From Mytilus trossulus (taxonomy: Eukaryota), in contig NC_086381.1 in NCBI RefSeq assembly GCF_036588685.1, positions 51,398,001 through 51,462,000 on the forward strand: a DNA stretch of 64,000 bases, written 5' to 3'. The notes below the pieces were generated by a model. It made no database searches and was not told the DNA's origin. It was given only the letters and a program-made list of their open reading frames with translations. How positions within the stretch are numbered: position 1 is the stretch's first letter; the number at the start of each line of letters is the position of its first letter. This document shows, one piece after another, positions 1 through 64,000 of this stretch. The position numbers and the translations under genes were made by a program.

Positions 1-36
1 TGGAACAGCTGATCTTGTCGCCTTATGCATGAAAGA
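1..36 (+). CDS. TRPM-like A exon (partial): GTADLVALCMK
   Basis: Resembles the G-x-A-D-I-L-A end of the TRPM SLOG/MHR1-2 region; donor gtgagt at 37. Confidence 0.65.
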
Positions 37-3000
37 GTGAGTATTTGAAAACATTGTTTTGATTGTTGAAGTTGTTCAAAACTTTGCCCCCCACTAAATT
101 ATAACTAAGCTGATTAAATGATAAAAAATAAAGATAAAATGTTCTGTCTGCACCAGGACTTGTGTTCGAATAAATCAAGTGAAAGATACTAAGCCTCAAG
201 TGTAATGGTTGATAATCATTAGGCGAAATGTTTCAAGCATTTAAGTTAAATATAGATGCATTATGAGCACCCCGATGAAAGCCACACGTTGAGCAGGATC
301 TGCTTTCACTTCCGGAACACCACATATCATCCCAAGTATAGTTGTGAGGTTCGTGTTGCTTAGTTTATAGTTTTCTATGTGGCGTTTGCACTATTTTGGT
401 TTGCTTTTTCTTTTTTGGCCATGGCTTTGTCAGTACTCTTTTATCTATGAGTCTGAATGTCCCTCTGGTATCTTTCGCCCCTCTTTTTACACGGCACATT
501 ATGATTTATGTTAAAGAAATCAGTGATATCGATTCCCTAGCTATGCATTTTTTTAAATGTGGGTTCATCGTTATTATCGATTATTATTATAATGTTTTGA
601 AATCACACATGTCAGAATTTAACTAGACAAATCACCAAAATCCACGTTTATCACAAGATTGGTCATCTTAAATCACTCGGTATAAAATTGTATTTACCAT
701 ATAATTCATAATCGTTTTCAATTTTATTTTCAGCATGAATAAGTTGAAACGAAAATTACCTGTTATGTTTTCAAGACGCTTCAGTGATGATATGTTTGAA
801 AAGATGAAAAAAGTTCTTGATCGAATTTTGCAGAAAGAATGGATGGTATTTTTAGTTACATACCCTACATACGTTACACTATTGACAGACATAATTTGAA
901 AAGTATAATTTATGTTATTGATATACCACTATCATGTTTTTTCTGTTTGAATGGTTTTACACTAGTCATGTTTGGGGCTTTTCATAGCCTGCTGTTCGGT
1001 ATGAGCGAAGACTGAACTTTGACATATAATGGCTGACTTATACAAATTATGACTTGGATAGAGATTTTTCTCATTGGCACTCATTTTACATCTTCTTATA
1101 TCTACATAATGATATTTTGTCATGGATTGATGTCTTTCTTTCTATTAAACAGCAGAACATTTGTATATATTATACTGTGATATGTCGAGATATTTATTCA
1201 TTTTTCCTTTTATCTAATTTTCAGCTTACAAAACTTTGACTTTTTCGAAAAACTAAGGATTTTCTTATCCCATGCATAGATTACCTTAGTCGTATTTGGC
1301 ACACATTTTGTACAATTTTGGATGCTCAATGCTCTTCAACTTTGAACTTGTTTGGCTTTATAAATATTTTGATAATGAGCGTCACTGATGAGTCTTATGT
1401 AAACATGACGCGCATCTGGCGTTCTAAATTATAAGCCTGGTACCTTTAATTGATAACTAAATCCAAACTTCAGCACCCAAATAAATTTGATTTGTTTTTG
1501 AGTAATGGATATTTGCAATTGCTTCATTTAAATTTCTAAATAAATATTGGTAAATTTATACAAATTATTTCACATTCGTCTCATATTCATATCTTTGTAA
1601 ACTTTATTTTTACAGATAACAGTATTCAATATTAAGAAAAACAAAGACGATGAATTGTGGGGAAAAATTACAGATGGAATATTAAGGGCATGGTCATTTG
1701 AAAAGAAAAAAGGTATTCAAATCTTGGAAAAATAGAATGTTTCTTAAACCTCGACTGTAACATTTATATAATGTATAATATGGTTTATTCAAAATGGTTA
1801 AAAAGCAAAATCAATAGGTAGTGCACTTTATGATAATTTTTATCTAATGCAGAATGCATCATTTGAACCAAGCAACCAACCCGAGAACTTCAATGATTTA
1901 TGACCGTTAGTGGAATCATAACTAACCAATCAATGTTCTGCTGATTGAATAATATTTGTAGCAAACATAATGCAACAACAATACACTTAGAAAGCTAATC
2001 GAAAATAATTGTTAAGTTGCACTAAATCTGAACAAATTATCAACTGTAGATCCTGTTATATATAAGGAACAGTTGAGTTATGATGATAAATATATAATAA
2101 ACCTATTTTTAAAAACATGTCTAGAATCTGATGTAATTGTTTACAGAACAGGTCAATCAGATTAAAAATGTAATAAAATAAATTTGAAGAAAACAAAAAT
2201 CGTGTTTAATACTTGAACATGTTGAAAGGAGTATATTATTCGTGATGTTTTATTCGTCTTTGAAACAGAGGCGAAAGATGCATAGATGAAAGTCAACTGA
2301 CAACGCCGTAAAAAGAAACATGTTTAACACACATAAAAAAGACGTTCACACACCTCTATCTGTACCATTTATATTGTAATAGGTATATGTATCAATGTTG
2401 TTTACGAAATTGTTGTAATATTCTTTTTTTTTCCAGATGACGTTTCTGTGACATATGATCCAATACTGCCTACTCAAATAGATTTTATTTCTAAGTATGT
2501 TTCCAATATCGATGGTTTATCGAGGAAAGAATTATTTGCTGGTTATAACCTAAAAACAAGCAGTAAAACGCAAGATTTTCATCAGGTGATTAAACCCAAA
2601 CAGATAGGGTACACACTTCAGCAGCCAGCAAATCAATGGTTTTGATTTGGTATTAAAATATTTTCGTGTAATATTTTAGTTTTTTTTTGTTTTTTTTTAA
2701 TTTGTTTATTTATTCTTTGGAAATTTAGATTTCAGACGATTTTGATAATTACTTACATGCCTTTGCGATTCAGATCCAATGCATGGGTTAATTTATCGCT
2801 ATTTTTAAAACATGGTCTCAAGTTTCCACCCGATAAATCCAGAAGCATGTGTAACATGTGTATTAGTCGACAGAATCGACAACTGCTTATTATTAACACG
2901 ATGAAGATGTAATTCATTGTTGAGTCTTAGCTATACAGATACAATCGATTTTTCTAAAAGTTTCTCAGAACTGATGAAAGTTTATAAAAAAATGTTCATA

Positions 3001-6000
3001 AAATTGAGAATGGAAATGGGGAATGTATCAAAGAGACAACAACCCGACCATAGAAATAAACAACAGCAATTTAAGCAATTTAAGCAATTAAAGCGAATTT
3101 AGTTTATAACTCATTTATTTGACAAAGAACAAAACAAATTTCGTTATCCTTGCTAGAAAAATATCATCATGTTGTTTTAGTCTTATAGTCTTTATATATT
3201 TTTGATAATCACTTGAAATAACAATAGTTCAATTCATTCACATATTTATTATCTTTTAAGCATACATTTGTGAATGCGTTTCTCGGAAAACGAACAGATA
3301 TCATTCAACAGGTACTAAGCGTTGATGCGAAATTCACATTGGCCGAAGATCAGTTCCAAACATTATGTCGTGAGGTAATATAACATTATATATTTTGTGT
3401 ATTAGATTTGTATATTTCAGGAAAACGTATTCAAAAAGTTTTATTTTAAAAATGCATATAATGAAAAACATTGAAATTCTATTTTTTCTTATAATAGTAC
3501 ATGTACGATGAAAGATTTGAATGACCATAGTTTATAAGAAATAACCATGATTCATGAAAAACAAATATAAGCGTCAATCTATTGATTATAAGTATTAATA
3601 AGTAGAATAAAGATCATGTTTAATGATTAAGGTGTCTTTGTTTGGTTGTTTATTGGTTTCTTAATACATCTCGTTTGTATTTCGTCGATAAGAGGAGAAA
3701 TAATTCTTTAAAAAAGAAAATTGTAAATATTCGAAGTAAATTTGAAGTGCTTCATTGTAAACAGAGTTTGAATTGGATTATTTGATAATAGATATATAAT
3801 TGATAATTATAATGGATGCTACTACCAATCGAATGAATTACAATAAATAAAAAAAATGTTTAAAAAAGGAAAATATGCGACGGACATTTGGTTATTCGTG
3901 CAACTGTGAGTGAAAACGAAAACAGAATAACAGAAAGGACATTTAGATATCATTCTTCAATATCAGTCAGTTGTACAATATGTCTGAAGAAATGAACCGT
4001 AACTTTCTAAGTTAACAAATAGAGACTAGTCTGATAAAAAACACAACACTTAAACATGTTTCTGACTTGGCAAATGCAGATTACGATGTTGCCGATTTAA
4101 GTATTTTGTTTTCAAAGTTAATACGCTATCACGTTATTCTCCTTTTAAATTAGAAAAAAAAGCATCAAAGAATGAGAAATATAATTTGAACAGAAAATTA
4201 TAGCAAGTATACACATTTGTAACCAAACGCCAGTCAACTTTAGAAAATGACCCAAAACAATTTACCGAAGTGCTAAAATTAATTGAAATACATGTCAATG
4301 TTTCTTCCATGCTGATTTGATCACAAATTACAAAAAGTAGGTATCTATTTTTTTTTGTATTTTTTCCAAATATTTCCATACTTTTTTTTAAGTTATACCT
4401 TAATCCGGAATTTGGAAATTATGAGAACAATGCCAAACATACGGTCGTGCAATTTCGGGAAACTATTTGAGAGCATTTTTAGGAATATTTATATAACAGT
4501 TGTTTTCCATTCATTTAATGTGTTTAAGCTTTTGATATTGCCATTTGATTAGGGACTTTCCATTTGGAACTTTTTCCAAGGCTAAGAAAGTCGGGTGCAT
4601 TGACATGGTAGTTATATCACTTAGAATAACACGAGCATAAACTTTAGAGTTTGAAAGATCCTTTATGAAACAATACGATAATTTTATTGCAGGTAGTGAA
4701 GTCAATAAGCAGCAAAACAGACAATGGCATGAACGGTTTTACATTAGTTGAGGTATTATCTCTAAATATTATACCAGAACTTTAATTGACCTGGGCTACT
4801 TATACATTAATATATCAGGAAAAGATTGAAGACAAATATTTGTTATCGATAAGAAAAGAAATACATTTGGAGGCCGGTTTCGTTTAACGACATTTGAACA
4901 ATAATTGCCCTATCAAGCCAGGGCGATATCTAACCACTTACATATATTGTAATTTACACACATAGTTGTCATTAGAATGTAATTTTATGCGACTGTCATA
5001 CAAGTGAGAGATAAGGTAGCTATAGAACATGTTTTATTCACCATTTCATACCCCAAAACATGCATGTACAAGTCAAAATCTGACAGTTGTTATCCATTTG
5101 TTTGTTGTGTTAGAGCTTTTGATTTTGCCATTCGATTACGGACTTTCTCTCAGTCGGTATTTTTTTTTTCTTCTGATGAATAGTACTTCCCAGTACTGAT
5201 GATAGTCGTTGTTCATTCGTTTTTTATTTGTTTTGTCATTTGATTTTGCCATTTGATTAGGGACTTTTCGATTTAATTTTCAACTAAGTTCATTATTTTT
5301 GTAATTTTACTTTTTAAATGTGTTTATTATCATCATACATTTGGTTATTGTAAACGATTTATTGATTTGTATAAATCTTGTATTTTTTTGGATCAGTTGC
5401 TTGAGTTAATTTGCCGTTAACTTCATATATCATACACGTGGATTTCAGAATACAAAACCGTTCGTCCTATGCAAACTAGTGTGTTTTAAACTTTATTCTC
5501 CTATTTTTAGTTGATCTTTAATATTAAGGAGTGCATGATAAAATGACTAAAAGGTTAAGAAAAAGAAGTGTGTTTGGTGGAAAAGCATCAGCTACTGCCT
5601 TTTGATTAAAATAACCACTCCCTTGTGTTCAAAAAGATATTCAAATGAACAAAAAGATACATATTATTTTTTACTTAATATATACCTTTAATGTTTGATA
5701 ATCTGGAATTTTCAAGCACTTAACGCAACGGACGAAAAAAAGCCACTTCACTTTAAATTTGTACTTACATTATAGTTTTTACATTTAGATTGTATCAGAT
5801 ATCTTCAGTTGACTCTTTTGAGGATTGTATTTGTATGTTTGTTTCAGAATGTGTACCCAGAAGCTTTCACATATTTGAAAGAAGGCAAGGGACCAGGCTT
5901 TAAAAACGCTAGGGATGCTGTTATTAAAATATCCAATAAACTTCTCCAAGGTTAGTGACAAACAGTATATTTGCAAAGTCTCCTCAGTTTGCATAACCAA

Positions 6001-9000
6001 TTGTAATATCGATTGTTAGCAGTGTTTCTTTTAGAAAACCCAAACGTTTATAAATTTTTATGGGATTGTGCATTGTTTCGTGGGTACAGGTGAACCACAC
6101 ATTTAAATGTTCAACGAATTACAAATTTTCTACAATCTTTGTATGCATAGATTACGAAATTAAATAACCACAAACATGCTAATCTTTCTCAATCCATGAA
6201 CATTGATTTCAACGAAAATAAGTGAATGCACAGTATTCAATTTTGGCATTTTAACTGTTTAATGATGATTACTTCTCATTTGATTTTTACACTTCGTTTA
6301 TCATTTGAAAGTGGTGAATAAGAATATCTTTTATTTAACGCCAACATTATTTGTACGCGCGAAATATTTTTCTGCTTTGTAGGAATCTGCTTTTCAAAAT
6401 TTGGAATGGTAACGTGCTGTAAAACTGATGCCACCAACACTATGGAAATTAAACCAAATGCAGAAATACCTGTTATTGAGTCACTGAGGGTTGCTGTAAT
6501 AAGCAATCATGTTGATCTAGCAGCAGAACTCTGGAGTCAATGTGAAAACCCACTGCGTAAGAACATGCTTTGATTTTTATTAGGGCAACCGGTTTGGGGT
6601 ATATGACATGACAAAACATGCATTGGAATGCAATGCAGTCAATTTGTTCAATAGACATTTCCATAGTGTATTTCTGTCTTGAGTGAATATCTCGATTATA
6701 CGGTTTTGTTTTAACCTTGTCGATTTTAAAAAAGACGAAAATTTGACATCTAGTTTTATATTTGTTGGGATTTTGTCGGATGCACAAATGTTCATGTATG
6801 AGTGTTAATGATAACAAATAAAGTATTGTATTTGTACAGTGACAGCTCTCGTTGCACATACATACCTTATAGCATTGGCAGACAAAGCCGAAAGTTTATA
6901 CGAGGAAGAACTTAATAAAAATCTATTATCCCATTCAAGGTACGTACAATGTACTGTTATAGTTAAAGTATATCATTTATTTTCTGATAAATATGGACAG
7001 TTAATTTCTATGAACATGATAGAGCCCTAATTTTTTAATTGTGCTCAACATCAAAAACTGCACCAGTTAGGGTTTTCTGGTAGGATAAACATAATATTGA
7101 TACTGGGTTTTCTTTTACTATACTACTAGTATTAGTTTATTATTCCTACATTCTGTTTCATTTAAACCTGTTTTCCAAAATCGATTTTGTTATTCTTTGC
7201 TTATAATTTTATAAACTACAAGTTTTTTTGGCAATATGTACAACGTCTTGAAATTGTAACTATACGAAAATAGGTTCAGATGTTCAGATTGGATACTGTA
7301 CGATGATCTAAGCTTCCGCTTAGTAGAATAAAATGTAGAAATTAGAACATACTAACAATAAAGAATATGATATCAAATACATAAAACAAATACTAAAACT
7401 ACTGTATCAGTATTCAAGACCATACAATAGTTATTGCTTTGTGCTGACGGAATCTATGGTACCAACAATTCCTTAAAGTACAATGCTGTTATGCAAAAAG
7501 TTAAAGAAACATTACAATTCCTTTGCTTTTTAGTTATACTATTTGTGAATACATGTATGAAGCTATTAATAAAACCACAGCTCATTATTCAAATTACCAT
7601 TTTGAAGGTAGAAGGACTATTTAGTATCAGATATACAAAGATAATTATAAACTTTGGATGGAAATAACTATACCTTTTGTATTGCGTGGTGTTATAAGCA
7701 TATAATGCATATACTTGACGTGTTAATTATTCTTATATTCTTATAAGAAATCATGATGACCGAGTGGTCAAACGCGTCCAACAACAGTAACATTAGCTAG
7801 TCAACTTTGAGTTTGTGGGTTCTAATTCTGAACCTATTGGGTGCGCCTGACTTCAATCATAAATGACTATTATTTTCAATGATCCACCAATAAAAACTGA
7901 GCGCATATAAATAGCACAATAGTTTTGAAAGTTGTGTGTAACACCACTTAATAATTTGTATTAAGTAATTTGACATTGAGTTACAAATGTATCTCTGGTT
8001 AAGAAGAAAAAAGTCAATTAAAAAAAAATAACAACGCAAACACAATCATTATTCACTGTTGAACGACACAATTCCTTGAAGTAGATTTGAATATACAGTG
8101 AATGTAGACAAATATTATGGTTGTGTCTCAAACTAATGAACATTGAACTACTTGTAAGTAATACTTAGCTGTACAAAAAGCATAAGTACAGAACAAGTAT
8201 AAAATATTCAAAGCTTCATTTATAGTTTTATTTTTTTTACTGCTGTGGCTGCCAGGAAGTTCTTGTCACGTGCCATTAAGCTTTTGGACAAACTATTTCA
8301 AAAAGACGAGGACATGGCAACCAAAGCTCTTGACTACACCTCTGAAGTATGGGGTCTTGAAGAAAAACCGTTACATTTTGGACACCAATTCAACTTGGAA
8401 GAATTTATTTCGCATCCCTCTGCACAGAAGGATGCTAGCAAACGGCTATTTCCCTACGAGTCTACTCAACAAAGTAGCAACATCGACACAAAAAAGAATA
8501 AAAATATCAGTCGAGAATGTACAACATTTGTTAAGGTTTTGTATGAAAAATTTTGTTAAACATTTTAATCATACTTATTATTGATAAAAAGTAACACTAG
8601 ATAATGCTATCAATATAAAATTTCCTTTCAATTTAGTAGAAACGTACATAGATATAGGAAGATGGGATATGAGGGCCAACGAGACAACTCTGCATTTAAG
8701 TCACAATTTATAAAAGTTAATCATTATAGGTCAAAGTACGGTCTTCAACACAGAGCCTAAGCTCACACGGAACAGCAAGCTATAAACGGTTCATAAAATT
8801 ACTAGTGACAAATTCAAACGGGAAAACTAACGGTCTGATCTATATATAAAAACAAACGAGAACCGTAAATCACTTATAAACCACATAAACATGATAAACA
8901 GACGACAACAACTGAACATCAGTAGTCGGTTTCACAAAAAAACGTATGACTAAGATTGGTCTAAAGTCATGAACTTATCAGTATACGATAAATCTTAGTC

Positions 9001-12000
9001 TTAAGGTTTTTTTGTGAAATCGACTTTAGATTCCTAACATAGGACAGGTGCAGACAATTGCAGCGGGATTAAACGTTTTAATGTTGCCAAACCATCTCCC
9101 TTTTCTGAAACGATAGTTTAAAATCATAACATAGAAAGACACACTATAAAATATCAATTGGAATGTGTATTTTGTATGTTTATAATAATGTATGAGTAGA
9201 GAGAAGAGATTTATAAAAACCTTTATAATATTCGCAATTTAACTATTAATTTTCATTCGTAACTTCATTTTGATAAAATTATATCTCTTTCGTAGAATAA
9301 TATGTTCATCAAAGAAACCATAGTCGCCATCAGTTGAAATTCGTAACCGGTATCGGTAAAAATAATCAAAGGTCAGAATTATCACAGTGCAATGACTTAA
9401 AAGGTAGGTCGGAAGCAGTTTTTCTTTTGGCAATTTATAAATGGAATGTTAAAAACTATATGACGAGTGAACGTGGTTGATAGATTTTATTCACCGATAA
9501 CCGTTACGAATTTCAGCTGACGGCGACTATACATGTATATGCTAATCAAAATATTCACAATCTTGAGATCAATTAGATCTATGTGTGTGCTATTAATAGA
9601 GCTATAATCTGGCTGTGTTCTACTATTTTGTCCAATTGCTGTCTTTTGGACACTTTCCCTGATTTCCATTCTCAATTTTTGCATCCTCAATTTTGACGAC
9701 GTGTTTTTACACTTGTTACTTGGCGGATGATTTTATATAACGTTTCTTGTTTTGTTTTCATTTCAATGTTATATTTAACTGTGCCATTAAAGTGCGAGGT
9801 TTGGCATGCCTTAAAACAAGGTTCAACCCACCACTTTTATTCCCCTTTAAAAGTGTCCTGTACCAAGTCAGGAAGATGGCCATTGCTATAATATTGTTCG
9901 TTTCTGTATGTGTGTTGCATGTTAACGTTGAGTCGTTTCTGCTTTCTCTTATTTTTGAGATAAGACGTGGCACGGTACTTGTCTATCCCATATTCATGTA
10001 TTCGGTTTTGATGTTATATTTGTTATTCTCGTGGTGTATTGTCTGTTGCTTGGTCCGTTTATGTGTGCTGTTGCGTTTCGGTGTTGTGTCGTTGTTCTCC
10101 TCTTATATTTAATGCGTTTCCCTCAGTTTTGGTTTGTTGCCCCGATTTTGTTTTTTGTCCATGGATTTATGAGTTTTGAACAGCGGTATACTACTGTTGC
10201 CTTTATTCTGCAGTTTGATTATTTTTTTTGAATCTTTATTGACTACAATATAATTTGATCCACATAACATTTCATTGATAATAAATACTAAACATATATT
10301 ATAGCACCATATGAACTGGAAGTCGACATGGAAATTTGTCACAGCACCGATCATCAAGCTAGTGGTTAATGTTGTAAGTCCATATGCAAAAATAATTGTT
10401 ATGTTTTCACAATAAAACTCCATTCTTGTGAGTCTTCATCTTCTTTATGAGAGTTATGCGCATTAAAAAAAAATAACACACGTATAAAACATTCCAATGA
10501 CATGTCTAACTATACCAATATACGCGAAATTGTATTGGAGTGGTTCAGGAAATATTTGATCTTGACTTAATTTTAGTGCAATTATCAACATTTGAAAAAA
10601 ATAATTGATAATTGTACGAATGTAACTTTAATTATTTCAGAATATTCCAGAATGTGATAAGTCTACCGAATTGACGCATAAAAAGTTCCATGTCACTTGA
10701 AAGAACGCGATTTGGAATTATAGCAGTTTATTTCGTTTTATTTCTATTTATATATGCAAAGGAAACTACTGCTGGTCCTTTGATTTTAATAAGATAATTA
10801 ATTAACGTTACTATCCAAATAGTTGTATTCTTAACCTCAATAATTTCAAACCTTTTTACGAAATGTTCAAAGTGAAAGTATTCGTACATAACGCTTAAAA
10901 TATCAAACTTAAATCTAGTAAATTGTAAACTTTTGTCGTTAACGAATTGATAGATGAACTCTTCAAATTTTTTAGGTGTTTTTTATACTAGCTTTAGTTT
11001 TGTTCAGCTATTTTCTCACCCGTGATCTTAACACAAAGATTTCCGTGTTAGAAGTCATGTTATTCTTTTACATGATTGGAGATCTATTAGAGGAGTTATG
11101 GAGCATGGTAAATATATTTCACTGTTACCTATATAACATAAAAGTATCAAACCTGTTTTTAGTTTTTGAAAGACGGCATTCGCGTCATTGTAATAATAAA
11201 CAGCCAATGTACATTATGGATTGGTTACATTTTCGTGAACTTTGCATGATATGAGTACCAAATAAACAAAGTTTGCTTCAAGTGTTCATATACCACTTTA
11301 TTTACCTATAAATAAAGGCAACAGTAGTATACCGCTGTTCAAAACTCATAAATCCATGGACAAAAAACAAAATCGGGGTAACAAACCAAAACCGAGCGAA
11401 ACGCATTAAATATAAGAGGAGAACAACGACACAACACCGACACTCAACACACACAGAAACAGACCAATCATCAGACAAAACACCACGAGAATAACAAATG
11501 TAACATGAAAACCATGTACATGAATTTGGGATAGACAAGTACCGTGCCACGTCTTATCTCAATATCTCAAAAATAAGAGAAAACACAAACGACTCAACGT
11601 TAAAATGCAACACAAAGAGAAACGAACAATATTATATATCACTCCATGCATTGTCTAAATTGTTAGAGGATAAAATATTACCAGCCAAAAACAAACGAAG
11701 AGTACCAAACACAACAAGTGTGCCAATAATTTATAACAAACGTTATTTACCCCGATTCGACCTAGAAATTAAAAAAGATAATTTGTAGTAACTGAAAATT
11801 AACTGTAAATATTGATGAGGAATAAGTTGCGAGTATGATATGTAGAACAGGAAAATTGTAGCCACAGATAAATGACCTTGTTTAATAAATATACTTATTG
11901 ATAATAACTCTTTCTAGGTTCGACCTCAGGATGGTAACTGGTCTCCGCAGAGAATATTGCTTTACTTGTTTAATCTATGGAACATGTTGGACTTGTTCTG

Positions 12001-15000
12001 TATAATTTTATACATTGTGGGATTTGCTTTACACTACTTTGATCCAGCGATGCTTACTCATACTAGGCGATTATACAGTTTAGCTTTGTTTATTATGTTT
12101 CTGCGCCTTTTGAACGTCTTACTGTTGATTAAGCGAATTGGAATCATTATCATAATGATAAAAGAAATGGTAAGTTTAGATATTATAAAAAAAACTCTTA
12201 GTCTGATTTAAACAACAATCATGTAATGTTTGTAGATTATAATTATCGTTTGATTGTGAGTTAATAAACACATGTCTTATTGCTCATACAATTAAATAAG
12301 GTTCAATATAATTATTTAGAGATAGCAGTACCGGAGAGTATCATTGGTTCACTCAATTGATACTGGCATGTTTCAAAACAAACCAATGTAAAATTGCTCC
12401 TTTTCTCAAGTCAAATTTTAAGTTAGTAAAAACCCAGGTTTCAACTATGTCATGCACAGTTTGCGTTAAATGAGTGTCATCTCGATTTCCAGAAATAATA
12501 AACATGATAAAGTACTGGTTCCCGAAAAAATAAGTCAACAATTCGTGAGGTCCGATAGGTGAAAATACCGAAAGGTGTAATTTCTCAATTTATACGAAAA
12601 CAAAGGCCCAATCTTGAATTTGTGGGGGAAAGCCAGAATCTGACGTATTGAAGAAGGTCCCCCTCTCTTATATTCTTTACGTTTATTCAAGGCCTTTTAT
12701 GTAATTGCTTGACAACTGTTTCGGTCTTCGGCTACAGATATTTGTCCTTGAGCATTACTTTTGGATGTTAAGCAGCTTCGGACGCATGTATTTATGCACT
12801 TTCGATTGCTTGTAATCCTTTAATTTAGCACATCAATTTTATTTTTGTTATGGTGGTAGTAGGTGTTTGCTATCAGTCATAATTCAGCTACAATAAAAAA
12901 TGGGAATGTAAAATGTGTAAATGAAATGAAATTTTTTTTTTACAGCTGGTTGATCTGGTCGAATATTTGGTGATTTTAATATTATTCATGTTAGCTGCTG
13001 GTATAGTTTACCAGGCAAATATCTACCCTAATCATACAGTTACAGCTTTTCCAAGAAATATATGGGACTGGCAAATTTGGTCAATCCTAAAAATACCATA
13101 CTGGCAGGTTTACGGCGAGTTGTATCTAGATATAATTGAAGGTTTGTTTGAAATTCACTGTATGAATTTGAAAAATAATTAGAGCAGATAAAAATATTCA
13201 AATTTTTATTTTTAATCAGTTTGTCTTTTATTTAGACATACATATATGTTGTATCAGACAATGACATAATGAATATTCCGAACTTGTAAAAACTGTTTAA
13301 AAAGACCATGCCCCAGACAGGAAGAATATTAATAGTTTGTTCTCCAAATTGCGGAACTGTGCAACAAATAGTTGTGTACCAAAAAAAAAAAACAATGATT
13401 ATGTGCACGCCACGGAACCGTATTGTCAATTGGCGTAAACTTAATAAACAATAAAAAAAATCAAATAGTCTACGAAGGCTCTTTTAATTTATCAGATTTT
13501 TAATTGGGTAATTTTCAGATTTTGTTAAATAGAAAGGTAAATAGCTTATGGAATTGTTTTGCTTATATATATATTATGTTAAGATAGATACATATGGCCA
13601 TGGATTAAATTAAATAAATCGCGTTTTAGGTTCAGATGATACTGGATGCACAAATAATGCCACATTATGGAACAACGACCCTTCAATTAAGAGGTGTCCT
13701 ACGTCTGATTTGATACCTCCAGTGATTGCCGCTACATATATGATGTTAACAAACTGGCTACTTCTAAATATTGTTATTGCAATGTTCAGGTACAATATAT
13801 ATATATTAACGTCAATAAACTACGTTTAAGTCTGGTAAAATTCTATGCACTGATACGTTTGTTGAAATATGATTTATCTTGTTGTCTTCATGATAATCGC
13901 CGTAGATTGTGTCTGATCTCTAAATTGGCCTTTCTTATATTGTATCGATGATCATGTGGTTTATGTTGGTCTACAATTGTAATCATTAGCCAGTCAGCAC
14001 TGAGGTTGTGAGTCCGAACACCGCTTGTGCGGGTGCACTTGGCACACATTTTTATTGACTATAGGATTGTCAGTTTATGAATCGAAGGACGATAATTTTC
14101 TCCGGGCATTCTGGTGTCCTCCACAAAAAACCCTGGCTGGCATGCAATAGGCTAAAAGCAGCGCTATAAGTAGCGTTAAAACACCCAAAAGATCAATCAA
14201 TCAATACATTGATAGCAAAATTCGCAAAATAAATCGAAAACGGCGTATTCATGCAGTCGTGCACTATAGGTGTCATTTCAATTATGTTTCTTCTTATTCT
14301 ACATCTTATATTATTATCGACACTTCAATTCAATGTGAAATGTATTGAAACATCATGTAATCGCGACGTAATGGCCTATAATTGTTCACTTTTACCTGTT
14401 GTCGTTTCCTTGATGAGTTGTCTTATTGGCATTCATATCAGTTCTTTTTCTATCTATCGGAAAAAAATTAAATGTCCGGCAACTTTGATTGAACAGCCGT
14501 CTTGATTGTTTATTTGTAATAATGATCACAAGAGTCAAATTATGTGTACATCATAGAAAGTTTGTGCTAACTTCTTGATTATGTTTCTGGAAGGATTAAA
14601 GTTTTGTTTTATCAATTTAAACGGAAACAAATGTTGCTTACAAGTTTTTAAAAAGCACTTTTGTTTTTGTAATATTTGTTTTGAAAGCAAGATGAATGTT
14701 ATTAATGAACTATTTAGTTTAATAAAATAAACAGATTTAAGACAAATTTAATTTATAGTAGTTTCATTTTATATTTTAGCGCACGGTTTGACTTAATAAA
14801 AGAAAAGTCCAGTCAGAAATGGCGTTTCCATCGACACTCAGTTGTGATTGAATACGAACATAAGATACCTTCACCACTGAACATTCCGTTTAGAGCTCTT
14901 ACTATCTTATGCTTAGTACCTTGTTTTGTTTGCTCAAGTTGTAAAGACAACGATATTATAGGTATTTGTTTCCTATATCCATGCAAACATTTATTTAAAT

Positions 15001-15874
15001 TGAGAACAGAAATAGGGAATGTGTCAAAGGAATAACAACCCGACCAAAGAGGAAAAAACAGCCGAAGGCCACCGATGGGTCTTCAATACAAAGAAAACCC
15101 GCATCCGGAGGCATATAACTGTGTACATGTAATTTACTTGTCGATAGCCACATAAGAAAGAAAACCTTCTTTGAAAACCTAAGCGAATACGTGAATGGTG
15201 TCCGTTTGAGCTCATATTGTATTAGATTGTCCTGTTCTAAAAGCTATACTTGTCCTTTGGAAATTTTTTTTTTATTTGGTGATAACATTTATCGTTTATA
15301 GTGATGATTGAGATAAGAAAAACAGATTATTGTGTTGAAAAATTATCATAAACATGACTAAATCAAGTTCATTTAATGAGCAGCCTAGTTGGAGCACTAT
15401 GTTAGAACAGAAGTTTTGAATAAAACCGTATAATTATTGAAGGTTTGAAATGCATTAGACTTTGATTGCCAATTAAAAATGTAGTCATCATAGTTCTGTT
15501 GATGTGATGTGTCTTATAGACAGTGATATTTGCAAACAGTATTAGTATCTACAAAAAATATTAGACACATTGACCTTTTTCAAGCGTTTAACGATCTCTG
15601 AGGCAGATATAGTGAACTTACATTAAAAGCTTGTACGTTAAAGAGATGCATTCTATAAATTGACATACGAATTTATTTTACTTAAGTTCATAAAGTTTAC
15701 TTCAGTGCATGGAATATACACGATAAACAAGCCAATAGTTTTTTTAACACCTTTATAATGATTGTTCTACGAATGTCTTTTACAGGAACCAATTACCAAG
15801 TTTTGTTAAATACACAACGTGAATTTGCAAAAGATATAATTGGAAGGGAAAGAGATGGTGATCATTTAAAATAA
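1..15874 (+). CDS. TRPM-like (TRPM2-like/TRPS-like) cation channel, paralog A; 5'-partial, 17 exons: <1-36, 734-845, 1616-1712, 2437-2585, 3261-3374, 4693-4752, 5848-5950, 6383-6556, 6840-6939, 8256-8535, 10305-10373, 10976-11107, 11918-12169, 12946-13141, 13630-13789, 14780-14961, 15786-15874
   Basis: All junctions are GT-AG with a consistent phase chain and no in-frame stop until TAA 15872-15874. Motifs: GTADLVA (SLOG end), ITVFNI, AVISNHVDLAAELWSQCENPLLTALVA (MHR4), FISHPSAQ, FVTAPIIK (pre-S1), WNMLD (S3), FLRLL (S4), PYWQVYGEL (pore), NWLLLNIVIAMFS (S6), WRFHR...PSPL (TRP domain). Confidence 0.9.
275..488 (+). repeat. Interspersed repeat family A (3' part)
   Basis: gagcaggatctgct...gccatggctttgtcagt...tgaatgtccctctggtatctttcgcccctc; copies at 47750-47980 (+), 26320-26460 (-), 31225-31290 (-), 50170-50250 (-). 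Confidence 0.75.
734..845 (+). CDS. TRPM-like A exon: (D)MNKLKRKLPVMFSRRFSDDMFEKMKKVLDRILQKEWM
   Basis: ttttcag acceptor, gtattt donor; phase 2->0 bridges the flanking exons. Confidence 0.7.
1238..1460 (+). mobile_element. Hammerhead-bearing repeat, decayed core (GAAA lost)
   Basis: gagcgtcactgatgagtcttatgtaaacatgacgcgcatctggcgt...ggtaccttt; homologous to 17225-17360 (-). Confidence 0.75.
1616..1712 (+). CDS. TRPM-like A exon: ITVFNIKKNKDDELWGKITDGILRAWSFEKKK
   Basis: tttttacag acceptor; similar to the TRPM 'ITVF...D.D.AIL.ALLK' motif; phase 0->1. Confidence 0.75.
2437..2585 (+). CDS. TRPM-like A exon (MHR3 region): DDVSVTYDPILPTQIDF...SRKELFAG...QDFHQ
   Basis: Strong polypyrimidine acceptor tttttttccag; phase 1->0; the donor choice (gtgatt) is less certain. 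Confidence 0.6.
3261..3374 (+). CDS. TRPM-like A exon: HTFVNAFLGKRTDIIQQVLSVDAKFTLAEDQFQTLCRE
   Basis: Aligns by eye with TRPM 'AMMDAL..DRVDFVKLLLENG...FLT...L..LY'; ag/gtaata junctions. Confidence 0.7.
4693..4752 (+). CDS. TRPM-like A small exon: VVKSISSKTDNGMNGFTLVE
   Basis: ttttattgcag acceptor, gtatta donor, 60 nt phase 0-0; no motif support. Confidence 0.45.
4975..5315 (+). repeat. Interspersed repeat family F (tttgattttgccatttgattagggacttt), partly tandem
   Basis: Copies at 4495-4580, 20135-20230, 40290-40570, 58100-58210. Confidence 0.65.
5848..5950 (+). CDS. TRPM-like A exon: NVYPEAFTYLKEGKGPGFKNARDAVIKISNKLLQ
   Basis: tttgtttcag acceptor, gttagt donor, phase 0->1. Confidence 0.65.
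6383..6556 (+). CDS. TRPM-like A exon (MHR4 start): GICFSKFGMVTCCKT...RVAVISNHVDLAAELWSQCENPL
   Basis: Matches TRPM 'WAVL.NR..MA..FW....EP'; donor gtaaga. Confidence 0.85.
6840..6939 (+). CDS. TRPM-like A exon: LTALVAHTYLIALADKAESLYEEELNKNLLSHSR
   Basis: 'ALVA' MHR4 motif; cag/gtacgt junctions. Confidence 0.85.
8256..8535 (+). CDS. TRPM-like A exon: KFLSRAIKLLDKLFQKDEDMATKALDYTSEVWG...FISHPSAQ...
   Basis: Matches TRPM 'F...A.ELLD.CY..DE..A..LL......WG...L..A.......FIAHP..Q'. Confidence 0.9.
8648..9162 (+). repeat. Interspersed repeat family C (agatataggaagatg...gagacaactct) with nested MITE
   Basis: Copies at 24678-24960 (+), 935-1105 (-), 31835-32120 (-), 33340-33720, 55725-56190, 56990-57225. 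Confidence 0.75.
8924..9025. mobile_element. ~100-bp hairpin MITE nested in a family C repeat
   Basis: ~35-bp TIRs agtcggtttcacaaaaaaacgtatgactaagatt / aatcttagtcttaaggtttttttgtgaaatcgact; interrupts catcag|attcc, which is continuous at 24922-24932. Confidence 0.75.
9770..10207 (-). repeat. Interspersed repeat family D
   Basis: Reverse complement of aataaaggcaacagtagtataccgctgttcaaaactc... at 11311, 44968, 61136. Confidence 0.85.
10305..10373 (+). CDS. TRPM-like A pre-S1 exon: HHMNWKSTWKFVTAPIIKLVVNV
   Basis: 'F..AP..KF..N' motif; 69 nt, same length as paralog exon 63022-63090. Confidence 0.85.
10976..11107 (+). CDS. TRPM-like A S1-S2 exon
   Basis: VFFILALVLFSYFLTRDL...SVLEVMLFFYMIGDLLEELWSM. 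Confidence 0.9.
11311..11634 (+). repeat. Interspersed repeat family D
   Basis: Near-identical inverted partner of 9888-10207. Confidence 0.85.
11918..12169 (+). CDS. TRPM-like A S3-S4 exon
   Basis: WNMLDLFCIILYIVGF...RRLYSLALFIMFLRLLNVLLLIKRIGIIIIMIKEM. Confidence 0.92.
12946..13141 (+). CDS. TRPM-like A S5-pore exon
   Basis: LVDLVEYLVILILFMLAAGIVYQANIYPN...IPYWQVYGELYLDIIE. Confidence 0.92.
13630..13789 (+). CDS. TRPM-like A outer pore-S6 exon
   Basis: GSDDTGCTNNATLWNNDPSIKRCPTSDLIPPVIAATYMMLTNWLLLNIVIAMFS. Confidence 0.92.
13950..14204 (+). mobile_element. SINE (V-SINE-like core) with (AATC)n tail
   Basis: Degenerate B-box gagtccgaacacc, core ttttctccgggcattctggtgtcctccac, tail gatcaatcaatcaat; 5' fragment also at 7755-7858. 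Confidence 0.6.
14780..14961 (+). CDS. TRPM-like A TRP-domain exon
   Basis: ARFDLIKEKSSQKWRFHRHSVVIEYEHKIPSPLNIPFR...CLVPCFVCSSC. Confidence 0.9.
15786..15874 (+). CDS. TRPM-like A terminal coding exon: GTNYQVLLNTQREFAKDIIGRERDGDHLK*
   Basis: ttttacag acceptor, phase 1; homologous to the last exon of paralog B (ERQFAKVII). Confidence 0.75.
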
Positions 15875-17224
15875 CTTGAACGTATTGAATATTAACAAGG
15901 ATAAGTGAAATTTTTATTTCTTGTTGATTAAATGAACAGATGTTTTAGCGATATTTTACTTTAGCTGTTGACCTGATAATGTTTGGGTTGACTCTTTTTT
16001 TTCTAATCTTGCTTTATTGTAATTTTACTGTGTGTTTCATATTATTTCTTTTTAACTTTGTGAAACTTCAAACAGTAAACTATGTATGTTTTTGTGAATG
16101 CATTATAATAAATCTATATAATACTAATGGAAGATTTTTTAGAGCCACAACTCCTCTCAAACCATACAAATTTTTTTGTACTTCCTAAATTTGTCTTTGA
16201 AACAATGATTTTTCAACAGAAAACGGAAATTTTTTAGAAAATATTCAAATTCGGGTACCGTTATCTATCTGTGTCTTATACACGTTGGAGCATGCTAAGT
16301 CGACGTACTGCCCGCGATAAGAAGAAATGATATAAGGGAGGACAGTTAGACCTTTACGGGTTCTGTATTGTATTGTAAGTTCATCCTTTTGATGAATTAA
16401 ACGACATTTACCCTTTTCACTCGGATGCAGAACTGTCCCAAAATGATATAGAAGTTGGACGTGTCGAAGTGATCCCCCCTTTTCATGTGTGAACACAGGC
16501 TTCTGACGTTTGACCCCCCCTTCATGTTTTACAACTTTCGGGCATCTTCTAGTATCACAAATAAAAATCTTATTTACGCAACACAACATATGTATTCCAA
16601 ACGTTCTCTTAGATCACTGTATATACATTCCAAATCCCATTGCAAATACAATGTATATGCAGTCAGTGAACATTCATTAATCTCTCTACATGTTAATGAT
16701 TATCCATATGTTTAAACAAGGAGATGTGGACAATGTGTCAATGACAATGGTATAACTTTCTAACAGAGACAAACTAATATAGAAGTTTGTATCAATTGGC
16801 CACGGTAGAGTTTATTGCATATCACTGGCAAATTATATAAGGCCCTTACTTGAAAAGTAAACCAGTTGAGACGAGTAGCAAATTTTATGCCAGTAAATAC
16901 AGTAAGTGAACCAGTAAATTATCTTTTTGTAGATGGTAACGTTCGCTTGTCAATATGTTATTGTGTATATATTTTTTGACTTATTCGAGTCGGTCGTGTA
17001 TGTAACGACGTATTTGGTTTAAGACATCTCTGTTTTACACCAGAGTTTTCGATTTTACAAACAAGAAAGCACATTTAGTAGGTTTCATCATCGGTATTAG
17101 AACACCATGCATAGATATTTATCAACATGCCGACATCTTATACTTTCAGGTATTTTACATTCAATATTTTATGGTTATATTCTTTATAAAGCACAAACAT
17201 GTCTGCATTTACCAGCTAACCAAA

Positions 17225-17362
17225 TAGTTATCAAAGGTACCAGGATTATAATTTGATACGCCAGACGCGCGTTTCGTCTACATAAGACTCATCAGTGACG
17301 CTCAGATCAAAACAGTTAAAAATCCAAACAAATACAAAGTTGAAGAGCATTGATGAACCAAA
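17225..17362 (-). mobile_element. Hammerhead-bearing repeat (retrozyme/PLE-like) fragment
   Basis: Reverse-complement homolog of 1320-1460 and 41040-41180. Confidence 0.75.
17252..17311 (-). ncRNA. Type I hammerhead ribozyme (apparently intact) in an interspersed repeat
   Basis: Minus strand: UUUGAU-cuga-GCGUCA CUGAUGA GUCU-uaugu-AGAC GAAA CGCGCG UC^ UGGCGU-AUCAAA. Full catalytic core, stems I and II, palindromic stem III (ACGCGCGU), GUC cleavage triplet. Confidence 0.88.
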
Positions 17363-17574
17363 CAGTTAAACAGATTATTTAGAAAATATATACTGTTGTA
17401 AGGTCATTAAGAATGACATATTTTGGCATTAATATTGATTCATTCAAAGGGTCTTTGAATCGAAAAAAAATAATTTATTCTTGGTATTTTAAAACTGTTT
17501 GTTGGCATGATACGGGTAAAATTCTTCTCATTTTGCTTAGTTTTTTATTACTTTTTCAGAATTCAGACAAAGGA

Positions 17575-17958
17575 CTCGGACTCTTTTAACCTGAGTTTTA
17601 CTGTGCGTATTGCTGTTTGTTTATTTATTCAACATTGGCTAGAGTGTAAGGGGATTGTTTGGATCTCACAAAACATGTTTAACCCCGCTGTTTTGGGCGG
17701 ATGTCCAAAGTTAGTAGCATCTTGTCTTTCTTAGTCTAGTATATTTTAAACTTTAGTTCATTTATATGTTTTAGAGTTGATTATGGCATCCTTTATCATT
17801 GAAACAGTACACATTTGTTAGAGGCCAGCTAAGACCCACCTTCGGGTGTATGATTCTACTGCTGCATTGAAGACCCGTTGATGGCCTTTGGCTGCTGTCT
17901 ACTCTATGGTCGGGTTGTTTTTTCTATGACATACTTTCTTTTTTCATTCTCAATTTTA
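17575..17958 (-). repeat. Interspersed repeat family E (aaattgagaatggaaatggggaatgtgtcaaagagacaacaacccgacc)
   Basis: Copies at 2998-3068 (+), 14997-15110 (+), 62280-62400 (-), 62697-63010 (+). Confidence 0.7.
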
Positions 17959-19046
17959 GTTATATTTCTAAAGAATATGATTTTAAGAAAAAATACTCTT
18001 ACTCATTTTTATTCAAAACATTATATTACAGAGTAATACTTTCATAATATTGATCTATTCATGCTAAAATAACTTAACTACAGCACACATATAAATAGAG
18101 AATAGAAACAATTACTGTTTAAAAAAAAAAATTCAACGTTAGCACATGGAACTGCAAATATATTAGCTTGAGATGCTTAATATATATATCTTAAAATGAT
18201 TTCCATCTGAAACAACATCCCAAAAGATATGAAATTAGAAGAAGTTTACTTTATTTTAATTGCTTGCTTCCAGCAACCAATTCCCCCGACATATTTTCCG
18301 TATGCAAAGTGACCTCAGTGTGACCCATCTCGTAAAAATCCGGTGATCACAATACGCATGAATGTCCTTAAAATAAACTTTTATCTGAATTCACATGTTA
18401 AACACGTGCTCTCTTTCCATGCTTTTTTGTTTATTTTGTGTCGATTGTTGACAAACAGGTGACCATCGTTTAACTTCGGCTTCAAAACACGAACTTTAAT
18501 TACCTGCCATATTTTCACAACAACACTGACCGATTGAAAAAAAAATTGACGATTATACGAAATTTACACGAAAAAAATGATAAATTCGTGCACAGAAGAC
18601 TAAGTTTATGATGTTTGTATACATTGGTTCAAGAATTGCAAGAACATAATTTTCCACCGGTCACTCGTTTCTTATGACTTTAACATCCTATCATGAGACA
18701 AACGCGGCACTGATAAATAATTAAGATGAGTACAACTGTATATTGAAACATATGAAACAAGAATTATGTTCATCATACACGGTGTCCCTTCATAATATTA
18801 TTATTTCATTCGTGTTAAGGTCTTGTTGGTATATGTTTTTTGACGTTTAGTATTCAACGAACGGAAGAACAGATGTATGCACAGAAATTTTTGTTATTTT
18901 TTTTTTAACTTATTTGGTTAGTTTAGTATTTCAAATTTGTCATGTGATAAGCACTAGATGGAAATGATTGGTGCATCTGATCACATGTATTGATTATTCA
19001 CTGAATAGGAGGCTGTGTTCAATAGATAATCAATCATTTAAGTTAT

Positions 19047-19184
19047 AGATAATGCATATTTTAAGGTTTTTCTTTCGAAGAACACACCGAGGGGTGTCAT
19101 TATTGTTCAAATGAAAGACCAGGTGGTTTTTTTTTTTTTGCAATCCTGACACCCCAAGAAAGAACATTAAAATATGCATTATCT
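19047..19184. repeat. Imperfect palindrome / MITE remnant
   Basis: agataatgcatattttaa ... ggggtgtca ... tgacacccc ... ttaaaatatgcattatct. Confidence 0.65.
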
Positions 19185-21442
19185 GACCTATATACCGTCA
19201 AACAATATCATTTTTTTTATAAAGATTTGCAAAATTAAGCATCCTATCTTACCGATCACAATAAGGAGGGACATTCCTTTCTAATACGTTCAGGTTTTAA
19301 TACGCCTTATGGCTCATTTCCAATGTGAAATAAAACTCACTTAGTAATCTAGATACAAACCTTTAACATTATTATTCATATAGAATAAAAGTATTACTGT
19401 AACTGCATGAAGAAAGACACAAATAAGTTGTTACCTTTCGATGATGGTGTATGACAAATACAAAACACATTGTAAGTAATTCTTTGTATCACCTTAGTAT
19501 ATGGGGGCTATGTTTTTTTTTTCATTTGTAATGACATTTCTATCGCAGAAAATTGATTACTTTTTCAACATTTTCAATTGAATCGAATTAAATATTCAGA
19601 AAAATTGTATTTAGCATAGCAATTTGTTTTTTTTACAGATAATCAGGATATAACTATTTATCCTCCCCGCCCACCTGTTTGTGAGTTACGTGAATGTCAT
19701 TCTTTTATTAGTTGATAATTTGATTGAGTAAATGTTTACATGAATTTAAAAAAGTTAAGAACTGACATGAAGACGAATATAAATACATTTAGGTCATGAT
19801 TTCCTATTCAGTATGTATAGTCCTGAACAAGTGTGAAATATTTACCACTGGACGTTAAGCAACCAACAACTAATCAACTTAATCAGTGTGACTTAATAAG
19901 ATTCTCAAAATCTTACACACAAATATGTTAAATCTGGCTTTATTCTATGATAATTTAAATTAAAATTCATATCTCATATATGAAGATGTATTGGAGTGAT
20001 AACTTAACAAAACTTCACATTATTTGTTTCAAAATTAAAATGTTGGCAATGACATTTTTATTACACCTATGATTGATTGAACATATTGTACAACAGGAAA
20101 TACCCGGTATCAAGTTAAGAATGGGAAAATTGTTTTCCTTTCGTTTGATGTTATAAATTTCGAGCAGTTGAATTGACATTTAAAAGGGACATTTTTCTAA
20201 GTTCAATATTTTAGTTATTCTACTTTTTCCTTTCGAATATGTCTTTTCAAACAACAAATATGTTTTGTGTTTTAAAGTTTTAAGATACCAAACAATAAGT
20301 TATCTTTATATCGAAAAAAAAAGGCAACAGTCGTATACCCTCGAGAAACTCATTCATTGTCAACGCAGATCTTTATTTAAAAAAAGGACATTGTTTGATA
20401 GATGATCATTGAAACGCTCTCGCTCAGTGTAAAACAATTGTCATAAAAGGCCAACCCATGGTGAAATCACGATATATTTAAGCCCCCACGAATTATTTCT
20501 TAAGTATTCATTAACATGTATATTATTGAGAGACAAAATATCATAAATACATCTGAAAGGGAATTGACGGACAACGTTTTTTCTCTAATGATGTTCTTAA
20601 AATTGGCTGAATAAAATTGTGTTATGACTTCAGCATTTAATGTTTTAAAAATTTTCCAATTATATAAGCTCGTTACCTTAAAAAATGAGTTTGCTAGTGG
20701 TTCAATCTTTGTTCTCAAACTTTATGATTCAATAAAAAGTTTAATTATCTCATTTTTGTTCTAAAACATAATTCAAAGACTTACCTTACTAATCGTTTGT
20801 GGAAATTTCCACCATTTTCAAATAATTTCGTTTTACATTAATTCAATCTCATTGAACAGGTAAGTGTATAACACATTTCATTTAAATAGAAGTATTAAAA
20901 TAAAGTTTAATCATTCAGTTTAATATTGAATATTTTACAAATAGTGCAATAAAACTCTTTTCATTTATTGTTGAGCAGAAAAATGAATTCATCGACATTT
21001 AAAATGGAGATCAATTATATCATATATTGAGACGCAGTCATATTGTATCACCAGGAAGAAAATCATTTGTACTTTGTGACAGATCATATCGTCGTTTAGA
21101 AATCTGAAATTAGAGGGTCTGAAATTTAAACGACGCCGAAAATAATTATTGTACATTGACAAAATGAAATACCGAAAAGTTGGATTTGAACTGATTTGAT
21201 AATTATGTACTTATAGATTTATAATTTATTACATGGTATATTCTATATCAAGCCAGAGGGCTTTAGTCTGAGGGCTTGATATGGATCGTGGCCTGATATC
21301 ATGGACCATATGGAAAATGACATGTACTAATCTATTTATTACATATTTTCAAGCAGGAGAAAAAAATATAGCATATCCCAAATTATGTTTGATATTTTCA
21401 ACAAAAAATCAAAAAAACAGTAAACGAACAAAAAATGCATCT

Positions 21443-21517
21443 AAGTTCGCATCACAGTGAGTTAACAAAGTTCGCACCACACTGAGTAAACAAAATTCGC
21501 ATCACAGGGAATTAACA
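21443..21517 (+). repeat. 25-bp tandem repeat x3
   Basis: aagttcgcatcacagtgagttaaca / aagttcgcaccacactgagtaaaca / aaattcgcatcacagggaattaaca. Confidence 0.8.
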
Positions 21518-22084
21518 CAGTTTTGTGAAAAGTTTAACAAATAATTTACCATGAATATATTAGTTCTCAGAATTGTAAATACATGAAATAAGAAGGGACT
21601 TAAAGTGTTACAATTAATGCGGAGGAAGAATATATCATAATGAGAAAATATGTTCCATATGAACTTTCGATGACATACAACAATTACTTTTCTATTGTGG
21701 CGTCATATATTTTCTTAATTCTTTAAAACGTCAAAAATTTAAAGGAATTTTTGTGATTTCCACTGTTGATTTTTACATTTTATCTACTACAGCAGATTCG
21801 TAACTTTCTATTTCTTTTCATCGTGTTTTCAATGTTTAGTTGTATAAACGTAAGTGCATCGTCATTTCATCTGCGAGAAACCTGTCCCGGTCGTCTAGCT
21901 GCTTCGGATGACAACTTGTTCACATATACTTTTTTATTTACAGGATACCGGAAGTTAAACTTGGAAGCTCTATATGGATTTCGATATTGGCCCCGAGGGC
22001 TGATAACCAACATTGACTTCCTGCTACTTATTGGACATAAAAAAACGTTCATATCAGTACACAATATGTGATAATACCAGATTA

Positions 22085-22202
22085 TAACATGGCATTTTTC
22101 ATATCGTATGTATTATTATCCCTAGATTTTAATATTAACCCAAGAGCCGCATATGTTGACAGAAGGCTAACAATACATGCGATATGAAAAATTACTTGTT
22201 AT
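22085..22202. repeat. Imperfect palindrome
   Basis: ataacatggcatttttcatatcgtatgtatt ... aatacatgcgatatgaaaaattacttgttat. Confidence 0.6.
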
Positions 22203-24677
22203 GATATTTTTATTGTATGCTTCAACAGTGGAGAAAAATAACAGATTCATATATTGATCCTTTTACGTGGTTTCCAAAAAGAAGTTCAAAGACTTAAAGT
22301 TCAAGGACGTTGGACCCCAAATTTAGTTCATTCGATATGGTATCTTTCTATCATATGCCTCAACAGAGACGAAAAACATTTTTATATGGACAAATCTAAA
22401 AACAAAAACAAAAATGCATCAACAATATACATATTGAACACTGTTTCAAAAGTAACTTTTTAAATGTTAAAAAATGCATTTACTTTATAATTTTTTTATT
22501 TTCATTATATAACACATTATTCATTCCAGTATCCAAATAATTGTTTTGTACACTATCTTGTAATGTTTTTCACTGAAAACGAAAAACGTGGCATCGGGTG
22601 TATTTTCTGGAATTTGTCGAATATCACCGGAATGCCATGTGATAACGTTACGGAAAGGTATGTGATAACGTTCGAAGCATGTGATAAACTTTTGATATCA
22701 GCCCGCTAAGCCCAAATTCGAAAAACATGGAAGTTACTTAAACTTAATGCTATTATCATATAGTAAAAATCATATGTTATTCAGTCTAAGTATATGATAA
22801 AATTAACTATCCATGTTTTTTAACATCTATATATTGATATTAACCTACCTTTCGTTTTTTTTTTCTGTTAACGAAATCGAACCTAAAATCTTCAATTCAA
22901 AAAGACAGACACCAAAATCATAACAAAAAATCACCAAACATATGAAACAAAAACAATTTACATTATTAATGCTCACAGAAAACTGGATGAGGATCGCTAC
23001 AGATATAGCAATATTTTTTCACCATTGATTTTTTAAAAAATTGCATACATTCACTATGCAATGGCCTCTATAAAAATTTGAGTTAAAAATAGTTTGACAC
23101 CAGACTCGTTTCCATGGTAACGGTAACTAAAGTTGGTACATCATGTGTATGTATAAATATATACCTAATGTAGAAACTCTGGATTTTTTTCAAGCCTTTG
23201 AAAGTATTTTGAAAGGTTTGTTCTTCATTTATTACTAGATTATTATTCAAAATGAAAATAAACACAAGTTATTGCAGTTTTATTCATATTTATTCAATTT
23301 CGGCTCCAATTTCATCAACACTGCTGCACACAAAAAAACACAGATTTTGTTAAACATTCCCTTTTTTCTAAAATTTCCAAACATGTCCTATGATTTTTTT
23401 TTAATTTACCATAGAATGGTCAAAACAATTAGCTTTGAAAAATAAAAAAATAAAATATGGTTCACCAGATTATTCTGTTTTACCTAAAAACGTTTTTGTG
23501 ATATACACAGTGAGAACAGCTGGTTTGTGTATATCTTTCAAAATAGTGTGTACAAAGTGTAACACATGTTGTCATATTCTTTGTTAAAAATACACAGAAT
23601 AATACAGTTTCACAAAACAAACAAATGTTTGTTACTATGACAAACGGTTACCATGGCAACAGAACAAGAAGTTTGTAAGATCAAGTTATTTGCAAATATT
23701 TGCATTTTGTTGAAGTGCACGACTTACTCTCTAACTGACAAATGCCTTGATTTCAGAGCTACAACACATGATTTCTATGTGAATGTATCAAATATTATGA
23801 TAATGCAGCTTATATAAGCAATACTGTGGTCTTAAAAGAGGAAAATAATTACTGGGCAGCTACGGAAAATAAACTTTTATGTTTTTCTTACAATTATCGA
23901 TTAATAGATATCTGACCATTCATGCAAGTTAATTGATAAAAAAAACTATCACCCTGTTCTTAATTAATGATTAAGTTTGATAAAACATAATGATGCCATG
24001 TTTTATACTTTCAGTTTTCGTAGTAGCATAACAAAAAATGAGGAAATTATAACTTTTACAAAGGTTTTCAACTTTCATCAATAATTAAGCCACAATATAA
24101 TAGACTATTTGAAAGATATGTATATAGTTACTCCTCTATCAATCTGATTCAGCGAAACACTGATTTATAGTCAAAGCATTATTACAGTTCACTTTGTTCC
24201 CAGTCAAATTGTGAATCCTTCTACATTGAATAGTACAGTTTGCTCCCAGTTACATATATCATTTTACTCGTCTCAGTGGTATTACGAAAAGAAGATACCA
24301 TTTATTTTGCACGTGTCATTTAAAATGTCACATCTTTATATATAACAACCCTGGAATAGCTTTGATCCCCTGACAGCTGCTCCCATAGTGATGTTATTAT
24401 TTCATGAAGGACATTGATCTCTATATATATTATAAAGAATATGAGAAGGAATTTGCTGAATGTCACAAGCACTAAAGCAAACGTTTACTTCAATTTCTAT
24501 TTCGTATTTTGTTCCTTCCTTAAATTTGAACTTTGTGAGATATGGAACGCCACAGCTGTCTTATGTGGAACTCTGATATTACGTTATGTTGTTTTATTAT
24601 AACTTGATGATAATTTGTTTTTACATAATATGGTTTTGACATTACGTAATGATGTTTTGAAATAACTCACTATGGAA

Positions 24678-24958
24678 TAGATATAGGAAGATGTGGTGTG
24701 AGTGCCAATGAGACAACTCTCCATCCAAATAACAATTTTAAAAGTAAACCATTAAGGGTTAAAGTACGGTATTCAACACGGAGCTTTGGCTCACACCGAA
24801 CAACAAGCTATAAAGGGCCCCAAAATTACTAGTGTAAAACCATTCAAACGGGAAAACCAACGGTATAATCTATATAAACAAAACGAGAAACGATAAACAC
24901 GTATATATTACATAAACTGTACATCAGATTCCTGACTTAGGACAGGTACAAACATTGC
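24678..24958 (+). repeat. Interspersed repeat family C copy
   Basis: High similarity to 8648-9060. Confidence 0.75.
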
Positions 24959-27900
24959 ACTAGTCATTACAGTGATTTTTTTGATATTACATGATATGGT
25001 TTCGTATTGACTTGATATAGTTTTGTTATCACTTAATATAGATCTGTAATTACTCGATGTGGTTTTACCATGATTGAATGTGGTTATGTCATAAGGCAAT
25101 GTGGTTTTAACATTACTTGATGTGTATGTGACATACCGTAGTGTAGTTGTCTCATTATATGATGTGGTTAGTTATTTCGTTATGATGATTTGTCAATTAT
25201 TTATATAGCTATAAATAACGTAATGATGTTTTAAAATTTGACGATTTTACACTACATGATGTGCTTATTTCATCTTTTGATCTTGTCATGTCATACTTTG
25301 ATGTTGTTGTCCCATCGCAACTACGAGGTAAAACCACGTGCCCATTTTGGAAAAAAAATACGTTCTATTTTTAGACCGATATCTATGTATCGTTCGTGTA
25401 ATGCGCTTTGGATGATTTTCGATATCCATTAAGTTAAAGTTTGAATTATAGTTCAAGTTGTTGTTCATTGTTATTTGAAATGACAAAAGGGAACGACAGA
25501 CAAAATTTAGAAAAAGTGATAAAACATGAACGGTTATTCGGACATAAGGGGGATATCCCAAAACCACTTGTCGGTTTTTCCTAAGTTCTCAAAAGGAAGC
25601 AGTATTATATTATGATTCCAAGGAACACTGCTTTATCTTGGTCTTGAAGAATAACTCCTATACAAGTTTTATAACAATTCTTTGAGATTTACAAATTTAT
25701 CATGTCAAAATAGTTTAATTTGGATATATTCAATTAAAAAGCGACAAAGCGTCGATTATGTCTTGTTCCTGTTGTTAGCCATTCGATGAAATGAGTCGGT
25801 ATAATAGTTTTTAAATATATATTAACCAACAAACAATGTTAAACCTGTCTCCAGGTATAAAAGTACGTGTAAGAGCATGTGTTAGTTTTGTTTAAATAAC
25901 AAAAACAAAAAATAAATGAAATCGAGGAAACACTTCAGTAAACCCTATGATATTTGATGTATAGCCGCATGCACACAACTTATGTGCCAACTATGTGAAT
26001 TAAACATAAACTGTTCACATCTACATGATCTACATCGATGTAATCATAGTTGTGAAGGGCCATATGTGAAACCAGCGGAAATAGCTACTATAATTTGATG
26101 TACTTCCTTGTTTCACCGAAAACAATATTTGTAGAGATGAATGTAAGCCATTTTAGAAATGAAAAATATTTTTTCAAATGATGTTATTTACATGTTTTAT
26201 GTTAGCATTATTCTCATAAATGTGGAAATTATTAGCTCTAAAGGTAAGTGAGAATGAACCTGTTGTTGTCAAGCTACTAATATATTTGTGTTGTGCGAAC
26301 GGATACTTATACACTGTAAAAGAGAAGCAAAATATACCAGAGGGACAGTCCGTCAAACTCATAGATCGAAAATAAACTGACAACTCCATGGCTAAAAAGT
26401 AAAAGGACATACAGACATATAACAGTACACATGACACAACATAGGAAACTAAAGACTAAATCTCGAGTTATAAAAACTTGATTTAATTGAAAGTCCCTGT
26501 TTGTTTTACTCTAGAATAGTGCAACAAGGTTTGTTTATAAAGATATAAGTATTGAAGAGTGCACACACGTTGATGTATAGATGCTAAATATGTTTTCTAA
26601 TCAAGATATTTCAGAATAAAATTTAAAAAAGGAACATTCAGTTTTAGATTCAATTCTGATTCTGTCATTGCTTTTATTAATGAGGAAACAGTGACAGTTC
26701 TTCTGTTTTAATTAAGTTTAATATTCTTATATTGCACACATATAAACCAAACGAAATTTTTATATATTCACGCGTTGAATATAAAACACGGTTTTACAAT
26801 GCACGATTTTAACAACGAGAAATTCATTGATGATGTCAAAAGAAAATATTCAAATTTAACCGTACAACAACATTTAGAAAAAAAATATCAATGATTAGAA
26901 AAAAAAGTGACTTTAAAATACTGCATGTAGCTATATGTATATTTTTTTCAACGGTTTAAACATTTTATTTCTTTAAAATATCAAGGAAATGAGTTATATA
27001 CAACATATACCAGATAAGCCTAATACAGTTTTTTTTTCTAGGTGACTCACGTTTGAATCAACATGCATGATCAAGGAAGTGAATGTCTGTTTTCAAAATG
27101 AGTTACGATGAAAATAGTATATGTTATATATATTCAGGTCTGAAACATGAAAATCTATACATATGCTTAAATAAATTGTTCGTGAAGTTGCCAAAAAAAA
27201 ATCGTTTAAACGAATTACTTAAATAACATTAAGGAATTTATTTTATTAAGGAACACAAAACCTGATACTGAAAAAAAAAAACTTAAAGTATTGGAAGTTC
27301 GAAATATATGTAACATTAAGGTCTTGGATAGTGTATATAATGTAACATTTTTGAGCCTATAATCATTGGAGAAGACAACAAGAAATGTATCGATATTGAT
27401 TATTGAATATTTCCCAACTTATTCGGTAGCCAAGAGCTTGCAGCTAATTCCGATTTTTTGCTTAACGTCACCAGTGTCTGATAGAAAGTTGATGAACTAG
27501 GGAGTATGATAAAAGACGTCTCATACGAAAACACGTTCATGATCGTCGATTATTCTAAATAAATTTTTTTTCTAACCAACCCACAAATCGTATGCATATT
27601 TGTATGCTAATGTCAAGACCTTTTTGGTGCACCAAAAGGATAAAATTCTTGGGTCATACCACTCAGACCCCTTTTATAATAAATTCTTAACTATCTCAAA
27701 AATAGTTTGCATCAATATCGATTGCCTTGATAAGTTGTTTTTAGTTTATCATAGGTTTTGTTTTTATGAGACCTTTTAGAACCTTACGTCATATAAGTTC
27801 TTTAAATGTCTTGGTTATACTTTCTATTCAAGAAAATATGTGAGTAGTACAAGCCACGTCTGTTTAATGTCTTTTAAATATTAAATATATCAAAAACTGT

Positions 27901-28429
27901 TCTGACACCACCCCTTGTTGATAAATGTTTGGTATTTTTGTGTGCATCATCTTCACATTGAACCATAGGTTTTTCGTTGTCTTTTAATTTCAAATAAAAG
28001 TGTTCGTTGATGGGAAGAAACATTGCGTTACTATGCTCGATAAGAAATATTTCAAAAAAGATAAATGGTAACCTGCAATGCAAATGTTTATAGTATAGTG
28101 TAACACCATATGTCAAAGTAAATGTTTGTTTAAGTCTATACTTCAGAGGAAAAAATCATCAATTGTTAGACAAAATGTATATTGCTAGATAAAATGCACG
28201 CCAGGAAATGTAAATGTATGTATTTGGAGTTCATAGCAAATCATCAAGTTCTTCATAATTTTTTTTTATTTTGAATTGTTTTAGTTTGTACTGAAAATCA
28301 AATTAGATATTATGTAATAATTTCAATATTTACAAAAAAAAAAAAGACGTTGCTAGGCAACCTTTCCCTCACCCGAGTCAAATGGAATACGTGTAACAGA
28401 TCTTCATTACATATTTTTAATTGTACTAT

Positions 28430-29032
28430 GGTAGCAATACACACTTAGGAGTTTAGTTTCGCATTTTTGGCCCCTGTGGAATTTTCGAATAGGAAAGTTA
28501 TCGTGTAATATAATTCATTTTTAGACATATGAGTGCTAATTTAGCCTTCACAGATGGTTTATAAGAGCATCAAGATTACTTCTTACATGTTTTATGGGCT
28601 GTTTTCTGTTTGACGATCCGTCATAGCTAGACCGGCAATCGCTCCAGAAATCAATGTAATGTTTACTAACACTTTTTTTCTACACGAAGTTTTTAACGCA
28701 ACTTTACAAAAAAATGAAATGAAAGACATATGCTTATTACTTTAAGTCAAATTTGGAGAAATATTTGATATCTTCTGCCCCCCCCCCCCCCCCTTTTTGC
28801 AATATTTTATTACAAAAAATGCAGATTGTTGCCATGGATACACCCAAAAGAAAGGATATTTTACCATTTTATATACTGGATACAAAATTTATGGAAGATT
28901 TGATTACATACATTTGCATATGCCCATATATGACACAAACAGTAAGCTTGATATTGCAAGAAAGCAATGAAAAGGGGATGGTAATTTTATAAGGGCAACT
29001 TTTAATATTTTTCCTAACTGTTTATTGCTACC
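28430..29032. mobile_element. MITE with ~21-bp TIRs
   Basis: ggtagcaatacacacttagga ... tcctaactgtttattgctacc. Confidence 0.65.
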
Positions 29033-29577
29033 TAAGACTTTAATTTTGGTAAATTAAGCTTATCCGGAAAAGGGGTCATGAACGCCCCGTATCATACCTG
29101 GTCATAACTTGACAAATATTTTTAATGACGTTTGTTCGTCTGCAACACTATGAAATCCTAAACTAAACAAAGTATTATATGTTGATGATGCTATATTATT
29201 TCCTTCTATAAAATATAGATCGACATACTGCGTAGAAAAAAATCGTAGCATATTGTGCATTTAGATCAATTTGAAGAAGTTGAAGTTGAAATATTTATTG
29301 TCATAATCTGTTGATAGAAAATAAAAGTGTACTTAATATCTTTGTGTTGGGTTTAGCAGCAGGTACCTTTACAACTGCTCAAAATGATGTGCAATTATAA
29401 AACAAAACAATAGAAAATAAACATTTCTTAAACTTACAGAATGTTGGTATTATTATGCCAAATATTGGTACAATCTTCTTATACTATATCATGTGTACTT
29501 TTCATGACACTATAATAATAAAAACTTTGACACTTTTACTTCCATAACACTTGTACATGCACCTCACTTTATTTTAG

Positions 29578-29745
29578 GAGAGATACCCTCTGCATATGTC
29601 ACGGATATCTATTATTCATGGAAAGAGGCAAACGAAATATGTGAAATGATTAGATTATATGATAACATACAGTTCCCTGACACGTATGGCACATTAAGTT
29701 GGGTAGATGCGCCTGTAGAATATTCCCAATGGGTTGAATATAAAG
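29578..29745 (+). CDS. Receptor exon: N-half of CTL-like domain 1 (…YYSWKEANEICEM…LSWVDAPVEYSQWVEYK)
   Basis: ttttattttag acceptor, gtagga donor; 'SW.EA...C' CTL motif. Confidence 0.75.
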
Positions 29746-32700
29746 GTAGGAATACCTAAGATTAGTCTTATGACAGAGGTAAAAAAAAACAAGTTCTAAC
29801 CATTACATAGGTTGTATTAAATCAATTTCAACATATTGATAATTGCGTTTGATAATTGCGGTATACACATTTCAACAAATTGAATTATTTTAGAAAGTGC
29901 CATGGCAACAATTTTCAAAGTTTGTTTTTTTTAAATTCAGCAATATACCATCTCCAGTGTTTTTATATTTGATAGAGTATACATTGGTCTTTATTATGCA
30001 ATAAAGTTTTTTTCTGTCGATGCCTGCGTTCTTTTATAAATCTTGCCTAGAAAAAGGTAAATTTTCATTTTTTTTATGAAATCTAAAAATACCGATCTTT
30101 GGTATTTTGGATTTGCTAATACCAGAATATTATGGACTGCTGATTTTATTTTTTTATTTTAAAAGTCAAGTACTATGCTTGTTATTACAATATCAAAAGT
30201 AATTTTATTGCACAATTTGTACAGGTATGTGTACACAAGTCCAAAGTTATCCCAATTTCACCTAAAAAGCATTGAATTTGAAGCCAAAATTTTAGGTCAA
30301 TGGTTACCATAGCAACCATACACATGAAACAAGATTTTTTTTTTCTCAATATAATCATATTTGAAGCATATATGCCGAATTTGGTGGAAATCTGACACCT
30401 ATGGTTTCCCAGTTCCTATTGATTCCTTTGATGCTTACAGAGAATTGCTAACTTAAAAGTTTTAAAGGTGCATGCTGTATTTTTCCTATATATTGTACAT
30501 CAAGAGTTCATATTTTGCAAACTACAGAATGAATATTTACTAAATGAAAATGTCTTGAACCGAAGTTCAGCTAAATGCGGACAAATTACACAATAAATGA
30601 AAAATCAATAAACCGTATCTAAATTCTCATAGACAATAATTTATGTACCTCAATTATTTCAATTAAGAATACCATTTTTATTTGAGTTTTGTTTAACCGT
30701 CAATTCATTTCCGTGTGTGTTTGTTTACATCTAGTAGTACAAATGCTGCTTTCATCTCAACAAAACTATTTCCATTTTACTCTAGATTGTGTGAACGTGA
30801 AACCAGAGTTCATAGAAAAACATAAACGTGTTCAATATGGCGATCAGTTGGGGCAATGCTTGCAGTATTGTGAAGACTATGACTACATTGGATTACAGGT
30901 ACGTGCATCAGCTATTGAATTAAATAGAAAACAGTTTTGATAAAAGTGCCTATTAAACAACTCTCCATTGAAGTAACAATATGTTAAAATTAAACACAAA
31001 AAGGTCGAAGTAAGGCCTTCATCACGAAGTTCTGACTCATAGCGAACAACAAACTGTAAAGGTACACGCAATTGAATGCTTTAAATAATTCAATCAGGCA
31101 CACCTTCGGTTTCATTTATATATCAAAAACTAAAAACGAGAAACACCAACAAATGACAATCACTGATTTAAAGGTTTTTGAAATGGCGTAACTCATTCAC
31201 AAGATGTATTAACAAAAACGAGTAAAAAAGAGACGAAAGATACCAGATAGGCAGTTAAGCTCATAAATCGAAAATAAACTGACAACGCCATTAGCATGAT
31301 CAGTTGCAATTATAAAACGTAATACATTTTTAATTATTCATCACGCTGAACGAACATATTTGATCTATGACACACTGTTAACACAATATTTATAACAAAA
31401 CGAAGAAGAGGAGATTAAATATAATATCAGAAGCACAACTATAAAATTAGGAAAAAAATACTTTGAATAAATTAACATACACAGGTGAATACAATATACA
31501 TGGGAGACAAAAATATTCTTTTCAAAATCTTCAAATTATCAAAAAAACGAAATGTGTTTAAATAACAAACATTTCTTTTTATTTCAAACTGACATTATGG
31601 TACTTTTAATTCATCTTCACTTTCTACTTCATTTCAATTGGGTTCAACATGGTAAAACAGTAACTTCTCTTAGCCTTTTATTTTAGTGTTATAATGTTTC
31701 ATTAAGCCTCATTTGTATGTTTACGATCTTAGTATGCCAAATGTAGATGAAACTGAATTATTGCTTATGTTGTTCACACCTACCCTTTATAAATCAGGCG
31801 CATAATGTTAGATTTACAACTAGTTATTAGAAACGTTCTATGCATATCCTAAGTCAGGATCCTGTAATTCAGTGGTTGTCGTTTGTTTATGTGTTACATA
31901 ATTGATTTTCGTTATTTTTTTTCACATAAATTAGGCCGTTAGTTTTCTAGTTTGAATTGTTTTACATTGTCTTATCGGGGCCTTTAATAGCTGACTATGT
32001 CGTATGGGCTTTGCCCATTTGTTGAAGGTCGTACGGTGACCTATAGTTGTTAAAGTCTGTGTCATTTTAGTCTTTTGTGGATAGTTGTCTCATTCGCAAT
32101 CAAACTACATCTTCTTTTTTATATTTCATTATATTCTCTAACATGTCTTATCATTCATTTATTTTACATTCATTCAAGATATTCAGTTTTTGTTCTGCTG
32201 CAAATTCATTTATTAAAAGGGCACTAGCTGTCAAATTCATGTTCACCAACTTTAATCAACTTTTAATATTTTATTAATAACAATGTTCATTTATTCAAGC
32301 TAGTTAAGTCTAAAATAAATAATAAACAGAGCACGAGCACAACAATACGTAGCTTCATTTCGTGTGTATATTAGTCTATACATCATCTAATTAAGTAGCA
32401 AGTTGGCCTCTTAACGATGACCATATAAACATACATATATATCTATACAGATTAACATAATTAAGCAAACTCGTGCTGTTGGATTATTCAATGTCTAATT
32501 ATTTAATTTCGTATTATAGATGAAAAAAAAATGTTTATCAGCCTTTTTACTTGTATAAGAATGATGTTTTGTGGATCAAATCGGTCTATAAAAGGATAAA
32601 TTTCTATAAAATGGACGTGTTATTCATCTCTAACTAGGGGTTAAATTGAATTCTCATGAATACAGATTTAATGAGGTTGAATTATTCACTTGCAAGTGAA

Positions 32701-35700
32701 TAATTAATAATAAATGTTTTTAGCCTTTTTGACAAAATTGAACCATACTGGCTGCTAAAAGCTAATTATTATTGCACTATTTGTATTTCATTAGTAATTG
32801 AGCAAACAAATATTAATGTTTTTATACATCTCGTAGCAAGTGCCACTTAAAGCGCCTTTCATTATTTCAAATAAATTTAGTCGGATGTGTGTATCTGTTT
32901 GTATCTGCTGTTAATATACTTATTTCCGATTTAAGAGTGTGATTTTTTTTTAATATATAAACCATTTATCTTATCCTTTTCTTCGACTGAGATTTGATTA
33001 TTTTGACTTTTTTTTATTACTTTGTTCCGAGATATTGAAACTGATTGAAGAACTTTTTTCTTGAATACTTGCTATATAAATTATTGTTTTTTTTTATAAA
33101 ATGTTTACCAGCAATCCAATTGTTCCTGTTTGAGCCTTTCTGAAATGAGTCATAACACTGTCATATCAGGTTGTTCACATAAAGAAATATGCAGAGGAGA
33201 CAAGTACGCATACTGTGCAAATGGCATCAGTAATTTTAACTGTTTTATTATCTACAAAAAAGGTAAATGGTAGTACATACTTTAATATAGCGGATGCAGT
33301 GAATTTCAGATGAATCAATGATAGTAAGGAGAATTTTGTTGTTATTGCCCATGAGACAACTATTTCTGAACATTCAGATGAAATAAATATAAGCTATCAT
33401 AGGCAACCACACGGCCTTTAACAATGAGGACACTCATACATTGTTGACGTCTTTTTAAAAAAAGGTCCCAATAGGAAAAATATGAACATAAAAATGACAT
33501 AATTAACGACTTCATTTGTAACAAAAAACAAAAAAATTACAAAATAACAAATATAACAGACATGTACCAGCATCAAGCAATTCAACTATATACTTCGGAT
33601 TTTTGACAGGCAGATAACGAATATGGCATGGTAAAGCATGTTTAAAGGCGCCAATTTTATCTAAACTTAAGATTTCGATGTAACGGCACAACATAAGAAC
33701 AAACTATAAAATTCAGAAAAAAACATCGATAAAGTAGATACAGTGTTAAGCTTATCTGTTTCAATTATACATATTTCCTGGTATATTGTATGTCTAACGT
33801 GTTGAATATATACATAAATATATTAAACAAGTTGTATATACATTATGTACACAGCCATGTATCACCATCATTGATGGCGATCCGATGAATAAATCTGTTG
33901 TAGAGTTGTCACTGACTCAGACGTTCTAATAAATATAATTATTTTCTGTGACTGTATTTTACATTAATTTGTAAGATCCTTTACTATAGATAATTGAGCT
34001 GATCTGTAACAATAACATCTCCATGCCTTATATATCATGTACTGTAGTACGCCGCTAGATTAAAACTGACGGGGAAAGGTAACACACGGTCACTAAAAGC
34101 TTTATTTTTTGTAGAGCCCAGGTGGTCGTATGGTCTAGCGGGACGGCTGCAGTGCAGGCGATTTGGTGTCACTATATCTCAGTAGCATGGGTTCGAATCC
34201 CGGCGAAGGAAAAACGAAATATTTGCGAAAGCAAATGTACAGATCTAACAGTATTGGGTCGATGTTTAGACAAGGTGTTAGATATCATGTATTGGTTGGA
34301 TAATCTGTTACGTCCTATCGTGTGTAGTCGGAATAATTATAAAATTGCTTATCCATACAATCTCGTAAAATAATTATATAAAGTTCAAGACTGCATGCTA
34401 GTTACGTAAGCGCGTCACTGTTTTTGATATGCTGTAACGTTTGTTTGTAGTTGATGACTTATGTTCGTTGTTGTTCTGTGGTTTTCATTTTGTATTCCCT
34501 ATTTTACTTGTTTGCTATTGAGTTTCGAAAATGACACAGTTTTTAGTTTAAATAGCTATTTACAACACAAACTTTACAGATATGTTTCAAATAAAAATAG
34601 CAAAGTGCGATATGCACCATCCTAAAATTCCAAAAGAGACGACAGTTAGGTAACAACAACCTTTACGTGTAAATACATTCACAAGAAACAACACAGACCG
34701 ATCTAACCTGGTAAAACATTTCAAATTTGACAACGGTAGAGTAACTACAACAGAGGCGGAGTAATTAAATATCCCAAATATATAGCATTTTAATAATTAT
34801 CATAAATAAAAAATTGACAATGATACAAACGCTGAATGTGACTTCGTTCTTGTTTGTACTCAAATGAATAAAACCCTGCGATAAAAACTCGTACAATTCA
34901 TAACATTTAGAGTTGGCAATGGTAATGGAATAGCAACAAGAGATTATCTGTGCAGTAATATGTAATGTTTACTTATCAAATTAAAAAGAAGCACTGCGCG
35001 AATCATATCTATACAACTTTTCAAATGCATTTATCTTATTTGCTGGCAACGTTTTTAATTTTCTTATCTAAAATATTTGTGAATGAGACTTTCCTCCGTA
35101 TATCAAACAGTGTTGTGTCTTTGATTGTAATTTTCATTCGATTGCGCTCTGCCTAAAAAATTGTCTTTATTAATATGTTCAGTGGACTTTTCTTTTGTTT
35201 CCTTTTCGCCCAACAATGTTCTGTGACACACAGGGTTTGATAATTCTAGAATTTTCACATGTTCCCGTTTTAGTTATGTCATTATGATTTCCATTTTACA
35301 GACCTGTGTGATGTGTTTTGCTTCAATAATTATTTGTTCCTGAAAGGAGTTTGTATTGTAAAACTATTTTATATTATGTTTTAGTAATATTTGTATGCAA
35401 AACAATAAGTGTTATGATGATTTTCAGAAATATTATTGGGAAAAACAACACAATTCATGATATTCAGATAATACAAACAGTGAAAACGATCATGCAGAAA
35501 TAAAAATGACTAGTAATTTCAGGTAACTTTTGGCTGTGTTTTTGTAATTGAGTGTCGTCCTTCTTGAACAGTTATGATGTGTCCAAGATAAACGGCATCC
35601 ATAAATTGAATGTACGAATCATCTTAGGTTATGAAAATTTTCCTAGGAATTTGTCAGACATTTTTGTTGATAAAAATAGTTTCAAAACACATCATTTTAC

Positions 35701-38700
35701 TGAACAATCTTCGTTTTCGGAAAACACTGATTTATGTAGAATAAAAGCAAAATCATAATATATGAACGTCGATTATATCTATCATTATTATTATGTTATT
35801 ATACAGTGAATATCAACGAGCAATTACACATCGGAAATTGTTTAAAAGTTACAAGGGCTCACGACCAAAATAGTTCTTTTAGAGCAAGCCCGTGTAATGG
35901 AGTCTCCAAACCGTTGTGTACAAGTAAGAACTTATTTATGAAACTGTGTCTGTTTTGTTTAATCAACTAATATGAGTTTGCGTATTGTTTTGTTTCTTGC
36001 CCCTATAGCTCCTCAAAAATGCGTCCTCTGATTATATAGTTTCATTCCACGTTACATAACTTTATAAATTTCAATGGTCAATTTAAATGAATTTTCAATG
36101 AGTAATGCGATTTCAAGATACTGTTCTGGTGGGTTATATGAATCAACTGACCAGCTAGTGTACGCAGTTTATATATATAGAATATATAAATAAAAATGTG
36201 AAAATGTGGTATGAGACATCTCACCTTTTAAGTCACTATGCATAAAAAGTAATCAATTAAAGATTAAACTACAGCCTTCAACCGGAACGTTGGAAAACCG
36301 GCAACCACTGACCAACTGGCTCCTGACTTCGAAAGGTGCATACAATTACAGCGATTTGAATTGTTTAACAGGCACGTACACTAACCTTACTATGAGAAAG
36401 AAGTTTATCACTTCAACATAAACATTTTATATTAAGGATATAGTTTTGTTAGGTTAAGGATTTTTTCAGATGTTCGAAATCTGTTGGTTTTTACTTACGA
36501 TACAGGTTACACAATGTGCCCCATATCATCCATCCTTTTTTCATGAAAGACTAGGAGAGTTCAACATGGGTCGTTTCTAAAATATTAGCACATTCTAGAT
36601 TTTATTTGAGACCCAAATAAGGCCTGCGCTTAATATAAGTTAAAAGTCTAAGTAACTCTTTTCTCGCCCTTTCTTTAAATTACAATATCTTGAAATGAAT
36701 TGTCATTAACCCTTAATACTCTAAGCTTACTGTGTTCTTTTACTACGGCTCTTCTGATTAACAATATCAATTTCAAATTTTCTTAAAAATTGTTTTAAAT
36801 TTCACCTAACTACAACCCTTAACATTGCTGTAAAACGAAAACTTGTTTTTGTTTTAGGCTGCATTTTTGAGTTTGTTTATTAAATCATTGTCATCTTTTT
36901 TAATACATGAATCAGGCATGCGCAGTTTCTACGGACATTCGCAAAATTGGATAAGCTCTTTCAGCCAATGTAAACCAGAACTCTTTGTTTCATATGATCG
37001 TTACAAACAGTCACAACTATGGCAAGAAGGACTATTTTGGTTAGCTAATATAAGGAGACCATATATTAACCATTTCCTGGTATGTTTAATAAGCCAAGCC
37101 GTCTGTTTGATATGATTTTGTGTATCTATTTTTTACATTTTCTGTATTTTAATTTAGATTTTAAACAACACTAATTTCTAATCGTTATTTATAAATTAAT
37201 CAAGGTTGTAACAACTAAAGTAAAGTTGACCTTTTATATGTTCATTATAGCTTGGCTTATGTATGTATCCAAAAATACAAAGTAGTAAATAATTTATATT
37301 ATACCTTTGCAAATACATTAAATATCAGATGAATCAATCGGTCATACATAAAATTTGTATTAAGGTTTCACTGATGAGTCTTATGTAGACGAAACTAAAT
37401 AATAATCCTGGTACCTTTGATAACTATATTCGCAGGATTTAAAACTGGGTTCAATACATCATTTTCTACATAAAACAAAATTTCTTGATATTTGACAACT
37501 GTTATAGGAAAAACGTAGTATGTAACGTGTAGTGTGATATCTTCACTATACCCTATTAACTACTTATAACTAATTTGGTAACTTGATGTACAGTAGTTCG
37601 TCTTTTGGGATTTCTTCTGACTCCCTTTTTACATCGATTTACCACTTCGAAAATGTTTACCGACAATTGCGCATCGTTGAAATATTCTGGATGTACCTTC
37701 ATCAGGAACGATTAAAACCAAATATTTGAATACCACAGACTTATAAGAACCGAAACTATTGAAGAACTATTTGACAAACATTAACCTTATAGTCACATTA
37801 TCGGGTTAAGGAAAATAGACTTCATGCAATTATTGTTTTATGTTCTATAATCATGATAATGGCATACTTTTTATTTTGACGATATTTTCATGAAAAATGT
37901 CTCTTTAAAGAAGGAGAAATTATTGATACGGAAATTTTATGTCCAAAACAGTTGCTTTCTTTTGAAGTGTTAGTTAAAAAAAAAGCATTACAAATCATGT
38001 TAATGAAATCTGAATGATACAAAAAAAAAGATATCACTTTGATCAAACAATTGTCAAATGACTGTTGAATTATTTAGTTAGCAACATCTAATAATATACT
38101 ATATAAAGTTTATACATTGCAGTTGGGTTAGAATGTTACTGGTGAAATTTATGGCGAAGCGCGTATTGCCTTCTTAGTAAAATACGATAAATAAGAGTAG
38201 AAATAAAATACCCGGTCAAAATATACATCAACCAAAACAAACATACATGCATATTATACATCAAGTACTTAATTTACAGAATTTGAACCTAAATACTGTA
38301 TGGCTGTGACCACACGAACATGTGATCATCGGGTATATACATATGTCAGGCAATGCACAGAAAAACTACCAGTCTTATGTGCTGTCACAAATAAGACGTC
38401 GCCGGAAAATATACCATCTACTTATTCGGTTGAGATTCCTGAACTGGACTTCATTGTTAACACGACCAAAAGTACGTTTGTATTTAATGTTTCTTTTAAT
38501 AGTCTTAAAGTGAGAATGAGTCAAAGAGACAACAGCACAATCAAATGTCAGAACACAACTGCATTTTTCATGTACCTATTAAATGCTTACGTGTTTTTAC
38601 CGAATCTTTTTTGCTAAATTTTGGGAAAAAAATTATTAAAAGAAATGTAGTATATTTGTTGATTAAGGGAAATCTACTCACACTTTTAGGTTGTATCGTT

Positions 38701-41700
38701 ATGATTTTATCTGAAATTATTTGAGTTAAACGTACAATATTCCTTCCAATTCTAGCCTTTTTATTGTAAACATGGTAAAGGCTAGAGTTTACTTTTTGTA
38801 TGTACTAATATAAAGTTGGCTTTTTTTTTCTTTTTGACCCGCCTTATTTAGTTTATTTGTATAAGTATTCTGTGTTGTATGAATGTATGCATGTATGCTA
38901 ACTCAAGTCGTTTGTTCCATAACAGATACTGTACCAGCGTCCGATATTACAACATTTACAATTTCGGTTGAAGTTCCTGAACTGGATTCTAATGTAAAAG
39001 CGAGTAATAGTAAGTTACTCATTTGATGTTCCGTTATATAGCCGTGTATGATTTATCAATTGCATGTTACTTGTGTACGGCATATGTTGTACATTCTCTC
39101 TGTTCCTCGATTTCCAATTTTACATATACATCAGTTCATCCTCTATTGACTCTTAAAATTCAAGAGTTAATCTAAAAATGAGGGTACTTTCTCTAAAAGT
39201 GAGGGTGCTTTTTATATGGCCTTCCAAATACCGTTTCGATCCCTAACATCACTGAAGAGACATTTATTGTCAAAATCCGGATATGGCCATGGTGTACTAA
39301 AGAAATATTGACACCGAATGTTTGTGGCACAAAATCCTGTCCACAAGTTAACAATTTTTTTTTTTCTGTGACGTATTAAATTTATATTTGGATCCATTTT
39401 GTTACATCTTGTGATCAATTTTATTTGGCAATCGCCAATGGCAGTCAGCAGGGTTAAAGAACATCAGTTGTTCGACCTGTTAGTCAAATGCGTTTTGTTT
39501 AAAAATACTTTTTCACTTCTTTGGTCTTTTTGGAAAATGTTGTTTGTGCTGTTTTTAGACCCTTCTACAACGACATTTGTGTTACATGCACACGTATAAA
39601 AGTTGCGGTTTTTATCCAACGCAATCATCGGTTTGACCGTAGTTTTCAATTTAGACTCGTATATATATCCATATATATATGTAGCTCGTCTAAACATCAA
39701 CCCAACAATGTTAGATCTGTTAATATGCTTTCGCAAATTTTTCGTTCTTCCCTCGCCGGGATTCGAACCCATGCTACTGTGATATCGTGACAGCAAATCG
39801 CCTGTTCTGACATTATTCATCATCTAAATAACGTATTAATTTTCTTTGTTTTTCTTTGTATTTTTAGATTCATTTTTAAGTCATTTATGAGCATTATTTT
39901 GTCTGGTCTGTGCGTCCGTTACCTCGTTCGTTCGTCCGTTCGTCCGTCTGTCCCGCTCATGGTAAAGTGTTCAGGTTAATGTTTTTGGTTGAGTTAGTTT
40001 TTGATGAAGTTGAAGTCCAATCAACTTGAAACTTAGTACACATGTCCACTTCGATATGATCTTACGTATTCATTTGCCGAAAAAGAGATTTAACCCCATT
40101 TTAACGGTCCACTGAATATAGAAAAATAACAGTCTTGATGGGCATCTGTGTACTATGGACATATTCTTGTTGTTTTTAATGCAGTTTGTCACTTAAAAAT
40201 TACTTCTTGTTTCACATTTGTCTTTTTGTTTTACTTATATACCTTATTTACCTTGTTTTCATGCCATTCAGTTTCAACAGTTATTTATGATTAAGATTTT
40301 ATAATAATGTTGACTGATGTACCAACAATTTGACGTTTTTTACTCATTATGTTTAATTACTCACTTATGGTTGTCAACATAATAGAATAAGTGAGATTTT
40401 AGATGTTTAGCTAGCTATAAAATAAGGTTTAATCCCAATTTTCTACATAGGAAAATGTCTGGTTATGACCTGTGGTTTCCATTCGTTAGAAATGTTTGAG
40501 CTTTTGATTTGTCATTTAATAAAGGACTTTACGTTTTGAATTTCCCTGGGAGTTCGTTAGTTTTGTTTTTTTAACGGTTGTTCATATACATTTCAGATAT
40601 TCTACTGATAACACTGGTTATAACAGCCGTACAAGCTGTTGTGGTTTTTATTGTAGTGATCGTTGTATGCATAAGGTATGGTTTCCTGCTAAAATTATTA
40701 TCGAATGGATAGGACTGGAAGTATATTTTCTTATTTAAAACTGATGTCGCAGTTAAAAACAAATTGGAGTAAAAAATGTAATGAGATATTATCGATAGTT
40801 TTTCTAGCAATTGAAACATATAAATACCAAACTTATTATTATCCTTTTGAAGTTGTAAATGTATACCTCAAGTATATAAAAACAAAAAGACAGAATTGCA
40901 TCACCTAATTATAACCATTTTTTACAAATATGTTTCTTTTTTTTTTCAAATCTATTGTCCAATTTTGTAATAACTTGCATAAGCGAGAAGCTATTATATG
41001 ATATTGCCTTGAGTATATTTGGCAAAACTTTAAGGAATGTCTTGTCCTAACTGCTCTTCAAATTCGTACTTTATTAGGCCTTTTCAACATTTTGTCATTC
41101 TAGAGTCACTGATGGGTCTTTTGTAGACGAAACGCGCGTCTAGATCAAATATACAATTCAAATACAGGTACCTATGATGCGTTTCACCAAAAAGGATTGA
41201 TAAGAAAAGCCAAATGAATATTCAACCATATTTGCATGACTGAGTAGAAACATAAGTTTCTTGATCATTTCTGTATTGATCAACGACGTATTTTAGCAAA
41301 TTATGTTAACAGTACCTTAGCAAGGGTTTTTGAGCTAAAAATTCAGTCGGAGAACATAATGGGGTTAATTGATGGTTACATATATTGATATTTGGAGATC
41401 TTGTACTGTTGACTGTTCATTCTGTTACAGTTTAAGTCTATCTTTTATTGTTACATTATTGATAAATTCATAAATAAGCTAAAATGCAACTCCTTGATGT
41501 TTTCGTTTGATAGTCCCAATCCCTAATCTCGGATTATCAATCTGTTATCTCGAATTAAGACAATATACCTTGAATATATTTAATACTCCGTTATATTAGA
41601 ATTTTATTACATTTTTTTATATTGAGGAATAGTTATATTTTAGGTTACGTGATCAAGAGTTTTGAAGACGAAGTCTATTCTTCCAAAACATTCCGTTTAA

Positions 41701-42503
41701 TAACTTGCAATCTAAGAGTTCTTGCATGGAAACCATGTGTAAACTGACGAACGACAACATACTCAAGCTCATGCATTGTTCAGGTTCTATTTATATTTTT
41801 GTCCTATTGAAAATCAGGCATGTGGTCATACAACATTCGAACATTTTTATTGTACTCAGACTCATGAATTAACCAATAAAATTACTGATTTGTTGTTTTG
41901 GGCACATATTTGGTACTAAGATAACTACTAGAGCTTTATTTTACGACCGAGAGTAACGTCTGCATCTGGTTTGTCAAGATCACAAAGTTTGAGCATCATT
42001 ACAGATATAATACGTATTAAAATGTTAAACTGGTGCAGTAAACTTGAAAACACTGATGTTATTTTAGAAAATGCATTTAATTATATTGATATTTCAATCC
42101 GTGAACTTTCACTTTATCACTTATCTTTTTTTTTTGTTTGTTCAGACGTCGGAACTCATCAATAACTCGACATCAACAAACTCCTGTTCCAACCAATGAA
42201 GTTACATACGCTCAGGTCAACAAGCCTACAAAAGAGAAAACACCTGACCATGCTGGCGAACAGACTAGAAAAAACCCAGTCGACGATGCCTATGATCATA
42301 TGGAACATCATCGACTCAGTCAGTATCAGATTCCAACTGAGAGCAATTATGATACCATGCAGTCTGGTGGAAATGAAGAATTGGAAAATGACTATGACGT
42401 CACAAGTGGAACAGACAGACCAAGACAAATTGTCGTTGATGATAGTTCAGAATATAGTCATGTACAGGTAGAACATCATGAAATAAAAGATCCATCGGCT
42501 TAA
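29578..42503 (+). CDS. Single-pass type I membrane receptor (CTL-like/WSC ectodomain, Tyr-motif tail); exons 29578-29745, 30786-30898, 33112-33262, 35807-35923, 36916-37079, 38280-38471, 38926-39009, 40597-40675, 42146-42503; start/signal exon not resolved
   Basis: GT-AG exons encoding SWKEANEIC, a WSC Cys pattern (YKDC...CLQYCEDYDYIGLQ...CSC...C...C.GD...YC), CTL-like C...C...C closures, a ~25-aa hydrophobic TM followed by RRR, and a tail with VTYAQV/SEYSHV. One phase mismatch at 37079/38280. Confidence 0.75.
30786..30898 (+). CDS. Receptor exon: WSC domain N-half (DCVNVK…GQCLQYCEDYDYIGLQ)
   Basis: WSC consensus C..C...Y.Y.GLQ; ctag/gtacgt junctions. Confidence 0.85.
32217..32846. mobile_element. 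MITE flanked by TTAA (Kolobok-like), with internal 26-bp perfect palindrome
   Basis: ttaa|aagggcactagct ... agcaagtgccac|ttaa; aattattcacttgcaagtgaataatt at 32679-32704. Confidence 0.55.
33112..33262 (+). CDS. Receptor exon: WSC domain C-half (QSNCSCLS…GCSHKEICRGDKYAYCANG…IIYKK)
   Basis: CxC...C...C.GD....C pattern of WSC; cag/gtaaat junctions. Confidence 0.85.
34116..34275 (+). mobile_element. tRNA-derived SINE
   Basis: A-box tggtcgtatggt, B-box ggttcgaatccc, no acceptor-stem pairing; 5'-truncated inverted copy at 39683-39804. Confidence 0.75.
35807..35923 (+). CDS. Receptor exon: C-half of CTL-like domain 1 (…IGNCLKVTR…FRASPCNGVSKPLCT)
   Basis: CTL-type C..(x)n..PC.....LC; phase 1-1. Confidence 0.75.
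36916..37079 (+). CDS. Receptor exon: N-half of CTL-like domain 2 (…SQNWISSFSQCK…GLFWLANIRRPYINHFL)
   Basis: 'NW..S...C' and 'FW' CTL-like motifs; atcag/gtatgt junctions. Confidence 0.65.
37368..37426 (+). mobile_element. Hammerhead-bearing repeat fragment (stem III/I 3' arm deleted)
   Basis: tcactgatgagtcttatgtagacgaaac...aatcctggtacctttgataacta. Confidence 0.7.
38280..38471 (+). CDS. Receptor exon: C-half of CTL-like domain 2 plus stalk (…YCMAVTT…RQCTEKLPVLCAV…YSVEIPELDFIVNTTK)
   Basis: C.A....C...LP.LC motif; tttacag/gtacgt junctions. Confidence 0.75.
38926..39009 (+). CDS. Receptor stalk exon (NTVPASDITTFTISVEVPELDSNVKASN)
   Basis: Phase 1-1, gtaagt donor; partial duplicate of the 3' end of the previous exon. 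Confidence 0.7.
39245..39295 (+). mobile_element. Hammerhead-bearing repeat fragment, CUGAAGA subfamily (GAAA->AAAA)
   Basis: catcactgaagagacatttattgtcaaaatccggat; palindromic stem III atccggat. Confidence 0.6.
39683..39804 (-). mobile_element. tRNA-derived SINE, 5'-truncated copy
   Basis: gccgggattcgaacccatgctactgtgatat...aaatcgcctg is the reverse complement of 34155-34270. Confidence 0.75.
39870..40172 (+). mobile_element. pearl/HINE-like non-autonomous element with (GTCC/GTTC)n microsatellite
   Basis: cgttcgttcgtccgttcgtccgtctgtcc followed by a core repeat; inverted homolog at 54038-54505. Confidence 0.6.
40597..40675 (+). CDS. Receptor transmembrane exon (NILLITLVITAVQAVVVFIVVIVVCIR)
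   Basis: ~25 hydrophobic residues; tttcag/gtatgg junctions; phase 1->2. Confidence 0.85.
41005..41180 (+). mobile_element. Hammerhead-bearing repeat, decayed (CUGAUGG, broken stem I)
   Basis: gtcactgatgggtcttttgtagacgaaacgcgcgtc...ggtacctatgat. Confidence 0.7.
42146..42503 (+). CDS. Receptor cytoplasmic tail exon with ITIM/YxxM motifs
   Basis: Long polypyrimidine acceptor; RRRNSS...EVTYAQVNK...DAYDHM...SNYDTM...NDYDVT...SEYSHV...*. Confidence 0.88.
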
Positions 42504-44967
42504 GAAAACAATAATTTAATTAGTGTTTTAACTTAGAAATACACGAAAACTACGTGTATATAACGTTAGCCAGATAATACAGCAGTAGTATCAAAATTAG
42601 TGTTTCTATATATAAAATTTTGTAATACTGTACAGTATAATTGTTTGCAATTTTCTGTGCTTTGCATTTTTTTTTATTTTTAAGATCATACACATTACAG
42701 ACTTTATTTGATTTAGGGAAGTTCAATTTGTATGGCCACATATTTAACAATGACAATGTGTGATTTGGGTTAAAATGTAATGAAAAGAACTATTTAGCAT
42801 GAACGTTTACAATTGTGTGTACGCAAATTTCTCTACTTGTGACTATAACGACAACAAGTGAAATGTTCATTCTAACCATCCACAAATAAACCTAAAATGT
42901 TTAAATAAACGACATATGAAACTCAACATCTGAAAAACTTATTTCATCATCTTATTTTGTTTGCTGATTTTTAAATAAATACATGTATATATTTTGTTGT
43001 CATCCAAAGTGAGTCTTTTGCATGTACAAGTTGTCACTCTAACTCCTTCCGACCGGCATGTAAACCAATAAATACGTAGGTTCGTCAGATCAGAATGTGG
43101 ACGTCACATTTTAACCCAGTATTATAGATGAGTGTAGCGAGAATTGCACCACGCTCAATGTACGCCCAAGAACGTTTGCAACACCTCTTTGAGGAGTCGT
43201 TCTTTTAAGTGGCGATTTTGCACGACTTGACCATTCATGACCACATTTATCAGTCACCATTTCCACCGTCATACTAGGCGACGAACTGTTTAAAACTAAC
43301 TTATTGGGTGTAGTTTAATAAAAGAAGAATACGTTGTATTAGATAGAAGATAAAAGCGAGTCAAAACAATATGAATTTGGAGAAATTATTATTCACAGTG
43401 CGGCCTTTAACAATGAGCAAAATCAACACCATATATAGTCAGCTAAAAAAACTCGACTCGAGCAACTGTGAATTAATTTAAACGAAAAAAACATATCCTG
43501 ATTAATGACAAAAAAATTACGAAAAAAAAGATGCCAAACAAGTACATGAGGCAACCCAAAGTGCACCTATTTATACAGTTTGTCCACCTACGTTTCTTTT
43601 TTATCAAGACAAGTTTCCATCTTACGTTTATCTGATCCTTATGCATCATATAGTGCAACACATTTAATTTTGAATCCATATAAAACGTAGAAAAATAGGG
43701 TTGAACCGACCTTCAAACGACCTATGGTTCGGTTCGGTAATGACGAGTACCCAAATTGCACCAATGCCTTTATTCACGTCTGTAAAAACCGAATAACTGA
43801 TGTTTTGTTTCTTTTCTTCCAAAAATTAAGAACAATTTGACAATAGTCTATGCTTTCTATTAATTTTCAAGAAATGGATTCCTGCAAAACAATGTAATTG
43901 CTTGTTTTAAAAAAATGACTTTTTTGTGGACGTCGCATGGTGTAGTGTTCGTTCATTTCACTTTTTCCAGTTGACACTTCATCTGATGATATAAACTGAA
44001 CGTTTAGTGAATATATAAAGATATTTATTTTTTTGGAAAACATGCATAATGTCAAATTATCCAAAAATACAAATTGTTTAGTTCCTTAGAAAAGTTGTTT
44101 TTCGCTGCTATTTATGCTAAATAAGTGCAATTTGGGTACCCGGTCTAGATTGGTACTGTGACGTTAGAGAATTATGATAAAATGTTAGAAAACACTTCTT
44201 ATGATATGCTTTAGGAATAAAAAACAATTAGTGTTAAAGAAAAGCATGGTCGTTATTTTTACTGTGTTATACTTATATGTAAATATTTAGAAAAGCTGTA
44301 GTCAAATATATATGCATCTTAGATATTGCAAAATAAGTCGTATTGTGATGTATTGTTACATGCACACATACTATGTTGTATAATATAATTATTTGATATG
44401 TTTTAAAACATGAAATGATGTATACTATTGTTTATGCAAATGTTTTTATATCCTGTCATTTTCCTTAAGTATGTGTTCCCATTTTCTGAGAACTAAAGAA
44501 CTCACCGATAAAGATAAAACGTTTTGTCAATATCAATTTGAAAACAGAAAACAAAATTTTGACAGTTGTAGACATAGAAGAAAAATAATGTTGATTTCTT
44601 TACAAACTAACAGACTTGGTTTTTTTAAAAGCCCATATGAAATTAAACTCAATTCAATTGAAAAGTATAGGTTTGTTTTACAGTTGAAGCTACATTTTAA
44701 AAATTAGTACATTCTTTAAACAAAATAGTTTCTACGAATAGCTGTTACTTTGTCAAAATGTAAAACCAAATGGGTAATTTTGGTAGTAAATGAAAACCTC
44801 ACAGTCTTGGGATCACTAGTACTGTAAAACCCTGTATGAACATTTGGTATGAATTAATAAATGTATACAATTATAATAGGAACATATTTGTCCTATTGCT
44901 TTGATCTAATATATCTGTTTTTATACAACCCATATTCGAAAACCAGTGCGCTCCGATATCATGCATG

Positions 44968-45322
44968 AATAAAGGCAACAGTAGTATACCGCTGTTCAAA
45001 ACTCATAAATCCATGGACAAAAAACAAAATCGGGGTAACAAACTAAAACCGAGGGAAAAGCATTAAATATAAGAGGAGAACAACGACACAACACTGAAAT
45101 TTAACACACACAGAAACGGACAGAGCATCAGACGAAATCCCACGAGAATAACAAATATAACATCAAAACCAAATACATGAATTTTGGATAGACAAGTACC
45201 GTGCCACGTCTTATCTTAATATCTCATAAATAAGAGAAAACAAACGACGCAACGCCAAAATGCAACAAACACAGAAACGAGCAATAATATAACAACGGCC
45301 ATCTTCCTGACTTGGTACAGGA
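44968..45322 (+). repeat. Interspersed repeat family D
   Basis: Near-identical to 11311-11634. Confidence 0.85.
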
Positions 45323-47554
45323 AAACACATTTAAAACACGTGCGCATCTGCATTTCTGTAAACAAATCTATCTTTACTACAAAAAAAATACTAAAGAAGG
45401 TAAGTGATGAATAAAGTAGACTGAACACACTTGCAAAATCTGTATGTTTTGACTTTCTGAAAAAAAATCGTTACTATACGTGAACTATTTTCCACTGAAC
45501 GTGATGCAGAAAATATAAAAAAAATAAATCTCTATATTTGAAGATAAATAGGCAGTGCGAACAGTTTTATATAATTATAAATGTCAGTCACTGGAAAATA
45601 GGGCACTGCGTGAATAAGAAGTATGTGAGGTTTACGTCAATAAGGCAGCAAACCAGCAACATACATAACCGACATACATCTAGATGGAGACATTTAAATA
45701 AAATCTTTAACAAAAGACACGTTTCCTAACATTATGTCATATGTGTGCTATCAGATTTGTATATTATGTTTTTGAGCCATCAATGTTCACCGATAGTGTA
45801 GCATGTAACAGAAGGAGAATCAGGTGTGTGTTATACGTTAATAGAACAACTCGAAATCTCTAAATAAAAGGGGATCATTATTATATAGCATACGACCATT
45901 AACGATGATCCTGGCGAGGAACACACACACCTTAAATAAGATGTTACGGGGTTTAAATATATTTGTTATACCTCTCAAACATCCACTGTTATCTTAAAAA
46001 AATGATATGAGAGATAAGAAAATATAATAGTAAATTTTAGAATGTATCTCGTCTCCTCGATGTTTGTACTGGTTTTACCAAGTCAAAACGAGGGTCAAGT
46101 TTCCCGAATGTTCGACTAGTATTACTTCACTGCGGTTAGTTCATATATTAAAGATTTTAAAGACCTTGACTGACTAAACAGCCCTTGCACGTTTGGTTAT
46201 GTTCACATTGTTGCAAGGCTAACAAACCTGCATGTAATGAATGTGTTATGAAAAAGGTTTAGTAATACGGAACTTTTTCAAAGATTTGCAAATTTAAGTT
46301 AATTATCTGTAGAAAATATGGTGAAGACTCAATCTATGTTACCTTTTTTGGGGGGTATTTCATTTTAGCCTGCGGAGATCACAACTTGAAAAGGACGAAA
46401 AAGGCCAATAATAAACGTATACATGGTAGATAACACGTAAATAGATATCCAGATTTCTACAAATACCTTATAATTTTAGATAAAATTAGCAAAAAGATAA
46501 CTATATACGTTGTTAAACCCTTTACAGCGTGTGCTAGCCTGTGAAAGAAGCTGGCTTGTTTTATTATGTATTATATCTAGGAAACACATTTGTGTTTGGT
46601 TTTACGTGTCCTTCTTTAAGTTAATTGGTCTGTCGTGACACTTAAACCTTAAAATTATGAATAAAAAAAGATACATGGTGTATGAAAAAAAAAAAAAGCA
46701 AAATAACAACACACAATTAAATGGTATGAAATTCGCTGTTTTTACTTTGTTAGATTGTCAGTTAAAATATACATAGCTCTTGTCGTGCAAGGTTTTTTTT
46801 TAAAGTACGTATGACGGCATTATATTGAAGTGATAGAAACTAAGAATTTAAACGAAGGCCTACGTCGAATAGGCGAGTTGTAGTGGTGTGCAATACCGTT
46901 AATCCGAGAAGATGAATGATATCGACAACAGCCAAAGTCTAGCACAATTGCTTCGCAAACTATTAAAGCGGCTCAAGTCTAATTTTAGTTAACTTCAGAA
47001 TTACACTTACACAATCATTTCGTAATGAAAAAAAAATAAAACAAGTCGTAAGTCGAAGTTGACATCAATATGTATGGTAACAGAACAAAAAAACTGGACA
47101 AATAATCAACTTAGTTGAACACAGGAGAGAATGTCAATTTAGTTACTCGTCTAATGAACAGTGAGATGATATAAGGAAGAAAAAACAATGTTACAACTGC
47201 TGAAGGAGCAGTTCAAGGTATTACACCCTGACATAATATAACAGAACAAAGACCAATGCATTTGAAGAAAGTCTCGTTTTAGAGTCACACAACAATTTAA
47301 AAAAGGTTTCTCGTTTATTTTTATTTTCCTCCAGAAAATTAGTAAGACCACAAAGAGCGTTCATGTACACATGTACGTCTGCGCTAATTTCCCGAAATTA
47401 ATAGTCTGTGTGTTATTTCTTTAATTTTAACACCGAAGGTCTTGAACTTAAAAATGCCCGGTTATGAATATGTCAAATGGGTTATGTTGGAAGTAAACAC
47501 ATGCTGCAAGTTTTTCAATCACTGCAGAACCCTTCATGGCCGTTCACACACATG

Positions 47555-47980
47555 GTGAAGTTAAATTAATCTCTTCGTAAATTTTACGGACGCCATTACG
47601 AGTTGATTGACCTCTACGGAATATCCGTTTCACAGATGATAGCAGATATGTTCCTTATTTCGTAACTGCAATCCCGTTCCCTTTTCACGGATGCGACCTA
47701 CCGAATAAGACTCATTACCGAGTTTTTACTAACAATATAGAAACACAACGGGTGCAACATGAGAAGTAAGAATTGCCTTCCCTTCCAAAGGACCTAATAT
47801 CACCCCCTTTGTTTGGTAGGGATCGTGTTGAATAGTCTGTATTTTTCTATGTTGTGTTTGTGAACTATTATTGGTCTGTTTGTCTACTTTGTTATTAACA
47901 AGTTTGTAGCCATGGCTTTGTCAGTTGATTTTTCGATTTATGATTTTGAATGTCCCTCTGATATCTTTCAACCCTCTTTT
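47555..47980 (+). mobile_element. Longer family-A copy with a retroelement-like coding remnant (SLRKFYGRHYELIDLYGISVSQM)
   Basis: The peptide resembles the C-terminal end of Penelope-like RT ORFs (recalled, not searched); it is followed by the family-A tail. Confidence 0.5.
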
Positions 47981-48639
47981 CAGAATATATTCATCTGATG
48001 TTTCAGTTCCGTTGAAATCTTTAACAAAAAATATAAAAATATTTTAAGCATGTTAAATGTATAACTAATTCGATCAAAGTATATTATGTCACCAGGTAAA
48101 ATGTTGAGAAAATAGTAAAAAGAGGGTAAAAAGAAAGGATTGTATCAAAAATTATAAACAGTTTAAAATCATTGATTTTCCCTTCCAAATGCGTAGATAA
48201 TACTAAGTAGGGTGCAGTCCGGTGTATCCAAGCACAGAAGACTTATGACTTCACTTCATTCAACTAATAAAGCCAATAATTGGATAAAGTTGTTGGAAGA
48301 CATTTATAACATAGTTGTATTTCATTAAATCTTCTGTTTGTATGGTTTCAGCCTCAAGATTTTCTTAAATGTGTTTCCCTGTTTTGAGAGATCCTCTAAT
48401 GTCCGGTGATTTCAAGAATGCCTTTCTAAAATAGTTTATTTTAAATAAGGGAAAGATTTTAAACAACTAAATATATATAGTTGAAGTTGAACAAAACACA
48501 CTTCCAATGATGCACCGCAACATTTATAGTTTGATGATATAATTTTAACCTAAAAAAACAGATTTTATCTGATGATGTATTATTTTTTAAATAAAAATTT
48601 GCTAAATATGATAAACCACGGGATTTGGTTTAACCTTAT

Positions 48640-49600
48640 TTAAGTAATTCATATTTTCAGATCTTTTTTTTCTAAAACAGGACACTGAAGAAGAAATTGA
48701 TTTTCATCCTCAACTTCAATGTTGCATAATTTCCATATTCTATCCTCCACCGAAGACCCATATACATGAACCTGCCTCTATCAATTTCTAATTTATGTGC
48801 ACTGACTCTGAACTTAGTGAGCAGTCGCCTTTCATCCTCATTCAAAATTATTAAATATCTTTCCATACAAATATTTTCTTCAACTAATCTGTAAGGTCTT
48901 AGCTTTATTTTCATGCTGTTTATTTTGTCTATCATTGTAAAGTTCAGATTTCTAAATGCAAGAATATTTCTGTTTTGATTTCCGGTAAATTAGTGATTTT
49001 AAATACATCCTTGAATTTTTAAAATGCTTGAGATCTATATCAAGATATATTAAGAATAATAATACAACTATACCAACTATTTTTGTTAAATCTATTTAGT
49101 GATCTAGAGACATTAAGAGCGTCAGAGAGGACTTTAATATATATTTATAATATCTACGCATACTTAAAATTACATCAAGAAATAAGGGATATCTTCCAAT
49201 TTCACCCAATACAGCTATAGTTGTAGATGTTTTTAGTCAAACCAACATTTACAGAATGTGTCATGAATATTTCTTGTTTCATGTCCCTGCATAGTTGAAA
49301 TAGATTATGTTCATTTTTATTTAGTTTATGTATTACTTAAGCTCCCCATATTTCACTCCCATTTAACAACACAGGTGTCACAGTATGATGAAATATATAT
49401 GTGAAATTTGTTGATTTTTAGGCTTATATAACTTAAAACTTCCTATATATTTACAACCCCTAGCACTTTCAATAGGTACATTTTTTATCATTAAATATTA
49501 TTTCATACTATTTTTCTGTTTAATCAAATACTACTGATTTAGTTTTTTTTATATTTATTTGGATCCCCCATTATCACAGTAATTATATAGTTTACACATC
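48640..49600 (-). pseudogene. Decayed CR1/L2-type LINE ORF2 3' fragment
   Basis: Remnants TPVLLNGSEIWG, AVLGEIGRYPL, MERYL...ERRLLTKFRVSAHKLEIDRGR; frameshifts. Confidence 0.75.
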
Positions 49601-49939
49601 TGTAATCTACAATACATGTTAAATACATTTTACGAATATGTGACCAGCCATGAGATTTTCAGGCTTATGGAGGTTTTAGAACCAAAATGAGTTTTTTGCA
49701 TTTTTATGAAGTACACATAGATATAAAACACCCAGGAAGAGTTTTTGGTCGAATTATCAAAATTAAAAGAATCGTGCGCATTTTTGTGAGATGCAATTTT
49801 TTTTTTAAATTGTATCACTTTGCAATATTTCTAAGGTTTATCTAATTTAGTTCTCCTTGCAAGTTGACATATGGTTGTGTGTTTGATTTTTTTTAGTCTT
49901 CAAAATTATCAAAATGTAACTAAAGTGAACTAAATTTAT

Positions 49940-50165
49940 TGATGATATTATTGTGACGAATGGAAAATGAAAATAAATACAAATAAAACTAAAGTTTTGA
50001 TCTTTTCGAGTGGCAGAATGCCAGCAAATCTCAAGTTCACAGTTAATTGTAACGACATTAAAATTGTCAAAGAATACAAATATTTAGGTATTTTATTTTC
50101 TAGAAGTGGATCCTTTTTATCAAATAAAAAATATTTAAAAGAACAAGCCACAAAAGCTGATGCAA
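49940..50165 (+). pseudogene. LINE reverse transcriptase C-terminal fragment
   Basis: YCDEWKMKINTNKTKVLIFS...IVKEYKYLGILFSRSGSF...QATKA. Confidence 0.8.
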
Positions 50166-50450
50166 CATAGAAAACTAAAGATTTAGCAAAACAAACCTAG
50201 CTAACAAAAAACTGGCGGTGATATCTGGTACTCAGGAAGAGTAAGCAGATCCCATACACTTCTGTAAATATATATATATATATATATGATTATAAACAGT
50301 AAATTTAGTAAGTTCCAAATTTCAGATGAGACATAATTTGCAGTCATTCAATGAATTAATTGTCATTTACTTTGAAATACAAGTCATATTTAAAATTATA
50401 CTGTAATAGAAATATACAACTAATATTAAAAACACTTCATAAAATGTCTT

Positions 50451-50563
50451 TCAAAGTTTATTTGTTGTGTGTTGCTTCTTCGAAATTCTATTTTCATGAT
50501 TTTCTTCTACTATTATTACCTTTGCAAATTGTCGTTCCTTTTTCAACATATCACTCCTGTCAC
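50451..50563 (-). CDS. TRPM-like B terminal coding exon: GDRSDMLKKERQFAKVIIVEENHENRISKKQHTTNKL*
   Basis: Phase 1 acceptor ttatag; homologous to the last exon of paralog A. Confidence 0.75.
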
Positions 50564-53500
50564 CTATAACAGTCAGAAAATCTTGCAGTTATATATTTAT
50601 ACGTATCTTCAAACATCAATCGGGGTTATCGTTTTTTCAACATTCACCAAATCTGTTCATTTTGTGATAACTGTAATCATTATCACGTTGAGAAAACGTT
50701 CATGTGATTTGCTAAGGTTTTTATATAATATGGAGATATGGAGGTGCATGTTTTATTAAATCTATTGCAGAAATGTGTTTAAACACCTGTAAGCAAGATA
50801 AGACATTCTTCAATAGAAGTTATTAATGATTAAAACAGCCTCATACTAGCAAAACTGTTATAGTATATCAATTACAATTCGCCTCAGTTTAAACTATACG
50901 TGTTTAATTATTCTAGCATCATATATCTGGTTATGTAAATAATTATTGACGAAATGTTTAATCTTCGATGTATTTAGGATAACGTATAATTCAAAAAGAA
51001 TAATGTGCTTATCGATTTGTTTATTTTAAAATGTGTAAATTAATTCGACCAAAGATGAATTCATTGCTTACAAGAATTGTTATTTTAATGAATAATTAGA
51101 TAGATTATTGCCAAAATTTGAGAACTGAACATTTAACATTCATTGTGTCTAGGTTATACTGTACAGTGGATGTTGGTGTATCCTGTTGTTGCCATTATAT
51201 TCGTAAATACGTTTGTCCTTAACTCAATTTTACTTTAAATTACCTGTTGTTGTTTTCTTATAACATGGACAACATGGACATTTTTTAGTATACCATAAGA
51301 AACTGAAAATTCTAAATGGAAAATTGAGTGGTGACGGTATTCTATCTTCAAAATCAATTATAACTGAATGTCGATAGTAACGCCATTTCTGTTCGGATTT
51401 TTTTCGAATTTCCTTAAACCGTGCACTGCAACAGAAACATAAATTTGTACATACAACGCTATATCAAGGAATAACAAAATTTACTAGAAATCTGAAGTCA
51501 AATGTCTATCAGATTTGTAAAATCGCCTAAACTTTATATATACTAGTGAACAAAAGAAACTATACAAGACAGTGTATTTTCTATATATAATGAAATGGAT
51601 ACCCTGTGCCAAGGTAACTAATTGTCCAATTGGTCTAAATTTTACAAAGAGTTGTTTTCTTATCAAACTGATAGATTTAAGCTAAAGATACGATCTTTTT
51701 GTTGTTGGATTTTTTTGTTGTTGTAGGGATAACGTATATACATGTTGTATAACTGTTATTAGGAAAATATTTTAGTTTCATATCTTTCAAGTGAATTATA
51801 AGTCCAATGTGATGGGTGTACAAACATTTTATTGATATGTATTACCTGTATTTTTACAGTCTATATATATATATAGTACACAATGTTACTATAATAAACA
51901 AATTCGTATTTGTATTCTTATTCTTAGATCAAAAATATATTGTTTTACTAGAAAATCCAAAAAATGGTATTAGAATTTAAAGATTTGAATGCGCTTGCAG
52001 AGAACACCTGATTTTCATCTTCAAAATCAAATGCCGACTTTTTTTATCATTTTATACAAAATACACTTGTTCCCTGTGTTCAAATAACTCAGTGTTCTCT
52101 AACTTTCCAATTTGGTCAGATTATTTTGGTCGTATGCCCTTGCTTTGTAAATAAATGTGTTTTTTTTATATTTTTACAGCTTATTTTCAGGAGTTTAAAC
52201 TTGTGTATAGCTTTTTTGATTGACTAGTATACTTCATAAATATTTAATATCAATGGCATATTACCTATATATATTCTTTGAAAATTAACTGTCTCTCTGT
52301 CATACCAATACATGGATATATTTTGTAACTTTGACAGAAATACACATTTTAAATTGTTATTTCCCGAGAGTGTCTAAATTGTCTAAATTGTCTGAACATC
52401 GATTTTACAGTTACATAATTCTGAACTATTACGGAAGTTTCATTGTTTTTAGGATTATTTCAAGCGTTATTTATGCGCACAGTTTGGTTGAATTATATAG
52501 ACACTATACCTTTATTATATGTATATAAATAGTAGCAAGAGTAGAAATTGCTCTGTCAAATAAGGCCCAATAATTTAAAAAGCGTGTCTAAGTTTGTTAC
52601 TAAAAAAAATCATTTATTCAAATTCTAAATAAAGGGTATTTCAATTGGTCATAAGCTTACTAGGAAAGAAGTAAAATCAGCAGTCCCTCCTTAATACTCC
52701 TCTTATTTCTGTATATTTTAACTATCAAATCTAAAATAAGTTTACGCACAAATATGTCACTATTTCCACTAGTAAATAATACAATATTAGTTTATATTGC
52801 ATTTCTAAACATAAGTTACGATTTCAATTTCTACAATTAAAGACACAAATTGTTTGAATAACTGTCCTCATGAACAAACAATTAGATCGACATCTTGTTA
52901 ACGATTTATACAATTTGACTTTGGCATTCATACCACATCTTCGTATCTATTTATACTATGAATACTGTTTAATTAATACATTGAATAAACACATGTATGA
53001 CATACCTGAACATTGCAATAACAATATTTAATAACAACCAGTTTGTCAACATCATATAAATCGCAGCAATTACTGGTGTTATCCAATCTCCCGTTGCACA
53101 ATTTGCGTTATCCTTGCAATCCGAATTATCATTTCCTTCAAATAAACAGATTGAAAGAATATATCATGGAAACTATAAAGGACATGGTGAACACATGAAA
53201 AAAGAAAGTAAGATTTGAATTATTGTCCAGCGTGACAATCTTCCGAAGAAACAGATTCTATAGTTAGACAATATACGTATAGTGTCTTGAAATATGAAAT
53301 GTATTTGTATGAGGCTTAGAAACGGGAAAATGCGAGGTTCTACCGAGCATTTTCCCGTTTCGTGCCGAATACAAATAAAATTCATCTTTCAAAACACTAT
53401 ACGTATATTGTTTTTATACTGAAATCGAAAAAAAATAATGAAAAATGAAAAAAATATGTAACAAAAATTGTTAAAAATGTGTTTTGAATTTCCCTCTTGG

Positions 53501-56500
53501 GGTACCATTTTAGGGAATTTCCCTATGAACGTAGTCCAGGCGGTAAGACATTGACATATTAAGGAATTAGAAAGGGAAAATGAACTTAATTAATAACATT
53601 TGATAAACATGGTATATAAATAACCAATGTGAAGACATAAAAGTTTAAATTCATAAAAGTTTGATCATTGTTACTTTACGTTGTCATGGTCGTGATGTGA
53701 CGTTGTTGATGAAATACAGTAGTTCCGGTAAGGAGGCGGGGCTATTAGGTTTGTTGAGGTCATTGACGTATAGAGGTAACGTTTATACGTATAGCTTTAT
53801 CTGTATAGTAAAATAGCTGATTGCAGTATAAATCTTTTATTATATTATGGTTAGCCCTTTATAAACAGTTTACAATGCTATTCAATAAAAAGTATGAATT
53901 GTTTGTTTGCGAATGGTTCACGAATATATGCCCATAGAGATTCACGATATTATAAGGACTTCTCAACGCAAGTTTAAAGACATTTCGTTTATTGTTTGAC
54001 AATAAATTATATAGCTATATTCTGCCAACTCTTGTACAAACAAGAATGTGTCCAACGTACACGGATGTCCTTTCGCATGCCTACTCGCATACTCATTTTC
54101 CATGGTCAATGGACCATAAAACTGGGTAAAAATATAATTTGGCATTAACAGTAGAAAAATCATACAAAGGGGAATATGTGTACTACGTTTGAAGTTGTTT
54201 GGACTTTTAACTACCTTAACCAAAAACGTAAACCTGAAACTTGCACTTTCATTTTCTATGTCCAGTGGATCATGAAATTTTGGTCAAAAATCTTATTTGG
54301 CTATAAAATTATAAAGATCAGATTATAAGGAATATGTGTACCAATTGCAAGTTTCCAGTTGATTGGACTTCAGCTTCATTAAAAACTACTTTTACCAGAA
54401 ACTATAACCTGAAGCGAGACGAACGGACAGACGAACAAGCAGACGGACAATCGCACAGAATAAACAAATAATGCCCCTCTACTATCGTAGGATGGGCTGA
54501 AAAATATGGAACGCCACAGCTGCCTTGTGATGACAAGAATCATATAATTAAGGGTAAAGACATATCATGTAGCAAATGTTATATACTATAATAATATTTG
54601 ACTATAATACTCTGTCAATTTGCAACATTCCCTACAGATAAATATTACTAAGATAAATGTATATACTATAAAGACACTTTGAAACAACATTGAGTTAAAT
54701 TTCAAACTATTTTTTCACTTTGGTATATTATTACGACACATTTGTATACTATACAGTCATCTGAATATAGCATGGAACAATTGTGTCACACTATCATGTC
54801 TTATAAGTATCGTATTTAGACATGTTTTGATATAAAGCTAACAATTCTTTTATCACAACGTTTCATCTATATAACAGTAGACTATTTGTTTACACTATCA
54901 GACCATTTAACTATACCATTATACCATTTCATCATCCCAAAAGACAAATTTTTAAATAACGGCGAAAATCATCTGAAACATTGATTATTATAATGAGAAA
55001 AGATCCTTAAGGAAATAATTTTGCGGACCTTAGGGAATCGCTTTCAAGATGAATGAATTTATCAATTTTTATGTTGCATTTGCCCTCAGTGATACAGAGT
55101 TGAAAAGACTTTGTGTCGACACGAAAGGCGACACATGTAATGATAATATAATACGTTCGTTATTTCAAGAGGGATAGGCTCAAGTCAGGGATACCTTTAC
55201 CCTTATGCCTCGTTCACACGCACATTTAGTAAATGGCAATCGAATTCGAATTACGTGTGAACGCAGTGTGTAGGTCAACAAATTACTTAAAACCTTTACT
55301 ATATCTTCCATAGATATAAATATTTGGTTTTAAAGTTTGAGGTTAACTGTGCACAACTTATTTCAAACGGGAATGCACATCTTCATTTTTACGGACATGT
55401 TATTTACCATGCCCGGAAATTAAGTAACAATTCTAGTTAATTTATCGATTTTTCAAGTAAACTTTTCTAAAAGGTTTAAAATTCAATTCTGTTATTAGAT
55501 CACAGATTATTGTTTTTAATGGTTTTAATAATGATTTTGTTATTATTTAATGAAAAGGAAACTTAATACTTATACACATTCAGGGATCTACAATCTGTCG
55601 ATACCAGTATATTGGCATTGCATAGTGTCATGGTAGAGTCATTTATCTATCTATCAGTAACTACAAGTACTTTTTTGTTGTTGTGATGTACAAGCTAAGT
55701 ACCCGGCCACGTCAACAGAAGATCTGCTATGATTGCCAATGAGACAAATCGCCACAGGAGACCAAAATAACACAGAAATTATTAACTATAGGTCACCGTA
55801 AGGCCTTCAACAATGAGAAAAGTCTATACCGCATAGTCAACTTTAATAAACAAAAAAAAGACCCAGAAATGTCAATGTAAAACGGTTCAAACGAAAAAGA
55901 TAAAAGCCTTAATTATTTATGTACAAAAAATCAATTGAAAAAATATGTAATACATAAACAAACGAAATGCACTGAATTACAGACTCCTGTCTTGAACAGG
56001 TATATATATATATATATATACAGCATGTGGCGGGGTAGTAAATGTAAGGGGGGTCCCAATCCGTCCCAGACCTTGAACAGAGGTATAACATTACAATATT
56101 AGAACGAACTATACAAGTCAGTCGAAAAAGGCTTAACTCATCAGATGGACAAAATACAAGTGAACGTTGCCGGTTACTTGTACATCCCAATAAAAAAAAA
56201 TTCTATGTACATAACTGACTTAACTGACAGCTAGTACAAAGAAACTTACTACTAATGAAAAATTCATGCATCTAAGAGTAAGATTTTCGCATACTTATTC
56301 ACATACAAATTAGCAGAAACTATGTCATATCCATACGTCCTTTAATCTAGTATAATGATGATTTTTACACCAATGTCATGCATTTTAATTAAACATCTGC
56401 GGTCTTGATTTTGTTTCAGCTTTAAGTTGATAATAATATTTAATAATATATCTAAATTATCATGGGTACGGGATATATGGTTAGAGTTAAGGGTAGCACA

Positions 56501-59500
56501 TTTTTCACCGTACCTGTCAACATGATTTGAAAACACTTGCTTTAAGTAAACTCTCTCAAAAACAGCTTGCTTTCATGATTGTTAAAATTTGGCATAAAAT
56601 TATATAGGCCATCTTTGTGTTTTAGGATTGCATGTTATTTAGTTTTTGTGTGGGTTTTTTTAGGAGTACCCACCTGTATGTGCTGTCTTTCCTGTCAACA
56701 CCAAGTCTTTTCAACTCCCAATTGCTTAGGGCAAATGCAACATTAGAGTCCCATCTTTTATTTTGTTCCTAATTTTAATTCATATTCTACTTTTTGCATG
56801 TTCCTCATTGTGGATTTCACCCTCAGCTTAGACTTAATTCTGCTATGTTTTTTTTTTTTACAAAAGTGTAATTTGGCCAGATCATTAAAAATGTCTTCAC
56901 ACACTGAAGAATAAAAGTACTCATAAAAGGTGTTTGTATCGTGTGACACATTTTTCGTAAAGGAAACTTCCAAAATAACTTAAAAAAAAAAGATGTGGTA
57001 TGATTTCCAATAAGACAACTGTTCACACGAGACCAAAATGACACAGACATCAACAACTATAGGTCACCGTACAGCCTTCAACAGATAGCCAGGCCCATAC
57101 TGCATATTTAGCTATAAAAGGCCCCGATATGACGATATAAAACAATTCAAACGAAAAAACTAACGGCCTTATTTATATAAAAAAATGATGAAAAAACAAA
57201 TATGTAACACATAAACAAACGACAAATCGTTTTACTTTAAAATATGATAAAATGGATGTAAAACCTTCTAAGGTATCCATAAATAGTTCTCCATAAACCT
57301 GCCAGTATGGAATTTGTAGAATTGACCATGTTCTCCAATTCTCAGTATTACTTGGTCCTGCGATTGTATGGCTTGGATACACATTGGCATGATACACAAC
57401 GCCAGCAGCCAATATAAGGATGATAAGTATTACCAAATACTGCATCAAATCCACAAGCTGAAAACATAAATTCTGTTTGATACGAACATGCTTAGAAATA
57501 TATTTTTCTGTACATGTTTAAGCCACTTTATTATGTTTATCAAATGTAATTACCCATTGGAAGGTTGGGTCCTTTAGAAAAGTGTGTATTACATTTATAA
57601 CATGAAATGCATTTTGATAAACAACATATCGTCAGTTATATTCGATACCAAAATATTGAACCTTCAAAAAAAATTAAAGAGATTAATAAATTAAGAAAGA
57701 CAAAACATTAGCCGGATAAGGGACGCCCTTTGTTAGCTATATATAATTACTCCGACTATACATATACAATTCAGTTTTTTTAGTTCAAGTTTCAATAGTT
57801 CACAGTATTCTTATTTTTATGCCAGTGCCAAACAAACTTGGTCCTGGAATATGAACCGACAGAACCCGGTTATCAGCCTAGAATACAAACACGTGTTAGT
57901 TTTAAATTAAACTGTAGCAATGTTACCATGATTAATGAACAGGATGAGTATTTCGACCAAAAAAGTCTCTTCGGTAGATATCCTTATATATTGATGTCTG
58001 CTAATCATTTACTTTGAATTGAAATGAATTGAAATTGTTGATTTTGTTAACGCTGACATGCTGTCGATACATCGATACTTTCACAACTATAATTTGTTTA
58101 TATTATCCATTTGTTTGATCATTTTTTTATAATAGTTTTTGCCATTGATTTTGTCATTTGATAGGACAATTTCCATTTGGATTTTTCAAGAAGTTGTTTA
58201 TTTTACTTCTTACAAGATAGTTGAGATCTCAAAATTTATTTTTGTTAAGTAACATGTTAAGAAATACTGTTTGGATTAACGGTTACCTTTGAATATTGCC
58301 TGGATGTTGCATGTCGGATAATAGATCATTGCAAAATGCTTTGAGTTCTTGCGAAAGGGACGACATAAATTCAATAAATCAATTAATGTATAAACGATGT
58401 ATTTTGAACTTTTAAATGAACGGTCCTGTTCTTCAAAATCTTTTTTTTTAATTTGGACCCAATTTTATATCACGTGTTATAAATACATTAGCACTAAAAC
58501 AACAATTTTATATGTGCTTGTTTTTGTTCAAAACGTAAAACCATAGTCACCATGTCATGATTTTGTCTACTTTCATTAGGAGTTACAGCATAATAAAATC
58601 AACGGTACCAATTTTGTTGCACCAGATGCGCATTTCGACAATAAATGTCTCTTCAGTCATGCTCGTGGCCAAAATATTTGATATCCAAAGCATATATAAA
58701 AGATGAAGAGCTATAATCCAAAAGGTCCAAAAAGTATAGCCAAATTCATGAGGAATCAGAGCTTTGCATGAGGGAGATACGTTCCTTAATTTATAATAAT
58801 TTCTAATATTTTGTAACAACAAATTTTAATAACACAAAAAATCCGTATTTTCATGCCAGTACTGAAGTACTGGCTACTGGGCTAGTGGCATAACTGTATT
58901 GTAAACAACAAAAGAGTGTCTAATCTGCATTGAACTGTTCTTTTATTCTATACTGGTGTTGTAATTGTTTGTATAGTATTGGATTGAATATGGTTTGTGG
59001 AACCTCTAAATCAAAGAAGGAATAATTGCACTTATTTTTACGTTAGTGGTCCCATCAAAATTACCTATATACAACGTTGGTTGTGAGACCCTTAAATTAA
59101 AAGAAGACAATACAGCTTTTTTTTACATGAAGGGTCCTATTGAAATTAGCTATACATATACCGTAGATTATAAGACCCCTTAATAAAAGAGACATTATAG
59201 TACTCTTTTACCTTTTGGGTCATATCATAATTACCTATATATAATATAGGTTGTTAGACTCCTAAAGTAAAAGAAGACATTAAATCACTCTTTTGCTATG
59301 AGCATCCGAAATAGTTTAATCAGAAACAAAATGAAAGGACGTCAAGATATAGAATTTCATTCACTTAAGCTGGGGTCACACATTCACGATTTTTACTACA
59401 GTTCTTGACAGGACCATTCCCGATTAAAATTTATTAAAAGTCCGATCAAGATCCTGTGAATCGTGGATGGAAATTCAAACTTAAATTAAAATTTGTGAAA

Positions 59501-62500
59501 AAAATAATTTGATCACGACAACAATCAGATAGTGTCCAGGAAGCACCGATATTCAACCGTTTCTAAGCAAATAAGTCCCGATAATCCCGTTCTGAATCCG
59601 CTTCTAATCCGATTTGTATTTTTCGCCAGGTAAAATTCGACCGAGTCTGTCACGACTGCGTCCCGACTCTACCGAATGTAATCCGACTAAGATCAGACAG
59701 TGACCAGACAGTGAACCGACGCTGACGGAAGTTATTTGTTCGAAAACTGTCGGCATATTCGGGATGATCAGGTACGGTCGGAACGTAATCCTATCACGGT
59801 CCGCTCTACCGCACTGCAAACGGCTTTGTCTTGTATTCTGTAGTTGTCGGGACTCTGACGTGGGTATCATTGACGAATTTCGTATTAATAACGGGACTCA
59901 ATCGTCAGAAAAACAGCAATGAAAAATTACTCCGGATCATTCCCGTTCAACAGGACACCGTCCAGAATACACAAGACATTGTTCGGAATTCAATCCGATA
60001 CAGCAGAATCTGTCACCACAAAGCCACGATTGTAATCCGATTAGACAAAATCGGCTGAGTTGCCCCGAATGTTACGGGACGCACCTAACTGTCGGGATGC
60101 TTTGCCGAACTATTCGGACCCTTCCCGATCCGTAGGAATCTGTTACGAACTAAAACGAATTTGTTCAGACAATGATAGGACATTCCAGATAATTGAGGAT
60201 AGCAATCCGACTTTTTCACTTCTTATATCGTATTGCTGTCTGATCTCAAACGGGAGCAATAATCGGCAATGTGTGAACCCCGCATTACAAAAAGATTAAG
60301 TTTTGATATTAATACCAAAAAATATGTTGATGAAGTGGGACCCCTAAAGTCAAATAAAAAAATGTCAGGACCCCTAAACTACTTTCACTTTAGGGGTCCC
60401 TACGCAACTGTTAAAGGGAAGAGGGTCCCACAGTATATACAAAATGCTATATACTGTTGTTTTTAAAATATATACTGGTGAATTAATTGTTTACATTGTA
60501 TTGGCTTGTATATAGCATGTAGAGGTTGTTGGAATTTTTTTAATTCTATCATTTCTAACAATAGTCACATTAGATTAAATCAAATTACATAGGCTAAATT
60601 ATAGTACATTCGTTTCTTAATTTGTAAATATATTATACTAACCATTTCTTTCACCATGATTATGATTATACCAAACCGTTTAGACAATAACAGGAAATTT
60701 AATAGTCGAAGGAACATGATAAACAAAGCTATACTGTATATTCGCCTTGTATGTGCTATCAAATCTGAGTCCAAAATATGCATGCAAAATCCGAGTATGT
60801 ACAATATGAAGCACAGCAAATCCAAAATGTTCCAAATATTAAATATGTGGAGAAATATTCTTTGTGGTGACCAGTGGCAATCTTTTTGCGGACGAATCTA
60901 TAATGAAAACAATATGGAATTACCATACAACCTGCACAATATATACCTGTCATCAGGTAAAGGAAATACAATTATGTAATAGTAACTTTCATTTTCATGT
61001 CCATTAGTTAAACAAAGAACAACAGGCAGATGAATAAACAGCAAAAAAAATGTATAGCATGCTTTACAAGAGAGGACCCAGTATAAATATATTTGCATCA
61101 TAATTATCAACATTTTAAAGTATAACTATCATTACTAAAGGCAACAGTAGTATACCACTGTTCAAAATTCACAAAACGATAGAGAAAAACAAATCCGGGC
61201 AACAAACCAGAACCGACGGAAATGTATCAAATATAAGAGAACTACGACACAACAGAGACGCAACAACGACTATACTCGAACTATAATGTAACAATTGCCA
61301 TTTTCCTGTCTTCGTACAGGGCATTTTATGAAGAAAAAAAATGGTGGTTTGAACCTAGTTTTGTGGCATGCCAAACCTCCTGCTTTAATGGCAATGTTAA
61401 TTATAATTTTAAGATGAGAACATTACACGACAGGGTGACAAAAAATAAACAGATAAACGGTAGAAAATATAGGACAGAGAAACAAACGAATATTATTCAC
61501 TTACCATGCTCCATATTTCCTCTAATAAATCACCCAACATGTATATGAAGATCAAACCTTCTAGTAGATTAATTGAACCAGGCTGCAGGTCCCGAGTGAG
61601 GAAATAGCTGAACATCATTAAAGCCGTGATGAAAAATAACTGAAACATTAGTTTATTTTTTATAAAGAAGACCAATGTTGTCAGTTTAATTTGGATTTCA
61701 ATAATCATTAAATGACTGGACATCCGTATATATAATAACATACATTTTAAAGGCAATGTTTCGGTATTAGTTAAATCACCCTGCTATCATCAAATAAACA
61801 TTATGAAATGTAAAACTGGTAAGGGAAATTGTTGTTATTTTGTATCCTATTTTACCACGGATGAAATCTTTGCATTATGACTGCTGTTCTATTGATATGT
61901 ATAAGCCATCAAAAAAATGTTGGACATATATCAACATAGAATGTTACGAGTAGCTACGATTCCGGACCCATGTTTTGTTGAGTTATTTTATTATTATATT
62001 ATCTTTTGGATTTCAAATATTTGAGATTGAGCAATGTTTAAGATATATTATCAGTCCAAATTCACACTTTATTTTATCAAAAATACTGTGGTGGTACATT
62101 TATGACTATTAATACTACGTAAGAACAGATTGGTACTCTGGCTTCAGGACCGGTACTAGCATTTAATACTTTGATTAAATATTTTTTCTGTATATATCCT
62201 TAAAGAACATTCTAACTAGAAAACAACAACGACATTCTGAACTAGAACAAATTCATAACGATTTTTTAAAAAATTCTGAAGGGTGCGGGAATTTATCGCT
62301 ACATTGAAGACCTGTTGGTGACCTTCTGATGTTGTTGTTTTTTCTTTAGTCGGGTTGTTGTCTGTTTGACACATTCCCCATTTCCTTTCTCAATTTTATT
62401 TGGTATAATTTGAAATCGAATATCCACAAAAATGCATTACAATACATTTGTACTTGCAGTTTTAAAAGACAGGAAATTAAACAAACCATACGTCACCAAC

Positions 62501-63090
62501 TAAAAAGACTGTTATTGTGTTGAATTATGGGTGTGAGTCCACGTCACTCTTTTTTAAGTATATATTCATCGTGTGCTTTTATATTTACATGATATACCAA
62601 ATATCCTAACTCAATTTTTTATCAAGTATATCCCAATGTGTACAATGTATTTCTTAATGCGTCATTAAATTTGAATATTGTTTTGAATACATTATAATAG
62701 AATTTAGGATGGAAATCGGGAATGCGTCAATAAGACAATAACCCGACCATCGACCAGACACAGCTGCAGACCACCAATAGTTCTTCAATGTAGCGTGAAT
62801 CTTCCGCACTCGGAGGTGTCCTTCAGCCTGCCCCTTAACAACTATGTTACTAGTTCAGTGATAATGTACGTCACACTTACTCCGAATTATACACAAGAAA
62901 CTAAAATTAAAAATCATACAAGAGTAACAAAGACCAGAAGCTCTTGACTTCGGACAGGCCCTAAAAATGCTGTTTTTATAGATCTCATCAGCCTATACCT
63001 CTAGTCATTGTATAAACTCACTATGTGGATAACTATCATTGTAACCGGTGCTGTAACAATTGATAGCTTAGACTTTTTTCTCCAGTGGTT
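50451..63090 (-). CDS. TRPM-like (TRPM2-like/TRPS-like) cation channel, paralog B; 5'-partial; exons (transcript order) 63090-63022, 61639-61505, 60897-60643, 57457-57265, 53135-53006, 51425-51244, 50563-50451
   Basis: Same intron positions and phases as paralog A; WNILD, FLRLL, PYWQVYGELFMD, NWLLLNIVIAMFS, WRYYR...PSPL; TGA at 50453-50451. Confidence 0.92.
51244..51425 (-). CDS. TRPM-like B TRP-domain exon
   Basis: ARFKEIRKKSEQKWRYYRHSVIIDFEDRIPSPLNFPFR...KCPCCPC; 182 nt, same as paralog A. Confidence 0.9.
53006..53135 (-). CDS. TRPM-like B outer pore-S6 exon
   Basis: GNDNSDCKDNANCATGDWITPVIAAIYMMLTNWLLLNIVIAMFS. Confidence 0.9.
53268..53411. repeat. ~145-bp imperfect palindrome
   Basis: acaatatacgtatagtgt...gaaacgggaaaatgc[gaggttctaccga]gcattttcccgtttc...acactatacgtatattgt. 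Confidence 0.8.
54038..54505 (-). mobile_element. pearl/HINE-like element with two ~160-bp core repeats and a GACG/GACA microsatellite
   Basis: Duplicated cattttc(c/t)atg..ca.tgga.cat and ggaatatgtgtac...gttg.ttggactt; gacgaacggacagacgaac. Confidence 0.6.
57265..57457 (-). CDS. TRPM-like B S5-pore exon
   Basis: LVDLMQYLVILIILILAAGVVYHANVYPSH...IPYWQVYGELFMDTLE. Confidence 0.92.
58583..58885 (-). mobile_element. ~300-bp hammerhead-bearing repeat monomer
   Basis: Colinear with 1238-1460 upstream of the ribozyme; ccagtactgaagtactgg hairpin at its 5' end. Confidence 0.7.
58612..58674 (-). ncRNA. Type I hammerhead ribozyme, second subfamily (near intact)
   Basis: Minus strand: GCAUGA CUGAAGA GACA-uuuau-UGUC GAAA UGCGCA UC^ UGGUGC. 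Core intact, one G:G mismatch in stem I, palindromic stem III AUGCGCAU. Confidence 0.8.
58990..59295 (+). repeat. Degenerate ~85-bp tandem repeat (~3.5 units)
   Basis: Recurring gacc(c/t)taaa..aaaaga(a)gaca ... ggtc..at..aatta.ctata. Confidence 0.6.
59369..60284. mobile_element. ~915-bp non-autonomous DNA transposon (PIF/Harbinger-like)
   Basis: TIRs ggggtcacacattcacgatt / aatcggcaatgtgtgaacccc; flanked by taa/tta; visibly more GC/CpG-rich than its flanks. Confidence 0.7.
60643..60897 (-). CDS. TRPM-like B S3-S4 exon
   Basis: IRPQKDCHWSPQRIFLHIFNIWNILDLLCF...FLRLLNFLLLSKRFGIIIIMVKEM. Confidence 0.92.
61136..61490 (+). repeat. Interspersed repeat family D, diverged copy
   Basis: taaaggcaacagtagtataccactgttcaaaattcac... 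Confidence 0.7.
61505..61639 (-). CDS. TRPM-like B S1-S2 exon
   Basis: LFFITALMMFSYFLTRDLQPGSINLLEGLIFIYMLGDLLEEIWSM. Confidence 0.9.
63022..63090 (-). CDS. TRPM-like B pre-S1 exon: NHWRKKSKLSIVTAPVTMIVIHI
   Basis: tttcag/gtgagt junctions, 69 nt, VTAP motif. Confidence 0.82.
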
Positions 63091-64000
63091 CTGAAATTAA
63101 AAAAAAAGTAAGATAAACACGATAAAGAAATTCTTACTAAACATCAAAATCAGACATAACAGAAAAAAAAAATTCTACGGCTTTTCGTGCAAAGTTTAGA
63201 TTTTTATGATTTGTTTTATTTTCCAAGAATAACAACATGAAACAGATTGATATGGTAGAAAGGAAATGGCTTAAGACTAAGACACTATTTGAATTGAATA
63301 CAGTGTATAGTTTTATTTTCGTTTGTTACGACAAAATGTTGCTACCAGACAAATATCATATCCAAAAGTAATTTACAAGACACATATCATATGCGAAAGA
63401 AATAAATGAACCAGTTACATTATCTGTTTGTATGAAAATGTCTGGTTAAATATATAAAAAAAAGTTTGTAGTAATGATATCGAATAAAGCCATGCAAATG
63501 GCAACCTGTCGTGGTCCATCGTTATCTTTTTCATCATCCACCAAATTCTTAATCTGAATTAACAGTCAACTAGTTTTTAACAATTTGTTTTTCCAGTTTG
63601 TAAGACTATTGGAATTTGTAATAAAGATTATCTCATACAAATTAGGCACAAACGAAAAACACGTTTCCTTCAAAACATGATTTTGCATATTCAGAATAAC
63701 AATTACACGATACATGTAACTTAGAAAAGTACGAATGTTAAGTAATATTAAACAGTTTTTATGTATTTACATTCTGGTTGTAAATAGAAAGGCAACGCAC
63801 TAGCTCTACATTTTAAAGAACATGCGTTTCTCACAGTGTGTCTTCGTTGTATTATCAATAATCGAATCATCATTTTTAAACCTCAGTTAAGTACTGTTGA
63901 TTACATTCAAAATGTTTATATACTACGGTAAGATTTTTTGATCAAATGTAAAACGTCTAAATCATCAACACAATGGGTCTGTCCGTAAATTACCCATATA

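What the first reader, a model, noticed from the sequence alone, without database searches (positions are those of the whole stretch)
1238..62230. Dense family of hammerhead-bearing repeats (at least 6 copies in 64 kb), possibly circularly permuted like retrozyme monomers
Copies at 1238-1460, 17225-17362, 37368-37426, 39245-39295, 41005-41180 and 58583-58885, with likely remnants at 57943-57978 and ~62000-62210. In the ~62000-62210 remnant, sequence resembling the 5' end of the 58885 copy (gtact.gcat..aatac...gatt) follows the ribozyme region instead of preceding it, as expected from tandem or circular RNA templates (weak, by eye). The four intronic copies in sense orientation of the + genes (1238, 37368, 39245, 41005) all have disabled cores, while the cleanest copy lies beyond the channel A stop and antisense to it. 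This hints at selection against pre-mRNA cleavage.
Basis: partly seen in the sequence, partly recalled or inferred. Interest (0 to 1): 0.7.

Follow-up and report, generated by a model that had tools for sequence, protein, structure and literature searches.

The report
Mussel retrozyme carries Naiad start signal
These repeats are copies of a known small ribozyme-bearing jumping RNA of mussels; they show no clear sign of being disabled by orientation in introns, but many end just before a folded RNA signal that also opens Naiad retrotransposons, which likely identifies the enzyme that copies them.

Summary
The copies are real. They are Mytilus non-LTR retrozymes (350-355-bp units, one type I hammerhead each), a published kind. 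Tandem arrays abound (9,492 exact F1 hammerheads), and the window's density is ordinary (14 loci in 200 kb of fixed positions). The intron-selection idea is not supported. Among 102 intronic copies in 39 gene spans, 52 are sense; intact ones are 8 sense and 13 antisense (p=0.23), so a mild bias is not excluded. Not found in print: the unit carries a stem-loop 33-48 nt past the cut site that also opens an intact Naiad Penelope-like element with no hammerhead core; 6 of 13 outer pairs differ and all still pair. Insertions of both elements end at the base before it, and 11 published Naiad consensuses start with it. Likely mechanism: Naiad RT starts internally there, so copying past the cut site needs a circular or uncleaved RNA. 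This scan noted the same link twice before, on other DNA.

The parts
1216..1459 (+). Old 5'-truncated F1 retrozyme copy; GAAA strand of the core destroyed; sense in an intron of TRPM gene A (exons 735-848 and 1616-1711); ends at the family's fixed 3' end
17222..17366 (-). Young F1 copy (96-98% to relatives); perfect type I hammerhead at 17258-17301; 3' end at the base before the stem-loop; 7-bp target duplication; about 1.35 kb past the last homologous TRPM-A exon, antisense
37368..37433 (+). Short F1 copy with a 15-bp deletion removing stem III, the cut site and the 3' strand of stem I; sense in an intron of the lectin-like membrane gene
39211..39286 (+). F2-related copy; G12 changed to A at a CpG; sense, intronic
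41003..41184 (+). F3 (older subfamily) copy; A9 changed to G and stem I broken; sense, intronic
57609..57975 (-). Very old F2-like copy of about 1.08 units running hammerhead to hammerhead (permuted/tandem remnant); both cores dead; sense in an intron of minus-strand TRPM gene B
58591..58888 (-). Young F2 copy (96-97% to relatives); all core bases and stems II and III kept, one mismatch in stem I; 6-bp target duplication; ends at the fixed 3' end; SENSE in the 57457/60640 intron of TRPM gene B
61987..62082 (+). Weak F2-like remnant, core destroyed; would be antisense in a TRPM-B intron
   Evidence: E 2.3; beats 200 of 200 shuffles; next exon upstream
5199..5316 (+). 3'-end fragment of a Naiad Penelope-like element, ending one base into the register of the shared stem-loop; more fragments at 4965-5147 and 40401-40573
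735..15871 (+). Host context: TRPM-like channel gene A (exons by tblastn; starts upstream of the window)
29577..42500 (+). Host context: lectin-like single-pass membrane protein gene
51239..61639 (-). Host context: 3' exons of TRPM-like gene B on the minus strand (continues beyond the window)

Best explanation
The repeats are copies of the mussel non-LTR retrozyme, a 350-355-nt non-coding unit with one type I hammerhead, and they are likely copied into the genome by a Naiad Penelope-like retrotransposon whose 5' stem-loop they carry. Shown here: tandem arrays, 5'-truncated copies with a fixed 3' end, a stem-loop 33-48 nt after the cut site shared with an intact Naiad, pairing-preserving changes between the two, and the same insertion end for both. 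Published for the congener: self-cleavage and circular RNA. Inferred: Naiad protein binds the stem-loop, nicks DNA and starts cDNA at the base before it. On a cleaved linear monomer that would copy only 33-48 nt, so longer copies and arrays would come from circles or uncleaved multimers. Dead cores in the window likely reflect age and CpG decay rather than orientation.
For: Arrays of 350-358 bp with one hammerhead per unit. 3' ends within 5 nt of the stem-loop start: F1 44 of 107 BLAST hits, Naiad 49 of 88 and 46 of 66 (two overlapping queries), with 0 of 88 and 1 of 66 Naiad hits running further. 4 of 4 full Naiad copies with a downstream flank end at the base before the motif. A covariance model from 6 retrozyme rows finds 8 of 8 Naiad sites (21 bits, E about 0.003) and, apart from one retrozyme insertion in L251, nothing in 14 other GIY-YIG loci. 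Of 13 pairs in the two outer helices, 3 change on both sides and 3 on one side, and all still pair. Both forms fold better than 200 of 200 shuffles. The ORF has N-terminal GIY-YIG, CxC, DKA and YIDD and by eye is close to published Naiad_Mgal. The 11-base core occurs 11 times in the Naiad supplement, each time near the start of a Naiad consensus, from bivalves to hemichordates. Target duplications of 6 bp or more: 16 of 57 against 36 of 477 shuffled pairs. Internal RT initiation at a stem-loop is shown in vitro for another PLE (PMC11167929). RNA run X24 gives 6,200 reads, about 4:1 on one strand, 365 of them across the unit junction.
Against: No biochemical test. The retrozyme-to-Naiad covariation is one comparison (two similar Naiad rows), and wider covariation was read by eye from printed passages. 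Only 30 of 149 GIY-YIG matches were examined, plus 10 longer stretches, so another PLE family with the motif is not excluded. No pile-up of 5' ends at the cut site: 9 of 99 in the bin against 8 and 6 beside it. Wrap-around reads cannot tell circles from read-through of arrays, no pile-up of read ends was listed, and the run may be from another Mytilus species. In PMC11167929 uncleaved RNA was the main substrate. The published mussel retrozyme sequences could not be seen.
Confidence: 0.78

Rival explanations
1. One reading: intact hammerheads in sense orientation cut host pre-mRNA, so selection removes or disables them.
For: Trend in that direction: intact 8 of 52 sense vs 13 of 50 antisense; strict cores 6 vs 13, p=0.077. 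Copies are rare in low-CpG, presumably methylated gene bodies: 6 in 37 stretches vs 130 in 102; 1 in 20 myosin stretches.
Against: 52 of 102 intronic copies are sense; at least 6 strict-intact sense intronic copies exist, one with two cores; 58591-58888 is a near-intact sense copy in this window. Read-level ratio 1.39 vs 1.43 (306:226 without the two stem-III positions, summed). Naiad 3' ends, which have no ribozyme, are about as depleted in low-CpG stretches (9 vs 106, p=0.29), as are 3 of 9 control repeats.
Confidence: 0.15
2. A canonical hammerhead-bearing PLE (C-terminal endonuclease) mobilises the retrozyme; the Naiad-like stem-loop is a relic of origin or serves another role such as transcription or RNA stability.
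For: Intact C-terminal-EN PLE frames exist in the genome (911, 901, 784 aa). Literature points to hammerhead-bearing PLEs (PMC7229834; bioRxiv 2026.07.22.740005 for Xenopus).
Against: Those loci show no match to the stem-loop model and no shared end was seen. A relic would not be expected to fix the insertion end in three subfamilies and in Naiad at the same base.
Confidence: 0.1
3. The template is an uncleaved multimeric transcript read from arrays or host genes, not a circle; circles are a by-product.
For: Most sense-strand reads run through the cut site. Cleavage of the mussel ribozyme is slow (about 0.1 per min, PMC7229834). Uncleaved RNA was the dominant substrate for the anole PLE (PMC11167929).
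Against: Circles are the main form in mussel tissue (PMC7229834). Near-identical units within young arrays (98-100%) fit repeated passes round one template, though recent DNA-level duplication fits too.
Confidence: 0.3
4. Long arrays grow mainly at DNA level (unequal crossover, satellite-like) after a short insertion.
For: An array with about 70 listed exact matches spans C1:269-296 kb; one of at least 16 cores lies in T166.
Against: Short arrays of 2-6 units are scattered, with the same fixed 3' end and variable 5' end as single copies. This rival can explain length but not the dispersed copies.
Confidence: 0.2

Closest known systems
Mytilus galloprovincialis non-LTR retrozyme (Cervera and de la Pena 2020, PMC7229834)
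   Same: Genus, 350-390-bp tandem units, one type I hammerhead per unit, two related ribozyme families, low GC (38.6%), no coding frame, LTR, PBS or PPT seen.
   Different: Probably a congener (exon 100% identical to an M. trossulus protein); more copies (9,492 exact F1 cores; about 90,000 loci of all ages by extrapolation). The parts read name no specific partner, no fixed 3' end and no stem-loop. Sequence identity to the published clones could not be tested.
Naiad clade of Penelope-like elements (Craig et al. 2021, PMC8557442; Naiad_Mgal, Naiad_Mcor)
   Same: The partner candidate has N-terminal GIY-YIG, CxC, DKA, no canonical hammerhead, tandem 4,277-bp units and 5'-truncated copies.
   Different: The conserved 5' stem-loop and its sharing with a retrozyme are not mentioned in the main text (0 hits for stem-loop or hairpin). 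The retrozyme shares only about 70 nt with it.
Xenopus retrozymes as non-autonomous PLE derivatives (Li, Clavereau, Pollet 2026, bioRxiv 10.64898/2026.07.22.740005)
   Same: General claim that PLEs mobilise non-LTR retrozymes; depletion from genes.
   Different: Based on pLTR homology and co-occurrence in vertebrates; no mussel, no Naiad partner, no structure, no initiation register and no orientation test in parts 1-3 of 5.
Anolis Poseidon PLE internal initiation (Frangieh et al. 2024, PMC11167929)
   Same: RT starts inside the RNA at a stem-loop, and genomic ends mark the start site.
   Different: An autonomous element with its own hammerhead and the start site inside the ORF; here the site is upstream of the ORF and borrowed by a non-coding unit.

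Membership tests
Metazoan non-LTR retrozyme | Short tandem units of about 150-450 bp, each with one type I hammerhead | tested here: met
   Periods 350-358 bp, one core per unit; Rfam Hammerhead_1 33 bits vs cut-off 34
Metazoan non-LTR retrozyme | Low GC, non-coding, no LTR/PBS/PPT | tested here: met
   38.6% GC; no long ORF over the window copies; PBS/PPT not searched by a dedicated tool
Metazoan non-LTR retrozyme | Dispersed retroposed copies, target duplications when present larger than 4 bp | tested here: met
   Fixed 3' end with variable 5' end; duplications of 6 bp or more in 16 of 57 vs 36 of 477
Metazoan non-LTR retrozyme | Transcribed | tested here: met
   6,200 of 8.7 million reads of run X24, strand-biased; one run, species label coded
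Metazoan non-LTR retrozyme | Self-cleavage | tested here: inconclusive
   Sense depth falls 18% vs 4% antisense between 1592 and 1600, but the contrast is weaker, clipped F2 reads could cause it, and no end pile-up was listed
Metazoan non-LTR retrozyme | Circular RNA form | not testable with these tools
   365 wrap-around reads fit circles or array read-through; circles shown for the congener in PMC7229834
Published M. galloprovincialis retrozyme family | Sequence identity to clones MN642551-MN642576 | not testable with these tools
   Supplement too large to read; no Mytilus text in PMC4918200 supplements
Naiad PLE (partner candidate) | N-terminal GIY-YIG, CxC linker, DKA motif, C-terminal RT | tested here: met
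   GIY-YIG at 138-228, CDC 443, DKA 570, YIDD 856 of 1,011 aa
Naiad PLE (partner candidate) | No canonical hammerhead | tested here: met
   No CUGANGA or CCGANGA on the sense strand of two units; no Rfam hammerhead at E up to 5
Non-autonomous partner of Naiad | Shared cis element at the insertion end | tested here: met
Non-autonomous partner of Naiad | Mobilisation in trans by Naiad protein | not testable with these tools
   Needs an in vitro or cell assay

The most novel reading that the evidence does not exclude
Naiad retrotransposons across invertebrate phyla carry an undescribed 5' RNA structure that sets the reverse-transcription start. The mussel retrozyme is a hammerhead circle that captured this structure: because the start lies only 33-48 nt behind the cut site, circularisation is what lets the enzyme copy the whole unit and roll on into arrays. 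This names the enzyme, the recognition element and the reason for circularity of an animal retrozyme.
Probability: 0.55. Interest if true: 0.75.

Novelty: new variant of a known kind. Interest (0 to 1): 0.57.

Why it matters
Which enzyme spreads animal retrozymes, and why they form circles, has been open since 2020; papers propose 'some PLE' from shared hammerheads or pLTR homology. Here the candidate is a specific, intact, recently active Naiad that lacks a hammerhead core, with a 70-nt structure and a single-base start site that can be tested directly in an assay of the type already published for another PLE. A portable RNA signal for internal priming on circles would also bear on how viroid-like RNAs get into genomes. 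The intron result is a useful negative: intact ribozymes in sense orientation persist in mussel introns.

Tried and rejected
Gene-first sampling in myosin genes gave 1 copy in 200 kb, useless for orientation. The TIGR00957 search ran under a stricter filter and gave 6 matches; not used. The P450 search was not used. A 29-nt match between the retrozyme tail and DNA upstream of three Naiad loci was rejected: it is a tiny retrozyme insertion in a 270-305-bp repeat whose other copies lack it. Ribozyme-specific depletion from low-CpG genes was rejected: it beats pooled control repeats (p=9e-5) but not Naiad ends (p=0.29), and 3 of 9 control families are as depleted. The first 5'-end histogram missed short copies through a reference with two tails; redone, with no spike at the cut site. 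A permuted hammerhead in this Naiad (lead from earlier notes): no core string found. MFE folding of the window hammerheads was uninformative. The look-up of sequencing runs: no RNA holder listed on record. Six metagenome hits to the motif pattern were mussel-like retrozyme or Naiad DNA and gave no wider range. Literature searches: retrozyme+Mytilus+hammerhead 5 papers; Naiad+retrozyme 2 listed; Naiad+non-autonomous+Mytilus+Penelope 0; Naiad+Penelope-like+stem-loop 0; hammerhead ribozyme+intron+orientation+antisense+retrozyme 1 unrelated review; seen as a listing only.
Full report
1. Observation. Self-BLAST, profile searches and Rfam confirm a hammerhead-bearing repeat at the stated places. Six copies are firm. 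The 57943 remnant is a longer old copy, 57609-57975(-), running from one hammerhead to the next. The ~62000 remnant is weak (E 2.3; better than 200 of 200 shuffles, on a region chosen after the fact). Core states by alignment: 17258-17301 perfect; 58591-58888 has every core base and stems II and III, with one stem-I mismatch; the copies at 1216, 37368, 39211, 41003 and 57609 are damaged.

2. What it is. The window is G000:C9:51398001-51462000 in a 1.30-Gb genome. Exons match Mytilus proteins, one at 100% to M. trossulus. The 17222 copy has 96-98% relatives on most chromosomes, many in arrays of period 352-358 bp with one hammerhead per unit; 9,492 exact 44-base cores exist. The 58591 copy belongs to a second young family of 350 bp, and the 41003 copy to an older subfamily. 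This fits the M. galloprovincialis non-LTR retrozyme: about 5,000 type I hammerheads in two families, 350-390-bp repeats, cleavage in vitro, abundant circles (PMC7229834; parts 1-4 of 6 read, supplement unreadable). Twenty fixed-position 10-kb stretches hold 14 loci, about 90,000 genome-wide by extrapolation, so 7 in 64 kb is ordinary (P=0.17). RNA run X24 (6% read, species label coded) gives 6,200 reads, about 4:1 on the strand expected for the ribozyme if the library follows the usual convention; 365 cross the unit junction. This shows expression, not circularity.

3. The orientation idea. tblastn puts TRPM gene A on + (735-15871), a lectin-like gene on + (29577-42500) and TRPM gene B on the minus strand. 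All six firm intronic copies are therefore sense, including the near-intact 58591 copy. For a wider test I took genes first: 40 SLC6 stretches and 80 TRPM stretches of 10 kb. L107 was dropped as a duplicate. Of 134 loci, 102 lay between mapped exons in 39 gene spans (2 added by hand exon positions; 32 outside spans set aside). Result: 52 sense and 50 antisense; intact (strict or one stem-I mismatch) 8 and 13, Fisher p=0.23, OR 0.52 (0.17-1.53); strict only 6 and 13, p=0.077; all 134 loci 13 of 71 and 16 of 63, p=0.40. Adding the window's six copies gives p=0.23. Power for a 25:75 bias was 57%. In reads, six disabling core changes split 480:345 sense:antisense and four neutral loop changes 397:277 (p=0.79; reads are not independent). 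CpG positions carry most of the listed core changes. Copies are scarce in CpG-poor stretches (6 in 37 vs 130 in 102), but so are ribozyme-free Naiad ends (9 vs 106; p=0.29) and 3 of 9 control repeats. The strong rule fails; a mild bias remains possible.

4. The fixed end and the partner. Copies end 27-48 nt after the cut site and vary at the 5' end: 44 of 107 F1 hits end within 5 nt of one point. Target duplications of 6 bp or more occur in 16 of 57 vs 36 of 477 shuffled pairs. A GIY-YIG search gave 149 matches with several intact frames; 30 loci and 10 longer stretches were examined. One family is a Naiad: 4,277-bp tandem unit, 1,011-aa ORF, N-terminal GIY-YIG, CxC, DKA, YIDD, by eye close to published Naiad_Mgal, with no hammerhead core; 47 exact matches to 40 bases of its 5' motif exist. 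Just upstream of its start codon lies a stem-loop that aligns to the retrozyme segment beginning at the fixed end. Six of 13 outer-helix pairs differ, 3 on both sides, and all still pair. A model from retrozyme rows alone finds 8 of 8 Naiad sites and none in the other PLE families; in 1.05 Mb of other DNA 22 of its 24 hits coincide with retrozyme loci listed (compared by hand). Four of 4 full Naiad copies with a downstream flank end at the base before the motif, and 49 of 88 Naiad-end hits end within 5 nt of it with none running on. The 11-base core occurs 11 times in the supplement of PMC8557442, each near the start of a Naiad consensus from mussels, oysters, other bivalves and hemichordates; by eye the outer stems differ and still pair (I did not count the Naiad entries that lack it).

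5. Mechanism. Shown: arrays, fixed ends, shared structure, shared end, expression. Published: cleavage and circles in the congener; internal RT initiation at a stem-loop for an anole PLE, whose genomic ends mark the start (PMC11167929; passages and section 3 part 2). Inferred: Naiad protein binds the stem-loop and primes at the preceding base on nicked DNA. A cleaved linear monomer has only 33-48 nt upstream of that point, so copies that include the hammerhead need a circle or an uncleaved multimer. I found no excess of copies starting at the cut site (9 of 99 vs 8 and 6 in the neighbouring bins), and cannot separate circle from multimer.

6. Known and new. The retrozyme is known. PLE mobilisation was proposed in PMC7229834 and PMC7761336 (passages) and supported for Xenopus by pLTR homology (bioRxiv 2026.07.22.740005; parts 1-3 of 5, supplements not seen). 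Craig et al. (PMC8557442; passages, section 6, supplement hits) describe Naiads as lacking canonical hammerheads and do not mention a stem-loop or hairpin in the main text. Searches found no paper linking a Naiad to a retrozyme; subscription journals are not covered. I reached the Naiad reading before looking up earlier notes; two of them (e1-9992425, e1-9872328) report the same link on other DNA. They are unchecked AI notes and are not counted as support. Their lead on permuted hammerheads (PMC10085705, passages) found no core in this Naiad.

7. Verdict. A real feature of a known kind. The interest lies in the Naiad-shared start signal. Novelty: new variant of a known kind; interest 0.57.

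Noticed in passing
window 4491-4573, 4965-5147, 5199-5316, 40401-40573 (+); weaker 9782-9878, 61288-61389: Fragments of the Naiad 3' end; genome-wide about as common as the retrozyme (136 in 159 10-kb stretches). May include a separate non-autonomous family.
   Followed up: partly
L066-L085 (myosin genes) and other stretches with CpG o/e up to 0.5: Retrozymes, Naiad ends and three other repeat families are 4- to 8-fold rarer or absent in CpG-poor, presumably methylated gene bodies, while others are not; suggests target choice or general selection.
   Followed up: partly
L040 1227-1380(-); L271 359-746(-): More divergent hammerhead-like variants with F2-like flanks; L271 keeps the stem-loop although its core string is altered.
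   Followed up: no
L250 oriented 3184-3230; window 39211-39286: An F2 subfamily with a different stem-III loop and an A at the cut position; the 39245 copy belongs to it.
   Followed up: no
L164 5961-6027(+): Isolated 27-bit match to the stem-loop model outside any detected retrozyme; possibly another element using the same signal.
   Followed up: no
G000:C12:27544243-27545068: Seven tandem copies, period 131 bp, of the Naiad 5' stem-loop region.
   Followed up: no
L029 1406-2124: Inverted and tandem arrangement of retrozyme pieces, like the inverted 5'-truncated copies described for PLEs.
   Followed up: no
G000:C1:269289-296241: Array of about 75 F1 units by length, satellite-like.
   Followed up: no
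window 9846-10212, 11308-11636, 44962-45335, 61136-61430: Another young repeat family (87-90% identity), with an inverted pair 1.1 kb apart flanking a TRPM-A exon.
   Followed up: no
window 59528-60296: GC-rich stretch (50-57%) in the TRPM-B intron with several short open frames, unassigned.
   Followed up: no
L106 and L107: Two near-identical SLC6 gene stretches in opposite orientation 9.7 Mb apart on C1; L107 was dropped from counts.
   Followed up: no

What the first reader, a model, noticed from the sequence alone, without database searches (positions are those of the whole stretch)
29578..35923. WSC domain inserted inside a divergent C-type-lectin-like domain
Seen: exon 29578 encodes a CTL N-half (SWKEANEIC...WVD) running into WVEYK|DC; exons 30786 and 33112 encode a complete WSC Cys pattern; exon 35807 encodes a CTL C-half (GNC...PC.....LC). 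A second CTL-like domain without the insert follows (36916 + 38280). No EPN/QPD/WND Ca2+-sugar motifs are visible. Inference: a nested-domain ectodomain in which glycan recognition may have moved to the WSC module (WSC is linked to beta-glucan/carbohydrate binding).
Basis: partly seen in the sequence, partly recalled or inferred. Interest (0 to 1): 0.7.

Follow-up and report, generated by a model that had tools for sequence, protein, structure and literature searches.

The report
Nested lectin-fold receptor family in bivalves
This mussel gene belongs to an unstudied bivalve family of predicted cell-surface receptors in which a WSC module sits between the halves of a lectin-like domain, and the four half-domains likely pair crosswise like nested dolls; nothing here shows that it binds sugar.

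Summary
The exons are real at the stated coordinates. They belong to a 10-exon gene for a predicted type I membrane receptor: signal peptide, N1, WSC, C1, N2, C2, transmembrane helix, tyrosine-motif tail (N and C are C-type-lectin-like half-domains). The family has at least 13 loci in this genome and members in four other Mytilus species, a scallop and a freshwater mussel. The WSC fold is supported (Wsc1 Z 7.5; one paralog passes Pfam). N1 is lectin-like by profile (87%). C1 alone is not (1%) but is homologous to C2. EPN/QPD/WND are absent (0 of 29). A conserved lone cysteine before the WSC implies nesting. AlphaFold left N1 unresolved and modelled C1 and N2 confidently, and a sister subfamily duplicates the C1+N2 exon pair. 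This favours an inner circularly permuted domain inside an outer N1+C2 domain (about 50% against 30%). No contacts were seen directly. Glycan binding by the single WSC is unsupported. The reference lacks one base at the exon 6 donor; contigs from three studies are in frame.

The parts
26159..26243 (+). First coding exon, hydrophobic signal-peptide-like segment (ATG at 26159 in P0001, or 26192); phase-1 donor
   Evidence: no RNA junction listed for it
29578..29745 (+). N1: lectin-like N-half (W-x6-C helix, beta2 Trp) plus the strand leading into the WSC; phase 1-1
   Evidence: 87% against lectin profile; X4 contig matches this exon exactly; pLDDT mostly under 50
30786..30898 (+). WSC first half; phase 1-0
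33112..33262 (+). WSC second half; phase 0-1
35807..35923 (+). C1: lectin-like C-half (C-x17-C-x7-C); phase 1-1; likely partner N2, rival partner N1
36916..37079 (+). N2: second lectin-like N-half; the reference lacks one base near 37075, so its donor is out of phase
   Evidence: contigs of X1, X3, X4 have the extra base
38280..38471 (+). C2: terminal lectin-like C-half and start of Ser/Thr stalk; phase 1-1
38926..39009 (+). Stalk exon resembling the end of the previous exon
   Evidence: loose end of an X1 contig
40597..40675 (+). Transmembrane exon (best 19-residue hydropathy 3.18)
42146..42503 (+). Cytoplasmic tail, six tyrosines, two ITIM-like motifs (VTYAQV, SEYSHV)
   Evidence: contigs begin at 42144 in X1 and X6 and a piece of an X3 contig begins there

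Best explanation
This gene encodes a predicted single-pass surface receptor whose WSC module lies between lectin-like half-domains, and the halves likely pair crosswise: C1 with N2 as an inner circularly permuted lectin-like domain, and N1 with C2 as an outer one enclosing both it and the WSC. The WSC likely entered by exon shuffling into a phase-1 intron in the long loop, where the Ca/sugar site normally lies. The three-lobed head would bind its ligand without calcium, more likely a protein or cell surface than a simple glucan. It would signal through phosphorylation of tail tyrosines, probably as a member of a diversified recognition-receptor family. Shown: exons, most junctions, family, WSC fold, loss of Ca motifs, tail motifs, duplication unit. 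Inferred: lectin fold of the halves, their pairing, shuffling origin, ligand, signalling.
For: Nesting: 16 cysteines are conserved, as 1 (N1) + 8 (WSC) + 3 (C1) + 1 (N2) + 3 (C2). Wsc1 uses its eight in four internal bonds (PMC9024836 legend), so the N1 cysteine should bond downstream of the WSC under either pairing. Lectin likeness: N1 87%; N1 extended + C1 92% over 86 columns; N2+C2 32% over 87 columns; C1 vs C2 82%; shuffled maxima 13.5 and 20.4 against observed 32.8 and 25.2. Crosswise pairing: (a) AlphaFold on P0001, which lacks C2, gives pLDDT about 86-93 for C1 and N2 and mostly under 50 for N1, the half whose crosswise partner is missing. (b) All 7 of 7 extra internal C-halves in expanded relatives resemble C1 (44-48%) rather than C2 (14-19%), and two of three genes on G000:C13 show the exon order N1-WSC-C1-N2-C1'-N2'-C2 in DNA. 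(c) The first N copy stays closer to unexpanded N2 than the last copy in 7 of 7 proteins, so C1' and N2' diverged together. (d) The C1-N2 linker is 9-19 residues in 25 of 27, and beta1 and beta5 are neighbours in this fold (PMC7618208 passage). Shuffling: half-domain exons are phase 1-1, and 9 of 9 other two-exon WSC modules inspected are phase 1-0-1 with the same inner and 3' introns. Tail: two ITIM-like motifs, reached by 10 of 1000 shuffles.
Against: No atomic contacts were seen; the pairing is read from confidence and secondary structure of a model of a truncated protein with 37 sequences, which may simply pair the nearest halves. With a strict cut, adding C1 to N1 did not raise the profile score above controls that add WSC pieces (32.8 against 30.6 and 33.5), though aligned columns rose from 41 to 78. 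The expansions may be one or two events, and the margin in (c) is only 0.02 in three isoforms of one gene. Distance correlations did not separate the models, and N1-C1 was highest (0.34). The two freshwater-mussel proteins have an extra cysteine pair before N2 like ordinary tandem long-form domains (pattern recalled). The 5' WSC intron sits a few codons later than in free WSC modules, and the C13 subfamily has a one-exon WSC. ITIM-like motifs are missing in 8 of 24 tails. No ligand or signalling data exist.
Confidence: 0.5

Rival explanations
1. One reading: N1 and C1 fold together around the WSC, and N2 and C2 form a second ordinary-order domain.
For: Simplest order; N1+C1 aligns with N2+C2 at 88.5%; N1-C1 had the highest partial distance correlation, 0.34; long-form cysteine pair before N2 in Sinanodonta; the latest duplication in the M. 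californianus gene copied N2+C1'.
Against: N1 unresolved while C1 and N2 are confident. The older duplication would force N2 to fold with a C1-type half only 12-21% like C2. N2-C2 partial correlation was -0.17. The profile alignment cannot tell the pairings apart, since N1+C2 scores alike (76%).
Confidence: 0.3
2. N1 is a degenerate leader, and the flanks form another small disulfide fold or an interchain bond, so the WSC is followed by a domain but not nested in one.
For: N1 lacks most of helix 2 (17-33 residues from Cys to Trp) and loses its first Trp in the second subfamily; no Lectin_C hit listed for the 17 or the 15 proteins scanned.
Against: N1 matches the lectin profile far above shuffles; its cysteine is kept in 27 of 29 and the Trp-to-Trp spacing is 9 in 24 of 24; databases label P0002 and P0032 as C-type lectin domain proteins.
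Confidence: 0.15
3. Function rival: the WSC is the glycan-binding site and the receptor senses beta-glucan.
For: WSC occurs in the glucan-binding lectin SiWsc3 and a glucanase (PMC9024836); Ca motifs are absent from the lectin halves; receptor clustering could supply avidity.
Against: Only one WSC per chain; the same paper says single domains lack an obvious pocket; the CGG motif is CAN here and WSC identity across 10 members averages 30%.
Confidence: 0.25
4. This copy is a truncated secreted protein or pseudogene, as the 277-residue database model implies.
For: The reference is out of frame at the exon 6 donor.
Against: Contigs of 3 of 4 runs, from three studies, carry one more base and join in frame, matching M. 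coruscus P0002. An assembly slip or a rare null allele is likely.
Confidence: 0.1

Closest known systems
WSC domain, PF01822 (yeast Wsc1 7pz2, Kremen1 5fws, fungal glyoxal oxidase 9n3u)
   Same: Eight cysteines and fold; model residues 73-176 align at Z 7.5, rmsd 4.0, 97 residues; three of the top four rows are Wsc1 or Kremen and the fourth also matched the WSC stretch by sequence
   Different: Lies inside a split domain, not in series; CGG motif changed; P0001 itself has no Pfam hit
C-type lectin-like domains without Ca sites (group V type such as NKG2D; PMC7618208 passages)
   Same: W-x6-C helix, beta2 Trp, C..C-x7-C; no EPN/QPD/WND; the variable long loop is the altered part
   Different: Below Pfam detection; short helix-2 region; split by a whole domain; type I topology; likely permuted pairing
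Bivalve-specific multidomain lectin proteins that include WSC (PMC10140915 passage)
   Same: The lectin + WSC combination is mentioned for uncharacterised bivalve proteins
   Different: The passages seen describe no insertion or permutation; Figure 7 was not visible and the one supplement held had 0 hits for WSC, so whether this family is among them is unknown
Polycystin-1 (architecture recalled; search listings only)
   Same: Has both a WSC and a lectin domain in one ectodomain
   Different: Domains in series in a very large multipass protein
Segment-swapped lectin-fold proteins (collagen IV NC1, PMC3779223 table row; snake venom lectin-like dimers, recalled)
   Same: Show that this fold tolerates exchange of segments
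   Different: No inserted domain, not receptors

Membership tests
WSC domain (PF01822) | Eight conserved cysteines | tested here: met
   26-27 of 29 at each position
WSC domain (PF01822) | Pfam gathering score | tested here: inconclusive
   P0001 no hit; paralog P0003 33.6 bits over cut-off 27.8; 6 of 15 relatives hit, 1 of 15 over cut-off
WSC domain (PF01822) | PAN/apple-type WSC fold | tested here: met
   pLDDT about 73-96; Wsc1 Z 7.5, Foldseek E 1.9e-3; Z under 8 is modest, but next unrelated row is 4.6
WSC domain (PF01822) | CGG motif (PMC9024836 legend) | tested here: not met
   CAN in P0001; CG retained in many relatives
[quoted passage not shown] | Four core cysteines and WIGL-type Trp | tested here: met
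   Present twice, in halves, degenerate
[quoted passage not shown] | Match to Pfam Lectin_C PF00059 | tested here: not met
   No hit for P0001, none among the 25 families shown for 17 members, none in 15 proteins; HH profile match 32-92%; Atlas feature hits under 0.9, lead only
[quoted passage not shown] | Double-loop fold formed by N- and C-halves | tested here: inconclusive
   No lectin chain listed; model lacks C2 and N1 is unresolved
Ca-dependent C-type carbohydrate-recognition domain | EPN or QPD plus WND at Ca site II (PMC7618208) | tested here: not met
   0 of 29; EPD occurs in 8 of 29 but inside the WSC
ITIM-bearing receptors | [SIVL]xYxx[IVL] in the tail (consensus recalled) | tested here: met
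   Two in this gene; at least one in 16 of 24 tails
ITIM-bearing receptors | Phosphorylation and phosphatase recruitment | not testable with these tools
   Needs experiment

The most novel reading that the evidence does not exclude
A bivalve receptor family built as nested dolls: an outer lectin-fold domain whose long loop holds a WSC domain plus one or more circularly permuted lectin-fold domains, the permuted unit being expandable by exon-pair duplication. I found no natural circularly permuted C-type lectin domain in two paper searches.
Probability: 0.45. Interest if true: 0.72.

Novelty: new variant of a known kind. Interest (0 to 1): 0.55.

Why it matters
Bivalves have large unexplained receptor repertoires, and this family is largely invisible to Pfam. 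If the crosswise pairing holds, it is a natural permutation of one of the commonest animal recognition folds, made by exon shuffling, and one fold prediction or disulfide map can test it. Even under the simpler pairing, a whole domain replacing the sugar-binding loop is unusual. The frameshift also shows that the public 277-residue model is a truncated form of a roughly 490-500 residue receptor.

Tried and rejected
Pfam on single exons and on P0001: nothing useful. Single-sequence AlphaFold: pLDDT 31, discarded. Fold searches listed no lectin chain; a permuted or half domain would be missed, so this is not evidence of absence. Complex prediction of N1 against the rest of paralog P0004: no answer, score 0.02, alignment not used; not used as evidence. 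No holder run is on record as RNA, so the contigs are only RNA-like; they skip introns but some also cover intron pieces. Distance correlations among halves, 10 proteins: no separation. Tree of 56 C-half rows: 41 columns, weak support, one row was a WSC piece caught by the pattern; it cannot count the expansion events. P0009, a bacterial repeat protein, was treated as a cysteine-pattern match and dropped. P0010 and P0030, apparent fused gene models, P0046 (786 aa) and short fragments were left out of the folding alignment. Atlas structure search: best row an unnamed mollusc cluster of 60 members, TM 0.64 over query 34-212; WSC rows under 0.5; not decisive. Paper searches for insertion or permutation gave nothing on this family; the library lacks most subscription journals. 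Earlier findings by sequence and place: none on this gene.
Full report
Gene. The stated exons have canonical splice ends. A search with exon 36916 returned P0001, labelled Mytilus trossulus LOC134684735, whose first 266 residues follow the same exon joins; 255 of 255 aligned residues are identical to my model. The window is G000:C9:51398001-51462000. Further exons give a stalk, a transmembrane helix and a tail with six tyrosines. P0001 stops at 277 residues because the reference lacks one base near 37075. Contigs from 3 of 4 runs, three studies, bridge 37074 to 38279 with that base, as does M. coruscus P0002. One 487-base X4 contig holds exon 29578, the end of exon 30786 and exon 33112; X7 bridges 35923 to 36916. 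The junction 33262 to 35807 was not bridged and rests on two gene models. The runs are only guessed to be RNA.

Family. The representative search gave 28 proteins and the profile search 21. Named members come from five Mytilus species, the scallop Mizuhopecten and the freshwater mussel Sinanodonta, all uncharacterised; databases label some as WSC and some as C-type lectin proteins. In this genome, nine N1-exon hits cluster at C9:48.05-48.32 Mb, about 3.1 Mb away, and three genes lie on C13. These are exon hits, not all checked for intact frames. Sixteen cysteines are conserved across 29 aligned ectodomains; in expanded members and P0001 the C2 columns hold other residues, so those counts are approximate.

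WSC. P0001 has no Pfam hit, but 6 of 15 relatives hit PF01822 and P0003 passes the cut-off. The alignment-based model is confident over the WSC and matches Wsc1, a fungal oxidase and Kremen at Z 6.3-7.5. The domain call is sound.

Lectin halves. I built a control profile from 21 of 26 single-exon Lectin_C domains of the same genome; five with stops were dropped. N1 scores 87%, N2 22%, C1 1.2%, C2 0.6%. N1 extended through its Y-x-x-W plus C1 scores 92%; N2+C2 32%; C1 against C2 82%. With the strict cut, C1 adds aligned columns but no score over controls. So the halves are probably lectin-like, the C-halves by cysteine pattern and mutual homology only. EPN, QPD and WND, which make the Ca site (PMC7618208, passages), are absent in 29 of 29. 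The break falls in the long loop.

Nesting. N1 has one conserved cysteine and each C-half has three. Wsc1 pairs its eight internally (PMC9024836, passages). Unless the N1 cysteine is free or interchain, it must bond past the WSC. This holds whichever C-half it pairs with.

Which halves pair. The model of P0001, which lacks C2, leaves N1 mostly under pLDDT 50 and gives C1 and N2 about 86-93, with a long strand at 250-257 that needs a partner. I infer C1-N2 packing; no coordinates were available. In the C13 subfamily the ectodomain grows by repeats, and 7 of 7 internal C-halves, in 6 proteins that include isoforms, are C1-like. Two of three C13 genes show C1-N2-C1'-N2'-C2 in DNA. The later copy pair diverged together while C1, the first N2 and C2 stayed close to unexpanded members. 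This fits C1+N2 as a self-contained permuted domain. Against it: a truncated input invites nearest-neighbour pairing, the expansions may be one or two events, distance correlations were uninformative with N1-C1 highest, and Sinanodonta has an ordinary-looking cysteine pair before N2.

Origin. The half-domain exons are phase 1-1 and the WSC pair is 1-0-1. Nine of nine other two-exon WSC modules, picked from Pfam hits with adjacent halves and read from consensus splice sites, are also 1-0-1 with the same inner and 3' introns. Exon shuffling is therefore likely. The 5' intron is a few codons off, and the C13 genes have a single WSC exon.

Function. The layout is that of a signalling receptor. The tail has two ITIM-like motifs (consensus recalled; 10 of 1000 shuffles reach two), and 16 of 24 tails have at least one. 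A calcium-dependent lectin is excluded by the motifs. Glucan binding by a single WSC is doubtful on the passages of PMC9024836. A protein or cell-surface ligand is my guess; nothing was tested.

Literature. PMC10140915 (passages and one supplement) mentions WSC among extra domains of bivalve lectin proteins without describing insertion; its figures were not visible and may bear on this. PMC3779223 (passages) lists segment swapping in collagen IV NC1. All other papers were seen as search listings only. Ten searches showed no description of this family.

Verdict. A real, conserved and apparently undescribed nested architecture; a new variant of known domains. Interest 0.55, higher if the permuted inner domain is confirmed.

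Noticed in passing
window 2337-15871 (+) and about 61783-51233 (-): Two similar multi-exon TRPM-like channel genes face each other on either side of this receptor gene (Ion_trans E 7.5e-06, TRPM2-like E 0.007 for + strand exons).
   Followed up: partly
window about 37075: One base missing in the reference relative to contigs of three studies truncates the public protein model.
   Followed up: yes
G000:C13:46.42-46.69 Mb (L060-L065): Sister subfamily with duplicated C1+N2 exon pairs, a one-exon WSC and tails with up to 24-28 tyrosines in repeats.
   Followed up: partly
G000:C3:28.0-29.0 Mb (L053): Large array of near-identical two-exon WSC repeats.
   Followed up: no
G000:C9:32.3-32.5 Mb (L024-L044): Cluster of intron-poor open frames with tandem canonical lectin domains, many with EPN.
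   Followed up: no
window 48675-50167: Open frames that look like LINE-type retroelement fragments (resemblance recalled; Pfam gave no hit for the piece tested).
   Followed up: no
window 33112-33262: A ninth cysteine at the end of the WSC in this gene, its M. coruscus ortholog and the scallop member could allow dimers.
   Followed up: no

Follow-up and report, generated by a model that had tools for sequence, protein, structure and literature searches.

The region 40597..42503 probably encodes the membrane anchor and the cytoplasmic tail, with its conserved tyrosine motifs, of a mussel type I receptor that has a WSC/C-type-lectin-like ectodomain. The tail is predicted to be a strip of phosphotyrosine docking sites, the first of which would dampen signalling by recruiting Csk or SHP2. 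The gene product is a likely inhibitory receptor within a paired-receptor-like family. Its copy in the window (the whole 64,000-nucleotide stretch of Mytilus trossulus DNA that we analysed) carries a break in the reading frame upstream of the membrane anchor.

Gene structure and the frame break

The receptor gene has 10 exons on the plus strand, the first at 26159 and the last two being a transmembrane exon and a tail exon. The domain order is a signal peptide, a C-type-lectin-like lobe 1 with a WSC domain inserted into it, a lobe 2, a stalk, the transmembrane helix and the tail. Exon 1 (26159..26243) contains the start codon and a signal-peptide-like segment and matches the N-terminus of NCBI LOC134684735. 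The N-half of lobe 1 is in exon 2 (29578..29745; an X5 contig spans 29576-29743) and its C-half in exon 5 (35807..35923); between them, exons 3 (30786..30898; paralog P0017 scores above the Pfam WSC cut-off) and 4 (33112..33262) encode the first and second halves of the WSC domain. Exon 6 (36916..37079) encodes the N-half of lobe 2, exon 7 (38280..38471) its C-half and the start of a Ser/Thr stalk, and exon 8 (38926..39009) a Ser/Thr stalk repeat. Exon 9 (40597..40675) encodes a transmembrane helix of 25 residues with a mean hydropathy of 3.2 and no charged residues; it carries Gln at a position where close homologs carry Leu. The coding part of exon 10 (42146..42503) holds the entire cytoplasmic tail and the stop codon, so that the limits drawn by the first-pass annotation run exactly from the start of the transmembrane exon to the stop. 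Exons 9 and 10 are bounded by AG/GT and spliced in phase 2, which yields CIR-RRNS across the junction; NCBI model LOC134683990 contains the identical join. In a 1032-nt contig from run X2, letters 97-289 are exon 7 and letters 451-1026 the tail exon, and the 161 letters between them equal exons 8 and 9 (163) minus two shared bases. None of the listed runs is recorded as RNA, and that X2 is RNA is a guess.

Exons 6 and 7 are one base out of phase in the assembly, and as a consequence either the window copy may be a null allele or the assembly may contain an error. As assembled it would give a short secreted form or nothing. It is conceivable, if somewhat doubtful, that the family is one of real signalling receptors but that its member in the window has recently become a pseudogene or null allele, whose tail never reaches the membrane. 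Exon 6 ends in phase 0 in the window gene versus phase 1 in all nine paralogs (9/9), the frame terminates at residue 275 when the gene is spliced as written, and we found neither another donor or acceptor nor a convincing micro-exon in the gene that would rescue it; NCBI annotates the gene as two halves, and the Gln in the transmembrane helix also favours loss of function. Against this, all ten exons are open and end in canonical splice sites, the frame of the M. coruscus ortholog P0005 is uninterrupted across the break, and public contigs contain the spliced 3' exons. Moreover, an X5 contig match ends at 37074, the site of the missing base, which fits an intact allele in X5, and NCBI likewise split paralog g2 although its exons look in phase. 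A second haplotype of the window locus was looked for and not found; the orthologs suggest that an intact allele exists. The pseudogene or null-allele reading of this one copy is compatible with a signalling-receptor explanation for the family.

WSC and lectin-like lobes of the ectodomain

The gene encodes a receptor with a lectin-like ectodomain, as first proposed, and it is of type I. A homolog model has the C-type-lectin-like (CTLD) fold, and the Cys/Trp pattern is conserved in a 48-row alignment. The fold is a prediction for homolog P0006 (pLDDT mostly >90); the single-sequence fold of the window gene's own 5' protein had a pLDDT of 31. In the P0006 model the WSC domain gave Z 10.6 and rmsd 3.8 (96 aligned), the matches to Wsc1 (7pz2) as a whole lying at Z 10.6-10.8 and rmsd 3.5-3.8 (94-96 aligned); the CTLD matched LLT1 with Z 9.3 (rmsd 3.9, 89 aligned) and E-selectin with Z 9.0. 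Pfam gave nothing above cut-off, Lectin_C and WSC included, for P0001 or for P0105 of the window gene. Lectin_C passed its cut-off in three of 46 homologs. WSC (PF01822, cut-off 27.8 bits) scored 33.6 bits in paralog P0017 and 46.5 bits in P0108. Foldseek returned nothing at E<=0.001 (best 3.1e-3, WSC), and in the ESM Atlas the best feature score was 0.81, a lead only, with a 60-member molluscan cluster matched structurally (TM 0.61). The EPN/QPD motif is the calcium and sugar site of C-type lectins. It was present in none of the 10 paralogs, and any such triplet occurred in 3 of 48 homologs; pattern recognition, one of the roles suggested at first pass, is therefore unlikely to take the route of classical lectins. 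Positive selection on the ectodomain was not shown (dN/dS 0.46 versus g2).

Tail tyrosines are conserved

The tail had been described as about 118 disordered-looking residues, and it is indeed a 118-residue segment from a single exon, with a net charge of -10, a mean hydropathy of -1.47 and pLDDT <50 in the homolog's structure model. All five tyrosine motifs reported earlier lie in this one open exon. VTYAQV (42201..42218) fits the ITIM consensus, is followed by a conserved N-K and is a predicted Csk/SHP docking site. In DAYDHM (42285..42302; Tyr codon 42291) the conserved core is YDH and not YxxM, whereas SNYDTM (42342..42359; Tyr codon 42348) is a conserved YxxM. NDYDVT (42387..42404; Tyr codon 42393) has a conserved Tyr in a variable context, and SEYSHV (42447..42464) retains Tyr and Val+3 but not the ITIM -2 position. 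A sixth tyrosine (YQIP) is also present, and strict ITAM, ITSM and YxN motifs are absent from the tail of the window gene.

The tail has two matches to the ITIM consensus [I/L/V/S]xYxx[I/V/L] (PMC9546547). That consensus is easily matched in a genome as rich in AT as this one: of 6086 translated segments of 118 residues, 44% had at least one match and 12% had two. When the tail was shuffled (n=100,000), at least two ITIMs arose in 0.84% of cases, at least two YxxM in 0.20% and both in none. The acidic, Src-type context first attributed to the motifs was found at 5/6 tyrosines (P=0.18), which is not above chance.

Conservation across homologs, on which the earlier proposal depended, held for five of the six tyrosines. 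These five were retained in 10-13 of 13 non-redundant homologs, versus 33% mean identity at other columns, and the sixth in none of the 13. YDTM is the best conserved site, with Tyr in 39/39 family tails and YxxM in 35/39. At the VTYAQV site the ITIM consensus was kept in 30/39 tails (9/14 non-redundant), with Asn+4 in 30/39 and Lys+5 in 31/39. The YDHM site kept Tyr in 34/39 but YxxM in 24/39 (5/14 non-redundant), being often YDHT or YDHI; the YDVT site kept Tyr in 34/39; and the SEYSHV site kept Tyr in 35/39 but the ITIM consensus only in 10/39 (3/14 non-redundant), Ala being the commonest -2 residue. Thus, of the two ITIMs and two YxxM motifs initially claimed, VTYAQV (ITIM/Csk-type) and YDTM are conserved consensus sites, and SEYSHV and YDHM often leave the consensus. 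The homolog set was chosen by a profile that included the tail, which somewhat inflates these figures; two further tests lessen this bias but do not abolish it. With homologs re-selected on the ectodomain alone, the tail tyrosines were kept in 6-8 of 8 (P=0.002), and in 25 distant homologs, the named ones being from scallops, a clam and a gastropod, YDH occurred 19 times where shuffling gave a mean of 0.6, and Yxx-hydrophobic 86 times against 28.3. In addition, dN/dS versus paralog g2 was 0.13 for motif codons and 0.52 for the remaining tail, with few changes.

A second tail class in a paralog cluster

Nine paralogs of the window gene cluster 3.1 Mb away, making a tandem expansion of 10 copies with ectodomain identities of 26-61%. 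Some carry a second tail class (YEN), in which the ITIM-like site VxYAxV is lost and YEN, YQSL-x10-YxxL/M and the SH2-type YEDI/YQEI are gained. Ectodomain and tail trees conflict (AU p<2e-5): the AU test rejected the ectodomain tree for the tails (p=1.8e-5) and also the reverse. The YEN tails form one clade, which gives this class a single origin, from the tail lineage of the window gene; by support values and the AU test, they are carried by three ectodomain clades. A YEN tail twice adjoins an ITIM-type sister. Within the cluster g3 lies next to g4 and g6 next to g7; no partner of this kind accompanies the window gene in the window. Ectodomains of sisters are 58% and 61% identical versus 26-46% in other pairs, and g4 and M. 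edulis P0034 are 65% identical. Yxx[L/I]x6-12Yxx[L/I] was found in 3 of 8 YEN-class tails (g6, P0012 and P0110); the exceptions have Met at the second site (g3, P0109, P0034, P0061) or Phe at the first (P0058), and the 10-residue spacer falls outside the stricter x6-9 definition. A loose ITIM match occurs elsewhere in five of six database tails checked. The first-pass annotation had missed this second class, of opposite look, as well as the sixth tyrosine and the upstream frame break.

One tail class is predicted to dampen and the other to trigger signalling, as in the paired receptors of vertebrate immunity. We tentatively propose a mussel paired-receptor system on a WSC/double-CTLD ectodomain, in which the one-exon tail may act as a swappable cassette: an activating version (YEN, the ITAM-like YQSL-x10-YxxL/M and YEDI/YQEI) would have arisen from the inhibitory lineage of the window gene and been grafted onto three ectodomain lineages, the members of a pair seeing the same ligands.

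Proposed signalling and alternative roles of the tail

In the proposed mechanism, a glycan or surface protein would cluster the receptor via its WSC or lectin-like lobes, and a Src-family kinase would then phosphorylate the five tail tyrosines. VTYAQVNK would bind Csk or SHP2, YDTM would bind p85, and YDH and YSHV could bind other SH2 adaptors; YEN/YQSL-tailed relatives would give the opposite output via Grb2- and Syk-type binders. The N-terminal ITIM of human LAIR1, EVTYAQL, binds the Csk SH2 domain (PMC12191340), and EVTYAQV in the window tail is one residue apart from it. In Cbp/PAG the site for Csk is YSSV, and Csk also binds EPIYA motifs (PMC3492796, PMC3561454). In oyster there are precedents for both outputs, CgNCAM1-SHIP2 (PMC11841013) and CgCLec-HTM-Syk (PMC12842671). 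The SHP/Csk/PI3K partners named at first pass are available, as SH2 exons of Csk, SHP2 and p85, and also of Syk, are present in the M. trossulus genome; the sites meant for them are fewer, with one ITIM-like and one YxxM site losing the consensus. Because YxxM and ITIM-like sites share one tail, its net output is not necessarily inhibitory.

Alternatively, the tail could serve epithelia, for instance those of gill or mantle, as a general scaffold for adhesion, migration or growth that engages Src, Csk, p85 and Nck-type adaptors and plays no part in an immune checkpoint. This would suit the mixed motif set, in which YDTM is the most constant site, and the layout of WSC and Ser/Thr stalk, which has Kremen and the mechanosensor domain of yeast Wsc1 as its best folds; in invertebrates, losing Csk affects growth and the cytoskeleton (PMC3492796). 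We nevertheless regard it as unlikely, since tandem expansion, tail exchange and a damaged copy are together the marks of immune receptor clusters that evolve by birth and death (PMC12582321). Yxx-hydrophobic is also an AP-2 type sorting signal, and four of the five conserved tyrosines have a hydrophobic +3 residue, with the threefold enrichment in distant homologs, but it is very improbable that the motifs are sorting signals of an endocytic or scavenging lectin and not SH2 sites, as the conserved positions also include Val-2 and Asn+4/Lys+5 around site 1 and Asp+1/His+2 around site 2, five spaced sites exceed the need for uptake, and the YEN and YEDI/YQEI gained by the derived tail are SH2-type.

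Comparison with known receptor systems

Invertebrate ITIM-type receptors are already known, and the motifs by themselves are modest news. New are a receptor family that spans molluscs, keeps a conserved tyrosine grammar and goes almost unnoticed by domain databases, and a Mytilus cluster with tails exchanged between ectodomains. In UniRef, family members carry the automatic labels 'WSC domain-containing' or 'C-type lectin domain-containing protein'. The bivalve combination of WSC and CTL has one sentence in PMC10140915, the main text of which lacks the words ITIM, ITAM and tyrosine, and our search of a literature collection with few subscription journals found no paper on this mussel family or on Mytilus paired receptors. 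If the tail classes oppose each other in output, a protostome would have a paired-receptor system of lectin-like type, and g3/g4 would be named genes for studying the mussel's balance between tolerance of microbes and foreign cells and attack on them.

LAIR1 resembles the mussel protein in being a type I receptor with nearly the same first site, and it engages SHP1/2 in addition to Csk (PMC12191340). However, it has an Ig ectodomain and two ITIMs, while the mussel receptor has WSC/CTLD lobes and five conserved tyrosines, with one firm ITIM-like site and YxxM; the resemblance of the tails is convergent, not homologous. The oyster proteins CgNCAM1 (PMC11841013) and CgCLec-HTM (reviewed in PMC12842671) are bivalve haemocyte receptors with ITIMs (SHIP2) or a hemITAM (Syk), but have Ig/FN3 or single-CRD ectodomains and are described there as single genes, not as a clustered, tail-exchanging family. 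Botryllus FcoR (PMC12582321) and Hydractinia Alr (PMC9546547) also form clusters of type I receptors in invertebrates, with tails that bear ITIM, ITAM or hemITAM motifs; in FcoR, too, ectodomain and tail trees conflict (PMC12582321). These belong to the Ig superfamily and are tied to allorecognition loci, in contrast to the lectin-like mussel family. Siglec-5/14 (PMC13358205) and CEACAM1/3 (PMC5112662) share with it linked genes and related ectodomains, and have opposing tail motifs such as are predicted for the two mussel tail classes. The mussel receptor, unlike vertebrate paired receptors, has a transmembrane helix without a charged residue for an adaptor; in CEACAM3 the tail itself bears an ITAM-like motif (PMC5112662), an arrangement that the YEN class would share. 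Finally, the binding domains of the Siglec and CEACAM pairs are near-identical through gene conversion, whereas the mussel sisters share 58-65% identity and the part that moved is the tail exon.

Conservation of the tyrosine-motif tail

The tyrosine-motif tail of the window gene is real and conserved. All motifs named in the first-pass annotation were found in the single exon (42146-42503, + strand) that encodes the entire 118-aa tail; this exon and the transmembrane (TM) exon (40597-40675, + strand) both have canonical splice ends. A search by the tail sequence gave an identical match in NCBI, Mytilus trossulus LOC134683990, a protein labelled uncharacterized. When the tail was shuffled (n = 100,000), two ITIM matches arose in 0.84% of cases, two YxxM motifs in 0.20% and both together never, while the acidic context also claimed for the tyrosines was not significant. 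As two ITIM consensus matches were present in 12% of 6086 windows of translated genomic background, conservation is the real test of these motifs.

The close-family set comprised 39 tails (14 at <70% identity). Five tail tyrosines were retained in 10-13 of 13 other rows, compared to a mean identity of 33% at the remaining columns; the sixth (YQIP) was retained in 0 of 13. When homologs were re-chosen by the ectodomain alone (14 proteins, 8 non-redundant), the tail tyrosines were kept in 6-8 of 8 (P = 0.002). Taken site by site, the consensus was mostly kept at VTYAQV, hereafter site 1 (ITIM consensus in 30/39 tails, N+4 in 30/39, K+5 in 31/39), and at YDTM (YxxM in 35/39), and often lost at SEYSHV (ITIM consensus in 10/39) and YDHM (YxxM in 24/39). 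A wider set contained 38 proteins with a tail and an ectodomain score ≥30 bits, 25 of them distant; these 25 carried YDH 19 times (0.6 in shuffles), the loose ITIM 18 times (5.7) but the strict ITIM only 5 times (2.6). Thus, judged by these sequences, the trait common to the whole family is a tyrosine docking array, and the ITIM-like site 1 is mainly a feature of Mytilus.

Gene structure and ectodomain

The window DNA is AT-rich, intron-rich and of animal type. Homologs aligned by tblastn, together with an inspection of the splice sites, gave ten exons from 26159 to 42503, encoding in order the signal peptide, the N-half of a lectin-like lobe, WSC (two exons), the C-half of the same lobe, the second lobe (two exons), stalk, TM and tail. 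In a contig from public run X2 (its RNA status is a guess), exon 7 was joined to the tail exon at a spacing equal to the exact summed length of exons 8 and 9. The window copy has a frame break: exon 7 requires phase 1, but the end of exon 6 is in phase 0, so that splicing as written gives a stop at residue 275, and no alternative splice site restoring the exon 6-7 frame was found in the gene. The exon 6 equivalent ends in phase 1 in 9/9 paralogs, and the frame runs on through this junction in the ortholog of M. coruscus, whose ectodomain is 72% identical. In the NCBI annotation the two halves of the gene are separate models. The break may be an assembly error or a null allele; a contig match from public run X5 ends at 37074, the position of the missing base, which weakly suggests that this run carries an intact allele.

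The TM exon encodes Gln where close homologs carry Leu; in the ortholog of M. coruscus, Asp occupies the next position. Two TRPM-like channel genes that resemble each other (exons at 2337-15032, + strand, and 51233-61783, - strand; Ion_trans and weak TRPM2 matches) lie on either side of the receptor gene in convergent orientation. Dispersed high-copy repeats, recognised by very deep contig cover, lie in and near the introns (24500-25133, 31474-32107 and 39716-40349).

An AlphaFold2 model of the homolog P0006 (alignment of 48 sequences) had pLDDT >90 across most of residues 31-310 and <50 in the tail. Residues 73-176 resembled the WSC domain of Wsc1 (Z 10.6, rmsd 3.8, 96 aligned) and also matched Kremen, and C-type lectin-like domains (CTLDs) matched with Z 7.4-9.3. 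Because each CTLD match runs from about residue 30 to 310 (model residues 29-318), lobe 1 seems to contribute its first strand or N-half to a pairing with the C-half of lobe 2, and the model suggests two lobes possibly intertwined as a double CTLD around the WSC domain. Exon order and motifs point to the WSC domain occupying the place of the sugar-binding loop. The EPN/QPD site was absent from all 10 paralogs examined; therefore we call the domains lectin-like and rejected a classical calcium lectin identity. A profile search gave 95 cluster representatives, the named ones being from Mytilus, scallops, a clam, an oyster and a gastropod.

Tails and ectodomains of the paralogs

A cluster of nine paralogs (g1-g9) occupies G000 C9:48.049-48.323 Mb in the M. 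trossulus genome, 3.1 Mb away from the window. The window gene and g2 share 44-45% identity in the ectodomain (dS 1.04) and 81% in the tail (dS 0.24), indicating that the tail exon is far younger than the remainder of the gene. The ectodomain and tail trees of the ten genes rejected each other (AU p = 1.8e-5 and 2.5e-88). Two pairs of adjoining genes, g3/g4 and g6/g7, are sisters by ectodomain (58% and 61% identical, bootstrap 100) but differ in the tail: g4 and g7 are of the VxYAQV type, g3 and g6 of another. Tails of this second type, the YEN class, have lost VxYAxV together with the second and fourth tyrosines and have acquired YEN, YQSL-x10-YDTM or YDIL, and YEDI or YQEM. Grb2 prefers YxN. 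YEEI/V is given as a Src SH2 site (PMC3492796). An ITAM consensus with an x6-12 spacer (as defined in PMC13358205) was present in only 3/8 YEN-class tails, and the stricter x6-9 version (PMC9546547) in 0/8.

In the tail tree, built from 27 of the 42 rows after removal of 15 that were near-duplicates, fragments or outliers, 8/8 YEN-class tails formed one clade (SH-aLRT 99), nested in the group containing the window's tail (support 93, quick tree). In the ectodomain tree (10 genes and 14 of 24 database proteins, 10 being too short), the five YEN-tailed proteins fell into three strongly supported clades, requiring four changes, and 0/200 bootstrap trees united them. All exons of g3 are in phase, and the M. 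edulis RefSeq protein P0109 makes the same join. Like the low ITAM count, two further points weigh against this picture: the g6 gene (G000 C9:48235456-48247449), in which the first half of exon 4 and all of exon 5 are missing, is probably a damaged copy, and the draft model behind database protein P0012 is chimeric at the N-terminus. NCBI splits g2 (G000 C9:48061921-48093835) into LOC134684693 and LOC134684695 even though its exons appear in phase; the WSC/CTLD receptor family is under-annotated.

Proposed signalling and comparison with known receptors

The N-terminal ITIM of LAIR1 is described as binding Csk, with SHP1/2 also engaged by LAIR1 (PMC12191340), and further reported Csk ligands are YSSV in Cbp/PAG and EPIYA-like motifs (PMC3492796, PMC3561454). 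Site 1 differs from the LAIR1 N-terminal ITIM by one residue, and the M. trossulus genome contains SH2 exons that, among PDB entries, match Csk, SHP2, p85 and Syk best. From this likeness and these exons, we infer that a Src-family kinase would phosphorylate the tail tyrosines, that site 1 could recruit Csk or SHP2, and that YDTM, a YxxM site of the kind that p85 recognises, could recruit p85. With mixed site types in one tail, the predicted net output is uncertain. A pair of Csk-like SH2 exons, on one strand and separated by 1.1 kb (L047:1501-1719 and L049; G000 C4:57229827-57231158), may represent tandem SH2 domains or alternative exons of mussel Csk. An expanded SH2 protein family is seen as a tandem array of at least seven similar exons at G000 C11:33.98-34.43 Mb (L058, L062-L064).

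ITIM, hemITAM and ITAM receptors have been described in oyster (PMC11841013, PMC12842671), Botryllus (PMC12582321) and Hydractinia (PMC9546547), and a bivalve WSC and CTL combination is mentioned in a single sentence of PMC10140915. Our literature search, in a collection with few subscription journals, found no study of the mussel WSC/CTLD tyrosine-tail family. By its motifs, the mussel receptor would act like an ITIM receptor. CEACAM1/3 are vertebrate paired receptors (PMC5112662); the g3/g4 and g6/g7 sisters are far less similar than vertebrate receptor pairs, and the mussel family is a candidate rather than an established member of the paired receptors.

What the first reader, a model, noticed from the sequence alone, without database searches (positions are those of the whole stretch)
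58583..58885. Second hammerhead subfamily with compensatory changes in all three stems, in sense orientation in an intron of channel B
Seen: stem II GACA/UGUC vs GUCU/AGAC; stem III palindrome AUGCGCAU vs ACGCGCGU (and AUCCGGAU at ~39275); stem I GCAU(G)A/UGGUGC vs GCGUCA/UGGCGU; core CUGAAGA vs CUGAUGA. Covariation between subfamilies indicates selection on the RNA fold. This copy lies on the same strand as the channel B pre-mRNA (intron between the S3-S4 and S5 exons), so it could cut the pre-mRNA (inference). A G:G mismatch near the cut site may attenuate cleavage.
Basis: partly seen in the sequence, partly recalled or inferred. Interest (0 to 1): 0.8.

Follow-up and report, generated by a model that had tools for sequence, protein, structure and literature searches.

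The report
Worn retrozyme hammerhead copy in an intron
This is one worn, single copy of a very abundant and already described kind of mobile repeat of mussels that carries a self-cutting hammerhead RNA motif; it happens to sit inside an intron of an ion-channel gene and is most likely a harmless passenger.

Summary
A type I hammerhead motif lies on the minus strand at 58619-58662, with the predicted cut between 58625 and 58624. It has the core CUGAAGA...GAA, a 4-bp stem II and the palindrome AUGCGCAU. It differs from the hammerhead at 17256-17303 by compensatory changes in all three stems.

It is not a new ribozyme class. It is a solo, 5'-truncated 297-nt copy (58591-58887) of a 350-nt tandem "retrozyme" repeat. 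The genome holds 4,265 hammerheads of this subfamily and 43,194 hammerhead cores in all. The kind is published for mussels (PMC7229834). This scan has already noted it on other DNA of this genome (153 notes).

The copy does lie in sense in a 3,185-nt intron of a TRPM-like channel gene. However, the G:G mismatch is a rare change: 13 of 4,265 copies have G at that position and 4,165 have C. It weakens the hammerhead fold. In four RNA runs, 0 of 607 reads carried this copy's allele, and the neighbouring exons and unique intron had no reads.

Cutting of the pre-mRNA is therefore unsupported, and kinetically unlikely to matter. One untested twist remains: the cut-site strand is intact and could pair with a canonical retrozyme RNA as a double hammerhead.

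The parts
58591..58887 (-). Solo, 5'-truncated copy (297 nt) of the 350-nt retrozyme unit. It covers unit positions 86-350 plus 1-34, where unit position 1 is the first base after the cut.
   Evidence: Own-genome BLAST gave 126 scored matches of 896 candidates at 94-97% identity, many in 350-nt tandem arrays. Against one array unit there are 288 matches, 9 mismatches and one 2-nt gap.
58619..58662 (-). Type I hammerhead motif: stem I 5' strand 58662-58657, core CUGAAGA 58656-58650, stem II 58649-58646 with 58640-58637, loop 2 58645-58641, GAA 58636-58634, palindromic stem III 58633-58626, C17 at 58625, stem I 3' strand 58624-58619.
   Evidence: Sequence. RF00163 at 26.0 bits, E = 9e-5, model 1-45.
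58624..58625 (-). Predicted self-cleavage site, after C58625.
   Evidence: Position of C17 in the motif. No pile of read ends here in 4 RNA runs (table 6).
58658..58658 (-). Rare G at hammerhead position 2.2. It makes the G:G mismatch with G58623; the family has C here.
   Evidence: Of 4,265 pattern matches, 4,165 have C and 13 have G. 607 of 607 RNA reads have the family letter.
57458..60642 (-). Host intron, 3,185 nt, phase 0, with donor GTTAGT and acceptor ...ttttcag.
   Evidence: The flanking exons match consecutive TRPM segments.
60643..60897 (-). S3-S4 exon of the TRPM-like channel (open frame 60583-60897; the exon ends at 60643).
   Evidence: phmmer against PDB: TRPM2 chanzyme residues 863-938, E = 4.5e-5. 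Pfam Ion_trans E = 3.9e-4, 20.1 bits, below the cut-off of 25.
57176..57457 (-). S5-pore exon of the same gene. The exon starts at 57457; its 3' limit was not determined.
   Evidence: phmmer against PDB: TRPM2-like 6co7 residues 982-1045, E = 1.6e-11.
17222..17362 (-). Comparison copy: 5'-truncated 141-nt copy of the major subfamily (355-nt unit) with an intact hammerhead at 17256-17303.
39244..39297 (+). Relic of a third subfamily (stem III AUCCGGAU, about 573-nt units). G12 is changed to A, and there is a 6-nt insertion in the stem I 3' strand.
37371..37394 (+). Fragment of the major subfamily. The core and stem II are present, but stem III and the cut site are deleted.
   Evidence: compared with the canonical copies.

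Best explanation
The feature is a single, 5'-truncated, roughly 3% diverged copy of a high-copy non-LTR retrozyme. This is a 350-nt non-coding repeat that carries one type I hammerhead per unit. In tandem arrays it is transcribed and, per the literature, processed to unit-length linear and circular RNAs. The copy was pasted into an intron of a TRPM-like channel gene in sense orientation, by a copy mechanism that starts from a fixed 3' end 33-36 nt past the cut site and often stops early.

The between-subfamily covariation shows that the hammerhead fold is kept in the active lineages of the element, in service of the element's own RNA processing. This particular copy is a decaying passenger. 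It has one cut site only, so it cannot release a unit-length RNA. It has no partner in cis for its palindromic stem III. It also carries a rare C-to-G change that breaks the base pair next to the cut site.

Its expected effect on the channel pre-mRNA is nil or very small.

Shown: its identity as a family copy, the truncation, the rare mismatch, the intron context, and the absence of reads from this copy. Inferred: the mode of insertion, the weak activity, and the lack of effect on the gene.
For: - Family and arrays: one search gave 126 scored matches at 94-97% identity, with 350-nt periodicity. One search gave 4,265 hammerheads of this subfamily against 0 for the control. One search gave 43,194 cores genome-wide against 32 for the control.
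- Ends: in 18 loci examined (several overlap the same array), the element ends at unit position 33-36 in nearly all. 5' starts vary (10, 18, 69, 71, 73, 83, 115, 118, 126, 184, 212, 220, 237, 303, 308, 309, 312); the window copy starts at 86.
- Rare mismatch.
- Weaker fold: the hammerhead fold is -2.2 kcal/mol against -5.2 for the canonical copy. The canonical homodimer's lowest-energy structure is the double hammerhead (-30.3 against -18.6 for two monomers); the window copy's is not. Rfam gives 26.0 bits against 29.1-30 for two other copies of this subfamily, each itself slightly changed.
- Neutral decay: 9 mismatches in 297 nt, 2 of them in the 44-nt hammerhead.
- RNA: 0 of 607 reads carry the window allele at 58658, and depth is zero on both exons and on the unique intron in 4 runs.
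- Literature, passages read: PMC7229834 reports about 5,000 type I hammerheads in Mytilus galloprovincialis, two ribozyme families, 350-390-bp repeats, kobs about 0.1 per min and abundant circular RNAs. The preprint 10.64898/2026.07.22.740005 (sections 13 and 16) reports 43.9% of Xenopus tropicalis retrozyme copies overlapping introns.
Against: - The catalytic core, stem II, stem III and the whole cut-site strand are intact, so residual cleavage cannot be excluded.
- The RNA runs come from a coded organism that may not be the window's species. Only 6-18% of each run was read. The gene may be silent in those tissues, so absence of reads does not show that the intron is never transcribed.
- No consistent target-site duplication was found, so the insertion mechanism is inferred from the ends alone.
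- I could not see the published mussel ribozyme sequences (supplement closed), so identity with the published families is probable, not shown.
Confidence: 0.78

Rival explanations
1. One reading: the sense-oriented hammerhead cuts the channel pre-mRNA in cis and so tunes expression of the gene, with the G:G mismatch attenuating the rate.
For: The sense orientation in the intron is confirmed. The core is intact. Intronic ribozymes can lower expression when they are fast; a passage in PMC10919898 cites Fong et al. 2009.
Against: - The mismatch is a rare variant of one copy in a family of thousands, as expected from decay.
- The copy is a truncated solo unit.
- The published mussel hammerhead rate of about 0.1 per min gives a half-time near 7 min. 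The next exon is only 1,167 nt away. At the mammalian rate quoted in PMC10919898 (3.5-4.1 knt/min, unknown for this animal), about 3% would be cut before the acceptor exists. This is an inference.
- Slow ribozymes had no effect in the cited work.
- No RNA evidence.
Confidence: 0.08
2. Trans double hammerhead. The intact cut-site strand of this intronic copy pairs with an abundant canonical retrozyme RNA through the 8-nt palindrome and stem I. The partner's intact core then cuts the pre-mRNA, so the G:G mismatch, which lies in this copy's own enzyme strand, would not matter.
For: The predicted lowest-energy heterodimer of the window copy with a canonical copy is the double hammerhead, -27.4 kcal/mol. 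In it the window's 3' strand is fully paired to the partner's 5' strand. All three subfamilies keep a perfect 8-nt palindrome (ACGCGCGU, AUGCGCAU, AUCCGGAU), with double changes at pairs 33-38 and 34-37. Family RNA is present in all four runs and is reported as abundant in mussels (PMC7229834).
Against: This is purely a thermodynamic prediction on 48-nt pieces. Retrozyme RNAs are reported to be mostly circular and highly self-paired. No reads from this intron exist to test it. The paper treats invertebrate hammerheads as acting as single motifs.
Confidence: 0.06
3. A chance match to the hammerhead consensus in AT-rich intron sequence.
For: Rfam gathering thresholds are not reached.
Against: The surrounding 297 nt is 96-97% identical to thousands of repeat units that all carry the motif. 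The pattern controls are near zero.
Confidence: 0.01

Closest known systems
Non-LTR retrozymes of the mussel Mytilus galloprovincialis (Cervera and de la Pena 2020, PMC7229834; passages read)
   Same: Type I hammerhead with 2 bp plus a tetraloop, or a palindrome, as helix III. Tandem repeats of about 350-390 bp (a 353-nt construct is named in the paper). More than one ribozyme family. Low GC: 37.7% for the unit. RNA reads that run across unit junctions.
   Different: The window element is a solo truncated unit, not an array. This assembly holds about 43,000 cores and at least three stem III classes, against about 5,000 copies and two families in the paper. The species of the window is not known to me, and the published sequences are in a supplement that I could not open.
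Dimer-acting hammerheads of newt/axolotl satellite repeats and of Penelope-like elements (PMC7229834; PMC4209133 seen in a search listing only)
   Same: A very short helix III with a palindromic centre. The predicted double hammerhead is the lowest-energy dimer of canonical copies.
   Different: Dimer action has not been shown for the mussel motifs. The paper reports cleavage of a mussel genomic repeat at about 0.1 per min and treats invertebrate motifs as single.
Intronic self-cleaving ribozymes of vertebrates: the CPEB3 ribozyme (PMC10919898, passages read) and hammerheads HH9/HH10 (recalled; cited in that paper's reference list)
   Same: A sense-oriented self-cleaving motif inside an intron.
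   Different: Those are single-copy motifs conserved at orthologous positions. This one is a recent copy of a mobile repeat with a rare damaging change. There is no match to HH9/HH10 at this motif; the only HH9 hit is a weak 13.1-bit one at an unrelated hairpin, 58845-58893.
Penelope-like elements, with a hammerhead near the 3' end, 5' truncation, partial tandems and a 30-40-bp tail (PMC8557442, passages read; preprint 10.64898/2026.07.22.740005, sections 13 and 16 read)
   Same: A fixed 3' end 33-36 nt past the hammerhead cut site, variable 5' truncation, and tandem partial copies.
   Different: No autonomous partner was identified here. The one Penelope-like copy I fetched has an N-terminal GIY-YIG domain and carries no hammerhead.

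Membership tests
Hammerhead ribozyme, type I (Rfam RF00163) | Conserved core C3-U4-G5-A6-N7-G8-A9 and G12-A13-A14, A15.1:U16.1, and a non-G nucleotide at the cut site | tested here: met
   CUGAAGA, GAA, A58633:U58626 and C58625 are all present. Position 7 may be any base (recalled), so A instead of U is allowed.
Hammerhead ribozyme, type I (Rfam RF00163) | Three helices around the core, with helix I open and helices II and III closed | tested here: inconclusive
   Helix II has 4 of 4 pairs. Helix III is an 8-nt palindrome (2 bp plus a tetraloop as a monomer). Helix I has 5 of 6 pairs, with G:G at 2.2:1.2. The hammerhead fold is -2.2 kcal/mol and is not the lowest-energy fold.
Hammerhead ribozyme, type I (Rfam RF00163) | Score at or above Rfam's gathering threshold (34 bits) | tested here: not met
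   26.0 bits for this copy. Canonical family copies also fall just short, at 29.1-33 bits. No hit in the whole-window scan.
Hammerhead ribozyme, type I (Rfam RF00163) | Site-specific self-cleavage | not testable with these tools
   No read ends pile up at 58625/58624, and no reads come from this copy.
Metazoan non-LTR retrozyme | Type I hammerhead inside short tandem repeats of 150-450 bp with low GC | tested here: met
   This holds for the family: 350-nt arrays on many chromosomes, GC 37.7%. The window element itself is a single 0.85-unit copy.
Metazoan non-LTR retrozyme | Expression as unit-length linear and circular RNA | tested here: inconclusive
   Family reads are present in 4 of 4 RNA runs. 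They continue from 58591 into the 51 nt that the window copy lacks, and join 58887 back to 58591. That fits tandem or circular RNA but cannot tell them apart.
Metazoan non-LTR retrozyme | Mobilisation by a Penelope-like element that shares its end | tested here: inconclusive
   The end pattern fits. The single Penelope-like copy examined had no hammerhead.
Conserved intronic regulatory ribozyme (CPEB3 / HH9 type) | Single-copy motif conserved at the orthologous intron position across species | tested here: not met
   It is one of 4,265 near-identical copies. Orthologous loci in other species were not examined.

The most novel reading that the evidence does not exclude
Abundant retrozyme RNAs act in trans. 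Through the conserved 8-nt palindrome and stem I they would form double hammerheads with solo, sense-oriented copies buried in host introns, and cut those pre-mRNAs. A copy whose own enzyme strand is damaged, like this one, would then still be a target, and the repeat family would act as a dispersed RNA-guided knock-down system for the genes it has landed in.
Probability: 0.05. Interest if true: 0.75.

Novelty: new member of a known kind. Interest (0 to 1): 0.2.

Why it matters
On the most likely reading it does not matter much. It adds one decayed copy to a repeat family of tens of thousands, and it confirms, with counts from a chromosome-level assembly, what is published for mussel retrozymes.

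Three points have modest value:
- The three lineages give a clean natural covariation set for the type I hammerhead. This includes conservation of an 8-nt palindrome, which argues for dimer action in an invertebrate.
- The fixed 3' end with 5' truncation supports copying from the 3' end, as for Penelope-like elements.
- The geometry of the double hammerhead suggests a testable way in which intronic solo copies could be cut in trans.

Tried and rejected
1. I first thought that arrays begin at the cleavage site, because short matches to query 301-330 preceded many arrays. Re-mapping to a unit that starts at the cut showed variable 5' starts instead. The idea was dropped.

2. Target-site duplications: the flanks of 18 loci showed no consistent repeat.

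3. A tRNA-like origin of the conserved block: ARAGORN found nothing in three arrays.

4. A Penelope-like partner:
- Five 7.5-kb stretches upstream of dispersed hammerheads gave one weak RT-like frame (RVT_1, 13.3 bits, below the cut-off).
- A GIY-YIG scan gave 149 matches.
- The one copy fetched has an N-terminal endonuclease and no hammerhead.
- No partner was identified.

5. Testing cleavage with RNA reads failed for lack of reads from this locus.

6. The species was not determined, because the run listing is coded. 'Mussel' rests on the fit to PMC7229834 and on earlier notes of the scan, not on a test of mine.

7. Supplementary Figure S4 of PMC7229834, with the published ribozyme sequences, was not available. 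I therefore cannot say which of the three lineages are in print.

8. The spliced gene model was searched exon by exon only. The exons were not joined.
Full report
**What is in the sequence.**
On the minus strand, 58662..58619 reads GCAUGA-CUGAAGA-GACA-UUUAU-UGUC-GAA-AUGCGCAU-C-UGGUGC. This is a type I hammerhead layout. Helix I is open, helix II is a 4-bp hairpin, and helix III is an 8-nt palindrome.

The latter has AAA in place of GAA.

A loose core pattern hits 3 times in the window against 0.02 expected. Rfam reports nothing at gathering scores for the whole window, and no hammerhead at this motif in an 801-nt E-value scan. On a 124-nt scan it gives RF00163 (hammerhead type I) over the full model at 26.0 bits, E = 9e-5, with the G:G pair flagged. 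Five copies without the G:G change, from elsewhere in the genome, score 29.1-33 bits, also just under the 34-bit gathering score; a sixth locus scanned, of the third lineage (L090), gave no hammerhead hit.

**What it belongs to.**
A search of the window's own 1.30-Gb assembly with 58560-58920(-) gave 126 scored matches out of 896 candidates, at 94-97% identity. Most lie in head-to-tail arrays with a 350-nt period on many chromosomes, with one hammerhead per unit.
- A 34-place pattern for this subfamily's hammerhead occurs 4,265 times; the reversed control gives 0.
- A generic core pattern occurs 43,194 times; the control gives 32. Most of the first 100 listed belong to the CUGAUGA/GUCU lineage.
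- A third lineage, with stem III AUCCGGAU, has 3,016 matches and units of about 573 nt. All 100 listed copies have CCGG.
- The 355-nt unit of the major lineage and the 350-nt unit of this one are homologous throughout: 253 of 342 aligned columns are identical, with score 259 against at most -29 for 50 shuffles.
- The third lineage shares only the hammerhead with this one.

**Fit to the literature.**
This matches the published description of mussel retrozymes. I read passages of PMC7229834. They report about 5,000 type I hammerheads in Mytilus galloprovincialis, two ribozyme families, 350-390-bp repeats, a 353-nt construct, self-cleavage at about 0.1 per min, and abundant circular RNAs.

I could not open the supplement that holds the published sequences, and the species of the window is not known to me. 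The identity is therefore probable, not shown. The scan itself has 153 earlier notes on these elements in this genome. Their readings (retrozyme, three lineages, fixed 3' end) agree with what I found independently.

**Covariation.**
I aligned 46 hammerheads (38 distinct): 3 from the window, one array copy, and 42 from the first 3 Mb of contig 1. The last group was chosen as one per array plus a selection of the solo copies listed (40 stretches out of the 100 places listed). I counted the 14 pairs of the hammerhead fold.
- 90.8% of 531 cells form standard pairs, against 16.4-42.7% when the 3' partners are slid by 1-3 columns.
- The covariation score is 0.294 against 0.153 for shuffles (0 of 500 reach it). 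The highest slid value is 0.116.
- 5 pairs have changes on both sides: one in stem I (G:C/A:U), two in stem II (U:A/A:U) and two in stem III (C:G/U:A and G:C/C:G).
- The number of pairs with a double change is not above the shuffles (5 against a mean of 5.1). The changes also trace to only about three lineages, so these are few events inherited by many copies.

Notably, all three lineages keep a perfect 8-nt palindrome in stem III. For canonical copies of two lineages, ViennaRNA predicts the classical double hammerhead as the lowest-energy dimer: -30.3 and -31.5 kcal/mol against -18.6 and -20.0 for two monomers.

**Anatomy of this copy.**
In unit coordinates that start after the cut, the window element covers positions 86-350 and 1-34. 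It is a single 0.85-unit copy with one cut site, so it cannot release a unit-length RNA.

In the 18 loci examined (several overlap the same arrays), the element ends at unit position 33-36 in nearly all. The 5' ends are scattered. This is the pattern expected of copying that starts at a fixed 3' end and often stops early. It also fits the hammerhead-near-3'-end and 30-40-bp tail described for Penelope-like elements (PMC8557442, passages). I found no consistent target-site duplication, and I did not identify the partner element.

Against one array unit, the copy has 288 matches, 9 mismatches and a 2-nt gap. Two of the mismatches fall in the hammerhead.

**The G:G mismatch.**
One of those two mismatches is the G at 58658 that makes the G:G mismatch. 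Among the 4,265 pattern matches, this position is C in 4,165 and G in 13; the remaining 87 are A or T by subtraction. The window copy is the only G variant with a UUUAU loop.

The mismatch lowers the hammerhead fold from -5.2 to -2.2 kcal/mol and moves the predicted homodimer away from the double hammerhead. It looks like ordinary decay, not a tuned attenuator.

**Gene context.**
Open frames on the minus strand at 60583-60897 and 57176-57517 match consecutive parts of TRPM channels. The first matches TRPM2 chanzyme residues 863-938 (E = 4.5e-5). The second matches TRPM2-like 6co7 residues 982-1045 (E = 1.6e-11). Pfam Ion_trans is below its cut-off for the first and absent for the others.

The first exon ends ...AAA GAA ATG|GTTAGT at 60643/60642. 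The next begins ttttcag|CTT GTG at 57458/57457. This gives a phase-0 intron of 3,185 nt. The cut site lies 2,017 nt into the intron and 1,167 nt before the next exon. The exons were searched one by one and not joined.

**RNA.**
One call laid four raw RNA runs of a coded organism on 57100-61000.
- Depth was zero on both exons and on all unique intron sequence.
- The repeat copy collected depth of 2.8-134 per bin, all from other copies.
- At 58658, 607 of 607 reads carry the family letter. The same holds almost completely at 58682, 58692, 58781, 58819 and 58863.
- Reads run on from 58591 into the 51 nt that this copy lacks, and join 58887 back to 58591, as expected of tandem or circular family RNA.
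- No pile of ends appears at 58625/58624.

There is thus no evidence that this intron is transcribed in these samples, and the cleavage claim could not be tested. Three caveats apply. Only 6-18% of each run was read. The organism may differ from the window's. The gene may be silent in those tissues.

**How it most likely works.**
The family's hammerhead serves the element's own RNA processing. This copy is a passenger.

Even an undamaged mussel hammerhead, at about 0.1 per min, would cut few transcripts before the acceptor 1,167 nt downstream is made. At the mammalian elongation rate quoted in PMC10919898, my estimate is about 3%; the rate in this animal is unknown. That paper's summary of earlier work states that slow intronic ribozymes did not affect splicing while fast ones did.

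In Xenopus, 43.9% of retrozyme copies overlap introns, with a modest depletion relative to intergenic DNA (preprint 10.64898/2026.07.22.740005, section 13). An intronic copy is therefore commonplace.

**What remains open.**
The cut-site strand of this copy is identical to the canonical one. In a double hammerhead, the cut in one RNA is made by the core of the other. The predicted heterodimer of the window copy with a canonical copy is such a double hammerhead (-27.4 kcal/mol), with the window's substrate strand fully paired. Cleavage in trans by abundant family RNA is therefore not excluded. I rate it at about 5%.

**Verdict.**
This is a new copy of a known kind, and interest is low.

Noticed in passing
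L012:716-1065 (one 350-nt unit), unit stretch about 76-135 counted from the C of CUGAAGA: A block of about 60 nt is 26-29 of 30 identical between the 355-nt and 350-nt lineages. That is more conserved than the hammerhead itself (21-24 of 30) and than the 74% overall. It is absent from the 573-nt lineage. The window copy lacks its first part. ARAGORN finds no tRNA-like gene there. Its role (promoter, RT recognition or ligation site?) is unknown.
   Followed up: partly
window 10976-15032 (+) and 52972-61783 (-): Two paralogous TRPM-like channel genes lie in convergent orientation. The intron between the S3-S4 and S5 exons is about 700 nt in the plus-strand copy (12208 to 12925) and 3,185 nt in the minus-strand copy, which has taken up the retrozyme copy.
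   Followed up: partly
window 57138-57225: A short stretch just beside or inside the 3' part of the S5 open frame collects RNA reads (depth 7-35). These reads have loose ends on both sides in all four runs, so they come from another expressed repeat elsewhere, not from this gene (tables 2 and 7).
   Followed up: no
window 59475-59610: A few reads skip 134 nt (ends CA..TC) inside the intron, at very low depth in three runs. This is probably a shorter copy of another repeat elsewhere (table 5).
   Followed up: no
L106 (G000:C10:30946500-30950900) and the list: Many GIY-YIG matches sit in open frames of exactly 1,056 aa, some in tandem about 4.28 kb apart. The one fetched has the endonuclease at the N-terminus (Naiad-like Penelope element) and no hammerhead between the copies. 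This looks like a young, possibly active family.
   Followed up: partly
G000:C1:1538620-1544598 and L091: The third hammerhead lineage (stem III AUCCGGAU, cut-site base A or C) forms arrays with a period of about 573 nt, some with adjacent inverted arrays. There are 3,016 cores genome-wide.
   Followed up: partly
window 58845-58880 (-): A perfect 8-bp hairpin (GCCAGUAC-UUCA-GUACUGGC) inside the retrozyme unit gave a weak, spurious HH9 hit of 13.1 bits. It is part of the repeat, and many reads begin or end near 58859-58869 (table 6).
   Followed up: no
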